A DNA stretch of 64,000 nucleotides from assembly GCA_024137785.1 (NCBI GenBank), contig JAHRHZ010000041.1:22133784-22197783 (forward strand), in the 5' to 3' direction. Below the pieces are notes generated by a model, which had not been told where the DNA came from, made no database searches, and worked only from the letters and a program-made list of their open reading frames with translations. Of the stretch, positions 1 to 64,000 are shown piece by piece. The translations under genes were made by a program, and so were the position numbers. Position 1 is the stretch's first letter, and each line of letters begins with the position of its first letter. Origin of the DNA: Ginglymostoma cirratum (Eukaryota).

Positions 1-2450
1 TGGTGCTGATTCACCTTTAAACGTCTGGAAGGCTGGAGATGGGGCTGGAGCGGGCGCTTGAAGCTGGAAGCGCTCCTTGCTATTGCGCATGATACTGCGG
101 CGCTCCAGCCTCTCCAGCGCAACCCACCTTGAAGCAGGCACTGAGCCCCGCCCCATCCCCGCCGGCTGCGTGAGTGACAGAGCCTCCTCGCCAATCGCCA
201 GAGCAGGAGGAGGCACCGCAGCAAATCGCCGGGCGGCAGGGACGGAGGAGGGCGGGGCACAGGGCCAGGCCACCATCAGGTTCGGTTGGCAGCGCAGTGG
301 TGTCAATGTTGGAGGGGAGGGGTGGGGGAGGGGGAAGGGGGGGAATTCCAGTCTGAATCTGCGCTGGCACAGAGCTAGGAGGTGGGAGAAAACGAGTGCT
401 ACCCAGAGGGATGTAACCGAATGAGAGAGGCTCAGACAGGCAGAGAGAGGAGAGACAGAGAGAGCAAGAGGCAGGGGAAGAGGTGGAGGAAGAGAAAAAG
501 AAGCAGAATGAAGAAGACACCATCGAAAGGATTGCTTTTCCAGGGAACATCCAAAAGTGAAGAGCTCTAAGATATGATCCAGCCAGATCTCACAGTGGGT
601 TAAGAGTACTATGATTTGGTATGTGGCCACTTTGCTAGCGGGTGTAATCAGCACTAGAGGATCGGCAGCTCAAGGTGAGTTGAAGTTCAATATCATTATC
701 CCCAAGTTTATTCACTGATGCTGCTGAGAGAGGTGGCTGTCACTGTTCCGGGGACGGGGAATGCCAGTTTGTGGTAGACATTTGAAGGCCACGATTAATT
801 CCTTCTGCATTGAACTGGCGAATGATCCAAATGCAAAGGGCTCGGTGCAACGCTACCCCCGCCCACCTCTGTCTGTATAAAATGTGTTAACGGTTTATGG
901 ACGTGCGCACTGCAAAAGTTGTGGGCTGTGGAAAGATGGAAAGCAAACTTTGATTGGCGGTTCTGGTGAAGTTGCCCCCGGCTCGGCCGTCCTGTGTTGG
1001 TCTTGCCTACACCTGACCGGTTGTCTGGCTAAAACACAACCGCCCCATCTCCCTCAAGACTCTAGCCCATTGGTGGGGGTTGTGTGGTTGATGGAGAGGT
1101 GTGGGGAGTAGGTAGCTACCAAAATGTACCAGTTTTAGCAACTTTTGGCGAAACCAGTTGTTTGCGGAGTGGGATGAGGCTCTCGCTGCAGTGTCTCAGG
1201 GAAACTGACTCGAATTGTGAGCACTTGGTGCTGAAAGCGATTGGGGGCGGGGGGGGGGGGGTGTTGTGGTGATGTCGGGGGCGGAACGGCGCCGATAGAA
1301 GTGGAAGTTTCTCCGGGGTACAGTACAGTGAAACCTGCGACTTCTCTCTTACATCTCAAACACTCAGCTGAGCGAAGTTGCCTGATTTATTTCAGACGAG
1401 CGTTTACTGGACGCCCCCCCACCTTTTGTTTTGAGAATGAAAGGCCACTATTTCACCTGCAGGATCGGTGGACCTGCAAATCATTCTGTTTAAAATTATA
1501 ACGAAAATCGCTGAGGTTAACGGATTCTAGGCTGACCCCAGTGAAAGTGGTTCCTAACACACACCCCCACCCCTACTCCCCAATGAGGAAGGGACAGCGG
1601 ATTGGAATGTCACCTGTGCTCGTGTTTTTTTTCACTGACAAACGGCCGAGTGTGCTCCCTGGAGTGAGCTTGGCCAATCTCCCGACCTGAAGCAGGGGCT
1701 GTGTCCGCAGCAGAAAGCTGCCGCTCGTTTGCAGCGGGCCCTGAGGCTGCGTCTCCCCGAACGGAGACGGTTCGGCGCACTGCAGCCGCGCCACACGGTC
1801 TTCGGGTTGCAAGCTCCTGTTCTCCATCCACCATCCACATCCGCAACACCTTCTGAATTGTAACGGGGAGGGGATCGTTGCTAAACGGCATCATAAAAAT
1901 AAACACTTTATAACTCAGTCTCGCGGCAAATCCGCAAGACACCAATGCAATTTAAGTTAAAAAAAAACAAGTTTCGAAAGCCCACGGGAATTAACCTTAA
2001 AAGCGGTATCGAGTCTCCTTAAACACAGGTCAGGGATGCTGGAACGAAGGCGTCGCAATGGACCGCTAAGCAGTGTCCTGCTTTGCATTCATGATTTTAA
2101 TGCAATCATTAGCACACCGCATTTCGGAAAGCGGATGTTGCACATCCAGGGCAAAGGCAGCCAGCGAGTGGTTGTTCGGCAGCCCCTGATTGAGGAAATC
2201 CCCGGGGCCTTTGCCAAACCTTGGGCTGCTTACGGCCAACTCCCCTCGAATTTACTGCGAACTGTCAATCCTCACCCCCGCCCGCCACCTTGCAAAGCTG
2301 CATGCGGGACTGGGGTGAGTGATATCATCCTTGCTCACTCCAGTATGCCACAACATCGTCATGTACTTGCGAGAGGTGGTGGTGAGTAACTGGTGTGAAT
2401 ACCAAGTACAGAACGTCCCACTTAAATGATGATTAACTGCACGACAAATG
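1..2450. promoter_or_regulatory. CpG-rich promoter / first-exon island of IGSF9B
   Basis: High GC and many CpGs up to ~2.45 kb, versus CpG-depleted sequence afterwards. CCAAT at 191-195, GC boxes (ccccgccc ~146-153, gggcgggg ~250-257), G-rich tract 311-342, purine-rich leader before the ATG. Confidence 0.8.
611..674 (+). CDS. IGSF9B: IGSF9B (protein turtle homolog B) coding exon 1, signal peptide; phase-1 intron follows
   Basis: Translates to MIWYVATLLAGVISTRGSAAQ+G, closely matching the human IGSF9B N-terminus as I recall it (MIWYVATFIASVIGTRGLAAEG). Kozak -3 is A (actATG). Consensus donor AAG|GTGAGT at 674/675; 64 coding nt. Confidence 0.93.
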
Positions 2451-4131
2451 AGCACGCTTTTAAATGCCCTCAATGATGCCCCCCACTGTTCTTTGAATCA
2501 TTGTACTGTTTGGGCTGTGATTCCACAAAGATAGTAATAAGTATGAGAGGTAGTAAGGTGAAAAAGTTTGACTTAATTGTTTTCCAATGTCAGCAATCCC
2601 ACTTCATATCACGTTCCGTGGCTTCTCTGCACTAATTGGACCTTATATCTATAGATTTGTTTAGAATCAAGTAAACCACCCGAAATTAATAAGAAAAAGA
2701 CTGAATCTCATACTAATTGTTTATCTCAATTTTAGTCAGAGTTGGATTTATGTAGAATTTGTGCTGTCTGTGTAAGGACTGGGAAAGTCTAGTACACAGC
2801 AGATTGAAGAACAGTGGTGCCACAAAACAGATGGATTTGTCTTGTTTTCCAACTCAGATCACAAGATGCCACTGTTGTAAAGCTGGTTCTGTAAGGCCTA
2901 CTCCTCTCAGGTTGTTCAGTGCACTTGTTGCTAGCTAGTTCAGCATGCTATTGGTCAGGTTTGGATGTCTATTCTCTGGTTTAGTAGGTGGGTTAGATGC
3001 TGATTTTTTTTCCCTCTCATGAATCACCCCTCTGTAGCATGTCTGGTAACAACCAATTTTGAGTTTAATAACTTTGGAGGACAGATACAGAAATTTTTTC
3101 CAGTATTCCTAGCCACGTTCTCTCCAGTAAAGGTTCAGATGATCTCTTCGTGAGTTTTTGCATGGAAGCCCAAATGTGTGAGTTCCCCATTGCCTCAGTG
3201 GGTTAAAATCAGATAGTGGGGTACATATAGATGCAGAAGCTTACCCTTTTCACCTGGTCTGTTGTTGACTTAAAACTTTCATTGAGGATGGCATTAAGGT
3301 ATTATAATCAACATCCGTGACGTTGGACGGATGATCAAAAAATGATCAGGGGTTCTTGACTACTTGGCATCCGCAGTCAATGAAGATTATATCTGTCAAG
3401 TCAAACTGCCTTTGACATTCACTGCCCAATCTCACAGTTGGAATAATTAAGAATTGAAGGAGACTCTGCACATTACTGTTGACTGGAACTGCAGCCTAAC
3501 TCCATGGTTTTGTGATTCCAGTGAAGAAAAATTAGATGACAGAGAATTTGACAAGACTGCTTTTCCATTTTGTTTTAATCAGAGAGCTCTGCTCTTATCT
3601 GATTTAAGAAATTCTAACTGTAAAGACGCTGGAACAATGTTCTATCCAGTATAATTTTCTAGGTTAGCAGTTGTTGGTAGAACTTCTACTGATCTTTCTT
3701 TATTTGTTTAAAAAAAGACTGAAGTCGTTTCCCTGGTTAGTAATGCCTGAGTGTGGGAGAAATGTGCCGAAGTGACAAACAGGGTGGAAAGGACAGGATA
3801 GCTCAATCCAGGATATTATACTTCAACTGAGGGCCATTTTTTAAAAGCTGTTGCAGGCACATTTTTACATTGAATCACTTCTGTAGTCCTGGGTGGACAT
3901 ATTATCATCACTTAGCTACTGTTAACAGCTTGGAATGTTACTCATTTGAATGCCTAAGATACTAGTACATAAAAAGAAGGAACACTTTTGAATTTATGCA
4001 GTGTATTCCATGACCCAAGGACATTCATAAGCATTTCACAAGCAAAGAAATGCTATTTTAAATTATATACACTATTGTAATGTGGAGAAATGTAGAGATA
4101 ATAATAGCAGAGATAATTGGTAAAAATAATG

Positions 4132-5035
4132 TATAAACATGTGAATTAGGAGCAACAGTAGACCATTCAGTCCCTCAAGCCTGCTCCATGCTTCAATACT
4201 CCACCATTTAACCTCAAATTCGCATTCACCCTCTCACCTAACACAAATCTATCTATGTTTGTCTTTAAAATATTCAACAGTTCGGCTCAGCCACCTTTTC
4301 AAAAAGAGATTTCCATTGACTTACTTCTTTTTCTCAAGAGAAAATCCTCATCTCGGATTTAAATAGGGAACTACTATATTTTCTAATAATGGCTCTTGGT
4401 TCTAGATTGTCCTATAAGAGGAGACATCCTCTCCACATCCACCATGTAAAATCCCCTCCAAAATTTATATGTTTCAAACAAATCAGCTCTTACTCTTCTA
4501 AACTTGAATGGATGGTGGGACTACATTAGTTGAGATTATGTTCAGCATGGACTGGTTGGACCATAGAGTCTGTTTCTGTGCTGTATGACTCTATGACTGT
4601 ATGGACTAAAGCCTACCCTGTCAATTCATCTTCACATGTCAATGCCCCTATTCCAGGTATTGGCCCAATAAACCCTCGCTGAACTCCAGTACATTTATAT
4701 AATTATATAAATAAGATAACAGGTAATGTGCTCAGTACTTCAGGTGTGGTCTCATTGGTGCCCTATATAACTGAAGCCTTACCTCCCTACTTTTGTATTA
4801 AATTCCCCCCATGTGAAATGATAAGATTCTATTAGTTTTCCTAGTTACTTGCTGTACCTGCATACTAACTTTTTGTGATTCATGCGCAATGAAATCAGAT
4901 CCCGCTGCGTCTCAGAGCTTTGCGATCTCTCACCGTTTAGATAGCATACTTTCTTTTATTTTCTTTCTGTCAAAATGGACAATTTCACATTTTCTTACAT
5001 GGTACTCCATTGTCCATATCTTTGCCCATTCACCA
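4132..5035 (-). mobile_element. CR1 LINE 3' fragment (with a small plus-strand CR1 tail at ~4515-4598), interrupting a Deu-SINE remnant
   Basis: Reverse-complement CR1 3'UTR (gtagaccattcagtccctcaagcctgctcc) and decayed ORF2 C-terminus. SINE-like pieces on both sides (~3990-4090, ~5060-5125). Confidence 0.75.
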
Positions 5036-7109
5036 TGATATAGTTTTGGCAATTTTGACTTGGACATAAATGTTACCTAGGACACCTGAAAGACTTCCCT
5101 GCTGTCCTTTGAGTGATGCCGTGGTTTAACAACTTATCTGAGAGGCCTCACTGTCGCACTCAGCTTTCTACTGTGGAAGAAACTGCTTTTTTCAAAAAAT
5201 CTATAGCACTTTGTCACATTCTCACTGTGTTCCAAGGTGATTTAAATCCGTCCTTTACGTCCATCTGCAATGCATTTCTTCTTTCTGAAAACATATATAG
5301 TGACTAACTTTCATATAGTGGGATCCCACAAACAATGAAAGAACAAATAATCAGATATATGTTTTTACAAAACATATAAAAAATCTGGGTCGGGGTAGAG
5401 CAACTGGCCTATCTCACCTGTCCCATATATCTTATGCATCACTTCAAGAAACTCTTTACGCTGAAGTGTACATATCTTGATATTTATGGGCGCTGAGTGT
5501 CGGGATTGTGGTCCTGTCCAACTGTTTGTTTAATCTTATGATTGTGCGGGTGCCTGTTAACATTTACACATCAAGGTGTCATATAGTCTGAGGATGTCAA
5601 GAACATTTGATTGGTTCATGGTTAGTGCTTGCTATGTTAGTAACTGTTTCGAGGAGATATTGCTGAAAATTTTCAGTAGCAATTATAGAAAGCAAGAATG
5701 CCCAAAAAAAGCAAGCCCGTGAAGTGAGTTGTCACATTCAGCATTCATATGCATTCAATGTTCTGTTTGCCTAAAAAGTAGCCTTGAATGACTGACCATA
5801 ATCATTGACAGGGGACATACAGTATAGCATACCAAATGACATTTCCTTACTTCATAAAATAGTTTACAGTTAAAATTTTGAAAGGGTGTAAAATATATGA
5901 AATTTCAAAGATAGATCTACTTGTTAGGAAGGTATTGTGATGTTCTAATCAAAAACTACTGAAGATGGCAGTTTAGCCCTTCCAGAAAACTGAATGTAAA
6001 TATATTTTGTTTTATAATCAGTATTGTCTCAGTTATTAAAAACCAAAAGAACTGCGGATGCTGTAAATCAGGAACAGTTATTGTTTCAGTTATTCTTGTA
6101 CACAAAACAGTTAATGCCTAAGTCGTGGAAGTTTTTCCAGCTCAAACACCTGAATATAGTGATTCATTAAGATGAAAGTCGCAAAGCAAATCCCAGAGAT
6201 AGTGAATGGTTTGAATAAACTAGTGAAGTACTTCAGGTGGCAAAGCAATGATGCTGAGATGGCATTAGTTAACATGATCGTAATATGAATGTCATCGCTT
6301 GGGATAGGCTAGCTGGCATGAAAAATGGTGATGCACTTCAGATGTCTGTGCTTAATAATGTGTTGCACAATTATTCCTAAAATTATTGCCAAAACAATGC
6401 AGTCCTCAATGAGCCACTAGCAGATGCCACATGCAGACAAATCAATTAACCCTTTTAGGAATAATGCTTTGCAGCTGCCAAGAAATCTATGTGATTTCTG
6501 TCATATAATAACGATCAAAAACATTTATTCAGCTACTTACCCTAATTGACTCCATTGCTTTTTAAGGTACAAGCCAATGTGCTATTAATGTTACAGGATG
6601 ATTAAGGTACATTTTAAATTTAGAACCATTTTGGCTGCAGAGTAATTGGAAAATAAAAATTCAGGATTGTAAAGTCACAGTGCTCCGAACATATTACATA
6701 GTTTCCTGATGAGTGCAAATATAATATATATATCTCTATATTCTCTGGATTATTAGTTCAGTAACGGAAACAGTACACTACCATATTCTGCCTGTCACCC
6801 TGGATGTCGAATTTTGGTAGAGGAAAATAACTTCACATTTGAATTTTCTTTATTGCAAAGATGGAAATAAAGATGAAAATTCCTGATTTGTCCTTGGCCA
6901 AAAATTCTTTTGCCATGTGAGCAGCCAGCAACCCAGCAACCCAACAATTTGGCTTTGCAACTTGATTTGCATTATGAACACTTCAATAGCTTGACAATGA
7001 TTGGCAAGCATTCTTCTTGCCTGAATATCTAACATGTCCTGAAAAATAATTGCTACATGGTCGGTCAGTTATAAGATTTAGCTCCTGCTGCATGTAAATG
7101 TTACATTAA

Positions 7110-7566
7110 AAAAAATGGCTTGTATTCATATAGTGTTTTTCACAACCACCGGGCATCTCAAAAACACTTTACAGGCAGTTAAATACGTTTTGATGAGAAG
7201 TCACTGTTGAAATGAAGGAAACCTTGCAGTCAATTTGCATTCAACAAACCGCTACAAACTGCAATCTGACAATGGCCCAATAATCTGTTTCTTTATGGTT
7301 TACATTGAGGGATAGACTTTGGACAGGATACCTGGGATAACTCCCCTGCTGTTCTTCAGCCTAGTGCCATGGGATCTTTTAAATCAATTCAAGCAGGCAG
7401 ATGAGCTCTTGTTTGGGCATTTCATCAGAAAGACAGCACTTGTGACAGTGTAATGCTCCCTCAGTACTGCACTAGTGCGTCAGTCTTGATTTTTGTACTC
7501 AGGTTTTGCAGTTGGACCTATGTTCAGAACCTTGTGACTTAGAGGTGATTGCGCTACGAGCTGAGT
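7110..7566 (-). mobile_element. Deu-domain SINE (SacSINE1/AmnSINE1-like)
   Basis: Reverse strand reads GCAGTACTGAGGGAGC...GTCTTTCTGATGA...AAAAGATCCCATGGCACTAG...GAACAGCAGGGGAGTTATCCCAGGTATCCTG, characteristic of the Deu domain. Confidence 0.8.
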
Positions 7567-8724
7567 TCCAGTTGACACATAGTAGTAGTGCTACTGTCGT
7601 TTGGAGTGAATTTAAGGTGAAAATCATAGGTTTTATGTCAGGTAATAATTGTCATATGGAAATCTACAAAGAAAGAGTGGTTAATGTTTGTTTCATAAAA
7701 TGAATGAAACATGTCTATTTCTGAATTCTTCTTTGTCTGCTGTTATGAGCATAGCATAATACTAAACATCAGTATGTCCATACAAGTTTCAATTGTAAAT
7801 TCATTTGGGTTTGAATTTCCATTGTCAGTATTAGATCTGTGAAGTGGTCAGTTTGGCAGCTGTGTTTCTTTGAATGCTGTTGTCTTACCAGAAGAATTTA
7901 GGAAAACCTGCTTTTTTTTTGATGATGTGTGAAATGAGCATTCTAGAGAATAAATCAATCAAATCTACGTTGTGTGCATTGAATAGTCAGGGCTTAAAGA
8001 CTTTGAAACTTTTGAGTGGCTCTGCCAGGTTTTGGATGAGATGAAGTAACATTTCGTGGCACTGCTACAATTTATGGCATTCATGGTTTTGGGCACTGGT
8101 ATGGTGTGCAATGCATGGCTTACATTTCAAGACATTTGAGAATTTTCCTGAGCTGGTCTGTCAGATATTGTAAAACATGAGTCTGTTAGCTCTGACATGA
8201 ACAGAAATGCAATTGTTCCCAAGTAGTTTGAAGAACGTTCTTGAGAAATAGTGGGTATGTTCATTCAATTCTCGATTCATGGTATTTCCCTCTTAACGCT
8301 TGTGCTGTCCAATGTTGCTTAATAGTAAGTGGTCCTGCAATGGATGGGATGTTTCCCATTCTTTTGTTCTTGTTATGAGTATGTCCTTGAGCAACTAAAG
8401 CCTTTTCTTCATGGAACTCATGGAATCATAGTTGGAAGACTAAAGTCACATCTGAATTTGTGTGCCTTAACATTGCTTAGATATCTTTGGAGGAGGAAAA
8501 GCTCTTCTCACTGTCCAACTGAGAATTCAAGTTGATGACCCAAATTCAGTCCAAGATCTTGAGTGAGACTTGTGTACCTGTGAGACTTGTATATCTGCAT
8601 GTCTTCTCATTATATCTTGATGGCCTGGTTTAGATTGAGTAATTCCCATGTTTTAAATTCAAGAGTGCAATACATGACAAATCACTGATAGCACCAATTC
8701 TGCAGGTGGCATCCTTATTTTTGT

Positions 8725-9068
8725 TGCTTCTTCTTACTCCAGTGTTTGAGTTCACAGTTTGGCTGACATGTCACTGGAGCACTGAGGAGGTACTACATTC
8801 TTGAGGTTTCTTAGGATGAGTACTTAAATAGAGGCAGTGGGCAGATGAAAAAAAGTCCCATGACATCATTCAAAGAAGAAGCCTTCTGGTGACCTGGTCA
8901 ATCATAATGGAAGTTATTAGCCTGTCATTTAACTGATTTTGTTGTTTGCCAGCTATTGTGCCTCCAGCAAAACATCAGTGACTACACTTTAAAATTAATT
9001 GACTTTGAAATGCTTCAGGATTTCCGAAGATCCTGAGTGTTGTTATTAAATGGTAGTTGTGTTTCTTT
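8725..9068 (+). mobile_element. Degenerate Deu-domain SINE
   Basis: gagcactgaggagg...ggatgag...gtcccatgacatcattcaaagaaga...cagtgactacactttaaaa follows the same motif order as the 7110-7566 copy. Confidence 0.6.
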
Positions 9069-12000
9069 CCCAATTTGTTTCTCCTGTTGTTAAGATATCT
9101 CGTGATGTCAGAATTATTAGTGTTTGTTTTATTTAGTGGTGTGATATCAGTAATCTGGCAACTGAACTAAGATTTAAAAATAAGGTAAAATACCCAGTTT
9201 TGGATGCACAATTAGAAATTCTTCTAATTGGAGAACTGAGCATATGGCTTGATCTTGTATTACAACCTAGAAACTTCTGCTAGGAGTTTGTAGTGCCCAG
9301 TTTATGTACTTGTGAATAATGACTGCAATACTGTGAATCTACTTTGAATTAATTCCATTTGCAAAATCTCAATCTAACAGCCCTCCTAGTTAATTATTTT
9401 GCCTTAGAACATTTGCTTCCTAAAATAAGTTTGTTTTTAAAAACTCTAATAAAGCTGGAGGCAAACCATATGGAACATCACAGGTCACTGTGACTCAGCA
9501 AACTGATGATGAATAAATTAGCATGTTCAACTGACAACTCAAAGTTAGGCAAGTTGATGACTCAAATTTAGCCTACACAACAAACTAGTAGCAAATTGGT
9601 GGTCTACAATAAAGATAGTGGGATATAATGTACTCAGTGATGATCTATTTTGATTTATTAGTCCATAGAACTATAAAAGGACTGGATGAAGAAAGTTTTC
9701 CTGGTTCTTGATCATATATAGTTTCAGAATACCAATTCACTGTTTCCCAAGTTTACCAGCAGTCTTTTTTATAATAAGTCTCTGTTTTACCCTCAACCAA
9801 CCTTCTCTGAACCAATTCCAGTTCCAAACTGTGTAAAGGAATATTTCTTAATCCAAGCAGCAAAATGCTGGGCAACTCATAAAACCTCAATGTCATGTCA
9901 TTTTCATGTGAGCTTTGAATTGGAGCCAAATTAGATGTAATCAGAAAATCACTTATTTTGGTGAAGTGAATAATACCAAAATCTGCTGAGAGATCGTCTT
10001 TAAGGAGAAGAGAAACAGATTCCTCAAAATATTTCAAATTGTCTATATTTATGGGCTAATGATAATAGCAGTTCTCTAATTTTGTAAGAATATGCATGTG
10101 AATTTAATGCTAAGCTATCCAGTAGGGATCAGCCAGAATATGTAGATTAAATGTCAGTGATGGCCAAAACCATTTAAATATTGGAAGCATTGAGCTACTT
10201 GCCTGTTAGTTAAAGTTGTCTATATGTCCAGTTTGACACAATTACTTTGCTTGAGATATCAAAAATCCCCTTAGAAAAGTAAATGTGTTGCTGGAATTCC
10301 TTACTTCTTTGCTGCAGTTCAATGGTGAGTCAGAGGAGGGAGAAAAGAAGCATTTTCATGAAGTTCATCAAATATTAAAAGTTCCAAATTTATTTTTGGC
10401 CATTATTTTTGGAATAGTCTAAATCATTGTCAAATGTTATATAACCAAAGATTTGTGATGTTCACTTTCAGGTTTGTGCAAAAGTTTGGCTATTGATTTT
10501 GAAGTAAATATATTTTTGGCCTTTTGGCATATCCAGGAACACATGCTCTGTAGCTCGGCAATCACGAGTGTAGAAAAATAACAGGTGCGGTGTGATAGGA
10601 TAGTAACTGTTAATTCCACAGAATATTACTCTTATTTACCTCCATGCATAATATGATAAATGTCAAATCAAAAGAGATTTGGGTTTGCTTATGGAAACTC
10701 TAATCATAGATAGTGAAAATTGGCAAAGGTATTGAATTATAACACTGATGCCTGTCCCAAACTTACCGTCCATAACCGTGAATATTGAATCCCCCTGTGC
10801 TGCTGAACTGGGATCTGAAATGACTTGTTTTATTCTCTCTGTGCCAGGAATTACTTTTTAACAACTGTAAACAATCTCTCCAGGTTGCCCATTTAAATGC
10901 AGAGAAACTTATTCTGTTTATCCAAATGGACGAGTTGGGATGAGGGGTATGTTTGGACCTAACCTGCTGGGTGGGAAACAGAGGGGATTGTATAGAATGT
11001 TATTTTAAACTGAGCTTGAAATTGTGTATGGAAGTCAACAAAGAAGGTAAAACCAGTGGTATGGGCAATGTTATTAGTTTTCCAGTTGGGTTGTGGTTGG
11101 ATTAAAACCTGGAATTCAGTCTCCATGTTCTCCCTCCAAATTCATAAACCAGGAATCTGTTAGGCCAGTGGAGGTTTCACCAAGCAGTTGGAGATCAGTG
11201 GGGAATGCCCAACAGAGCTGTGGTGGAGAAGTCGGGAAGGTCTGGTGAAATTAATAGCACTTCAGACAATTAGGTGGCAGCCATTGGACCTTCCCTTTGA
11301 TTGAAGACCCCTGGTGACAGAAATACTGTCCATATAGAGCAGCTGATTCCTCAGGATCAGCAACTCCTCATTGCTGCCAATGCTATTGGTAATGGTGGCT
11401 GCGGTATTAATGCACCCAGTAGAGGCCCAGGATAATCCTGGGACCCCAGGCCAAAGGTGTGCACAGACGTGATGTGGATTGTTGGCTTAGGGTCATAGGA
11501 AAACAGGTGTAGGAAAGTCAGAGGCATGGAGATGGGGATGGATTTCTGCAGCCTGTATTCCTGATGGCCCTTGATCAGAGCGCCTGAAGACAAGGAACCC
11601 CCCACCCCCACCCCCAAACTACCCTGGAATGCCACTGGCAAACTCAGTAAGGTTTCCACAAATTCAATAATGTCTGCTGGGTTTCCACAGGAAGGCAAAA
11701 GCCCACACTTCACCCCTTTAAAGCCTGAATCGACAATGATTTGTCATTGGTTCAGGAATAAGGGGCATCAATTATTTCCTTAATGAACACAATTCATATA
11801 CCATTGCCTATGACTGGGAATCTTACTTCAGTCCCTCCCGCTCTCCTACTTAATCAGGGGAGCATTCACCGAAATCAGTTACAGAGGAGACTTAGCAAGT
11901 GCTGCTTCCACAAGTAAGTGGTCCCTAGCCAACCATTCCAAATGTCTACATTAAATCCAGTCCGTAGTTTCAATAGTTGTTCATAAAGTCCACATTTTCC

Positions 12001-12665
12001 TTTGTACTAAAGCAACTCTTGAGCAACTGACTCTTAACTTTCAGCACACTGCACAAGGCTCAAAACATAGCCTTGCTCAAAGCTTGCAAAGTATTAATGT
12101 ACTCCACTCCATCTCTCAATTTCACTGTTCAACTCTTGTAAAGTTTCTACTTCAAAGCAGGAGGGGGTGAGTGAATTGTAGCTTTTCTATTTTAGCCTGG
12201 TAGGGAATATGCAGTTTAATTAAAAGTAGCCCAGAGGTGTTAAGACAATCTGCATTCATCCACCCTACTTAGGGAAACAGTGCATATTTTGTGGTTCGCA
12301 AGTAACAAAGAACTGCATTGTCAGTAACTCCAGTCATGTAATTGGATTTTTGTAAAATACTTACAGATACAATTAGGTTCTAATACATGCATTATTATGC
12401 TTTTATGCTGAGGTAAGGATTTCTATAACGTTACAGATTAAAACAACAAACTTGCAAATCTTTCCTCTTCACTTAATTTAACCATTGCAATTTAATGCAA
12501 GCAAAAGAAGTAATAATAAATCAGTTGTTTTTGCACAGAAATGCTTGGAAATCGAAATGTATGGGGAAAGTCAGTAGGCTGTCTGCCAATTTAATGTAAT
12601 GAGCTATAAAAGCACACATTTGAAATTTGTTTGCTGGAATTCTGTGGTTAATATCTTGTAGTGAT

Positions 12666-12891
12666 TGTAACGAGATCAGCCAACTGGTCCTCCTAGCTTA
12701 TGAGTTCCCTGATTGGGTGTTATGATCTGGTCCAATCAGGGAGCCCTGACTGACAGATTAAAAAGAATAATTTTAGAGATACTTACACTCTGGCTGCTGA
12801 CTCTGACGAGGCTATGCTAAAATCAAGACGTCCCATCTGTACATAAAGGCTGAGTTGGTGATAGGATACTGGCCTCTGTGGAGTTATTTTA
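12666..12891 (+). mobile_element. Probable solo LTR (Gypsy-type)
   Basis: Starts TGTAAC, has an internal inverted repeat tccctgattgg/ccaatcaggga and a polyA-signal-like cataaa, and ends gagttatttta (expected ...CA decayed). No clear TSD. Confidence 0.5.
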
Positions 12892-15049
12892 TGTCTATGT
12901 TGTGTTTTAGTCATGAAATATGTGGAAAGGGAATGTCTGAGCATTAGTTTGGTGCACTGGAATTCTAAAATTGCTTGTGAATTAGTTTGACATGCCCAAT
13001 TCCTATATGCTAAGACTTAAGTGGTAAGATTTGGTGCGCATGATAGCTGTATAATTGAAAACAAACCTGAAAGGTTTTACTAGCTGGAAGCTGAGGTTTT
13101 TATGCTTTAATAATTTTATGACAGGTAGTGCTATGTTTTGGAAAATGTACATGCTGGATCTTTGACCTTCATTTAAATATGAAGAGACAGGGAGAGCTGG
13201 AGAAAGATGTCTTTTGTTCTTGACTGAGAATTCTGCTTTTGCAAGATTTTGAATATATCTGGGATCTATGTATTGAAGTTATGATCTTTTGGAGAAAGGC
13301 AATTAACATTAGCAGATTGCAATGGGTAATCTGCAGCATGTGATTGGCTACTTGTTACTTGGAAGTCTAGCTTGTCAATCAAGGTTGACCTGTGTGGTGA
13401 CTTGACAGTGTTCATTGATACAGAGAAATTCCAGTCTTTGGATTGAGAAGCTCTCTTTATTAAATAAGTATAAATGAATACAAATGGCGATGTTGTCATT
13501 GTGATCTGGTCATCAGTCCTCATTTGTTAAAACTGGCACCTTGCAGGTTTGCAGCATGCATTCTGTTTATTGAAGTGAAGTTGCAATTTGCTTGAAATCA
13601 ATTGCTATTATATTTTAACATAAACTATATACATCAGCAACAAATTAAAAATGGGATTGTCCTTTGACAGCAAGCAAGCTATCACAATAGAATTTTTATT
13701 GGGATAAAACGTTCTGTGATCTTGTACAAAGTTATCTTTCATGAGGGAAAATATTGCCACTTGTTCAATAAATGATCATTGTTTTAAGAGGACATCCTTT
13801 AGCTTCATTGGCTCGTTGGAACTGTTTAACACCATCTGAAAAAGCTGATGATGCTCTTTCTAATTAGTTAAGGGATTTTCATGTGGCATGTAGCCCAGTT
13901 TCATATGGACGTGCATTATTTATCAACAACTTCACACTTCCTGTTTGCTCTGGCCTAACTCTTCGTAATTTTTTTCGCACTTTTACAAACATGCCACACC
14001 ATTTTGTGGGTGGCAAAAAGCTCATTGTAGAAATAAGTACAAGTAAATTTGGGATTGTTCTCCATCAAGAAACTTTACATAACAGGAAGAGAATGGGAAT
14101 AGCAATTTGGAATTCTGTGATGAGATGAGGTTCCTCAGCCTGTGATGGAAAAGTACACACTTGAAAATGCTGGGCTGGATCAATAAAAATGTTCCATCAA
14201 ACTTTCTTTCCTGATGTGGAGGAAATGATCAATGTTATGCTCATTTGTGAACTATTGTATGTGTCTGCAGGAATTCCAAAGGCAGTGGATTGCTTTTGTG
14301 GCCTATTAATGGTCTGTTAGCAATGATTGATCCTCCACTACTTTGTGGAAATATTTTCTGTTAAAGTAGGATCAGTGCAGGGTGTTTGGGGGAAAAAGAA
14401 AGCAAGCTAACAACTTTCTGTGGACAGGCTCATTGAGGAAACGTCACAGGTATCAGTGAGACAGCCTTCCCAGATAGATCAGCTTGTTCAGGTACATGAA
14501 TTATTATGTTAACTTATAAAATTGAGCAAGAAAATCATTAGTGAAGTGCAGAAATAGTTCAATCATGATTCAGAAATAGACCACAGTAAGTTTTTACTGC
14601 ACACATTCATGCCAGAAATTTTGGTCAATTCCAATTCTATACAATTATTAAAAACACGAAGGATTAGAATCAAGCCAAAACAGAAAGATGACAGGTGGTG
14701 ATGTTAGCTACCATTCTTTGCTTGATGCCAGTGGGACAGAGAGAAGCCACTTCTTTAGTTGGATCTATGAGTTGCCACACCTGGTATTCTTTCAGCGATA
14801 TTTCTGGATCTAGACCAGCATCAGAGCAGCTTCCAAAGAAAGTTCAAAGGAGGGACTTCACTGCCAGTGTGAGTCATCCAACCTGTACTCTTTCTGTCTT
14901 CAGACGAAGCATCCTAGTGGAGTGTGGAATTAGCACGTTTACTCTGAGACGTTGATTTTGGACCCTAAAACTTCACTTTGATTTTCCTCTGGTTTAATGA
15001 AGCTGATCACGGCTGCTAAAATACATCGTCCGTACAAACTTATATTTCT

Positions 15050-15550
15050 TATCCATGCATAGCATTAGATCTGTTATCACGAGCGTCGGAACAAAGTTAC
15101 TGACTAAGGAGACAGTCCTTTAAAACTGAGATGCGAAGAAATTTCATCTCCCAGCGGGCAGTGAAAGTCTGGAATTTTCTACCCCAGAGAGTGATGGAAG
15201 CGTGATCACTGAAAGAATTTGAAGAAGTGGCAGACTGATTTCTCAGCTACCAGGGAATTAACAGCAACATTCCACCTACTTAATTTACCTTCTGCAAAGA
15301 CCTCGGCATCGTTTTTTGGAACCGGATGCCAGTCCATGTTGGCACACTAATGGCCGTGCATGGAATGCTGGAGCAGCAGTGTACGCGCACAGCCGTGCAG
15401 CTTAGAGGGAGTGTTCATTGACAGCTATGCTGAACCACCACATAAGGGGATTTCAGACTTGGGGCAGATCAGCCATGATCTTGCTCAGTGGCGGGGCAGA
15501 CTTCAGGGCCAAATGGCCTACTCCTGCTCCTGTTTTTTATGTTCTTATGT
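15050..15550 (+). mobile_element. CR1 3' end containing a 151-bp foreign insert
   Basis: aaaactgagatgcgaagaaatttc...cagccatgatctt...aatggcctactcctgctcc...tatgttcttatg CR1 tail. Confidence 0.8.
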
Positions 15551-16664
15551 CGCAGTTCACCTTTGCACGGTTGACACGCTTTTGTCATTGCTGGAGATTT
15601 GTTAATGAAACCAAATAAATCAAAGATAGACAAAGTACATATTTTGTTTCATCTGCCATGTTCATATTGGATTTTGTGAAGCGATGACGAGGTAACAATT
15701 TCAAAAAGAAACAATCTAATAGAACCTGAGGGGCCCATTTGGAAAATAAGTTTTCAGCACCCACAGAGTGCATGCAAATTATGAATATAAAGTAACATTT
15801 AACTGCTGTTAATGGCACGAACAGCATGCAGTGCTGGAGAATTCATTTAAAGATGTGTTGGCTGACTAATACTAAAAACTGACAACTTCAATTTAGCTGC
15901 CTAATCTTCAGAAAGCAAAGCAGAATGGTGCTTAGTACACACATAAGCTTGTACATTTTGTGTACTTCTGACTGATTCTATGTGTACATTGACACTGTGG
16001 GTTTTTGGACACTTTGCCAATTATATTTGCAGTGAGTTAGTGCTGCATTTTCATGACTTTTGCGGTTGAAAAAAATAAATTTTATGCAATGCTTTCAGTT
16101 TCAAAAGAGCATGCAACCCGTGCAGGCTGTGATAAATGTGGAGTAATATTCATGTTTAATGCTGCTTGATAATGAATCTTCATCAAAATAAGTGAGAATA
16201 AACCTAAGTGCTAACGATTGAACTATCCCCAGTTGGCAGAAAAGCCTTTTCACAGTAGGCTGAGGGAGAACTATTTGGCAAAGGTTTTATCACTGCTGTC
16301 AAGAAGAATGATTCTTCATATTGTGGAAGTATTTGTTCTTGGTATTGTGAAACCAAAAGTTTTTCATGGAGGAATCCAGGCCTGCAGCCAGCAGTGAGAT
16401 TGCTTTTTCCTTCCAGTAGGTATGAGTGATGTTGTAATGTGTGCTTGACTTGGCCCATCAACCCTGCAACAAAACATTTTTCAATAACTCTGGAAGGCCT
16501 GTATATTAGTTTTTGTGACATAACTGGCTGAAAGCACATCCTACAAGGCTTTGTGTGATTATCCGCCAATGTGTTAATTTCGAAGAAAGAAATCCAATAT
16601 TCATTGTGACAAGAAATAAAATGCAACCATTTCCTTCACAAAATGAAACAACTGTAAGTTATTT

Positions 16665-16768
16665 CACTGATATGAAAACGAAATGTTGAAAATACTCAGC
16701 AGGTCAGATAGCATCTCTGGTGCAAGAAATAGACTTATTGTTTCATGTTGATGCCCTTTCATTGGAAC
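16665..16768 (-). mobile_element. Degenerate hammerhead-bearing short repeat (Penelope-derived family)
   Basis: Minus strand: ccaatgaaagggcatcaacatgaaacaataag...agagatgctatctgacctgctgagtattttcaacatt, the same family as 51481-51589 and 32343-32472. Confidence 0.6.
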
Positions 16769-17238
16769 AACAATTTCACTTTTTTTTAAGCCTGTTTTTG
16801 TACACTCCCGTGTAGTTATGGAACAGGTGGGCTGTTGAATTTTCTTGACCACAGCTTCAGGATTGGCAGCCTGTGAAATCAATTGCTTTTCCAGAGGCAA
16901 GTATTTGCATGAGGAGCTGCCGTTAACAGGGCAGGCATGAACTGATTAAATGCAGGACAGGAAAGTTAGTGGAATGAAATCGTCACTGATTATGTGATTT
17001 GACCCACTGGAGTGGACAGTTGAAACAGCTCAATAAGTTCACATTTCACAATTTCTCTTGTCTTATGAACTGCTAGTCCTATTGCATTTGCTTTGCTCAC
17101 TTTCGTTGATGATGTCAATGATGTAACTAAGAGATAGCTGCTCAATGATATCGGTACTCCAGAACTGCTTTGGGCCTTGGTGTTCTTGAAGCAGTGCTGA
17201 AACAATAATATTGGTCACTGACAGTCAGTTGGATCCCA

Positions 17239-18425
17239 CTAGGGCCACTCAGCTCCTAAGCTCTTTACAGCGTTGGTAAAAACATGGAAAAAGAGCAAAA
17301 CTCCAATTGTAAGGAGAGAGCAACTGCCCTTGACATCAAGGTCACATTTGACTGAATGTAGCACCAAGGAGCTGAGCAAAACTGGGTTGATGGGAATCGG
17401 GGAAAAACTCTTGGTTGAAGTTATATCTAGCATAACGGAAGATGGCTGTGGATGTTGGAGGTCAACTACCTCAGTTCCAGGATATCACTGCAGTAGTTCC
17501 TCAGGTCCAACCATCTTCAACTGCTTCATCGATGACATCATAAAGTCAGAAGTGGAGAGATTTGCAAGCTAAGGGCATTTACTGATGAATTTGCAATGTC
17601 CAATACAACATGCAACTCTTCAGATATAGCAGCAGGGCGTGTTCATGTGCAGCATTTTCAGCTTTCACCTTGGGATAATAAGTGGCAAGTAAGTTCATGC
17701 CATAAGTGCAAACTATGACCATTTCCAACAAAAGGGAATCCAACTACCATTCTTTGATGTTCAAAGGGATTATCATTGCTGCATTACGCACTGTCAATAT
17801 CCTGGTGTTTACCACTGATAATAAACTGAACTGGACCGTAAATACTATTGCTATAAGAGCAGATCAAAATAGGGTAATTCTGCAGTGACTAACTCACCTC
17901 CTGACTCCCCGATGCCTCTTCAACCTTTGCAAGGCAGAAGTCAAGAGTCTGATGGAATGCTGTTCACACGCTGGGATGAATATACTCAAGTAGCATGACA
18001 TCCTCCAGGATAAGATACTCCATTTGAATGGCACCAATCCACCATCTTCAAATTTTCCCTGACACCACTGACACAGCGAGGCAGCAACGTGTACCATCTA
18101 CAAGATGTACTGCAGAAACTCAGCAAGACACATTTGATTGCACCGTCCAAACCTGTGATTTCTAACATCTGGAAGGACAGGGGCTGCAGATATATGGGAA
18201 CGCCACTGCCTTGAAACTGCCCTCCAAGCCACTCACAATCCTGACTTAAAACTGGGTCAAAATCCTGGAACTCACTTCCTAACAACACCGTGGCTGCATC
18301 TACACCAGATGAGCTGCAGTGTTTCAAAAGGGCTGCTCATGATCACCTTCCCAAGAGCAATTAGGGATGGGCACTAAATGGTGGCTGCATCAACAATGCC
18401 CACTTCCAGTGAAATAATTGAAAGA
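17239..18425 (+). mobile_element. RT/3' fragment of the CR1-group LINE family seen at 49686-52884
   Basis: gggccactcagctcct...gcccttgacatcaagg...caaccatcttcaactgcttcatc (RT motifs, frameshifted), plus the shared 3' tail caccttcccaagagcaattagggatggg. Confidence 0.8.
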
Positions 18426-21089
18426 AAATCTGCTTTGTTTGTGCAGGGGTGATGAACTCTATTCTTTAAACAACCATTCCTGTGTGGTAATGGATATGAA
18501 TTGGTAGTTATTATTAGGGTGTACTGCTCTTGAAGGCGTAGACCGATGGTACTTGTTGGTGACACTCATTGTCTTGTTCACTTTGACACCAACTGCTGAG
18601 TTCCATCAGCAGCAAAAGACCAGAAGAATGAAACATTTGTGTCTGTGATTGCACCGGCACTTCCAGCAGTGAAGCAGTGCATCAGACCAGCACACAGTCT
18701 ATATTAATCTGTTGAGCACAGCAGCAATATTTCTTTACAAAATTCAGGAAGTTAACAAGTTAGATTTTAAAATTTCATTTCGAGATTTAACTAAACCACG
18801 CCTTTGCGGGTTCTGCACACTGCTGCAATTCAATTTGATGATACTCATCTGGAAACATGCAAGACGTTTTTTAAAAAAAATTATATGGAAAACAAGAACT
18901 TTAAAGTAGTTAAAAAGAAGCACCCCATAGTTTGAAGGATTCTATTTACATATATGGTGGTGTTTGTCTAATTAGTAATTTTGAGACTGTTCAATTGGCA
19001 AATGGTATCTGTGAATTTAACCTGTTTAACATGTCACTTTATTTATCATTTAGGTTGTAATTTGCTTGGCTTTGTTTTTACTTGCAGAAAGTTGACTAAT
19101 CTGACTTAATTTCACATCCTTATTAGCGGTGAGCATTGTGAGCAGCCTTTTTTCAATATAAGCTGTGGTCTTAAATAAATGAGTATGAGCCATTCCTCTC
19201 TCCATCTCCATCAACCTGCAGTACATTTAACATTTGTACCCCTAGGACATGTGCCTCCTGCAGAGAGTTGGGACGATCACACTCAGTGTATCAGGATTCC
19301 GTCATTCACATTCTTACCTCTCTAGTAGGTTAATGTTAGGATGGCTCAGGGACTGTTCGTCCTCACTGCCATGCTACACAGTAAGCCCTCACCTCATGGT
19401 CAGCTGCTATAAGATTTTGGCATGGAGAAAAATCAAGATGGGCCAAATATGTAATTCATTATTATTTGCGTGTGGAAGTAAATTGAAGGAATAATATTGT
19501 TGCTGCATTGATTTACATCTTAATGGACTTTCCAGTAAAAATCCAATGCATACACATTCACAAACTGAGCTTTGAAACAAAATTACATTCTAATTTACAG
19601 TCTTTTAATATAATTCAATTTCCATTGATTCTACACTCTCAACGTAGCCTCCTCCTATTTAATATTCTTAAGTGGCTTTTTGCCCTTTTCCCTGATGTCT
19701 GACAGTGTGATCCTCCTATCCCTGATCCAGTGACCAAAGGAATGAAACTTGCTCAGCTGAAAGCTGCTAGTTGCCTATCAGTGAATGTGTATTGGAAAAA
19801 TCCCTGTGACCTTAATGGAAATAGTGCCTTTCTTGCAATAATTAGTGTTGTGAACTGAAGAAATCCCAAGATGACAGATTTGATTTTGCTGCAAAGTGCA
19901 TAGCAAGGATGCAGTTATCCACCACATAAGCTTTATCTTTGCTCAGAAACTGTGCCCAAGCAGAGTAAAAAAAATTCCAGAGACAACACAAAGCAAGTTG
20001 ATTTGTTTATTCGTAGTCAACACAACTTTAGCAACCACTGTGGCAGATGGTCATTGGTTGCTCGGCAGTCAAGTCTCCAGGAATTTCTGTTCACAGAATG
20101 TTGCTTCTTTCCCCGTGGTGAAAGAGTTACAGGACTGTATAGCATAAATACAGAGTAAAAAGCTGGGAAGAATTGTGGGAATACATTAGCACAATAAACA
20201 GCAGCATTATTACTGCTATCTGTCATTTGATGTATGTACAATTTGACTCTGCCACAGTGGATAATATTTTTGATTAGCATTGTTGAGTCTTAGTGCCTAA
20301 TGTTATAACAATACTTAAAAAAACAGGAGAAGTAAATAAGGGAAGTACATCATTGATACTTTACTAAAATGGATTCCAGTGTATACATGTAGCCATTCTG
20401 TTGGATGCTCCAAAACCTTTAACTGAAATTACTCTAATATTAGCTTTGGAATGACATGCAAGCACAGGTGCTGAAACTGCAACTTTGTCTTGTCAAGGAA
20501 AAATTTTTTTCTTTGATGTGTCACACCTGCACATTGTGCATTGATATTGTTACTGGGTATCACAAGAGAAAACACTCAATGTCTTTTTATGTTGATTTGC
20601 TAGAATTAGAATCTCACCAGGAAGGTGGTAACTCGCAAGTGTTAGAGTTGTGAATAAAATGCAAGTCTGATGTAAAAAATTACATCCTGATGTTCTTAAT
20701 AATACATTTTATATCTCAAATTGGTTTAAAAATTATTAGAAAAGGTGGATGGATTGAGTCCAGGGAATAACAGTGTTTCAACTTTAAATACAGTACCGTA
20801 ATTCAGTTGTAACTTTCCAAACAGAATTGAAAAGTAGCCAGGTGCAGGGTGACTGAAAATAATTGGACAGCTCTTCCAAAGGGTCACTGTTTGCACAATG
20901 GGCTGAATGGCCTTCAGCTCTGTGATTTGTTGGTTTCTTTGCTGAATAGAATGTGAAAATCAAGGTGTTGTTGTTATATACGGTATTCTGACTGCTATCT
21001 GGTACACAAGTATCCAAAATTCTCATGCAGATGCCAAAAATCTTATACAAGTTTACCATTTTTATTATTTTCTTCAGAAATGTCTGAAC

Positions 21090-22020
21090 TGGATGTCCCA
21101 ATTTCTGATGTGCTATTGTTCAACTGCCTCATGGTAGTTCTCTCAGCTTCTACCAGCAACACCACCAATCCTTATTCTCCTTCATGCAGATGCCAATTAG
21201 ATGGTGGCTAGTTGAATTTGTGATTGCATTATATCCAAAATCTTTCACCCATCAAACCGCAATGACACCTAAGAAGACTCCCATTCCCTAGACTGTAGTG
21301 ATATGGACATTCTGATTGGCCCACATGGATGACTGAGCATGCTGAAGCTACTGGATTGTGAGTAACTGCTGCCCTTGTCTGATTGTACTGGGACCCTAGC
21401 CTGACGACAGTGCCCCTTGACTCGACTGTGAACCACTTCCCATAGACATTTGAGTTTTGCACTTGCCGTGCATTTGCCTCGCAGGTTGCCAGCATGTGCT
21501 GTGGTGTGAGATTGACACAGCACAGTGCCAAACATCTGCTGCTGACTGATGACAACCATGATAAGCTTCCATGCTTTGTGTATGCACTAAACATCACAGC
21601 AAAACAGATCTACTGTGAGCTTTTAAGGTGCAGCTGAGGGGCCAAATTGCCAAAAGGCCAGGCAGAGATGCTGTGAGCATTAAAGTTAGTACAACATGTG
21701 TGAGTACTAATAGAATGGGTAAGCAACCTCGAGGTACAGCCTAGTTCCATGAAACGATGCTGTGTGCAAGTGTCCTTTCAGCAGCACTATAATGAGGGAC
21801 ATGTTCAACATGTAGCGTTGAAGTGCAGAGTCATACTTTCAGTGGATCGGAGATGTGACATAATGATGCGGTGAATCTGATATGTGCAGAGTGTCATGGT
21901 CCATCAATGAGAGGTATGTGGTGGTTGCTTCTCACAGAGTGTGCCCCAATATATTGTGCTGGGTGTGCAAGATGGAGGTCCCGAGGAGCAAGTGGCAAGC
22001 TGGAATTGCGTGGTAGCTGC
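21090..22020 (+). mobile_element. Harbinger-like DNA transposon internal remnant
   Basis: Colinear similarity to 57790-58320, e.g. gacaaccatgataagcttccatgctttgtgtatgcactaaa vs gacaatcatgacaagcttcttggttttgtgtctgctctaaa. Confidence 0.5.
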
Positions 22021-22052
22021 TCTGACTTTCATGTTGAGAACTTTCATGTTTA

Positions 22053-22365
22053 GGGCGGCACGGTAGCAGCGCTGCCTCACAGCACCAGGGACCCAGGTTC
22101 GATTCCACCCTCGCATGACTGCCCGTGTGGAATTTGCAGATTCTCCCCATGTCTGCATGGGTTTCCTCCGGGTGCTCTGGTTTCCTCTCACAGTCCAAAG
22201 ATGTGCAGGTTAGGTGGATTGGCCATGCTAAATTGCCTCCTAGTGTTCAGTGATGTGTAGATTAGATGGGTTATGGGGGAATGGGTCTGGATGGGATGAT
22301 TTGAGGTCGGTGTGGACTTGTTGGGCTGAAGGGCCTGTTTCCACAGTGTAGGTATACTATGATCT
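22053..22365 (+). mobile_element. HE1 SINE (V-SINE), near full length
   Basis: tRNA head GGGCGGCACGGT...GGTTCGATTCC, V domain (gggtttcctccgggtgctctggtttcctc..acagtccaaagatgtgcaggttagg) and CR1-type tail gggctgaagggcctgtttcc. Confidence 0.9.
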
Positions 22366-23979
22366 AACTCTTGGGCAGTAGAAGGCAAGAAGTAGAATGG
22401 GAAATTACATATTAATGAAGTGAGATTATGTAATAATGAGAGTGTTAGTGTGTGATAATTTATGCAATGAAAGCCCTCTCACTTGTGAGAATCTTGGCTC
22501 AACATCCATCATTTGGTTGGAGAATTGCTGTCAACACAGAGAAAGTCCTTGCTGTACACCTCGCCCAGTCTTACCAGATCTTTCGCCATGGTCCACATTG
22601 TTCCAGGGCTGGGAAGACTCTGTTCACTGAGTTCAAACAAAAGTTCTAAAAATTAGAATGCAATATTTAATTTGTGCTAGGCATTTTAAATACTATCTAT
22701 TTTAAAAAAATGCAATTTCTCAGATCGTAGATACTGCATGGGAAGCAAATGGAAAATCCATGCAGTGGGACAGAAATGGAATCAAAGGCACTGCCTTTTC
22801 CAGTAACTGAGCTTGGAGTGCTGGAGAGTGGAGTTCAACTCTTCGAGAAAGGAAAATGGAGAAATTCCAACACATAACTCCTCACCTTGAAATCTCCATA
22901 AAAAAAGCACAAAAAATAGGTTGATATCTACTTTGCCCTTAGCCTTTGAATACATTGGAATTTAAGAATTGGGACAATCCAAGTGAATATGCACTTCTCA
23001 CCATCACATGGAGCCATTGCAAACATTGCAGCATGTTTCAAAGCGACAAAAAAGGATCTTTTTCTCTAAAAATAATCTAATTTCTTTTTCAATCTTATGA
23101 GTGGCACACACCAGGTAGTCTTATCAATGCCTAGAGCATTGGGAATTACAGGCTACTTCTCCACCTGTGACCATTTTGGTTGGTTCCAGTTGAAATTTGA
23201 AATATATTGCATCAATTGAAACCAGAATCTCACATCTCACGAACCCAGCAAACTGCTCCCACTCCTGTCTGTATAAGCAACTTGCACTCAATAACAAAGG
23301 AAACCTTGTGTGATCTTCATTGAGACTAAGACAGAACCTGTAATATATGTATATGACAAAACAGAAATGTTTGTTAATCATGTAGTTTAAAGTTGACTTA
23401 TTGATTTCTTCTTTCAGTCAAAAAAGCTATCCTGTACTGTTGTGCATGTCTTAACGTTAATTTGCATCATACCATAGTTACTGACATTCAGTTTGTCACT
23501 GTCAAGGACAAGGTCTTGCATGTTATTATGTGTAATGTAAGAAATGCCTGATTGCTTCAGTGAATAAAGTGATTTTCAAACATCTCCATTTCTTGCTGCA
23601 GCTGCTGCTGTCAGCTATCACGTGTTGGGCACGACTATATTGGAAGTCATGCTGCTAGCTGAGTATGAAATGTGCATCCATTTTATCAAAAAAGGTGCGG
23701 AAAAAAGGCAAGATGCCAGAAAAGATTAAAAGTTCTTTATCTTAAGAGTTGAACACTAATTATTGGCTATGTGTCTGTGCATAAATCATATCCAGCTATG
23801 AAGCGACTACTGATATTAAGCTATCAGTGTTAAGGTTATTTACTTATTGAAATCTCAGTCAGATTACACAGATAGAAGTTTCTTAATTTTTGTAAGGATC
23901 ATAAGGACTTCCTGGACTGTAGGAAAAACAGGTTCCTGAGATATTTCATATACATGAGAAATTCTGTATTCATCTATTA

Positions 23980-24543
23980 TCTTATGTAAGGTTGTATAGG
24001 ACATTAGTGAGATTGCATCTGGAGTACTATGTCCAGTTCTGGTCTCGGTGTTATAGGAAGGCTGTTAGTAAGCTGGAGAAGGTTCAGAAGAGATTTACGG
24101 TCTGATTTATAAGGGGAGGGTGGACAGGCTGGAACTTTCTTCACTGGAGCGTAGGAGATTGAGAGATGACCTTATTGAGGTTTAGAAAATAATGAGATAT
24201 GTAGTTAAGGTGAATGGCAGGTATCTTTTCCCGAGGATGGGGGATTTCAAGACTTGGGGGACATATTTTAAGGTAAGAGGAGAAAAATTTAAAAAGGGCA
24301 TGGGGGCAATTTTTCTTTCACAGAAAATGGTTTGTGTGTGGAATGAACTTCCAGAGGAAGTGGCGGATGCAAGTACAGTGACAATGTTTAAAAGACATTT
24401 GGATAAGTACATGAATAAGAAATGTTTGGAGGGATAATAGCCAAATGCAAGCAGCTGGGACTAGTTTAGTTTAAGACTATGATCAGCATGGACAGGTTGG
24501 ACGGAAGAGTCTGTTTCTGTGCTGTATGATTCTATGACTCTAT
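23980..24543 (+). mobile_element. CR1 LINE 3' fragment
   Basis: ORF2 C-terminal motifs (HLEY.VQFWS, WNELPEEV..., FKRHLDKYM) and a tail ending tatgattctatgactcta. Confidence 0.9.
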
Positions 24544-25379
24544 CTGTCACAGGACAACATGGGCTGTTCTGAATTGCAGGGTCAATGGAAGGATATCAAG
24601 GTGTTGGAGAAGGGGGCAAGTGAGATTTACTAGAACTGTACCTATGGATTAAGGATTGCAGTTCTGTGGGGAGTAGCTGGAATTGTTAGTCCTATCTCAG
24701 AGAAGTCAAAGGGGAGAAGGAAAAGAGATATTCCTCCAAATGCTCTGATGCGGTAAATGAAGAGAAACCTACCCAGCAGCTGGAGAACAAGTAACCATTA
24801 GACTCAGAAGTAAAGTAAGTGAAATGGAAGGGACACAAGAAATGTTTTTATGCAGAAAGTTGCTCCAATATGTAAAAACACTGTTGGAACTGTTGTGGGA
24901 CAAGATTCAATCATAATTTTTAAAAAGGAACTGGATAAATAGTTTTACCATGCTGTGGGGAAAGAACAGGTGAGTGGGGCTAATTGAATGGTGCTTTCAA
25001 AGAACAGGCAGAGGGATGACAGCACTTTATAGTCCAGAAACAAGTTTTTTTTACTAATGGTTGAGAAAATAAAATGGATCTTCGGGCCCAATTTTCTTCT
25101 CAAAGCTCTGTATCTTCTCTCTTTGTTTCAAATATTTACTCTTTCTCCACATGTTAGTTACAGTGGTCACAGCTTTATTTATGTTTTATGACGAAGCATT
25201 CTAGGCTCCACACTGTTTTGAAGTTGGTAAAATAATTGTATAAGTTTTTTCCATAGATTTCCATGAATATTAAAGCAAGTGTGACCTGTAATTGGCTAAA
25301 AAGCCAATGTCGTCCTCAAAGAAAGAAAGGACAGACAGCAATTGAAATTATGATTCTTCAACACAAGAATTTGTCAAGC

Positions 25380-25640
25380 ATCATGTCTGCATGAGTTTCC
25401 TCTGGGTGCACCTGTTTGTTCCCACAGTCCAAAAATGTGCAGGTTAGATGGATTGACCATGCCAAAAATTGCCCTGCAGTGTCCAGAGGTGTGCAAGTTT
25501 GGTAGGTTAGCAATGGTTAAAAACCCCAGGGTTACGAGGATGGGGTGGGGGGTGGAGTGCGTTTGAGTGGGATGTTGATTGGAGGGTTGGTGCAAATTCG
25601 ATGGGCTGAATGGTCTCTGGACTGTAGCAATTCTGTGATT
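25380..25640 (+). mobile_element. 5'-truncated HE1 SINE
   Basis: V domain cccacagtccaaaaatgtgcaggttagatggattg and tail gatgggctgaatgg. Confidence 0.8.
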
Positions 25641-25928
25641 TGTCACATGTCCCTATTGAACATAGAATTGGAATTTACAACAGACAGATAGACCATTTGC
25701 CATAGTTTGTGCTCCATGCCATTCCTCTTGCTATCCGGCTTAATTTAATCATGTCACCATAGCTTGCTGTTCCTTTTCTCTCACATGCTTAGCTGGCTTA
25801 CCTTTAAATGTGTCAATGCTGTTCAGCATAATTATTCAAAGTGGTCACGAGCTCCACATTCTCACCAGCCCCTTACTGAGGAAGCTTCCAAGTATTGCGG
25901 AATAAAGATGCATATTTTTCAGTTTTTC

Positions 25929-26650
25929 ATGTTGCATTCAACAGACCTGTTTGCAAGAAAAGCAAAGGAGAGAAAACAACACCTTTCTGCATGAGAGGAG
26001 AGTGCTGATTGGTTGACAAGAGGGCTGTTATTGATTGACACTATACCATGCAGAATGCCTCATTTGATGATCACTGATAATTAAATGCCAGCCAATACTT
26101 TGAACACTCACAATGTGGAGTCCAACATTAGGTGCAATTCTATGATTGCACAGCACTTGCTGAATAATTCGAACTGTGTGAGGAATTATTCTGATGAACA
26201 GTTCTGGGCTGTTAGTCAGGCCCGCCTGTATGCCGACTTGTGTGTACTGGGAACTACATATATTTATGCACATGGCCCTGCTTTTTGCTAACAGAAAAAA
26301 TCACATACACACAAACTGACCCTGTTTCAACTCAACAAAACTGGTGACAGTCATAATCTTAATTAATTTCTCAGGGCATCGCATTGACTGGTCAAAGTAA
26401 TTCATGCCTGATTTAAAATTTAAATACTTTTTGGTAGTTGACTATCAATCATCATTAACTGGCACATTCTTCAGCGCCTATATCAGAGTCCAATTGCCAA
26501 CCAATCAGCACTCTCCTGTCATGCAGTAAAAATGTTGCTTTCTCTTTCCTTTGGTATTTCTTGTGAACTGTCCCCATGAGTGCAAGATAAAAAGCTGTGA
26601 CAAAATGGGTCTTTTTTCAGTAATATTCAGGTTCTGCACTTTCAAATGAC
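25929..26650 (+). mobile_element. Penelope-like element remnant with inverted pseudo-LTR
   Basis: 26085-26291 encodes a GIY-YIG C-terminal-like segment (IAQHLLNNSNCVRNYSDEQF...LGTTYIYAHGPAFC). ~25950-26020 is an inverted copy of ~26494-26567. Decayed hammerhead-like motif at ~26572-26601. Confidence 0.75.
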
Positions 26651-27149
26651 CAAGAGAAGTTTCTCCTGAATTTGTTATTGGATTATATATGGCGTTGCTT
26701 ACATGTTGCCCTATGTTTTGGTCTTACCCACAGCTGAAATATCTATGTCCACCCTAACAAATCCTTTCATAATTTTGAACTGAAATATACTTGTAAGAAA
26801 GTAAAGTCAGTCTGTATGGCCATGTGGAATATTATTTTTAGGTGATGAATAATTTGATCTCAGTAGTTCATTTTGAGAATATTTTTGATTGAATAACAGC
26901 CGCTAATGGCAGAATGACTGAGCCCTTAGATTGAGGGCACTCCATCAGCGTGTAAACTGATGAAGTTGTACAATTATTGAAGCATTTTGAGTTTGGTGAT
27001 TGTCTCTGCTAAATTTAATCGAACTTCTTCACAGTTATTTTCAGTAACAACCAGGTCAAGTGAAAATGCTGACATCAGTGCATGTTCAAATAAAATGTTC
27101 CATGTGAAAAACTGACAGGATTTTAATTTGACTTCAACAGACTTCCTTT

Positions 27150-28592
27150 ATCCCAGCCCTATCTCCTTCAGCCTTTCCTCATAAGGCCTGCCCTCCAGTC
27201 CAGGCAGCATCCTGGTAAACCTCCTGTGCACCCTCTCTGAAGCTTCCACATCTTTACTATAATGAGGCAGCCAGAACTGAACACAGTATTCCAAATATGG
27301 TCTGACCAGAGTTTTATAGAGCTGCAGCATAACCTCACAGTTCTTAAACTCAATTCCACTGCCAATGAAAGCCAACACACCATACGCCTTCTTAAAACCC
27401 TATCAACTTGGGTAGCAACTTTGAGGGACCTTTGGACATGGACCCCAACAGGCTACTGGAGTCATCAAGGGTGGCACCCTTAGTGTATTGGTGATTTTGC
27501 AGAGTTTGATCATCACTCATTTGGGCTTTTGGAAGTTTTATATCCCATAAGTTAACATTTTCTTTTTTGGAATTCTGATCCACAAGTGGGATTCAAGATT
27601 GTACAGACTTTATTAAAGGTGCCCCTGGCAAACTTACTACACCACCCTTCCACTTCCTCATCCAAGTCATTCATAAAGACCACAAAGACAAGAGATCCCA
27701 GAACAGATCCCTGCGGAACACCACTGGTCACTGAGCTCCAAGCTGAATACTTTCCATCTACTACCACTCTCTGTCTTCTATTGGACAGCCAGTTTTGTAT
27801 CCAGACAGCCAAATTTCCCTGAATCCCATGCCTCCTTACTTTCTGAATGAGCCTACCATGGGGAACCTTATGAAATGCCTTGCTAAAATCCATATGCACC
27901 ACACCCACTGCTCGAACTTCATTAATGTGTTTTGTCACATCCTCAAAGAATTAAAGAAGGCTTGTGAGGCGTGACCTGCCCCTCATAAAGCCATGCTGAC
28001 TATTTCTAATAAAACTGTGCTTTTCCAAATAGTCATAAATATTGTGTCTCAGAATCCTCTCCAATAATTTGCCTACCACAGAAGTAAGACTGACTGGTCT
28101 GTAATTTCCAGGATTACCCCTATTCCCTTTCTTGAACAAGGGAATAACATTTGCCACCCTCCAATCATCTGGTACTACTCCAGTAGACAGTGAGGATGCA
28201 AAGACAATTGCCAAAGGCACAGCAATCTCTTCCCTCACTTCCCGTAGCAACCTTGGATATATACCATCTGGCTCAGGGGACTTATCTATCCTCATGTTTT
28301 TCAAAATTTCTAGCACATCCTCCTTCCTAACATCAAGCTGTTCGAGCATATCTGCCTGTTTCATGCTGTCCTCACAAATGTCAAGGTCTCTCTCACTGGT
28401 GAATACTGAAGCAAAGTATTCATTAAAGACCTCCCCTACCTCCTCTGACTCCACACACAAGTTCCCTCCACTATCCCTGATCAGCCCTACCCTCACTCTG
28501 GCCATCCTCTTGTTCCTCACATAAGTATAGAACACCTTGGGGTTGTCCTTAATACTACCTGCCAAGGCTTTTTCCTACTCCCTTCTAGCTCT
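27150..28592 (-). mobile_element. CR1 LINE ORF2 (RT) fragment, relatively well preserved
   Basis: KSPEPDGIYPRLLRE, PLFKKG..PGNYRPVSLTS, DFSKAFHKVPH, GVPQGSVLG, LYKTLVRPYLEYCVQFW. Confidence 0.95.
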
Positions 28593-28642
28593 ATAAAGCT
28601 AGCATTTAATGAATCCCCAGTATTTGCATCAAACAGTTGACA

Positions 28643-28995
28643 GTGGAAGGCATGCTGGCTCAGTGGTTAGCACTGATTCCTCACAGGGACCCAGGATTGA
28701 ATCCAGCCTTGTGCGAATGTTTGTGTGGAGTTTGTATGTTCTCCCCCTGTCTGCGTGTGTTTCCACCAGGTGCTCCAATTTCCTCCTCCAGTCCAAAGAT
28801 GTGCATGTTAGATGAATTGGCTATGCAGAGTTGCACTGTAGTGTCCAGGGATGTGCAGGCTGGGTGGTTTAACCATGGTGAATGTGAGGTTACAGGGATA
28901 GGGTGGGTCTGGGTGAGATGCTTTTTGGAGGGCTAGTGCCTGGGCTGAATGGGCTGAATGGTCTCTACCTCCATCTTAGGGATTCTATGATTCTA
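28643..28995 (+). mobile_element. HE1 SINE
   Basis: ggctcagtggttagcactg head, V domain ccagtccaaagatgtgc, tail gggctgaatgg...gattctatgattct. Confidence 0.85.
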
Positions 28996-29544
28996 GTTTC
29001 TTTTCTAAACAATTCACTGTTCCCAGCATGCACATGTCCTATTGACAAAACCTACAAAGATCTTTGAAACCTTTTTCTGTGTGGTGACTGCACAAATAAT
29101 GGTGTATTTTTGGAGGAGAATTGTCTTTCTGAAGAAAAGGAATTGATGTCTCTCCGATGGAAAAAGAGACTTTTTTTGTAAAGTATGGAATCAATATGCA
29201 CACTGCTGTGAATATTATTTACAGGTGAAACCAACAGCTCAAAGCTGGTGTAATTCAGTTCTTCACAAAGCGGTCATTTATTGATCAGCAGGGTTTTGTG
29301 GCTAGTACTGAGATACTAATGGTTCTGTGCCGAGCATGTTCATTTCCTCAACTTAAATGTATCTTAAGCAAAAATTGTGTTTAATAAGATTCTACCATTT
29401 TTGTAAAATACATAGCAAAATCAGATAATGTCTTAGTGGAGTCACACAACTTTAAAGGCAAGAGTCAAGGGGTCAGTACTGATTTGACCATTGCAGTCTT
29501 GTCTCAGTGGAATCACACTTAGTTTACTTCAACAGACAAAATCT

Positions 29545-32175
29545 TTGACTAAGTGATTGAGAAGTCCTCAGGAATCAGTCTGGGTAGAAATAAGAAATAG
29601 CAAAGAGAAGAAGCACTTGGTTGGAGTAATCTATAGGTATCCCAACAGTAATTCTGCAATGGGGCACAGTATAACCCAAGAAATATTAGATGCTTGCAAG
29701 AAAGGTACAGCAATAATCATGGGTTATTTTAACATGCAGGTAGATTGGAAGAATCAAATTGGCAAGGGTAGCCTGGAGGTAGAGTTCATTGAATGTGTTA
29801 GAGATTGGTTCTTGGAATAGTATGTTGTGGAACCAACCAGGGAGCAGGCTACTCTGAACTTGGTATTGTGTAATATGGAGAGATTAATTAATGACATCAT
29901 AGTTGAGGATCCTCTCGGGATTAGTGACCATAGTATGATAGAATTCAAAATTCAGTGTGGGGCTGAGAAAGTGGAGCCCAACAGTAGTGTTCTGGAATTA
30001 AGCGAAGGGAATTACATAGGCATGAGGTCAGATTTGGCCCAAGTAGATTGGGCAGGAAGGCTAAAAGGTAAGACAAGTGGATGAGCAGTTGTTTAAGGAG
30101 CTACTCAATTCCTCACAACTAAAATATATCCCAGTGAGGAAGAAAGATGGTAAGGGGGTAAAATGCATCCATGGCTAAACAAGGAGGTCAAGGACAATAT
30201 AAAGTCAAAAACTAAGGCATACCATATTGCAAAGGCCAGTGGCAGGCAGGAAAATTAGGAAACTTTCAAATATAAACAAAGGGATATTAAAAAATTAATA
30301 AAAATAACTAAGATAAACTACGACAGTAAGCCAGCACAAAATACCAAAAAGGAAAGCAAAAGCTTCTATAGATATATAAAAAGGAAGAGAGTCGCTAAGG
30401 TGAATGTTGGTCCCTGAGAAGATGAAACCAGAGAGTTAATAGTGGGGAACACTGAAATAGTAGAGATGCTAAATCAATAGTTTCCCTCACTTTTCACAGT
30501 GGAGGACAATAGTACCATTCCTATTGGAACGGGCAAGTCAGAGACAATAGAAAGGGTAGAACTTAGAACAATCAACATCGATAAGGTACTCAATAAACTA
30601 TTAGGATTGAGGGCAGACAAGTCCTCCAGGCCTGATGCCCTACACGCTAGGGTATTAAAGGAAGTGGCAACAGAGATAGTGGATCCATTGGTTACAATAT
30701 TCCAAAATTCCTTGGACACGGGAAAGGCTCCAGTGAACTGGAAAAATGCTAATGTAACGGCCCTACTCAAAAAGGGAGGGAGGCAGTATATGGGAAATTA
30801 CAGACCAGTTAGTTTAACACCTGTTATTGGCAAAGTGTTAGAATCAATTATCAAGGAAGCAATGTCAGGACATTTGGAAAGTCAAAACGCTATTTTTCAG
30901 TGTCAGCATGGTTTTATGTTTGACTTATTTGCTAGAGTTCTTCGAAGATGTAACAAACAAAGTGAATAATGGGAATCTTGTATATGTAATATATCTGGAC
31001 TTCCAGAAGGTGTTTGATAAGGTGCTGCACAAAAGGTTAATTCACAAGGTTGGATCATATGGGATTAGGGATAATTTATTAGCTTCAATAGGTGACTGGC
31101 TGATGGACAAAAGACAGAGAGCCAGAATGATTTTTATTTTCTGGATGGCAAGAAGTAAAAAGTGGGATGCCATGGGGTTCGGTCCTTGGACCCCAGCTAT
31201 TTACAATCTACATTAACGACTTGGATAGAGGGATAGAAGGCTTTGTAGCCAGATTTCCAGACGATACAAAAATAGGTAGGATGGTAAATAGCAATGAGGA
31301 AATAAGAACCTTACAAATGGAAAATACATGGTTTAAGAGAATGGGCCAAAGTATGGCAGATAGAGTTTAACATGGATAATGTTAGGTAATGCATTTTGGT
31401 CAGAAAAATGAGAAACCCGCCTGCTTCCTAAATGAGGAGAGACTTCGGGGTAGTCCGGTGCAGAGAAATCTGGGTGTCCTTGTTCATGAGTCACAGAAAA
31501 CTAGCATGCAGGTACAGCAGATAAAGAACGAGAATGGAATGTTGGCTTTTATGGCTAACAGAATAGAATATAAAGGTAACCATTATTGTTGCAACTGTAC
31601 AAGGCATTGGTGAGACCACACCTGGAGTATTGTGCACAGTTTTGGTCCCCTTATTTGAGGAAGGATGTGGTGGCATTGGAGACAATTCAGAGGAGGTTCA
31701 CTAGATTGATCCCAGAGCTGAGGGGTTTGTCATATGAAGAGATATTGAACAGTTTAAACCTGGAATTACTGCCTGGAATTTAGAAGAATGAGGGGAGATC
31801 ATATTGTGGTATTCGAGATGATAAAAGGTATCGATAAATAGACATGGAACAGATGCTCCCTCTTGTGGGGCATTCTAGGATGAGAGGTCATAGTCTTAGG
31901 ATAAGGGGTAGCAAACTTAAAACAGAGTTGAAGAGAAACTACTTCTCTTAAAGGATTGTGAATCTGTGGAATTTGCTACTTCAAAGTGTGGTGGATGCTG
32001 GGACAGTGAGTACATTTAAAGAGGAGTTAGATTTTTAATTGGTAATGTGTTGAAGGATTATGGGGAAAAGGCAGGAAAATGGGGGTGAGGAGCATATCAG
32101 CCATGATTGAATGGTGGAGCAGAACGTGAAGGGCTGATTGGCCTAATTCTGCCCCTATTTCGTATGACTTATGAA
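29545..32175 (+). mobile_element. CR1 LINE, 5'-truncated EN-RT ORF2 pseudogene plus 3'UTR
   Basis: EN motifs (ESVWVEI, GVIYR.PN, PTREQATLNLV, SDH), RT motifs (GNYRPVSLT, YLDFQKVFDKV, GSVLGPQLF, PDDTK), LYKALVRPHLEYC and a tail ending tatgacttatg. Many frameshifts. Confidence 0.95.
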
Positions 32176-32342
32176 CATTCACACAATGCAATCTCAATGT
32201 CAGCACTATTTCTGCTGTCTGCATTATCTCAACCAGCACAGATCGCCAACCTTTGATTTGCTGATATCTATGCACTGATCAATCAGAAGTAAACTCTCTG
32301 TCTAAAGTTGGAATTTAATCTAACCAATTTTGGATTCATAAA

Positions 32343-32472
32343 GTTTCAAAAGAAGAGTTATATTGGGCTGAAACATTCTCTGTTCGCAGATGCTGCCAGA
32401 CCTGCTGAGTTTCTCCAGAATTTTCCATTTTAGTTTTCCATTTTAGCTCCAACACACACAGTATTTCACTTT
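32343..32472 (+). mobile_element. Degenerate hammerhead-family short repeat
   Basis: caaaagaagagttatattgggctgaaacat...cagatgctgccagacctgctgagtttctccag; catalytic core decayed. Confidence 0.6.
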
Positions 32473-33366
32473 TATACTAATTCCATAAAAGTCTCTTTAG
32501 CATCTTTGTAATATGTGATGAGTATTCTAGAGGATAGACAAGGGCTCATTTTGGATATTTCTTTCGTATTCGTACTGATTATGATGGATGTTGCTGCTTC
32601 ATGAGCGCCTCCAGGCTGTGTTTATTTGTTCTGGGTGACAAAATGATCCTGCCAAGCCTAACACTCTGGCAGCTGTCTGACTCTAATTGCTCTGTGGCTC
32701 GTTTCTCTTCTATATATCCATGAGCTGCAAATAAGCCTGCCTACTGAAAGCAGCAACCACATATACATTTACTCCAGCCAAGGCCCTGTTGCTGGGCAAT
32801 GCCTCAATATATCAAATGATCTGCATTGGACCAGATTTCTCAGCAGCCTCATAATCCCTATGGCTCTCAACTGATTGTGCAGCAGTTTGGAGCTGGACAA
32901 GAAAGCCCTCTGCTCAAGGGAACTCAAGGCTTCCCTATTAGCAACATGAGCATTAACAAAAGATAGCCTGAGAAGAGACATCTGCTTCCAGATCTTTCAG
33001 ACTATTCAGACTATTTCAGACTTCCAGACTATTTCCTGCTTTTAATAAATGGCCAATCATGCCACAGGTAGGGACAGACTCTGCCACAGTTTTCCACAAA
33101 GATTTTCAGAGCGTTCCACAGTCTTGTCAAATGACTGCAGTGTGTTCATGCTCAGATAGGTCTGTTAGATTTGAATCTCTTGGGTGTTGCAGTGGAGTAG
33201 AGATGAGAGTTGATCAGTCAGCAGATTCCTGCTCTTCCATTATACTTGTTCATTTGTAAATTCTGAATTACCCGATAGTTCCAAATTGACTAAATTAACC
33301 AGAATAGATGTGATGTATTATGTCTCATGGGTCATTCAGCAGCATAGCTTTAAGAGACATGCTGAT

Positions 33367-33550
33367 GAACATAGGAACATAGGTACATAGAAACAAGAGT
33401 TGACCATTCAGTCCCTTGAACCTGTTCTACCATTCAATGAAATCATGTCTGAACTGTGGCCTAAGTCCATACACGTGCCTTTGGTCAATATCCCTTAATA
33501 CCTTTGCTTAACAAAAGTTTTATCTATTTCACATTTAAAATTAACAACTG
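33367..33550 (-). mobile_element. CR1 3'UTR fragment
   Basis: aacataggaacatagg...ccattcagtcccttgaacctgttctaccattcaatg. Confidence 0.75.
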
Positions 33551-34490
33551 ACACCATCACTTTGTTGAGCATGTACCTGAGGATATAAAGATCTTATGTT
33601 CCATCTTACTTAGATCACTTGAAGCTTGACACTCTAGTGGAAGCTATTTCCTCTGTTGTAAAATAATAACCCAATGTTTGACCAAACACTGTTTTTATTC
33701 ATTTATGTGATGTGGGTGTTGCTGAGCCAGCACTTAATCTCCATTTGTGGCTGGCCATGAGAAAGCGGTGGTGAGCTGCCTTCTTGAATTGCTGCAGTTC
33801 ATTTGGTGTAAGTAAATCGGCTAGGGAGGGAGTTCCAGGAACAACAGGATATTTCCAAGTCAGGATTGTGAGTAGCTTGGAGGTGGTTGCCCCATGTATC
33901 TGCTGCCATTCTACTTTTAGAGAGTAATGGTTATGGATGCGGGAGGTGCTGTCAGGGAAACCTTGGTGAATTTCTACAATGAGTTCTTGCAGATAGTACA
34001 CAGCGTTGCTACTGAACGTTGGTGTTGAAGGGAGTGAATGTTTGTGGTTTGGTATCAATCAAGCAGGGTCCTTTTTCCTGAATGGTGTTAAGCTTCTTTA
34101 GTGCTAATGGAGCTGCACTCATCCAGGGAAGTAGGGAGTATTCTATCACATTCCTGACTTGAGTCTTGTAGATGGTGCGCAGGTTCTGGGGAGGTTTGAT
34201 ACTCACTGCATGATTCCTAGCCTCTGACCTGATCATGTTGCCTCAGTACTTATATAGTCTAGTCCAATATAGTTTCTAGTCAATTGTGATCCCCAGGATG
34301 CTGATAGGAGGGAATTCAGTAACAGTAATGTCATTCAATGTCAGGGGGTGATGGCTGGCCTCTCACTTGCTGAAGATGGAGGTTGCCTGGCACTTGTGTG
34401 AAGAAAATCTTACTTGCCTCTTCTCAACCCAAACCTGGATATTGTCCAGGTCTTGGTGCATGTGGACGTGTCCTGCTTTAATTCATGAGG

Positions 34491-35800
34491 CCATATGACC
34501 ATAAGATGTGGGAGTAGAAGTATGCCATTCAGCACATTATGTCTGTACTCTTGCTAAATAAGATAATGGGTGACCCGATAATCCTCAACCCCACGTTCCT
34601 GCCTTTTCCACTTAGCAGTTGTTGCTCTTGCTGATTAAAAATCTGTCTCAACCTCGCATAGACTTAACAACACATCCTTTACAACCCTCTGTGGCAAAAA
34701 AAAACATCACTGGGGTCACTATTATTTAAAAAAATGCCATCTCACTTCTGTCCTAACTGGGCAATCCCTAATGTTGAAATTATGCCTCTGGTCCCAGAAT
34801 TCCCCACAAAGGGAAACAACCTCTCCACGTCTATTCAGTCAAGCCCTTACGAACCATGTATGATTTAACAGGTCGCCCTTAACTCTTACAAGCTCCAGTG
34901 AGTACGGGAGCAACTTATTCAACCTGTCCTCATAAGAAAATCATTCCAAACCTGGGATCACCCTAATAAACGAACCTTCTCTGCACAGCTTCGAATCACT
35001 TTCCATGTATTCTTAGATAATGGGTCCAAAACTGTTCATAGTATTAGAGCTGTGGTCTGACTCTTGCTTTGTAAAGTTTTAGCAAGATTTCACTATTTTT
35101 AAATTCCATTCTGTTTGAAGTAAAGACCAGCATTCTATTTGCCTTCTCTATTAACTGCTGCATTTGGATGCTAGTTTTGTTTTGTGATTCATGCACAAAG
35201 TACTGCAGGAAATGGATAAATCAAACATGGTTAACCAAGTAAGTTAAAGATAGCACCAAATTGAAAGAAAAATTAGTTTAAAATGTGGCAGTGATCAACA
35301 GTGAGTGAGATAATTAGGAAACTTTTAAAAGCCAACTAAAAGCTCACCAGAAAATAAACGTTGAAGGCAAACTAGTGAACAATAGAAAAACAGACAGTAA
35401 GAACTTCTTTACAGATATAAAAGGAAGACAGAGGTCAAGGCTAATATCAGCCTCTTCGTGAACATAGGCCTCTTAGAGAATGAGACTGGGGAATAATAAT
35501 GGGGAATGAGGAAATGGCAAAGAAGTTGAATAAATGCTTTGCTTCAGACTTCGCTGTAGAGGATAGAAATAACATTCCTAAAATCCTAAATAATCAAGGA
35601 ACAAAAGTAGGACAGGAAATAAATACAGTAACTATCACTAGAGAGATAAATTGCCAGGGAAACTTAGGGGGCTAAAAGCCAATAAGTCTGATGGACCTTT
35701 TAGGTCACTTTGTAGGGCATTAATGGAAGTATCCACAGAGAAAGTGGAAGCATTGTTAGTAATCTTCCAGAATCTTAGAGTCTGGAAAAGTCCTAGAGGA
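34491..35800. mobile_element. CR1 insertion with inverted 5' segment
   Basis: 34491-~35197 is a minus-strand CR1 3' end. ~35200-35800 is plus-strand upstream ORF2 (WLTK.VKDS ... SGKV.E). Confidence 0.7.
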
Positions 35801-36445
35801 ATTTTGTAGCATTGAAGATGAGGATCTTTGTGGAATCTCTTTTTCTGGTATAACGTCTTGTTGTGTACTACCTTTCACGACTTGATGTAGCAGGACTAGA
35901 GAGGTTAGATCTCATCTGTTGGTTGCAGAATTTTGTTCAGCCTTCTCTCTCACCTCCTGATAATGCTATTCACCAAGCAAGTAGTCTTGTATTGTAGCCA
36001 GATTGGCTCCTAATTTTTAGGTATGTATCATGCTGTTCAGTCATGCCATACTGAATACTTCATTGAGCCAAGGTTGATCTTCTCTCCTCATGGTAATGGT
36101 AAACTGGGACATATGCTGGATGATGACATTTCAGATTGTGTTGGAGTACACTTATGCAGCTGTTGATAGCCCATAGCACATCATGAAAGACCGGTCTTGA
36201 ATTACTAGATATCTTTGAAGTCTGTCCAATTACAACGATGATTGGGCCACACAACATGATGGAGGGCATCCTCAGTGTAAGGATGGGACCTACTCTCTAG
36301 AAGGACTGTTTTGTGGCACTCTTAATGATACTGTCTTGGACAGATGCATCTGCAGCAGGCAGATTGACGAGGAGAGTGTCAAGTATGTTTTTCCCTCTTG
36401 TTTACTTCTTGACTCCCTCACCTTTTAGTTCTAGACTTTTAATGA

Positions 36446-37024
36446 TTTTGGAGTAGATTTGTAGCTCGGGTTGTGGGTGTTGAGGTTGGTTGGCTCGCCG
36501 AGCTGGTTTGTTGTTCCACAGACGTTTCGTTAGCCTGCTTGGTAACATCATCAGTGCAGCCTCCGATGAAGCGTCAGTGTGTTTTCCCACCTGGTTTTTA
36601 AACTCAGGAGTCCGTCAAGCTCGATTGCCTCACTTCCAGTTTTCCTTCGTCGTGGCGTGTATATGGGATCGAGTTCTACGTGCTTATTGATGGCTTTCTT
36701 TGTGAAGTACCAGACTTCTGGGAATTCTGTGCTTGCCTCTGCTTAGCTTGTCCCAGGATCTTGGTGTTGTCCCAGTTGAATTGGTGGTTCTCCTTATCCA
36801 TGTGGATTGAGATGAGTGTGTATTGGTCATGTCTTTTTGTAGCCAGTTGGTGTTCGTGCACGACCAATACTCGCTCATCTCAATCCACATGGATAAGGAG
36901 AACCACCAATTCAACTGGGACAACACCAAGATCCTGGGACAAGCTAAGCAGAGACAAGCACGGGAATTCCTAGAAGCCTGGTATGTGTCATGTCTACGTT
37001 GGCTCGGCGAGCCAACCAACCTCA
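36446..37024 (-). mobile_element. Penelope-like element, truncated and inverted, with 13-bp TSD
   Basis: TSD AGACTTTTAATGA at 36433-36445 and 37025-37037. GIY-YIG C-terminus (EHQLATKRHD..LISIHMDKENHQFNWDNTKIL.QAKQRQAREFLEAW). Inverted arms 36708-36828 and 36862-36983. Confidence 0.9.
36516..36558 (-). ncRNA. Minimal type I hammerhead ribozyme in Penelope pLTR (intact core)
   Basis: Minus strand: UGCA-CUGAUGA-U-GUUACC-aagca-GG(c)UAAC-GAAAC-GUC^UGUG. Both conserved boxes, stem II, ACGU palindromic stem III and a 4-bp stem I are present. Confidence 0.8.
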
Positions 37025-37809
37025 AGACTTTTAATGAGGTCAGATTCCATCATCCACCATGATGTAATCCAATCCCATATTCCATGAACATTACCTGGAT
37101 TATGAGTCCAGAGACAGAGGAATGTGATGTTTGTACGTAATGGTTACTTGTGATAAATGTCTCTTGGATTCTTCAGTGTCACATTCATGCTTGGTTATTG
37201 GTCATGGGAGTTGACATAAACATTGCCATGTCAGGTAAACCACTCTGTTGGAGACAAATATGTATCAGAACATGGCTGTGCCAGTAGGGGTATAGGACAT
37301 GGTGCTGTAAGATTACAGCTATTTTTTACTGTGAGTTTGTACTTGTTCCTGAGGAGATAATGAAGAGCCATTTTTAAGAATGCTGATTGCAAGGCACCCT
37401 CAAAACAATACAATACACCCTGTGTCATGTTCTTATAATGAAAATGAACGCTTGAGTTGTGAGAGAGAAAATTAATGGGAAACTGATATTCAACCTCTGA
37501 TTTCCACACAGCCGTATTACTTACTCACTTGATTTTAAAAATGTCCTAGTCAGAGAAACTTCAGAGTGTGAAAAGACTGAATTCGACACTGCTGCAGTTA
37601 TCTCCTTCCTGTTCACTTTGTCTGGAAGCAGAGGAGTTTGAAGAGCATGTCCAATAAAAAGTATTATTTTTGGAAAAGTAATCTCCTATCAGAGAAAAGT
37701 ATTTTAGAAACAAATTGCGGAGATCATGTTTGCCAGTAAGCCAGATATCTTTTTGGAGTGCATGCATGAGCGTTGCTTTTTCTTACTAATTTATTTCAAG
37801 TAAGTTATT

Positions 37810-37985
37810 CAATTGAATTGAATTAGAACTAGCTTTATTGTCACATGCACTCAAATGCGTATAGTGAAAAGTTTATAGGTTGCCACAAATGATGCCATCG
37901 TAGGTATCAGGTACCTAGGTACAGATTCTTCAGTACAAGTTCTTAGGAAGGAAAAAAAAAATTAGAAAAATGAAGAAATAAAAAG
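37810..37985 (-). mobile_element. Probable LINE/SINE 3' tail with (AATTG)n end
   Basis: aattgaattgaattag...ctttattgtcacatgcac resembles the reverse complement of a microsatellite-terminated non-LTR element end. Confidence 0.4.
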
Positions 37986-40361
37986 TCTGATTTAGCTTCT
38001 GGTAAAATTAACTTTAGTTATTTAAGTTTAATAAATCAAGTAATCTAGGAATGCTTTTCATCAGAGGACTGTTCCCTGGTGTTGCGGCAGTTCGAAGAAC
38101 ATTTGGTTGCTGTATCAAAAATCGATGAGTTGAAAAGAGAGTATTTACGGATTTTAAAAAGTTGAGAATCATCTCTTCATCACCTCACACACACACATCA
38201 GTTTGTTAACAGCAACAGCATGATATCCAGAGGATAAGCCTGTCTGATTTGACCAAGTTCTTTGAAGGATATTACATCTGAATGATCAAATAAGATTTTC
38301 TAATTAAAGACAAATATTTGATATTGTGGAGATAAAATCTGTAGGAGCAAAGACAGGAATGTAGATGGAAGCTAACTTAAATTATGTTGGAAATTATTCA
38401 AGTTTCACCTTTGAAATTGAGGTGATTAAATTTTATTTAATGTACAGTGAGGAGAAAAAGACTGTTTTTAAATCCATGATTTATTTTGAAGTTATTTTCT
38501 TATCTTTACAGTCAGTATAACTCCCAATGAGTAGAACAGGCTAATAGAGTGGATCTCGCAGAATGCACTGAGTCACCAGGGCCATAGTATTGACCACTTG
38601 TTCATTCAGGCTTCGCTGGTTTATATATCAACCAAGATGGTTCAAACGAAACAATAATCATCCTTTGTTAAAAGTCATTACACTGCTTCTATCGCATATG
38701 TGGAATTGAGAGATCGAAGGCCAGAAATCATGATGTCCAGGCCCATGGAAAAAAATGATGACAGTGATATTTAACAAGTCAAGCAGAACAGGATTGCAGA
38801 CTATGGCTTTAAAAGGAAATTAAGATAGCTAAAAGCAAGCAATATGTAGTTATTGCAAAAATAATGGTCTAAATTGTTTATCCCTCTGAGGAGCTGCTGT
38901 GGGGTCATCCAAATGCAATTGAATGTGCAGAAAAAAAACCCACTAATATCAAGCTCTTTAGGGTTGGGTGTACAATAGGAGGTGGACAATATTATTTGCA
39001 AGTAAATGAATACATACAGCAAAAATAGTAGTTAATTTAATTGACACAGCAGGAAAAGAAACCTTTCTCTGTTATAAGATGAACAATTATAGTTGGTCTT
39101 TTTGGAGGTTGTTCAACAAACTGACACACTGGAACACAATTTTCTGCAGTTTGTGTCTGTCTACCTGCTGCTCAGTACATCGATGTGAGCCACACAAAGA
39201 AATAAGTTGACATCTCTAGGTGTTTTCTGCTATCCAAGCCTGAAAAGAAGACCAAAACGCACACCCCAACCTAATAGCCATAGGCATACCTGATAACACA
39301 AACAACACACCAGCAAATCCACCACCGTCACCAAAAAATGTGTCATTTCTGGTTCAGCAATGAAATGACCTATGGACAGTTGCATTTAATTTGTTGCTTT
39401 TCACGATGAAAGCTGCAGTTTGAGTCTGTATAGGAGTTATTGTGAGTGAGTGTTTATAACTTGTGGCTCCCTGACATTTTAATTCTATCACTAGGCAGTT
39501 GGCAGATTCCCACCTGCCAGTTTCAATGGTCAGACATTCTTCGGATTTCCAGCACTCTGCCTGTGCAGATGTTAATTGAGACATGTTTGAACGGTTGCCT
39601 TTTGTTCTCTACTTCTCTCTGGTATTCTCTGTCCTCCTCTACTGTAAGGGAAGATTGAGACTAACAGGATGTATTCAACTGATGAATGAAAAGCATTTTC
39701 TGAGAGTCACTATGAAGGACTGGCATGCCATTGCATGAATGCATGGACAGAGGGATGGGTCTGAGGAGTGATGTGCTGGATTAAACTTGAGAAGGTACAG
39801 TAAAGAGTTGAAGGTGATACAAATATAAGGATGTAGGGTAATGCATCCTTTCCAGAATGTGGTGCATCTGCTGTACACTTTTGCAGCAACCTTCAAATGT
39901 GATATACATGTCTAGGATGCCAGATTTTTCCTCCTGTGATGAGGGAGGAATATCTTTCTAGATCTGTGGTCCACAACATTAAAGAAGGTGTGGATGGAGC
40001 AGGGTGTGGCCTTTTCCCGTTTTGGCTAGGGTCTTTGGCTTTCTATGACAACTTTAAACTCCAACTTGTATGTTTTCAGTGTCCATTTAAATTATTAAAA
40101 TTGAAATCGGGTTAGATACTGCTGAAGATTGAGCAGGAATCCACAATTAAAATCATTATGAGGCAGCAGAATTAATAAAAAAAATTGATGGATGTGCTGC
40201 AGTTTTTTTTCCAAGTTTTCTACATGCCATGCCCCACATCCACCAGTACCCCAATTTGTGCTTTAAAACCCAACTTATTGTTTGTGTTTGCTTGAAGGAC
40301 CATGAGCTCTTATGAATGGCATAACCAGCCTCCAAGAGATTACATTCTAAGCTCGGTTTTA

Positions 40362-42140
40362 AAAATTTATTCATGGGTTATGGGTGTCATTAGCCAGCAT
40401 TTAGCACCCAATCCTAATTTCCCTGAAAGTGGTGCTGGGGAGCAGCCTTCTTGAACTCCTGCAGTAGTTGGGGTGTATGGACTCCCATAATGCCCTTACG
40501 GAGGGAGATCAAGGATTTTGACTCAGGAACAGTGAAGAAAAAGTGATATATTTCCAAGTCAGGGTGGCATGTGGTTTGGAGGGGAACTTGCAGGTGGTGG
40601 TGTTCCGATGTATTTGCTGCCCTGGTCCTTGTAGTTGGCAGTGGGTGTGTAATTGAAAGACGTGTCATAGGAGTCTTGATGAGTTACTGCAGTGCATTAG
40701 AGAAAATAGTGCATACTGCTGCCATTGTTTGGTATCAAAAGGACTGAATGTTGAAGGTGATGGATGGGGAGCAGATCAAACAGGCTGCTTTATTTTGGAT
40801 GGTGTCAAGCTTCTCGAGTGCTGTTGAAGGTGCACTCATCAAGACAAGTGAGGAGTATTCTATCACACTCCTGACTTATGCTTTTTCAATGATGACCAGG
40901 AATTATAGGGAGACAGGAAGTGAATTACTTGCCACAGAATTCCCAGCCTAGTCCAGTTTGGCATTTGGTTAATAATAATACCCAGAATGTTTACTGGATG
41001 GAGGTGCTGTGTAATTCAGTGATGGAAATGTCATTGAATGTCAAGAGGTGATGGTTACATTCACTGTTTATGGAGATGATGATTTCCTGACACTTGTGCT
41101 GTGTCATTGTTACTTGATACTTATCAGCTCAATCCTGGATGTTGTCCAGGTCTTGTTATATATAAATTCAGACTATTTCAGGAGCTGAGGAGTCATGAAT
41201 GGTGCTGAATTTTTTGCAGTCAAGTGAACATCCCCACTTCTGACCTTATGATGGAGTGAAGATCATTGATGAAGCAGCTGAAGATGCCGGGCCCAGCACA
41301 CTACCCTAAGGAACTCCTACAGAGAAGTCCTGGAGCTGAGATGATTGACCTCCAATAACCACAACCATCTTCCTTTGTGCTAGATATGACTCCAACCAGT
41401 GGAGAGTTAGTGCCCTGTTTGCCCATATCTCCAGTTTTGCTTTCGCTCCTTGATACCACTCTAAGTCAGTTGTTATCTTGATATCATGGGCAGTTGTTCT
41501 CGCTTCTGGAGTTCAGCTTTTTTATCCAGGCTTGAATGAAGGCCATAATAAAATCAGGAGCAGAGTGGCCCTGGCAGAATTGATTGTCAGTGAGCAAATC
41601 ATTTATTTGCAACTGATGGCACTTGATACCACTGTCAACAGCACTTGCCATTATTTTACTGATGTTGGAGAGTGGACTGCACCATTGAATTGGAATCATT
41701 GGATTTGTCCTGCTTTTTGTGTACAGGATGTACCTGGGCAACTTTAATATTGCGGTGCAGATGATAGTATTGTTACTGTAGGAGAACAGCTTCTTAAGGA
41801 TGCTGCCAGCTGTAAAGCACATGTCTTCAGTACTATTGGCAGAATGTTGTCATTTCAGAATCAAAGGCCCTCTGCTGTTTCTCGAGAACATGTGGGGTGA
41901 ACTAAATTGGTTGAAGATTGGCATCTGTGATCCTGGGGACCTCAGGAGAAGGTCAAGATGGGACATCTACTTCGCACTTTTGGCTGAAAATGAATACAGA
42001 TACTTTTGACTTGTCTTTTGCATTAATGTGCTAGGCTGTCCCATCAATGAGGCTGGGGACATTTGTATGCCTACTCTTCCTGTTGTTGTTTAATTGTCCT
42101 GTACCATTCATGACTGGATTTGTAGGGCTGCTGAATTTGG
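40362..42140 (-). mobile_element. CR1-group LINE fragment (family of 49686-52884)
   Basis: LLTDNQFCQGHSAPDFIMAFIQAWIKKLNSR on the minus strand, plus the tail LQEFKKAAPQHHFQGN. Confidence 0.85.
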
Positions 42141-43699
42141 CTCTGATGTGCAGAGCTTAGATTGGCTGATATTCTCAGAAATAATAAACTCTCTTTATGA
42201 TGGAAGTTAGAAATATTCTAGTTAAATTAATCATTCAGTTGATTCAATATATGAAATTGCTCTTAGACTGAGATTTTAGTGTGGTAAATTACAGTCTAAT
42301 TCATGGCAATGAAATATAATGGAAATGAGGGTTCCAGTTCTGGATGTGTGATGTTTTTCTTGGTGCCAGGTATCATGCAGAGATGTTTGGCATTCTTGTT
42401 TATCCTTAAGACTGACTCATCATCTGTTTCCTTATTCTGTTCGCAGGCAGTTTGAAACACACTGCTGTGACACACTACAAAGCTGCGTTTCGAGATTTGT
42501 TAAATATTTATAAAGTATTTGAGCGCAAGCTTCTGTAAGGTCAAACGAAGTGGATTTTTTTTAATGAAGCTCAGCATTGGTTCGAATATGTTTTGAAGTT
42601 GTGGGGCTTTATTTGAGACTTTTTATTTGGTCACTAAACAACTTGACAAAGATTTGAACATCACAACTTAAAAGTGCATTTCCTGATCTGATTACTGTGT
42701 TGCTGTTCTATATTGATAAAACACTGTTGGTGTGTGTGGGGTAAAATCTTTCCTCAATAATTTTAGAGACAAAAGTCCTTTCGATTGTAAAATGGAATTT
42801 CTTGATCTGCAATCCAATTGGTTATTAGCAGGGCCTCCTTCTCCTTGCCACTTCTTTTCCAGTACAATCTTATTGGGAGTGCAGCAATCATCTGTTCCTT
42901 AGGTATGGAAGAATTTTCCTGTGCCTGTCACTATTGATTCAAGCACCCAATATATTATAACAATATAAGTTAGCCTATTTCTAAGGAGCACTTTAAATGC
43001 TTTGTGTTCAATTATTGCTGACCACATTTTGGCAGCAAAGTAATTTGGTTTTCATACGTCTTCCCATCAATGGCTGTTGTCGCACAATTTTCAGGATTCT
43101 TCAGTGTTTGCAAAATAAGGTTTATAAGTGGTTTAGAAAAACATTGGGATTATACATTGGTAAATGGTACTATTAAAATTCACTTCTAACTCAAGGTGAA
43201 AATATTCAGTTGGTATTGAAGGAATACAGTCACGGTTAAAAAGTTATTGGGATATGCTTTTCAACTTAAAAGCAAGAACACACAAAGAGTCGGTCTCAGT
43301 GAAGGACAGAAAGGATATTCTAATCACAAGGGTTACTTTTTAATTATCCCAAGTTCATAATTCATCCTGCTGTCAGCCATGTTAGTTTGAGATATTTTTA
43401 AAGTATAAAGTTCCCCAAATGCAATGTGTCAATGGATTAGAGGTAGGCACAGTCTCAAGTTACGATGCCTCTGAACTTGGAAAATTCATTTTACCTAAAA
43501 AATGCATTTTACTTTCGAGTTATTAATTGACATGCAAGGGGACTCATCATCAACCTGCATTGTGAAAAGGAGACGTTTGAACCAGAAAACCATAAACTTG
43601 TAGAGACTGTTTGAAAGAATCACCATTGCAGATAGGAAGACTGTATAAGGAGTGGAAAAATAGTGTTGTGAAAGAAAGAAATTAGTTCCCTGGCACAAG

Positions 43700-44213
43700 T
43701 TGCTCTGCTGTAGGAAGGATATTTTTAAATCGGAGAATGTTCTGAAAAGATTTACCAGGATGTTGCCCGGAATGGCAGGTTTGATTTATAAGGAGGGGTT
43801 TGTAGACTGGGACCTTTTTGACTGGCGTATAGGAGGTTGAGGGGTGACCTTATTGAGGTTTATAAAATCATGACGTGCATAGATAAGGTGAGTAGAAAGG
43901 ATCTTTTCTCTAGGGTGGAGGAGTTCATGGCTAGTGGGCGTATTTTTAAGGTGAGAGGTGAAAAATTTAAAAAGGACATGAAGGGCAACCTTTTAACACA
44001 GAGTGGTTTGTATGTGGAATGAAATGCCAGAGGAAGTGGTGGATGAATGTAAAGTTGCAACATTTAAAAGACATTTGGATAAGTACATGCACAGGAAAGG
44101 TTTGGAGGGATATGGTCCAAATGCAAGCAAGTGGGACTAGGTTAGTTTGGGAGCATGGTTGGCATGGACGACTTAGAATGAAGGGTCTGTTTCCATGCTG
44201 TATGACTCTATGA
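43700..44213 (+). mobile_element. CR1 LINE 3' fragment
   Basis: LRGDLIEVYKIM..IDKV, FKVRGEKFK and a tail ending gctgtatgactctatga. Confidence 0.9.
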
Positions 44214-44813
44214 ATCCATGACACGATGACACTCAGAACTGGGTGAAGTGGTTGATGTATCAGGGTTGGTCTGTTAATGGGTTTTAGACTGTTCTTTGTC
44301 GGGGGACTATGAAACTGGGAGCTGTGAAGAGAATATCTCCAAAGATGAGGCCAGGGCAAGCCCTACGACGGCTATCAGGAGCCTTTTTCTGAACAATTGA
44401 TCAAGGCTGTTTCAATTGTTGTTTGAATTCTAGTTCTTTTAGAATTAAATTCATTATTCAGCAATTGCTTGTACAGTCATAATGTTCTTGAATCAGTTTT
44501 ATTGCATCATTTAAAAGTGGAGCCAATTCATCATGAATATTAGTTCAGAAAGGAGCAGTAAAGTGACTCATGATGTTAGCTTCAGACTTAAAGTGAAAGC
44601 TATTGACGGGGAAAAGTGCAGCAGGAGACTGTGAGAAGAAAACACTGAATGTGGGAGGTTAGTGTGATGTATGTTGGAATAGGAGGGTAGGGTGATTAAG
44701 CATTACGCTGGATAGCTGGAAGCAAAGCATTTTTTGTATCTTTTCCCAGCTGAATGTGAATTATTTGGAGTCAAACAGGTTAATATGACAGGCAAACCTA
44801 ACACCAAATGAAT

Positions 44814-45037
44814 CATGAGATAGTAGGAACTGCCGACGCTGGAGAATCTGAGATAACAAGGTGTAGAGCTGGATGAACGCTGCAGGCCAAACAACATCAG
44901 AGGAGCAGGAAAACTGACATTTTGGGTCTAGACCCTTCTTCATTTTCTGAAGAAGGGTCCAGACCCAAAACGTCAGCTTTCCTGCTCCTCTGATGCTGCT
45001 TGGCCTGCAGTGTTCATCCAGCTCTACACCTTGATAT
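44814..45037. mobile_element. 224-bp palindromic non-autonomous element with back-to-back hammerhead motifs and 11-bp TSD
   Basis: TSD ACCAAATGAAT at 44803-44813 and 45038-45048. Arms of ~85-90 bp fold around ~44943-44947. Plus strand reads CTGAAGA-A-GGGTC-ca-GACCC-aAAAC-GTC at 44947-44974. Confidence 0.85.
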
Positions 45038-45644
45038 ACCAAATGAATACTCCTCACTTCTGGTTCATATACTCACATCCATAATCATCATAGTATACTT
45101 GTACATAAATATCACTCCATTGACTGGGTCACCAGTGTTGTTGATTTTAAGTCTCAGTCAGACCAAAATGAAAACTGTCTTAAATATGACAAAACAGTGA
45201 TCAGTGTTAATAGTATTGGGAAGAAATGCGATCTACCTTGTTACTGCTTTGGATGAACGGAATCGTGCCAGCGCCACAGAAATCTGTGGAATGACAGTTA
45301 CTGGTGCAAGTTATTTATTGATTAACTTTCACATTTTTTGAGCTTGCCTATGGCCACTCTGCATTAAATGCACCACTATAAAGCACAAAGTTCCAGGGAT
45401 ATCCGGGCCATTATCTGATATGCTAATTACACCATGTATAATCTGTGATTGTATCACTTGACAGCAATTAAATGGCTTATAAATTGATGGTCTATGGTCA
45501 GTATGCTTAAATAGCTTGATGCAGTGAGAATATTATTGCATTTTGGGTAAATTAATTTTGATCAATGAGACAACAGTAGGGTTCCCCAGTGCAGTTTGAA
45601 AATCAAAGCTGTTTCTTGACTTGTGCACGCAGCTAAAAATACTT

Positions 45645-46243
45645 TTACTTATTTATTCCTGGGATGTGAATGATGATGCCTAGGTGAGCATCTAATGCCC
45701 ATCCCTAATTGCCCTTGAGAAGGTGGTGATGAGCAGCTTCCTTCAACCGGTGCAGTGTTTGGGGTCCTGCTAGGAAGGGAGCTCCAGGATGAGCCAAGGA
45801 ACAGAATGATATAGTTCTAAGTCAGCTTAGTATGTACCTTGGAGGCAAAATTGCAGATTGTGGTGTTGCCGTGCATCTTCTGCCAATGTCCTTCTTGGTA
45901 GTAGAAGTCATGGGGTTTGGAAGATGCCGCGGTAGCCTGGATGAATTGTTTCAGTACATCTTGAAGATGGTCCACACTGCTGTCACTTTGCATGGAGGGA
46001 GTGAATATTGACGTGCTGGACTTGGAGCCCATCAAATGGGCATTATCCTGGATGGTGTCAAGCTTTTTGAATGTTGTTGGTGCCACACCATCCATTGCAA
46101 GTTGAGAGTATTCCTTCATATCCCTATCTTGTGCAGTGTAGCTGGTGGACAGGTAATGGGGAGATAGGGAGTGAGTTAGTTGCCAATGGAATTCTTAGCC
46201 TCTGGTATGTTCTGTTGTTGAAGTATTTATATGGCTCATCCAG
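45645..46243 (-). mobile_element. CR1-group LINE 3' fragment (family of 49686-52884)
   Basis: gcccatccctaattgcccttgagaaggtggtg tail; APTTFKKLDTIQD. Confidence 0.8.
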
Positions 46244-49200
46244 TTTATCCACAAGCCATTGCCTACACTACTATTAAAACACACTACCAACAATCTGAAC
46301 CTAAAAAGGAATAATTTACGTGCCGCCTTTATTGCCAGTTCATGAGGCTGTTCTTGCAAATGTAGTCAGATGAAACTGTTTGACAGATCATGTGCTGCCT
46401 GACATTGTGTATCATCACAAACCTATGCTTCCTTTCTTTATAGCCACCTGATAATGCTTCAAGCAAGTAGGCAGATATTCTACAAAGGATCTTTATTTTT
46501 GTCCAATTCTTCTTCTGTTTACCACAAGGAGGGAGTTTGTTTTTCCCTGTGGAACATCCAGGCACTCTCCAATCAATTGTGGTTAGGTGTTATTAAAACC
46601 TCCTTTGCCCTAATTTAGTCTCAGACGAAACCGTCTGTACAGCACCACTATCCACCCTGTCAACTCAGTGCACCGCCTGTAAACCCTGGCTGTTTGCGTT
46701 TACCCACTTGTGTCAGAATGGCTTTGTTCAATTGCCCTGACAATGACATTTGGAATTGGAATTACATCGGTCAGTTTCATTTGACATAGGAGATTTCTAC
46801 TCAGAAACATCAGAAAAGTCTACATGCTAAAGTTGAAATGTTCAAGCCTATACTCAGTTTCTTGGGGAACCACATAAACTAAACAACTTGCACATAGCTA
46901 TGCACAACTTAGTTTATTCAGATGCTTTATTAACAGGATAAATTCCATCTTATAATTCATTGCTGAGTAAGTGCATGGGCTTGAGAAATCCAGAAAATTT
47001 GAAAGGTTTGCATTCATGGAATAGTTTTTTAAATAAGTTCCATGTCTATCAGATCCAGCATAGCATTTTAATTCTCACTGCATGGGGTAGTCTGTTTTGA
47101 GGATGACAGTTTTCAAATGAAATCCTTTAAAATCGGGAGGTGTTGTGCTGCAACTGACAGTGAACAGAAAACTCCCTTCCTTACAAAAGGTACATTGAAG
47201 GAGCTTACAGATCAATAATCAACTTGATTGGCCATGTAAATGCACACCTTTGGTGACTATCAAGTCCTGATAGCCTGCTTCAACTGTGTAAAGAAATAGA
47301 ACTTCTAATGATGCAGCTCAGTCTAACATTTCAGTTCCCAACAGATCTATTCTTTTCACTTTGTTGGGTGATATTGCCTACTTAAGACTAAAACCTGAAT
47401 GACACATGATTTGTCAGATTTACTGCAGTTGGATTCAAAATATCGAAACTAATTTTAATTGGACTTTCACAGGCCAGGCTGTCTGAATTTAAGCCAATTC
47501 TGAGGCAAAAGAACACTCTAATTGCGCTGCACACAAAAGTCATTTTATGAACTACATTATTGTAAGGAACTTTTATAAATCATACCATCCTTCAGGGTTT
47601 TATGCTAATGTACTAGGAATACAGCTGGTGCTTTGGTATAAACTATAGTTTCTTGAGGGTGTAACTGATTAATAACTTAGTAATGTTCTTTAAACACTGA
47701 AGGGTTTCAAAAAAATGTACACCTCGTTAGTGATTGCGTATTTGGGCTACTTGGTCAGAATCAGTTTGCAGAGTTGAGTCCTTTTGAATCCGAGTGGAAA
47801 TTACTCTCAAAAACATTGAAAAAAAATTATACAAGGTGCGTATGTCTGATATAAACCTAAAATATGAGGTAATTTTGGAATTTTAATTTTAATTGGATTT
47901 ATAAATGGTGTTTGGAAGAAAATGGTGATTGTAAGACAGCATTTTGATTTCTTCAACAGATGTATTTCTCTAATTTCACTGCAGTCATTGTTTACAATGT
48001 CGGTATTCATATTTTTGTGGCATAAAGGCTCAGCTAAAATGTTTGAAAGGGGTATGCGTACTTATGCAGCTGAAATAAGCTGCATTCAAAAGAAATTGTA
48101 AGCTTGGGAATTAACTCAATAAATTTTGATTCCAAAATAAATGGGTGTAATGAATTATGAAAAAGCTGCGTTTAATCTCCATAAACCTGCACAGGTTGAA
48201 TAGCAGTCAATCAGATAGTGTGTAAATGTGAACTCCAATACCAAAGCACTTTTTCAAAGTTTCAGAACCAAACTCAGGGTAGTTTGCCGTTTAGGCACCA
48301 GTACTCAGGAATGTTGTCTGTTGCTATGGGTAGCAATGGATCATCGCAGATTTGTGCACCATTTGCTTCTATGTATTGTTGCTGGGCAAGATCACTTACC
48401 ATTGGTAAGAACTAGAGATAGTGGCTGTCAAAATCAGAGAAAGCCATCACTCCAGTTTGCTAATTTACACTACTTACTCTAATTGTTTGATGTAAAGTCA
48501 TATTTTTATAAACTGGTGAGAAAATTAGATGACAGGTAAGGCCCATGGTCTAGGACCTCCACTACCTGTGCTGATCAGGGTGAAGTTGAGGGAAATCAAA
48601 ATCATTAGTGAAGTGATGGCAACTTTCAGTGTCAAATGCATTCAGATTTTAACAAGCATAGGTCATAGAAGGATAAGGAGCTGGTAAGTAGAAGGTAAAT
48701 GTTGATGAAGGGCTTTGAGAAATAAGTTTTCTACAAAGTTGCTGCATTCTGTAGTTGCATGTTGCTTATAGCCTTCACGAATTGCCTAGTCCATTAAGCA
48801 GATCAATAGAAAGCCAAAACAATTGTGTATGAGTCCTTTTGCTGTCTCAATGTTGATAAACTTTTAATTTCGTTTTTGGCTGCCATTAATTCAATAGAAC
48901 GGCTGTTGGCCTGTATTTCACTGTTAGGAGCAAAGTGATGGCCTCACTGCTGACCTCAGGAAAAGCACCTACAAAGGTCTACTGATCCCATTTTCCCTGT
49001 CATTAATTTGAATCTGGTGCTGATTCAATGAGATCTCAAGGCCAAGTAATGGTCATATCATTGAACAGGATAAACAGCCATTTGCATTGATGTATCCCCA
49101 CAGACACCATGCCTGGAAGAAAACTGCACCGATTATCCTTACCTTTTGATTAAGTTTTACATAAATAATTGGGACTTCCACATGGTCTTAAGACAGGAGC

Positions 49201-49685
49201 TGTAATATCATTATATTTTTTATTCAAAAGCTATCATTTTAACAGAGAAATTTGACATTCCACAAACATAAGGCATTAAAACTTGGGACATAGAAGATTT
49301 TCTGCAATAATTATGAATTTAGTAAGTTATTAAAAACCCAAAATGCCTCATTCAACTTCTTGTAACTTTTTACAAAGGCTTTTTAAATCAAGACTAATAG
49401 CGTAAAATCAGTTCATCTCATTAGTTCACTAATTTCTACTTAATTGCAGACTGTAGGCAGTTCAGTAGTGCATCCTGTGGAACAGAATTAGATCTCTGAC
49501 AACAATTTCTGCATGGCTTACATCCAAGTGCACATCTTTTTGTCAGTTGCAAATGACTGCAGATACTGACCGTTGTTGTCCTTACTACCACAATGTCAGA
49601 TTCACTACGAGTGGGTCTGTAACATAAGAACAGGAAAGCGTTATTACTAGTCAACAATCGTCAAGGGCAATTGTCTTACTGTTGT

Positions 49686-52600
49686 TGGCCTAGTGGTATT
49701 ATTGCTAGACTATTAATACAGAAATTCATCGAATAATCTGGGGACTGGGGTTCAAAACCTGCCACAGCAGATGGTGGAATTTGAATTCAAAGAAGTATAT
49801 CTGGAATGAAGAATCCACTGATGACTATGAAAGCATTGCTGATTGTCAGAAAAATGCATCTGGCTTACCGCTGCCCTTCAATGAAAGAAGTTTCCCATCC
49901 TCACCTGGTCTGGCTGACAGACCAACAGCAATGTGGTTGACTCGCAGTTACCCTCTGAAATTGACTAGCAAGCCAATCAGTTCTGTGAATGGCCACAAAG
50001 TCTCAAAAAGGAAATGAAACCAGATGGATCACCTGTCATCAACCTAGGCACTGGAAGAGACAATAGCAAAAACAGCCGTGTTGACCCAGCAAAGTTCTCC
50101 TTAATAACATCTGGGGGCTAGTGTCAAAATTGAGACAGCTGTCTCACAGACAATTCAAGCAACGGCCTGACGTAGTCGCCTCATGAAATCGTACTTGACA
50201 GACAATATTCTAGCCGCTAACATCAACTTCCCTGGAATTGTCCTGTCACACTGGCAAAGGTGGTGGCACAGTGGTATGCAATCATGAGGGATCCCTCAAA
50301 TTTGACTCAGGATACTATGAAGTTTCATGGCTACAGGTTAATCATGGGCAAGGAAACCTCCTGCTGATTACCATGTACCTTGTCTGATGAATTAGTACTC
50401 CTCCATGTTATACAGAACTTGGAGTAGGCACTGAGGGTGGCAAGACTGCAAAATGTGCTCTGGATGGAGGATTTCATTGCCCACTGCCAAGAGCCTGCAG
50501 GAGAGTGGGTCAGTGGCCGGTGGTGAGGAAACCAATAAGAGGAAAAAACATACTTGACCTTATTGTTACCAATCTGCTTCCTGCAGATGCATCTATCCAT
50601 GACAGTAGCAGTAAGAGTGACCACTGCACAATCCTTTTGGATACAAAGTCCTGCTTTCACATTGAGAATACCCTCCATCATGTTGAGTGGCACCATCGAC
50701 ATGCTAAATGGAACCGACTTTGAACAGATCCAGAAACTCAAGACTGCGCCTCCATGAGGCGCTGTGGGTCATCAACAGCAACAAATTTGTACTCCAGTAC
50801 AATCTACAACCTCATGGCTGGGCATATCCCCCAGTCAACCATTGCCATCAGGCCAGGCTAATGGAAAGGGCAGCAGGGCATGCCAGGAGCAGCTCTAAGC
50901 ACACCTAAAAATGATGTTTCAATCTGGTGAAGCTACTAAACAGAACTACTTGCATACCAAATGGCATAAGCAGCAGGGGAAAGACAGAGCTAAGCAATCG
51001 CGCAACCAACGAATCTGAACTAAGCTCTTGCAGTCCTGCCACATCCAGTTGTGAATGGTGGTGGATAATTAAACAACTTGTTGGAGGAGAAGAGTCCACA
51101 GATATCCCTATCCTCACTGATGGAAAAGCTCAACAAATCTATGCAAAAGATAAGGCTGAAGCATTCACAGCCATTTTCAGCCATAAGTGCCATGTAGATG
51201 ATTCATCGTGGTCTTCTCCAGTCATCCCCAGCATCACAGATGCCAGAATTTAGCCAACTCGATTTGCTCCACATGATATCAAGCACTGGATATTGCAAAG
51301 GCTGTGAGCCCTGACAACGTCCTGGCATAATACTGAAGCCTTGTGCTCCAGAACTTGCTGTTGCCTTAGCCAAGCTATTTCAGTACAGTGGCAACACTGG
51401 CACTTACCCGACGGTGTGGAATATTGCCCAAGTATGTCCTGTATAGAGAGAGAAGGAAATTCCAAGCCAGCCAATTGCTGAAAATATCAGAAAATGCTCA
51501 TAAAACTCAGCAAGCCTGGCAGCATCTGGGAAAGAAAGTAGAGTTTAACGTTTCGGATCCAGTGACTCTTCTTCAGAACTGCTTCAGAACAGCCAGTTAC
51601 TGCCCCTTTAATCTACTCTTGGTTATCAGTAAAGTGATGGAAGGGGCAGGTGCCAGCAAGATCACCTGCCACTTGCTCACTGATGCCCAGTTTTGTTTCC
51701 TTCAGGGCCACTCAGCTCCTGACCTCATTACTACCTTGGTTCATTCATGGACAAAGGAGCTGAATTCCAGAGGTGAGTTGAGAGTAACAGCCCTTGATAT
51801 CAAGGCCACAGTCATCCAAGTGTGGCATCAAGGAGCCCTAGTATCAATGGGAATCAGGGTACAAACTCTCCACCGGTTGGAGTCAGAACTGGCACGTAGG
51901 AAGATGGTTGGAGATCTGTCATCTCAGCTCCGTGACATCTCTGCAGGAGTTCCTCAAGGTAGTGTCCTAGGCCTAACCATCTTTTAGTTGTTTTATCATA
52001 AGGTCAGAAGTGGGGATATTCACCAATGATTGTGCATTATTAGTGACTCTTCAGACACTGAAGCAGTCAGTTGAAATGCAAGAAGATCTGGACAATATTG
52101 AGGTTTGGCCAGCAATTGGCAACTGATATTCTCCCCAGCGAAATGCTAGGCAGTGACCATCTCCAATAAGAGACAATCTAACCATCATCCCTTGTTGTTC
52201 AATGGCCTTACCATCACTGAATCACTGTCAACATCCTGGGGTTACCATTGACCAGAAACTCAGCTGGACTCACCGTATAAATACAATTGCTCCAAGAGCA
52301 AGTCAGAGGGTAGGAATGCTGTGGTGAGTAACACACCTCCTGACTCCCCAAAGCAGTCCAATATCTACAAGATACAAGTCAGAATGCATCACAAATTATG
52401 CTGTGATACTCCCCACTTGTCTGAGGGTGCATCTCCAACAACACTCAAGAAGCTTAACACTATCAAGGGCAAAATAACTGCTTGATTGGCACCCTATCCA
52501 CAAGCACCATTCTCTCCACAACTGACATTCAGTAGAAATAGTGTATGTTATCTACAAGATGCACTGCAGAAATTCATCAAAGATCCTTTGACAGCACCTC

Positions 52601-52884
52601 CCAAACCCGCAACCACTAGAAGGACAAGGGCAGCAGATACATGGGAACACCACCACCTGCAAATTCCCCTCCATGTCATTCACCAATCCTGATTTGGAAA
52701 TATTTCGCTGATCCTTCACTGTTGCTGGGTCAATATCTTGGAATTCCCTCCCTAAGGGTATTGTAGGTCAACCTACATCACATGGACTTCAGTGGTTCAA
52801 GAAGGCAACTCACCACCACCTTCTCAAGGGCAACTAAATGCTGGCTAGCCATTGATACCAATATCCCATGATTGACTAAAAAAA
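49686..52884 (+). mobile_element. Near full-length decayed EN-RT LINE (CR1 group) with tRNA-like 5' head and no visible ORF1
   Basis: A-box TGGCCTAGTGG (49686-49696) and B-box GGTTCAAAACC (49749-49759). APE motifs NNIWGL..PDVV..ESYL from ~50100, then P.RGKNILDL, SDH. RT motifs VTALDIKA and GVPQGSVLG. A-rich 3' end. Confidence 0.9.
51481..51589 (-). ncRNA. 109-bp hammerhead-bearing insertion inside the LINE (core boxes intact)
   Basis: Minus strand AGUU-CUGAAGA-A-GAGUC-acug-GAUCC-GAAAC-GUUA-AACU at 51580-51542. Flanked by cagccaattgctg / cagccagttactg (13 bp, 2 mismatches). Confidence 0.7.
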
Positions 52885-54167
52885 TGAATATTTATAGAAC
52901 AGATTGAGGAGGATAAAAGAAGATTTTTATGTTACAAAGTCTGAAAAAAGACAGTAGCACAAAACTGACGGAAACCTGCAGTGTACATTGATCCATTGAA
53001 TAAAGTTTACTAAAATATGATTTCACATTTACACTGCGCATTTCAACGGGTTGTGAATGAGTGTGATGAATACTGAGAAAAATGGCACATAGTAATCTGT
53101 AATTCAGTCTGATTTCCTGTCATTATTTCAAAGTTGTGCTATTTTTATTAAATTACATTGTGAATTCACAGAAAGGAAAGCACCAATAATTAACATCTTG
53201 TAAGCCCTACTCTGCATTTGGAACTAATTGTCCCTATTGCTTTCAGTACCTGAGCAATCATTGCAGCACAGAAATGGCAGGCCGTGTGCTACATGAAACA
53301 GCCTGCTGCTCTTAAAGTACTGAACTGACAGTCTTCCAATATTGCTTTTATCGAATGGAACAGCCTGCCTTACAGATTCTCTGCTACCTCCTGTTATTGA
53401 CTCTGACCTTCAAGGCTTCATATAAGCCACTCAGTTACATTAAGGTCAAGGTTATGCAGGGATGAAGAACATTAACCTTTTTCTGATGAAATGCCTGCTC
53501 CAGCCTGGGTGGCTCTATCGAATTATCCCTGCTTGAGTGCTCTCCAGATGCAGTTATAATTTGTTTATTTGCAAGTTGTGTAAGTCAGTTTTAAAACTTG
53601 CTGCATGTTGAGGTTATTTAGCCTGTTCTGTGGCAATTAGCTGGCTCACAATCTCACAGAAAATGATCTCTTTTCTCCCCAGTGATTTTTCAATCTTGGA
53701 AGACATTATCACCACAGCTAAAAAGGACACTGATCACAGAATGCCTTTGATTCAATTTTTCTTGCAACTAAACAGATGGGTCAGTCATTTCTGCTGTGCA
53801 ATTTTGATTTTTCTTCCTACTTTCTATGCCAACAGTGTCAAATATTTCATTTAATTACCAATTAAAATTGTGTCTCCCAGAACACGACATTGCTTGTGTC
53901 AGTCCTTGTAGTGGTATTGTCCTGTGCTGCTCACATTGCCATAGAAAAACCCGAAATGGTAGAAAGTGTTCAGCAGGGCAAGCAGCAAATCTGTACAACA
54001 TGTACAATGAAGACTAACAGCCCCTGGTTTTGTTTACTTTTATTGCTGCTCTATTGTAATTGTATTGCCAGTTAGGACGTATCAGAGATTTTCAGTTAAT
54101 AATTCCACCTATTCTTAGGACTGAATAAACAAAGCTAATTCAGGCTGTGCATATCTGGTACATTCAA

Positions 54168-55228
54168 TTAGAGTCATAGAGGTACACAGCATGGAAACAG
54201 ACCTTCAGTCCAACTCGTCCGTGCTGACTAGATAACGTAAATAAATCTAGTTCCATGATTTGGCCCATATCCCTCTAAACCCTTCCTATTCATGTACCCA
54301 TCCAGATGCCTTTTAAATGTTGTAGTCGTACCAGCCTCCACCATTTCCTCTGGCAGCTCATTCCATACATGTGGTTAGCACTGCTGCCTCACAGCACCAG
54401 GGACCCAGGTTTGGTTCCACCCTCAGGTGACTGTATGTGTGGAGTTTGCACATTCTCCCCGTGCCTGTGTGGGTTTCCTTCGGGTGCTCCAGTTTCCGCC
54501 CACAGTCCAAAGCTGTGCAGGCTAGGTGGATTAGCCTTGCTAAATTGCCCATAGTGTTCAGGGATGTGTAGGTTAGGTGTGTTAGCCATGGGAAGTTCAG
54601 GGTTACATGCAGGGATAGGGTAGGGGGATGGGTCTGGGTGGGATGTTCTTTGGAGGGTCAGGCCGAATGACCTGTTTCCACATTGTAGGGACTCTATGAT
54701 TCTCTCTATGACACTCTGCATGAAAAAGTTGCCCCTTAGATCCCTTTTATATCTTTCCCCTCTCACCTTAAACCTATGCCCTCTAGTTTTGGACTCCCCC
54801 ATCCTGGGGAAAAGACCTGGCCTATTTAACCTATCCATGCCTCTCATGATTTTAAAAACTTCTATAAGGTCACCCCTCAACCTCCGATGCTTCAGGGAAA
54901 TAGCCGCAGACTATTCATCCTCTCCCTATAGCTTAATCCTCCAATGCTGGCAAAATCCTCGTAAATCTTTTCTGAACCCTTTCATGTTTTACGACATCTG
55001 TAGCAGGGAGACGAGAATTGAACGCAATATTCCAAAAGTGGCCTAACTAATATCCTGTACAGCCTCAACATGACCTCCTGACTACTGTACTCAATGCACT
55101 GACAATAAAGACAAGCATACCGAAAGCGTTCTTTGCTATCTTGTCTACCTGCGACTTGACTTTCAAGGAACTATGAACCTGCACTCCAAGGTCTCTTTGC
55201 TCAGCAACAGTCCCCAGGACCTTCCCAT
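54168..55228 (-). mobile_element. CR1 LINE 3' fragment interrupted by an HE1 SINE
   Basis: LRGDLIEVFKIMRGMDR...GHRFKVRGERYKRDLRGNFF; tail tagagtcatagag. Confidence 0.9.
54371..54700 (+). mobile_element. HE1 SINE nested in CR1
   Basis: gtggttagcactgctgcctcacagcaccagggaccc head, V domain and tail ctctatgattct. Confidence 0.9.
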
Positions 55229-55507
55229 GACAGAATCCAGGAAGCTAAGTAAACCTTAATTAAAATAGCATTTTTGACTGTTGGACTGTTGTGCCCAATT
55301 CTAGGTACCACACTTCAAGAAGAATGTGAATACTTTGGAGGAGATTTACTAGAATGGCTCCAGGAATGCAGTTCTGTGTGGATCATCGGGAGAATTTGAG
55401 GATTTTTTTTTCCCTTGAGAAAAATGGCGTAAGAGGAGAATTGATAGAGGCGTTCAAAATTATCAACTTGTACAGTTCTCTTTGACAGTGTAAGACTTCC
55501 TAAAGTT

Positions 55508-56345
55508 CTTCACAGGAATGTGAAGTCACAATATGATACTGAGCTACATAAGGAGATGGGGTCAGACAACAAAAACCTGGCAAAAGAGGTAGATTTTAAG
55601 GCATGTTTTAAATAAATAGTGAGGTAGAGAGTCAAAGGGGTAAAGGGACTACCAGAATTTATGAACTTGATAATTACATACACAGCTGTCAATGATGGAG
55701 TCAATAAAATAATGGATTCTCAATAGTCCAGAATTAAAGGAGCATAGATAAACCAGAAGGTTCTGACACTGGAGGAGATTGCAGCTGTAGAGGGGGAAGA
55801 GGCCCTGGAGGGACTTGAAAACAATGATCAGAATTTTCATATCAAGACGTTGTTTAGCTGGGAGTCAGTTTACATCAATGAGCTCAGGGGTCATGGTCAA
55901 ATGTGAGTTAAGACACGAGGAACAGAGTTTTCAGTGTCCTCAAATTTATAGAGGGTAGATTGTTGAAAGCCAGGAGTGTGTTGTAATAGCCAAGGCTAGA
56001 ACTAATGAAGGCATGAATAAGGATTTCCAAGCAGATAAGCTGAGGCAGAGCAGATTGGGCAATCTCACAGAAGGAGAAAGGGACAACATTAGGAATAAAG
56101 TGGAAATGTGATCAGAAGCTCATCTAAGGAATCAAGTATGACAATAAGATTTTTAACAGTCTAGTGCAGCCTAAGACGTTGCAAGGAGATGGCTGGAATT
56201 GGTGGAGAGGGAACAAGTTGTAAAGAAAATTCTGTTCATTCAATGCTATGTGTTGGACAAGCAGTATGATCATTTAAACACAACGGAGATGTCAAGAGAG
56301 ATTGTGATGAGGTAGAGCTGGATATCATCAGTGTGTCCATGTTCA
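55508..56345 (-). mobile_element. L2 LINE RT/3' fragment
   Basis: TDDIQLYL (YADDTQLY-like) and KILIIVFKSLQGL.PLY.CNLL, typical of the L2 ORF2 C-terminus. Confidence 0.75.
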
Positions 56346-57049
56346 CTGGAGCAGACTGCACCCTCAAACAATTCAAGATTTATTATGCTTGAGTGGCAGA
56401 CTGGGCCTTCGTGGCATGGACCGTAGCAGCATGTGTTGGCTAGCTGACAAGCAACAGGAAATTTGTGGTGTGGCAGGAGTGGAAGTTGAATGTTATCATC
56501 CTGAGAGAGGGCAGCAGGTTCACATTCCATGGACCAACCTGAAAGTGGGGAGAGAGTGGAAAAAAAGTATTGGGTTGGATGCTCAGCCATAATCATATTG
56601 AATGGCGGAGCAGGCTTGAAGGGTTGAATGGCCTAGTGCAGTACCTATTTTCTGTATTTCTAATCCCCACTGCCTAGGCGTTGACTCCTCAGCATTCCTG
56701 GTAATCTATTGGAAGATGGATTGCTGAACTGCTGTGATATGGTGTAAATCTCTTTGCTCATTGTAATTTGTAGCCATGATGACAGCAAGGTGAATTGCAT
56801 AACATCAGATGTGAATTGACTGTGGATAACCTCTGAGTGGAAGCTGATCATGGGGAAATAGAAACTGAGACATCAGCTATCCAACACTGCCCCATTGTCA
56901 GGTCCACAATGTGCTGTTGATGTTGGCCGCCTCTCCCATGCTAAGATAGCTGAGCTCCAAACTCTGAGCAAAGCCCTATACCAAGCTGATGACTGCTTAT
57001 CCATACTATTTGGCTTTAAACACAGGCTTTCTGCCAGGGTTTTCAAAGC

Positions 57050-57164
57050 ACAGGGTGTTTTTGAAGAGAGAGTGAGAGTTTTAATTCAGGGCAATGACCA
57101 TTCAGATAACGTCAGATGAAGGGTCACTGACCTGAAATGTTACTTCTGTTTCTTTCCAGAGATG
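57050..57164. mobile_element. Degenerate palindromic hammerhead-family repeat
   Basis: cagatgaagggtcactgacctgaaatgtt at 57113-57141, preceded by a decayed inverted copy (ttcagggcaatgaccattcaga). Confidence 0.6.
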
Positions 57165-58690
57165 TTAAAAGGCTATAGTGCACCTGACAGTATGGAGCTG
57201 CTCATCATTTTTTGTGATACCCACCATGACATGACAAGTACGGGCTCAGAGACTTGGAGGTACCCCTGGATGGGATGGTGAAGAGGAGGGATTCCTCTTC
57301 CCTCAGGACCTGCACGGGAGGCCACAACACCAGACCCTGCCAGCCTGACCTAAGGTTGCCAACTGCGTCAGTGCAATCTCAATCATCTGGAGAAATGCCC
57401 AGCAATGTATGAAAAAGGTCAATGACCTTCTCTGCTCTGTCAGAATAAGTGCCACCATCTTCACGCTGCTACCTCACACTGATTTGATCTCTGCTAATGC
57501 ATCCACTTCCCACCAAGGCTTATACTACACCACCCTCACTTTTACGTGCAACATCTCACCCACTTGCTGTCACGCATCCCACTCCCACAAATTATGAATG
57601 CTGCGTGGCCTCAGCACTGCCTACTCATTCGCTTGGAATATTTCATCACCTTTTTCCCATTGACACCGTCGGTAAGAGCCATGCCATCCACTTTCATCTC
57701 ACCGAATCTCTCCATTTCTGTTATTCTATGAAGAAAACGGTTCACGATAGGTCAGAAATAGCCAAGACAGATGGTGAAGTGCCCACATTTGGCACTTCAC
57801 ACCCTCTTCGAAGAGGATCCAGTCCCTGACTGTACCAAGCAGCTGATTGATTGTGCCCAAGTCCCTGGACTGGTCTCACAGACTGCCATTGATGTACTGT
57901 TCTGGGAATACCTGAGTGAAATGTATTTTGCTTGATTTGACTGAGGACTACTTTCCTTAGACTTTGAGGTGTAGACATTTGGCTGAAACACCAGCAGTGT
58001 GTTTTCCACATTAGCAGCCAACCCATGGAGCAAATGTGAGATCAACAAAGCAATGTACCACAGAGAAACATGATGACTGATCACAGCTGACAATCATGAC
58101 AAGCTTCTTGGTTTTGTGTCTGCTCTAAAAGGCAAGGCAGGGCAGAAACTGTTGCTGAAAGAACAAAGAACAGAAGGGGCAAGGCAGGAATGTTGTGAGC
58201 ATCCAGGTGGGTTTAGAATGAGCTGGGTGCCTGACCAAGCACACACAGTGTCCTTGCAGCAGCTTTGAAATGATAGACGACTATGCACCCCAAAGTATTA
58301 TGTGGCGTACAAGGGCCCACTAAGTGGATCAGAGATGTGCTTTGAAGATACAGAGAGGCTAACATGTAAAATGCCAATGTCCATGGATGTGGGGTGCATG
58401 CAACGACTGTTCAAGGAGCATTTCCTGAGACCTCAGTGCCGGAAGGCCAGCAGGGATGTCTGGAAGAGCAAGCGGCAAGCTGGAGTCACCAGGTACCTGC
58501 TCTGCCTTTCATGTTGAGAATTCTCGGTGTTTTGTTTCTATGAATTGGATGGTAAAATATGTGAAAATTAATTAGGTGAGATGATGTAATAGTGAGGGAG
58601 ATAATAAGCAATAATCCTCATTATTAAGCTCTTGCCAGTCAGTAGCGAGAATCACATCTCAACATCCAGAACTTAGTTAGAAAATGTAAC
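57165..58690 (+). mobile_element. Harbinger/PIF transposon remnant with Myb/SANT (trihelix) ORF pseudogene
   Basis: 57251-57445 translates (one frameshift, one stop) as DLEVPLDGMVKRRD/LFPQDLHGRPQHQTLPA*PKVANCVSAISIIWRNAQQCMKKVNDL, a Myb/SANT-like DNA-binding pattern typical of Harbinger ORF2. Confidence 0.7.
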
Positions 58691-58727
58691 TTGTTGGTCT
58701 TGATGTTGAGAAAGGCCTCATTTGATT

Positions 58728-59135
58728 TCTCACATTGTCGGAGCATCACTGCTGAGGGAATGTCATATCGTCAGAGGGTCATTGCTGATGGAGCATCATA
58801 ATGTGGCAGTGTCATTGCTGAGGGAGCACTGCATTCTCAGAGAGTCAAGATTGAGAGAGCGCTGCACTGTCCGAGGGTCAGTACTGAGGGAGCACTGCAC
58901 TGACAGAGAGTCAGCATTGAGGGACTGCCGTACTGTCAGAGGGTCGGCACTGAGGGAATGCTGCACTGTCATGCAGTCAGTACTGAGGGAATGCAGCATT
59001 GTCAGAGGGTCAGTACTGAGGGAGTACCACACTAACAAATGGTCAGTGCTGTGGGAATGCTGCACTATTAGAGAGTCAGTGCTGTGGGAATGCCGCTCTT
59101 TTAGAGGGTCAGTGATGTGGGAGTGCTGCACTGTC
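58728..59135. repeat. 33-bp minisatellite, ~12 diverged units
   Basis: Unit ~CTGAGGGAGYRCTGCACTGTCAGAGGGTCAGTA. The 11-aa periodicity is visible in ORF 58722-59207. Confidence 0.92.
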
Positions 59136-60254
59136 CCAGAACGTAAACACAAAGAGGGTGCTTGTGGCTGTGTCATACTCTTCTATGATTCTGCTGGACT
59201 GTTTTAAGTTAAACTTTCCATTTTCAACCTGTTTGTATAAGTTTCTGTCAAACTAACAGCTCACTTTATAAATTTTGCTAACTGACCTTCTAAAGGTGAG
59301 TATGCACAAATGTTGGACAAAATTGTTACAAATAAAACTAAAAGGGATCCCCCATTAATGTTAATGACGCCTTTGAATTAACTCCTAGACTATAGGGAGA
59401 AAAGCTCAACCTAAAATGTCATCAGATGACAGTTCACTCAAAACCAGAAGAACATAAAACTTGGCAGAGTGAACGAAACAAAATATTCCAAAATTCAAAC
59501 CTTTACGTATGATTTTAGTAAGGGTTTCAGTCAGAATTTTAGCTGGTTTCAGCGCTGATGTGATTTCTAATTCTGTTCTATTTCATTACTCATAGTTGAG
59601 ATAGATAAAGCTAATGAGCACTGTGACATTAAAGTATTGAACCAAGCTACACATCTTGTGACCTAAATGCTCACATTGTGAGCCAGCAAACGTGCAAACA
59701 AAAAACACCTCTTGTGTAAAACATAACAACGCATGATCAATTCCCAATACAAAGTCTTTCCAGTCAGCAAAACTCTCCAGATTCACAGCTGTTAAAAAGG
59801 ACTGCACCAATCAATGATTTCTGTAATTGAATCCAGGGTTTTCCGTTGGGCTAATGAGTGTTGGATTTGATCACAGGTCTTGCGCATCGTTGACTGTTTG
59901 CTCTGTTTGAAGTTTGAAAATCTAGCACACAGTAAAAGCACAGTCAGAAGATTTTGCTTCATTATTTTCATGAGGTCTTGGCTGATGGGATGGGGCAGAG
60001 GAAGAGGAGTGCAATGGTGATTGCTTTGAAAGCAGGAATTTTGATTCCGAGGAACATTGGTTTTGTCTCTGTTCCAACTCAAATGTGTTAATGTGCCAAA
60101 CACATTTTCTATTTGTCTCAAGAGTTTCCGGTCTCTTAGACAGAATCAACTTGATATTGCAGGCAAAAATACTTGACAGACACATTGCCTGACAAAAATG
60201 TTATCCATGCGACTTCGATCATTGTGTTCTGTTGGAGGCTCCTTGATCCAAATC

Positions 60255-60446
60255 ATTGTGCTAAAACATTGAATGTTTTCAAGAAAGATTTAGATATCAT
60301 CCTTAGGGTTAAACAGATCAAAGGATGTGAGGAGAAAATGAGAACAAGGCGCTGAGCTGGATAATCAGCCATGATCACATTGAATGGCAAAACAGGTATG
60401 AAGGGCTGAATGGCCTATTCCTACTTCTGTTTTCTATGTTTCTATG
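60255..60446 (+). mobile_element. CR1 3' tail
   Basis: ttcaagaaagatttagat...cagccatgatcacattgaatggc...tctatgtttctatg. Confidence 0.85.
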
Positions 60447-60916
60447 AGCTGAACCTGGGGCATCTAGCCCAGAGGTACGATTACACCACAAGACTTTCTT
60501 TTCGGGAAGTAAAGCTGTTAATTTTGAATCTTTGGAGGAATGGCTCACTGGACTATCTCTAGACTGAAACTCCCAAAGAGTGGCAATAATAACTGGATTT
60601 GCACTCTGTTCCTTCTCACTTACTCTGCCCCAGAGCTTCGCATTTCTGCTTTGAATGGACATTCTTGAGAATCAATGAGTTTGCCCGATCAAGGAATATT
60701 CGAGTGCAGCACAGTGCACCATATTGCACCATAGCACAATACATTTGTAGAATAAGAGAGAAGTTTCAGAACAAACAGTTTGAAACAGTCCTGACTGAAA
60801 TCTTAAACTGTATCTGTTATTTTACACTAGTTACACCATGAGTTCTTCATTACTGTTTCCTCTGATGTAATCTTGTCGAGGAAATAATCTGAACAAATAT
60901 TGATTGTGAGCTTCAA

Positions 60917-61693
60917 GGCAATGGGTTTTTTTTAATCCATGACTGTCAGCAGGGAGCCTGGTGTGAACATGAACAAGGTGAACAAAGTCCTTCTTCCCTC
61001 CTGTGTAAGAGAATAGCTCAGAGCTCAGTGTGGTGCTCCATCTAATGGGCTGCCTGAGAACTGAAGAATTCATCAATCTGACAGAAACAAGTTGTTCTGG
61101 GTGACCTTTGGACTTAAACTGACAGCTTTCCAATCCTGAGCCAAAAAAGTCATCTGTTGGAACCATTGGTCCAGTGTCCAGAATGTGGTTTGGACTTTAC
61201 AGAACTTGAAAATCACATTTGCTGGTAAGGTACAGAACAAATTATTTCCTTCTTCAGTTTACTCAGACATCATTGTGTATTAATGAAATGTGTGTCATAT
61301 GCTTCTTTAATGTAACATTATAGTAAGATGGGTAAGAGTCCAAAATGTTCGGGAAAATTTTTTAAAGTAGATACATGGAATTTTATTTTCTTTAACGCTG
61401 TTGGAAGACAGCTTCAACCCTAATGCATTTTCTCCTCCCCCCGCCACAGCCAACTGCTGGAGGTACCCAGGCTATTGTTGAGTATTTTCTGATTTGGTAG
61501 GTTTATTTAATCAAGTGGAGAACCTTTGGTTTTACCTTGTCACCTCCATTAGATGGAGCACCACACTGAGCTCTGAGCTATTCTCTTACACAGGACGGAA
61601 GAACGACTTTGTTCACCTTGTTCATGTTCACACCATGTGCCCGGCTGACAGTCATGGATTAAAAAACACCCATTGCCATGGTTTTACCTTGTC
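60917..61693. repeat. ~132-bp inverted repeat; the right arm is a TSD-flanked insertion
   Basis: 60917-61048 is the reverse complement of 61546-61677 with few mismatches. TGGTTTTACCTTGTC occurs at 61527-61541 and 61679-61693. Confidence 0.92.
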
Positions 61694-62479
61694 GTAAAAT
61701 ATGGCCATGGGATATCTTGGGAATCTGAGTGTTACAGACCCTGGAGAGCCCAGCAACTTTGAAAAGGGTAGGAATTGCCCAGCAACCAATGTGAAGAATC
61801 AGACAAAAACTTTCACATTGTAAGCTTTTACTGTAAGAAACAAGCTAAAATTAACAGACCAAACATCACCAGGCAACTAATGCACTATACTAAAGAAAAA
61901 GTATTTGCCCATAAGTTAACTAATTCAATCAAAAATACTTTACAACCCATTGTACATTACACATGCTCTCAGCTAATATATAATTTCAAGTTTCGAATTC
62001 CTCCCAGCTATTCAGCAGGCTCCCTTCTTCCTGCCATACCACTCAAGAAACAAGGAATTACAGTGAGTTTTCCAATGTCCTTTGAAAGTCCCTTTGCCCG
62101 GTCTTCTGAATATTTCCAGACTGATGTCCAGCAACAGAGTCCAAGCTGGTGACTCCTCTGACCTTAAATCTTCAAAATCAGTTCTCCTCAGCGTACTATT
62201 TCTTGGCTAATGCCAAAGGTTCTTTATTTCTATTCACACAGGAGCATCTGTTTAATCTTTCTCTGTCTCTGCCAGTGTTGAGGTCTGACAGTTACTGACC
62301 AGAAAGAACAGATGCCATCCTTTTGTGTCAAATTGTAAAAATTGATTTTCTGTAGGTTTTGGCCTGGGCCTCTTCCTCTATGACAGCCTAATAACACGAC
62401 CCACTCTATAAGCAGGCCTTAGTACAATCTCATGATCTCCCATTCCAGGACATTCTGCTTTAACTTAAAAAAAAAAGAT

Positions 62480-62730
62480 AGGATATAACTTCCTTGTAAA
62501 GTCTCACATTTATAACAGTTGAGAAGAAAATGTTTATGCAGTGATAGGTAATGACCTGGAACTATCTGTCTCCAAGGGTGACAGAAGTGATGACAGTCAA
62601 TGATTTCGAAATAAATTTGTATAAGTACTTAGGGGAAATAAATTTGCAAAGCTATGAAGATAGAATGGGGAATTGGGACTGAATCGGAAGCTGTACAGCT
62701 GGTCTTTGTAGCAGAATGGCCTCCTCCTCT
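62480..62730 (+). mobile_element. Old CR1 3' fragment
   Basis: gagaagaaaatgtttatgcag...ctggaact...cagaatggcctcctcctctgt. Confidence 0.6.
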
Positions 62731-64000
62731 GTGGGCTGAATTTTACCAACAATTTGTTAATGGGAAGCAAGAAGGCTAGGAAAATGGCACCTGAAGACTT
62801 AGGGGTGGTATATTCGACAACTTGCTGTCATCATCTCCTTGCTCCTGACAAATGTCCCCCATTCCTTCCCCATACCCTGCTAACCACCCAATCTGGACTT
62901 GTATGCCTATGTGCATCAACCCCACACTCCACTTATTTGGGGCATTACAAGCCATTGACCATTTAATTAGCCACCTCTGACACTGTACTTCCCATGGTTC
63001 TGCCATCAGTTGAAATGGGTTTACCTCCCACTTCTAGTGTCAGTGGTGGGACTTCAAGCTCATTCACATCATTCAGCTCTACGGCCATTTCATCCCCTAT
63101 AATGTAGGCAGTTGGGAGGATGGGATTCAGCTCCAGTGTGTTTTCTTTATGGATAGTAATTACTGTTAAGTTCCTCACCTTCACTATATCCTAGGTTGGT
63201 TCTGTGCAATTTTTGTGTGTCATCAGCATTGGCTTCTTCCTGACATGATTGTTCTCCTCGTGCTCTTGTCAAGGATTGCTGGGCAGCAGGTTTCTCTTCT
63301 AACCTGCAGCTGATAGTCGATAGTCAAAGTGCAGTTTAAATAGAATGGATCCAGCAATCCAATACAAGCAGAAATGTTCTGGTTGAGTAGTGAGACAGAC
63401 AAGTTGATAAGCACCAAAACAATTTTACAGCAGATGTGACCATTGGTGGAGTGGAGCCATACTTTTCATCACCTGCTCACTGGCACACTGCAGAGGCATT
63501 TCCACTCGGCATAGCTTCCTGAACCATCAATTAGGTGAGCTTTCATCAGCGCATTAGCTGCTATGCATGCAAGGAATTCTGTCTGCCTTTACCGTCTGCA
63601 AAACTAGAATTTTCCTGTCAGACAGTTGTAAACAAGCTGGTGCAGCAGGTTATCGATTCTCTATTTACTAATGGAGTGTGTAAGTTGCCAACCAGATAAT
63701 TCTAAGGGTTTCGGATCTTCCAGACCAGTTTAAGCCTTTTACTTTAGACTGTGTCATATAATTGCCAACCACCTCTTGTTATAGCTTAATATGTTTTATC
63801 AACCTCGGGGTTAATAAATTCCAAGGGATAGAATGGGCCCACTACTCATACGGATAAAAATAGGAAACTTTAATGACAAACATTAGAATAAATGTATGAC
63901 TGATGCATCTAGTCAGGGTTTTATTTTGCTGTGGCTTGCAGTATTAGCACCAAGTTAATCAGATTTAATTTTGCAATTTCTAAGTTGCTTGCACCCCAAA

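Follow-up and report, generated by a model that had tools for sequence, protein, structure and literature searches.

The short hammerhead-bearing repeats in a stretch of 64,000 nucleotides of Ginglymostoma cirratum DNA (hereafter the window) are likely to be run-off or aborted copies of the pseudo-LTR (pLTR) ends of Penelope-like elements (PLEs). Their template was probably uncut RNA, because their start lies just before the ribozyme motif and not at its cut site; a new ribozyme-driven element is unlikely to account for them. All positions below are those of the window.

Hammerhead loci and sequence groups

Seven hammerhead loci had been predicted, and all are present close to the expected positions (16665, 26572, 32343, 36516, 44814, 51481 and 57050), each with hammerhead-shaped sequence; as they were chosen for this motif, the set is biased towards copies that include the core. 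Hammerhead loci exceed chance expectation: a strict minimal-hammerhead descriptor returned one match, on the minus strand at 36554, whereas 200 shuffled sequences averaged 0.005 matches. The Penelope-type minimal type I hammerheads with palindromic stem III of the original prediction were recovered, recognisably decayed in most of the incomplete arms. Intactness of the motifs held to a small extent only, all 12 scored core positions being found in 2/10 arms (36554 and 51576, both minus strand), with core positions lost in the other eight; the tenth arm, at 25944, had not been predicted. The motifs are minimal and not canonical, stem I measuring 0–5 bp across arms. An Rfam search gave no hammerhead among seven matches at E≤10; minimal motifs probably fall outside the Rfam models, and this null result is therefore not evidence of absence. 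Hammerhead helices were predicted at near-zero probability in monomer folds. No weight was given to these values, because they are expected for minimal motifs and because the fold of 44814 took in part of the other arm. Tables of contig differences were left out of the judgement of core conservation, since exact seeds and contig breaks both affect their alignment.

The loci do not form one family, as had been proposed, and fall instead into four sequence groups. Group A consists of 44814 and group B of 16665, 32343, 51481 and 57050, and the Penelope-type remnants 26572 and 36516 make up one further group each. Groups A and B are moderately related (z 3–13); the remnants are unrelated to A or B (z ≤2.4) and likewise to each other. 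With leave-one-out profiles, 4/4 group B loci were recovered (E 9e-11 to 8e-5). The predicted common tail, GATGCTGC..G.CCTGC, was found with two substitutions or fewer at four of the five non-coding loci, but not at 57050. Pairwise comparison and profile search led to the rejection of two further candidates, 14418 and 14797. Borderline profile matches were recorded at 53947–53993 (E 0.1) and 47266–47332 (E 0.03). Scans of metagenome and viral contigs with the A/B core pattern yielded no stretches; none of the runs containing the sequence was recorded as RNA among the matches listed, and run X23 gave 0 reads. Elsewhere in the window, an exon-like signal peptide with a GT donor was noted at 611–674; the second-exon motif looked for was not found within the window.

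The group B stub at 16669–16772 (minus strand, C3 at 16765) has a decayed hammerhead with 9/12 core positions (leave-one-out E 7e-9) and a possible 8-bp target duplication (16661–16668 and 16773–16780; 8 exact, 17/300 random pairs scoring as high). The stub at 32343–32478 (plus strand, C3 at 32347; E 1e-9), also decayed, has U4 and G5 changed and contains a 13-bp doublet. The stub at 51477–51581 (minus strand, C3 at 51576), situated inside a LINE remnant, retains 12/12 core positions and a GUU triplet, with one stem II mismatch, an A–C next to the base of the stem. It is preceded at 51582–51590 (minus strand) by a 9-nt sequence repeat of its own start (core −3 to +6), and a possible target duplication of 9 bp, one of them mismatched, was seen at 51468–51476 and 51590–51598 (44/300 random pairs as high). 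This possible duplication agrees with a paralogous LINE. At 57050 a group B head-to-head pair is made up of a heavily decayed left arm (57050–57110, minus strand; z 5.9 to the right arm) and a right arm (57111–57165, plus strand, C3 at 57113; E 8e-5) in which U4 is changed to A and which stops before the full GATGCTGC motif. Both inverted dimers, 44814 and 57050, are real, the latter being weak (17/20 nt). No target duplication of 11–13 bp was found at 16665, 51481, 32343 or 57050, and at 32343 and 57050 none rose above the background of 300 random boundary pairs.

Insertion layout and ends of the units

At locus 44814, two arms that are 90% complementary stand head to head. The left arm (44817–44942, minus strand) starts at U4 of the core and carries a tail (44817 to approximately 44852); the right arm (44944–45037, plus strand) starts 3 nt before C3 (44947) and is without the tail, which is present on one side only (33–36 nt). 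G12 is changed to A in both arms, and stem I has 2 bp in this copy. The pair is flanked by an 11-bp target duplication (44803–44813 and 45038–45048; 11 exact, 2/300 random boundary pairs as high). Duplications of 11–13 bp had been claimed for two of the five non-coding units; the claim stood for 44814 and not for the other four.

The layout of 44814 (head-to-head arms, one-sided tail, duplication) corresponds to the published signature of PLE insertions and argues against an origin of the units from the termini of a DIRS-type (tyrosine recombinase) element. The inverted repeats found at two loci would suit such an element, but the reverse transcriptase (RT) linked to the units (see below) resembles PLE loci with GIY-YIG, and DIRS1 integration is described as leaving no target duplication (PMC3266345). 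Because 44814 has such a duplication of 11 bp, a DIRS-type partner, which the original prediction had retained, is unlikely, and derivation of the units from DIRS ends is improbable in the extreme.

Both Penelope-type loci had been called Penelope remnants. This is correct for 36516, which includes a GIY-YIG piece, whereas the Penelope-like character of 26572 is judged from its layout and by visual inspection alone. At 36446–36858 (minus strand) a Penelope/Poseidon-like remnant, with homologues 86–93% identical, comprises a GIY-YIG C-terminal piece, the 3′ UTR, the pLTR and a one-sided tail of approximately 34 nt (36446–36479, minus strand). The tail is missing from the inverted arm (36859–37024, plus strand), which is also without the hammerhead region, and the predicted 13-bp target duplication was confirmed at 36433–36445 and 37025–37037. 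The intact minimal type I hammerhead (36516–36559, minus strand, C3 at 36554) has an extra nucleotide after A9, a CG palindrome, GUC and a stem I of 5 bp, and a reading frame that begins with an ATG where stem II starts runs on through the tail. P0005, a homologue of this remnant, contains RVT_1 at E 1e-6, and P0003 and P0021 have no zinc-finger linker in the stretch before GIY. Judged by its sequence, 36516 carries the marks of the Penelope/Poseidon clade, namely the lack of a zinc-finger linker before GIY-YIG and an ORF start at stem II.

At 26572 a pLTR-like arm (26494–26625, plus strand, C3 at 26573) holds a decayed hammerhead with 8/12 core positions and a palindromic AGCT in stem III. 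An inverted pLTR-like arm (25893–26019, minus strand, C3 at 25944) with a second decayed hammerhead matches 26494–26625 at 76.5% over 132 nt. A broken reading frame at 26030–26330 (plus strand) resembles, by eye and by motif, the C-terminus of an endonuclease of Penelope type; nothing was found for the frame at 26085–26288 in Pfam, protein search, Atlas or pairwise comparison. As far as sequence comparison tells, neither remnant is a parent of the short units.

Each A/B arm consists of a hammerhead core and a short downstream stretch. All seven begin approximately 7 nt or less from the front edge of the ribozyme, within a 9-nt span; the 5′ ends cluster within approximately 8 nt in front of the core and approximately 30 nt upstream of the cut site, and none of the unit ends falls at the cut site itself. 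The core 5′ of the cut site is kept in 7/7 A/B arms, from which it follows that the template was uncut; a cleaved template would lack this part, and the claim of ribozyme processing was not upheld. Hundreds of contigs per run depart from the reference of the 51481 unit 2–5 nt off C3, at 51578–51581 (contig counts for this unit are not copy proportions). Copies of the 51481 unit (4/4 runs) and of the 44814 unit (3/3 runs) continue upstream of the core with shared sequence, and the upstream sequence common to other copies amounts to 11–22 nt; no full-length parent turned up in DNA.

Ordinary random 5′ truncation might also be considered, the common start then stemming from the original selection of the loci or from stalling of the enzyme at the hammerhead fold or at the preceding pyrimidine tract. 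PLE insertions are described as highly 5′-truncated (PMC8557442), and both window remnants extend into the coding region, but the contig breaks at 51578–51581 and the narrow span of the seven arm starts make this account quite improbable. It differs from run-off or aborted copying only in the origin of the fixed 5′ start.

On the 3′ side, other copies of the 44814 unit end at 44817 in 3/3 runs with cover; an end at 44850 is listed for run X1, with joints at 44850/44851 in X2 and X6, and the two group A ends (44817 and 44850) are one tail length apart. Among the 15 fold-back joints listed (257 more exist beside these), 11 join ten different left positions to 44942–44944, so that the fold-backs are not one fixed unit. 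An inverted, 5′-truncated copy lies beside the pLTR at 4/7 loci (26572, 36516, 44814 and 57050). Target duplications vary in length and are clear at 2/7 loci, weak at 2/7 and absent at 3/7; a one-sided tail of 30–40 bp was found at 44814 and 36516 and is not resolvable in the older loci. The transcript of the inverted pair is predicted to fold as a single hairpin (−155.9 kcal/mol); since each transcript contains the two copies in opposite senses, the inverted dimer cannot act as a cleaving dimer.

These ends bear on the proposed retrozyme-like nature of the units. As retrozymes, the units would stem from multimeric transcripts that paired hammerheads cleave and that are then made circular, reverse transcribed and inserted, and their monomer offspring would lie in the window. 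Non-LTR retrozymes resemble the units in being non-coding, in their type I hammerhead (here with palindromic stem III) and in their relation to PLE pLTRs (PMC7229834; bioRxiv 10.64898/2026.07.22.740005), and they are reported from the one chondrichthyan sampled, with monomers common (bioRxiv 10.64898/2026.07.22.740005). They are, however, defined by head-to-tail repeats, at least two complete ribozymes and circular RNA (PMC7229834; bioRxiv 10.64898/2026.07.22.740005), those of animals being described as 150–450 bp repeats with canonical hammerheads (PMC7229834). The units are monomers or head-to-head pairs with mostly broken, minimal cores that depart from the canonical form with loop 1–loop 2 contacts, no head-to-tail repeats were found in the window, and 0/12 tandem-repeat rows in the window cover a whole unit. 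As the unit ends also lie away from the cut site and PLE insertions are marked by tails on one side and by inverted pairs, a retrozyme origin is very improbable and the term is not supported.

Links to reverse transcriptase and endonuclease

The predicted GIY-YIG/RT partner most likely inserted the units, according to the PLE insertion marks and to links in gene models. A protein search with the unit gave 33 matches, three of which (P0022, P0025 and P0035; gene models, possibly spliced) show an RT or endonuclease link; in most of the others, the unit is joined to unrelated sequence from the host or from a LINE. P0022 contains an RT motif-C stretch (54% identical to L011 over 63 residues) together with an antisense copy of that stretch. 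In P0025 an antisense RT stretch directly precedes a group A unit (z 4.2–5.5 in 4/10 loci), and in P0035 an endonuclease-like C-terminus precedes the unit (P 0.009 against the endonuclease region of L008 chosen beforehand; 0/10 significant against whole loci). No alignment was obtained between P0022 and P0005 or between P0035 and P0003. Pfam detected neither RVT_1 nor GIY-YIG in the 32 new protein matches, the Atlas returned unnamed clusters with RVT_1 only at 0.89, and a word-based search of proteins, for which the 103-residue fold-back frame served as query, gave one match, without RT or endonuclease.

The comparison drew on 16 metagenome loci, with L013–L016 left out as chance matches. L008 comprises RT, a CX4CxxC linker, GIY-YIG and an inverted 5′ copy; since L011 and L006 are cut short within the endonuclease, a pLTR could show in L008 only. 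The hammerhead of L008 lies 98 nt after the stop codon and matches the right arm of 44814 at 26/35 nt (z 3.1, equal to the best of 60 shuffles, which is modest alone); no such match was found for the other seven units tested. The sequence links point to a Neptune-type element as the likely parent of group A, a third element besides the window remnants. The CX2–5CxxC linker was seen in the distant relative L008 and not in the shark parent itself, and Nematis also has the linker. For group B, no direct RT or endonuclease link was found among the protein matches and metagenome loci.

At least six junction readings occur among the seven fold-back gene models. P0010 and P0007 share the reading of 44814 (KMKKG), and since P0010 appears to be another locus, the fold-back may have been recopied. 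Such recopying would suit a true non-autonomous, SINE-like family with its own pLTR transcription, recopied in trans by a Neptune-type enzyme, the hammerhead remaining uncut as a structural or protein-binding signal. Both ends are sharp, and tens of thousands of contigs match per DNA run (70,663 and 39,053 for the 44814 unit, counts that are not copy proportions); a discrete short element would explain the sharp start and the very high abundance equally well. In addition, pLTR sequence is reported to suffice for mobilisation in trans (PMC3846280), and putative non-autonomous PLEs are described in Chlamydomonas (PMC8557442). Against this stand the many different fold-back junctions in contig joints and gene models; the repeated junction could recur via 2-nt microhomology, and if the RNA starts at the first base of the stub, upstream promoter parts would be lost. 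We consider a SINE-like family unlikely. It is similarly doubtful that the units are an abundant, protein-free passenger of 100–230 nt with the uncut hammerhead as its front recognition structure and with some fold-back dimers spreading as units.

Proposed copying route and relation to known elements

Under run-off or aborted copying, the element's own enzyme would copy only the front 100–140 bases of an uncut RNA into a new site. We infer that the point just before the core would be the 5′ end of the element RNA, transcribed from a promoter in the pLTR; cDNA running off this end and joined to the target would give a monomer stub, and a second priming on the other strand, or a fold-back, would give inverted dimers, whose junction would differ from one event to the next. 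The group A parent would be Neptune-type and group B a related, older lineage, and the stubs are probably dead on arrival. The Penelope transcript start is described as lying inside the pLTR (PMC2377424). For the enzyme of Poseidon of Anolis carolinensis (PAc), nicking of AT-rich DNA and RT starts inside the RNA at either tail edge are reported, ribozyme cleavage being unneeded (PMC11167929).

The units share with PAc the two RT starts bounding the tail and the copying of uncut RNA, and 36516 further resembles it in having an ATG where stem II begins, the cut following 28 nt downstream (PAc: 26). In contrast, stem II bears no ATG in groups A and B, and group A is linked to an RT that is Neptune-like and not Poseidon-like (PMC11167929). 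Insertions of endonuclease-bearing PLEs are described with a 30–40 bp tail at one end, a head-to-head inverted copy, a target duplication of 8–10 bp or longer and solo pLTRs, as here (PMC8557442, PMC3846280). Unlike those insertions, the whole insertion in the window is often just the end module of 100–230 bp, without a coding remnant; the solo pLTRs of Adineta, described as without duplications, are ascribed to recombination or deletion (PMC3846280, PMC8557442). Metazoan PLE hammerheads resemble the units in the type I core, the extra nucleotide between A9 and G10.1, the G10.1–C11.1 pair, the palindromic 15.2–16.2, the short stem I and the occurrence mostly as single dispersed copies and opposite-strand pairs, but the stem I of group A has only 2 bp in 44814 (PMC4209133). 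Solo and opposite-strand minimal hammerheads were interpreted there as truncated PLEs; the accessible portion of that paper names no shark and gives no fixed start of short copies.

As a ribozyme discovery the window adds little, minimal hammerheads in PLE ends, scattered singly or on opposite strands, having been published since 2014. No description of a fixed start just before the ribozyme was found in the literature searched, whose coverage leaves most subscription journals outside. The value lies in the geometry, that is, in many short copies with 3′ ends at two tail sites and 5′ ends just before the ribozyme. If the units were a protein-free passenger, the fixed start would record in the genome an intermediate of Penelope retrotransposition that resembles a strong stop. 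The geometry bears on the regeneration of the PLE pseudo-LTR and on the way inverted copies arise, and makes one model of these steps testable.

Hammerhead arms and locus anatomy

All seven hammerhead loci of the original prediction were found in the window; its list, however, lacked an arm (hammerhead-bearing copy) at 25944, and with this and both arms of 44814 and 57050 the total is ten. Cores were scored at 12 positions, with offsets placed by eye from a local alignment of the arms: two of the ten were complete (36554 and 51576, both minus strand), and the other eight kept 4–11 positions. A strict hammerhead descriptor gave one match in the window (36554), versus a mean of 0.005 over 200 shuffles, and missed 51576 because of an A–C mismatch in stem II. 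The suggested Rfam check returned no hammerhead in the window; Rfam microRNA matches at 36797–36893 and 44896–44993, below curated thresholds, are the fold-back centres of insertions. Both complete-core arms are antisense to the presumed host gene, and the core is broken in all four host-sense arms (26573, 32347, 44947 and 57113), numbers too small for testing.

Local alignments did not sustain a single family, and instead gave group A (44814), group B (16665, 32343, 51481 and 57050) and two unrelated remnants. Leave-one-out profiles recovered all four group B loci, and the group B profile matched the group A arms (E 2e-7 and 3e-5), with zero matches in the reversed window. Borderline further group B relics lie at 53947–53993 (E 0.1) and 47266–47332 (E 0.03), both minus strand. 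In group B, a branch-point-like word comes after the cut site, then a pyrimidine tract, AG and ATG, an arrangement resembling a 3′ splice site (32370–32395, plus strand; 51520–51550, minus strand; 57135–57165, plus strand). Penelope-like elements (PLEs) are known to retain introns in the region of the pseudo-LTR (pLTR).

The 64,000 bases, which include no N, contain an exon-like stretch (611–674) in CpG-rich surroundings, with a 21-residue signal-peptide-like start and then a GT donor. This exon may be IGSF9B-like; a Pfam search of it gave no match. Because no expected second-exon motif was found in the 64,000-nt window, all seven loci may lie within one first intron of a plus-strand host gene. 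The window also carries four copies of one SINE, presumably of the shark HE1 type (22064–22363, 25382–25586, 28662–28991 and 54376–54700), several CR1-like LINE pieces, a minisatellite of about 12 copies of a 33-nt unit (58745–59168), and inverted repeats (60914–61048 and 61546–61680; 135 nt, 94% complementary, 497 nt between) that look like a small DNA transposon.

Target duplications were sought at all seven loci and were absent at three. The 13 bp predicted for the Penelope copy at 36516 were borne out; of the 11–13 bp predicted for two non-coding units, those at 44814 (11 bp) stood, whereas the candidates at 16665 (8 bp) and 51481 (9 bp with one mismatch) could both be chance matches. Locus 36516 consists of the duplication, a one-sided tail of about 34 nt, a pLTR with an intact hammerhead, a C-terminal GIY-YIG piece, an inverted arm lacking both tail and hammerhead, and the duplication again. 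Its five homologues are 86–93% identical, one carrying RVT_1, and the frame through its tail opens with an ATG where stem II begins, as described for Poseidon of Anolis (PMC11167929). Locus 44814 has this layout minus the coding piece (head-to-head arms, a 33–36 nt tail on one, and the duplication) and is predicted to fold as a single long hairpin. In the remnant at 25893–26625, inverted arms flank a broken reading frame, an endonuclease piece as judged by eye only.

Links to a probable parent element

The protein-read profile of the group A unit gave 33 matches among 1.84 billion representatives, mostly gene models running through a unit. In three of them the unit is connected with coding sequence of PLEs: P0022, with an RT motif-C stretch and an antisense copy of that stretch; P0025, with antisense RT immediately ahead of a group A unit; and P0035, with an endonuclease-like end ahead of a unit (P 0.009). 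Each link is weak because gene models may be spliced; taken together, they point to a Neptune-type element as the group A parent. With the P0022 RT stretch as query, 16 loci were retrieved, 12 of them true relatives. One of these metagenome loci (L008) contains RT, a CX4CxxC linker, GIY-YIG and an inverted 5′ copy (92% over 326 nt); PMC8557442 describes such a linker for the Neptune or Nematis type. Over 10 kb, nothing matches the 44814 right arm better than the hammerhead that L008 carries 98 nt past the stop codon (26 of 35 nt), with a z of 3.1 that the best shuffle equals. Group B would be connected to a PLE parent solely through its likeness to group A. No full-length parent of the stubs (the 100–230 bp units) was seen.

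Copies, start points and template

Sequencing runs were aligned to 44700–44985 (5,137, 70,663 and 39,053 contigs in three runs, 0 reads in a fourth) and to 51455–51610 (198 to 1,957 contigs in all four); these figures are contig counts rather than copy proportions, and ends further upstream are out of view. Group A copies have a sharp 3′ end at 44817 and a second near 44850; beyond the core on its upstream side, other copies run into a C-rich stretch that they share and that fades after 11–22 nt. Among the 15 joints listed for 44814 (257 more exist), 11 connect ten different left positions to 44942–44944, and the remaining four are probably a consequence of the reference having two arms. Loose ends past the 44817 tail have about 12 letters in common in all three runs, which would point to the element running on in partial tandems or else to a preferred target. 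Contigs diverge from the second reference at 51578–51580 (72, 107 and 89 in run X2), where common letters fade within about 5 bases, and at 51581 (380 in X2), with an identical continuation of about 17 nt in all four runs. A 9-nt repeat of the 51481 stub's own first bases (51582–51590), directly ahead of the stub, resembles a tiny partial tandem, and its start also lies 3 nt before C3 of the core. Among run differences at 51549–51555, one CpG shows both decay directions, and at the CpG spanning C11.1 and G12 the tolerated change alone is listed at ≥5%; selection in source elements could explain this, as could an alignment artefact. Because single-depth contigs span the flank–element boundary at 44814 and 51481, these insertions are probably common to related species.

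Relative to C3, the starts of all seven arms of groups A and B range from about 7 nt upstream to 1 nt downstream, and the hammerhead cut site is some 30 nt downstream. The arms retain the core, which a cleaved template would lack; the template was therefore uncut. For Poseidon of Anolis carolinensis, PMC11167929 describes reverse transcription that begins inside the RNA at two tail edges, with cleavage not required, and in PMC2377424 the Drosophila Penelope transcript begins inside the pLTR. A stub would thus be a cDNA begun at a tail edge and running off the RNA 5′ end after 100–140 nt, and inverted dimers would come from second priming or fold-back; the fixed start of the arms is the part of this run-off model that was tested, and the transcription start is the part that we infer. 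Three points count against this model: the gene models P0010 and P0007 have the 44814 junction reading in common, a full-length parent is missing from the sequences found, and the sharp ends agree equally well with the stubs being a short family that is itself recopied. Stalling of the enzyme has most steps in common with run-off, so that confidence in the two overlaps. Minimal hammerheads need a same-sense pair (dimer cleavage by Lunse et al., as cited in PMC6765202), which an inverted dimer cannot form.

Comparison with known element types

The retrozyme-like character originally proposed was not upheld against the types described in PMC7229834 and bioRxiv 10.64898/2026.07.22.740005, since neither head-to-tail tandems nor canonical hammerhead motifs were found in the window. 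A DIRS-type partner is likewise unlikely: target duplications are present, versus none in such elements as described in PMC3266345. Minimal hammerheads in single or opposite-strand copies have already been interpreted as truncated PLEs (PMC4209133); the stub families may be listed in the supplements of that paper and of the preprint, whose described sampling includes one chondrichthyan. Four features of PLE insertion are present (minimal hammerhead, inverted copy, one-sided tail and target duplication), and for the fifth, a parent with RT and GIY-YIG, the observations stop at the GIY-YIG piece at 36516 and, for group A, at gene models and the relative L008. The stubs behave like a PLE insertion product.
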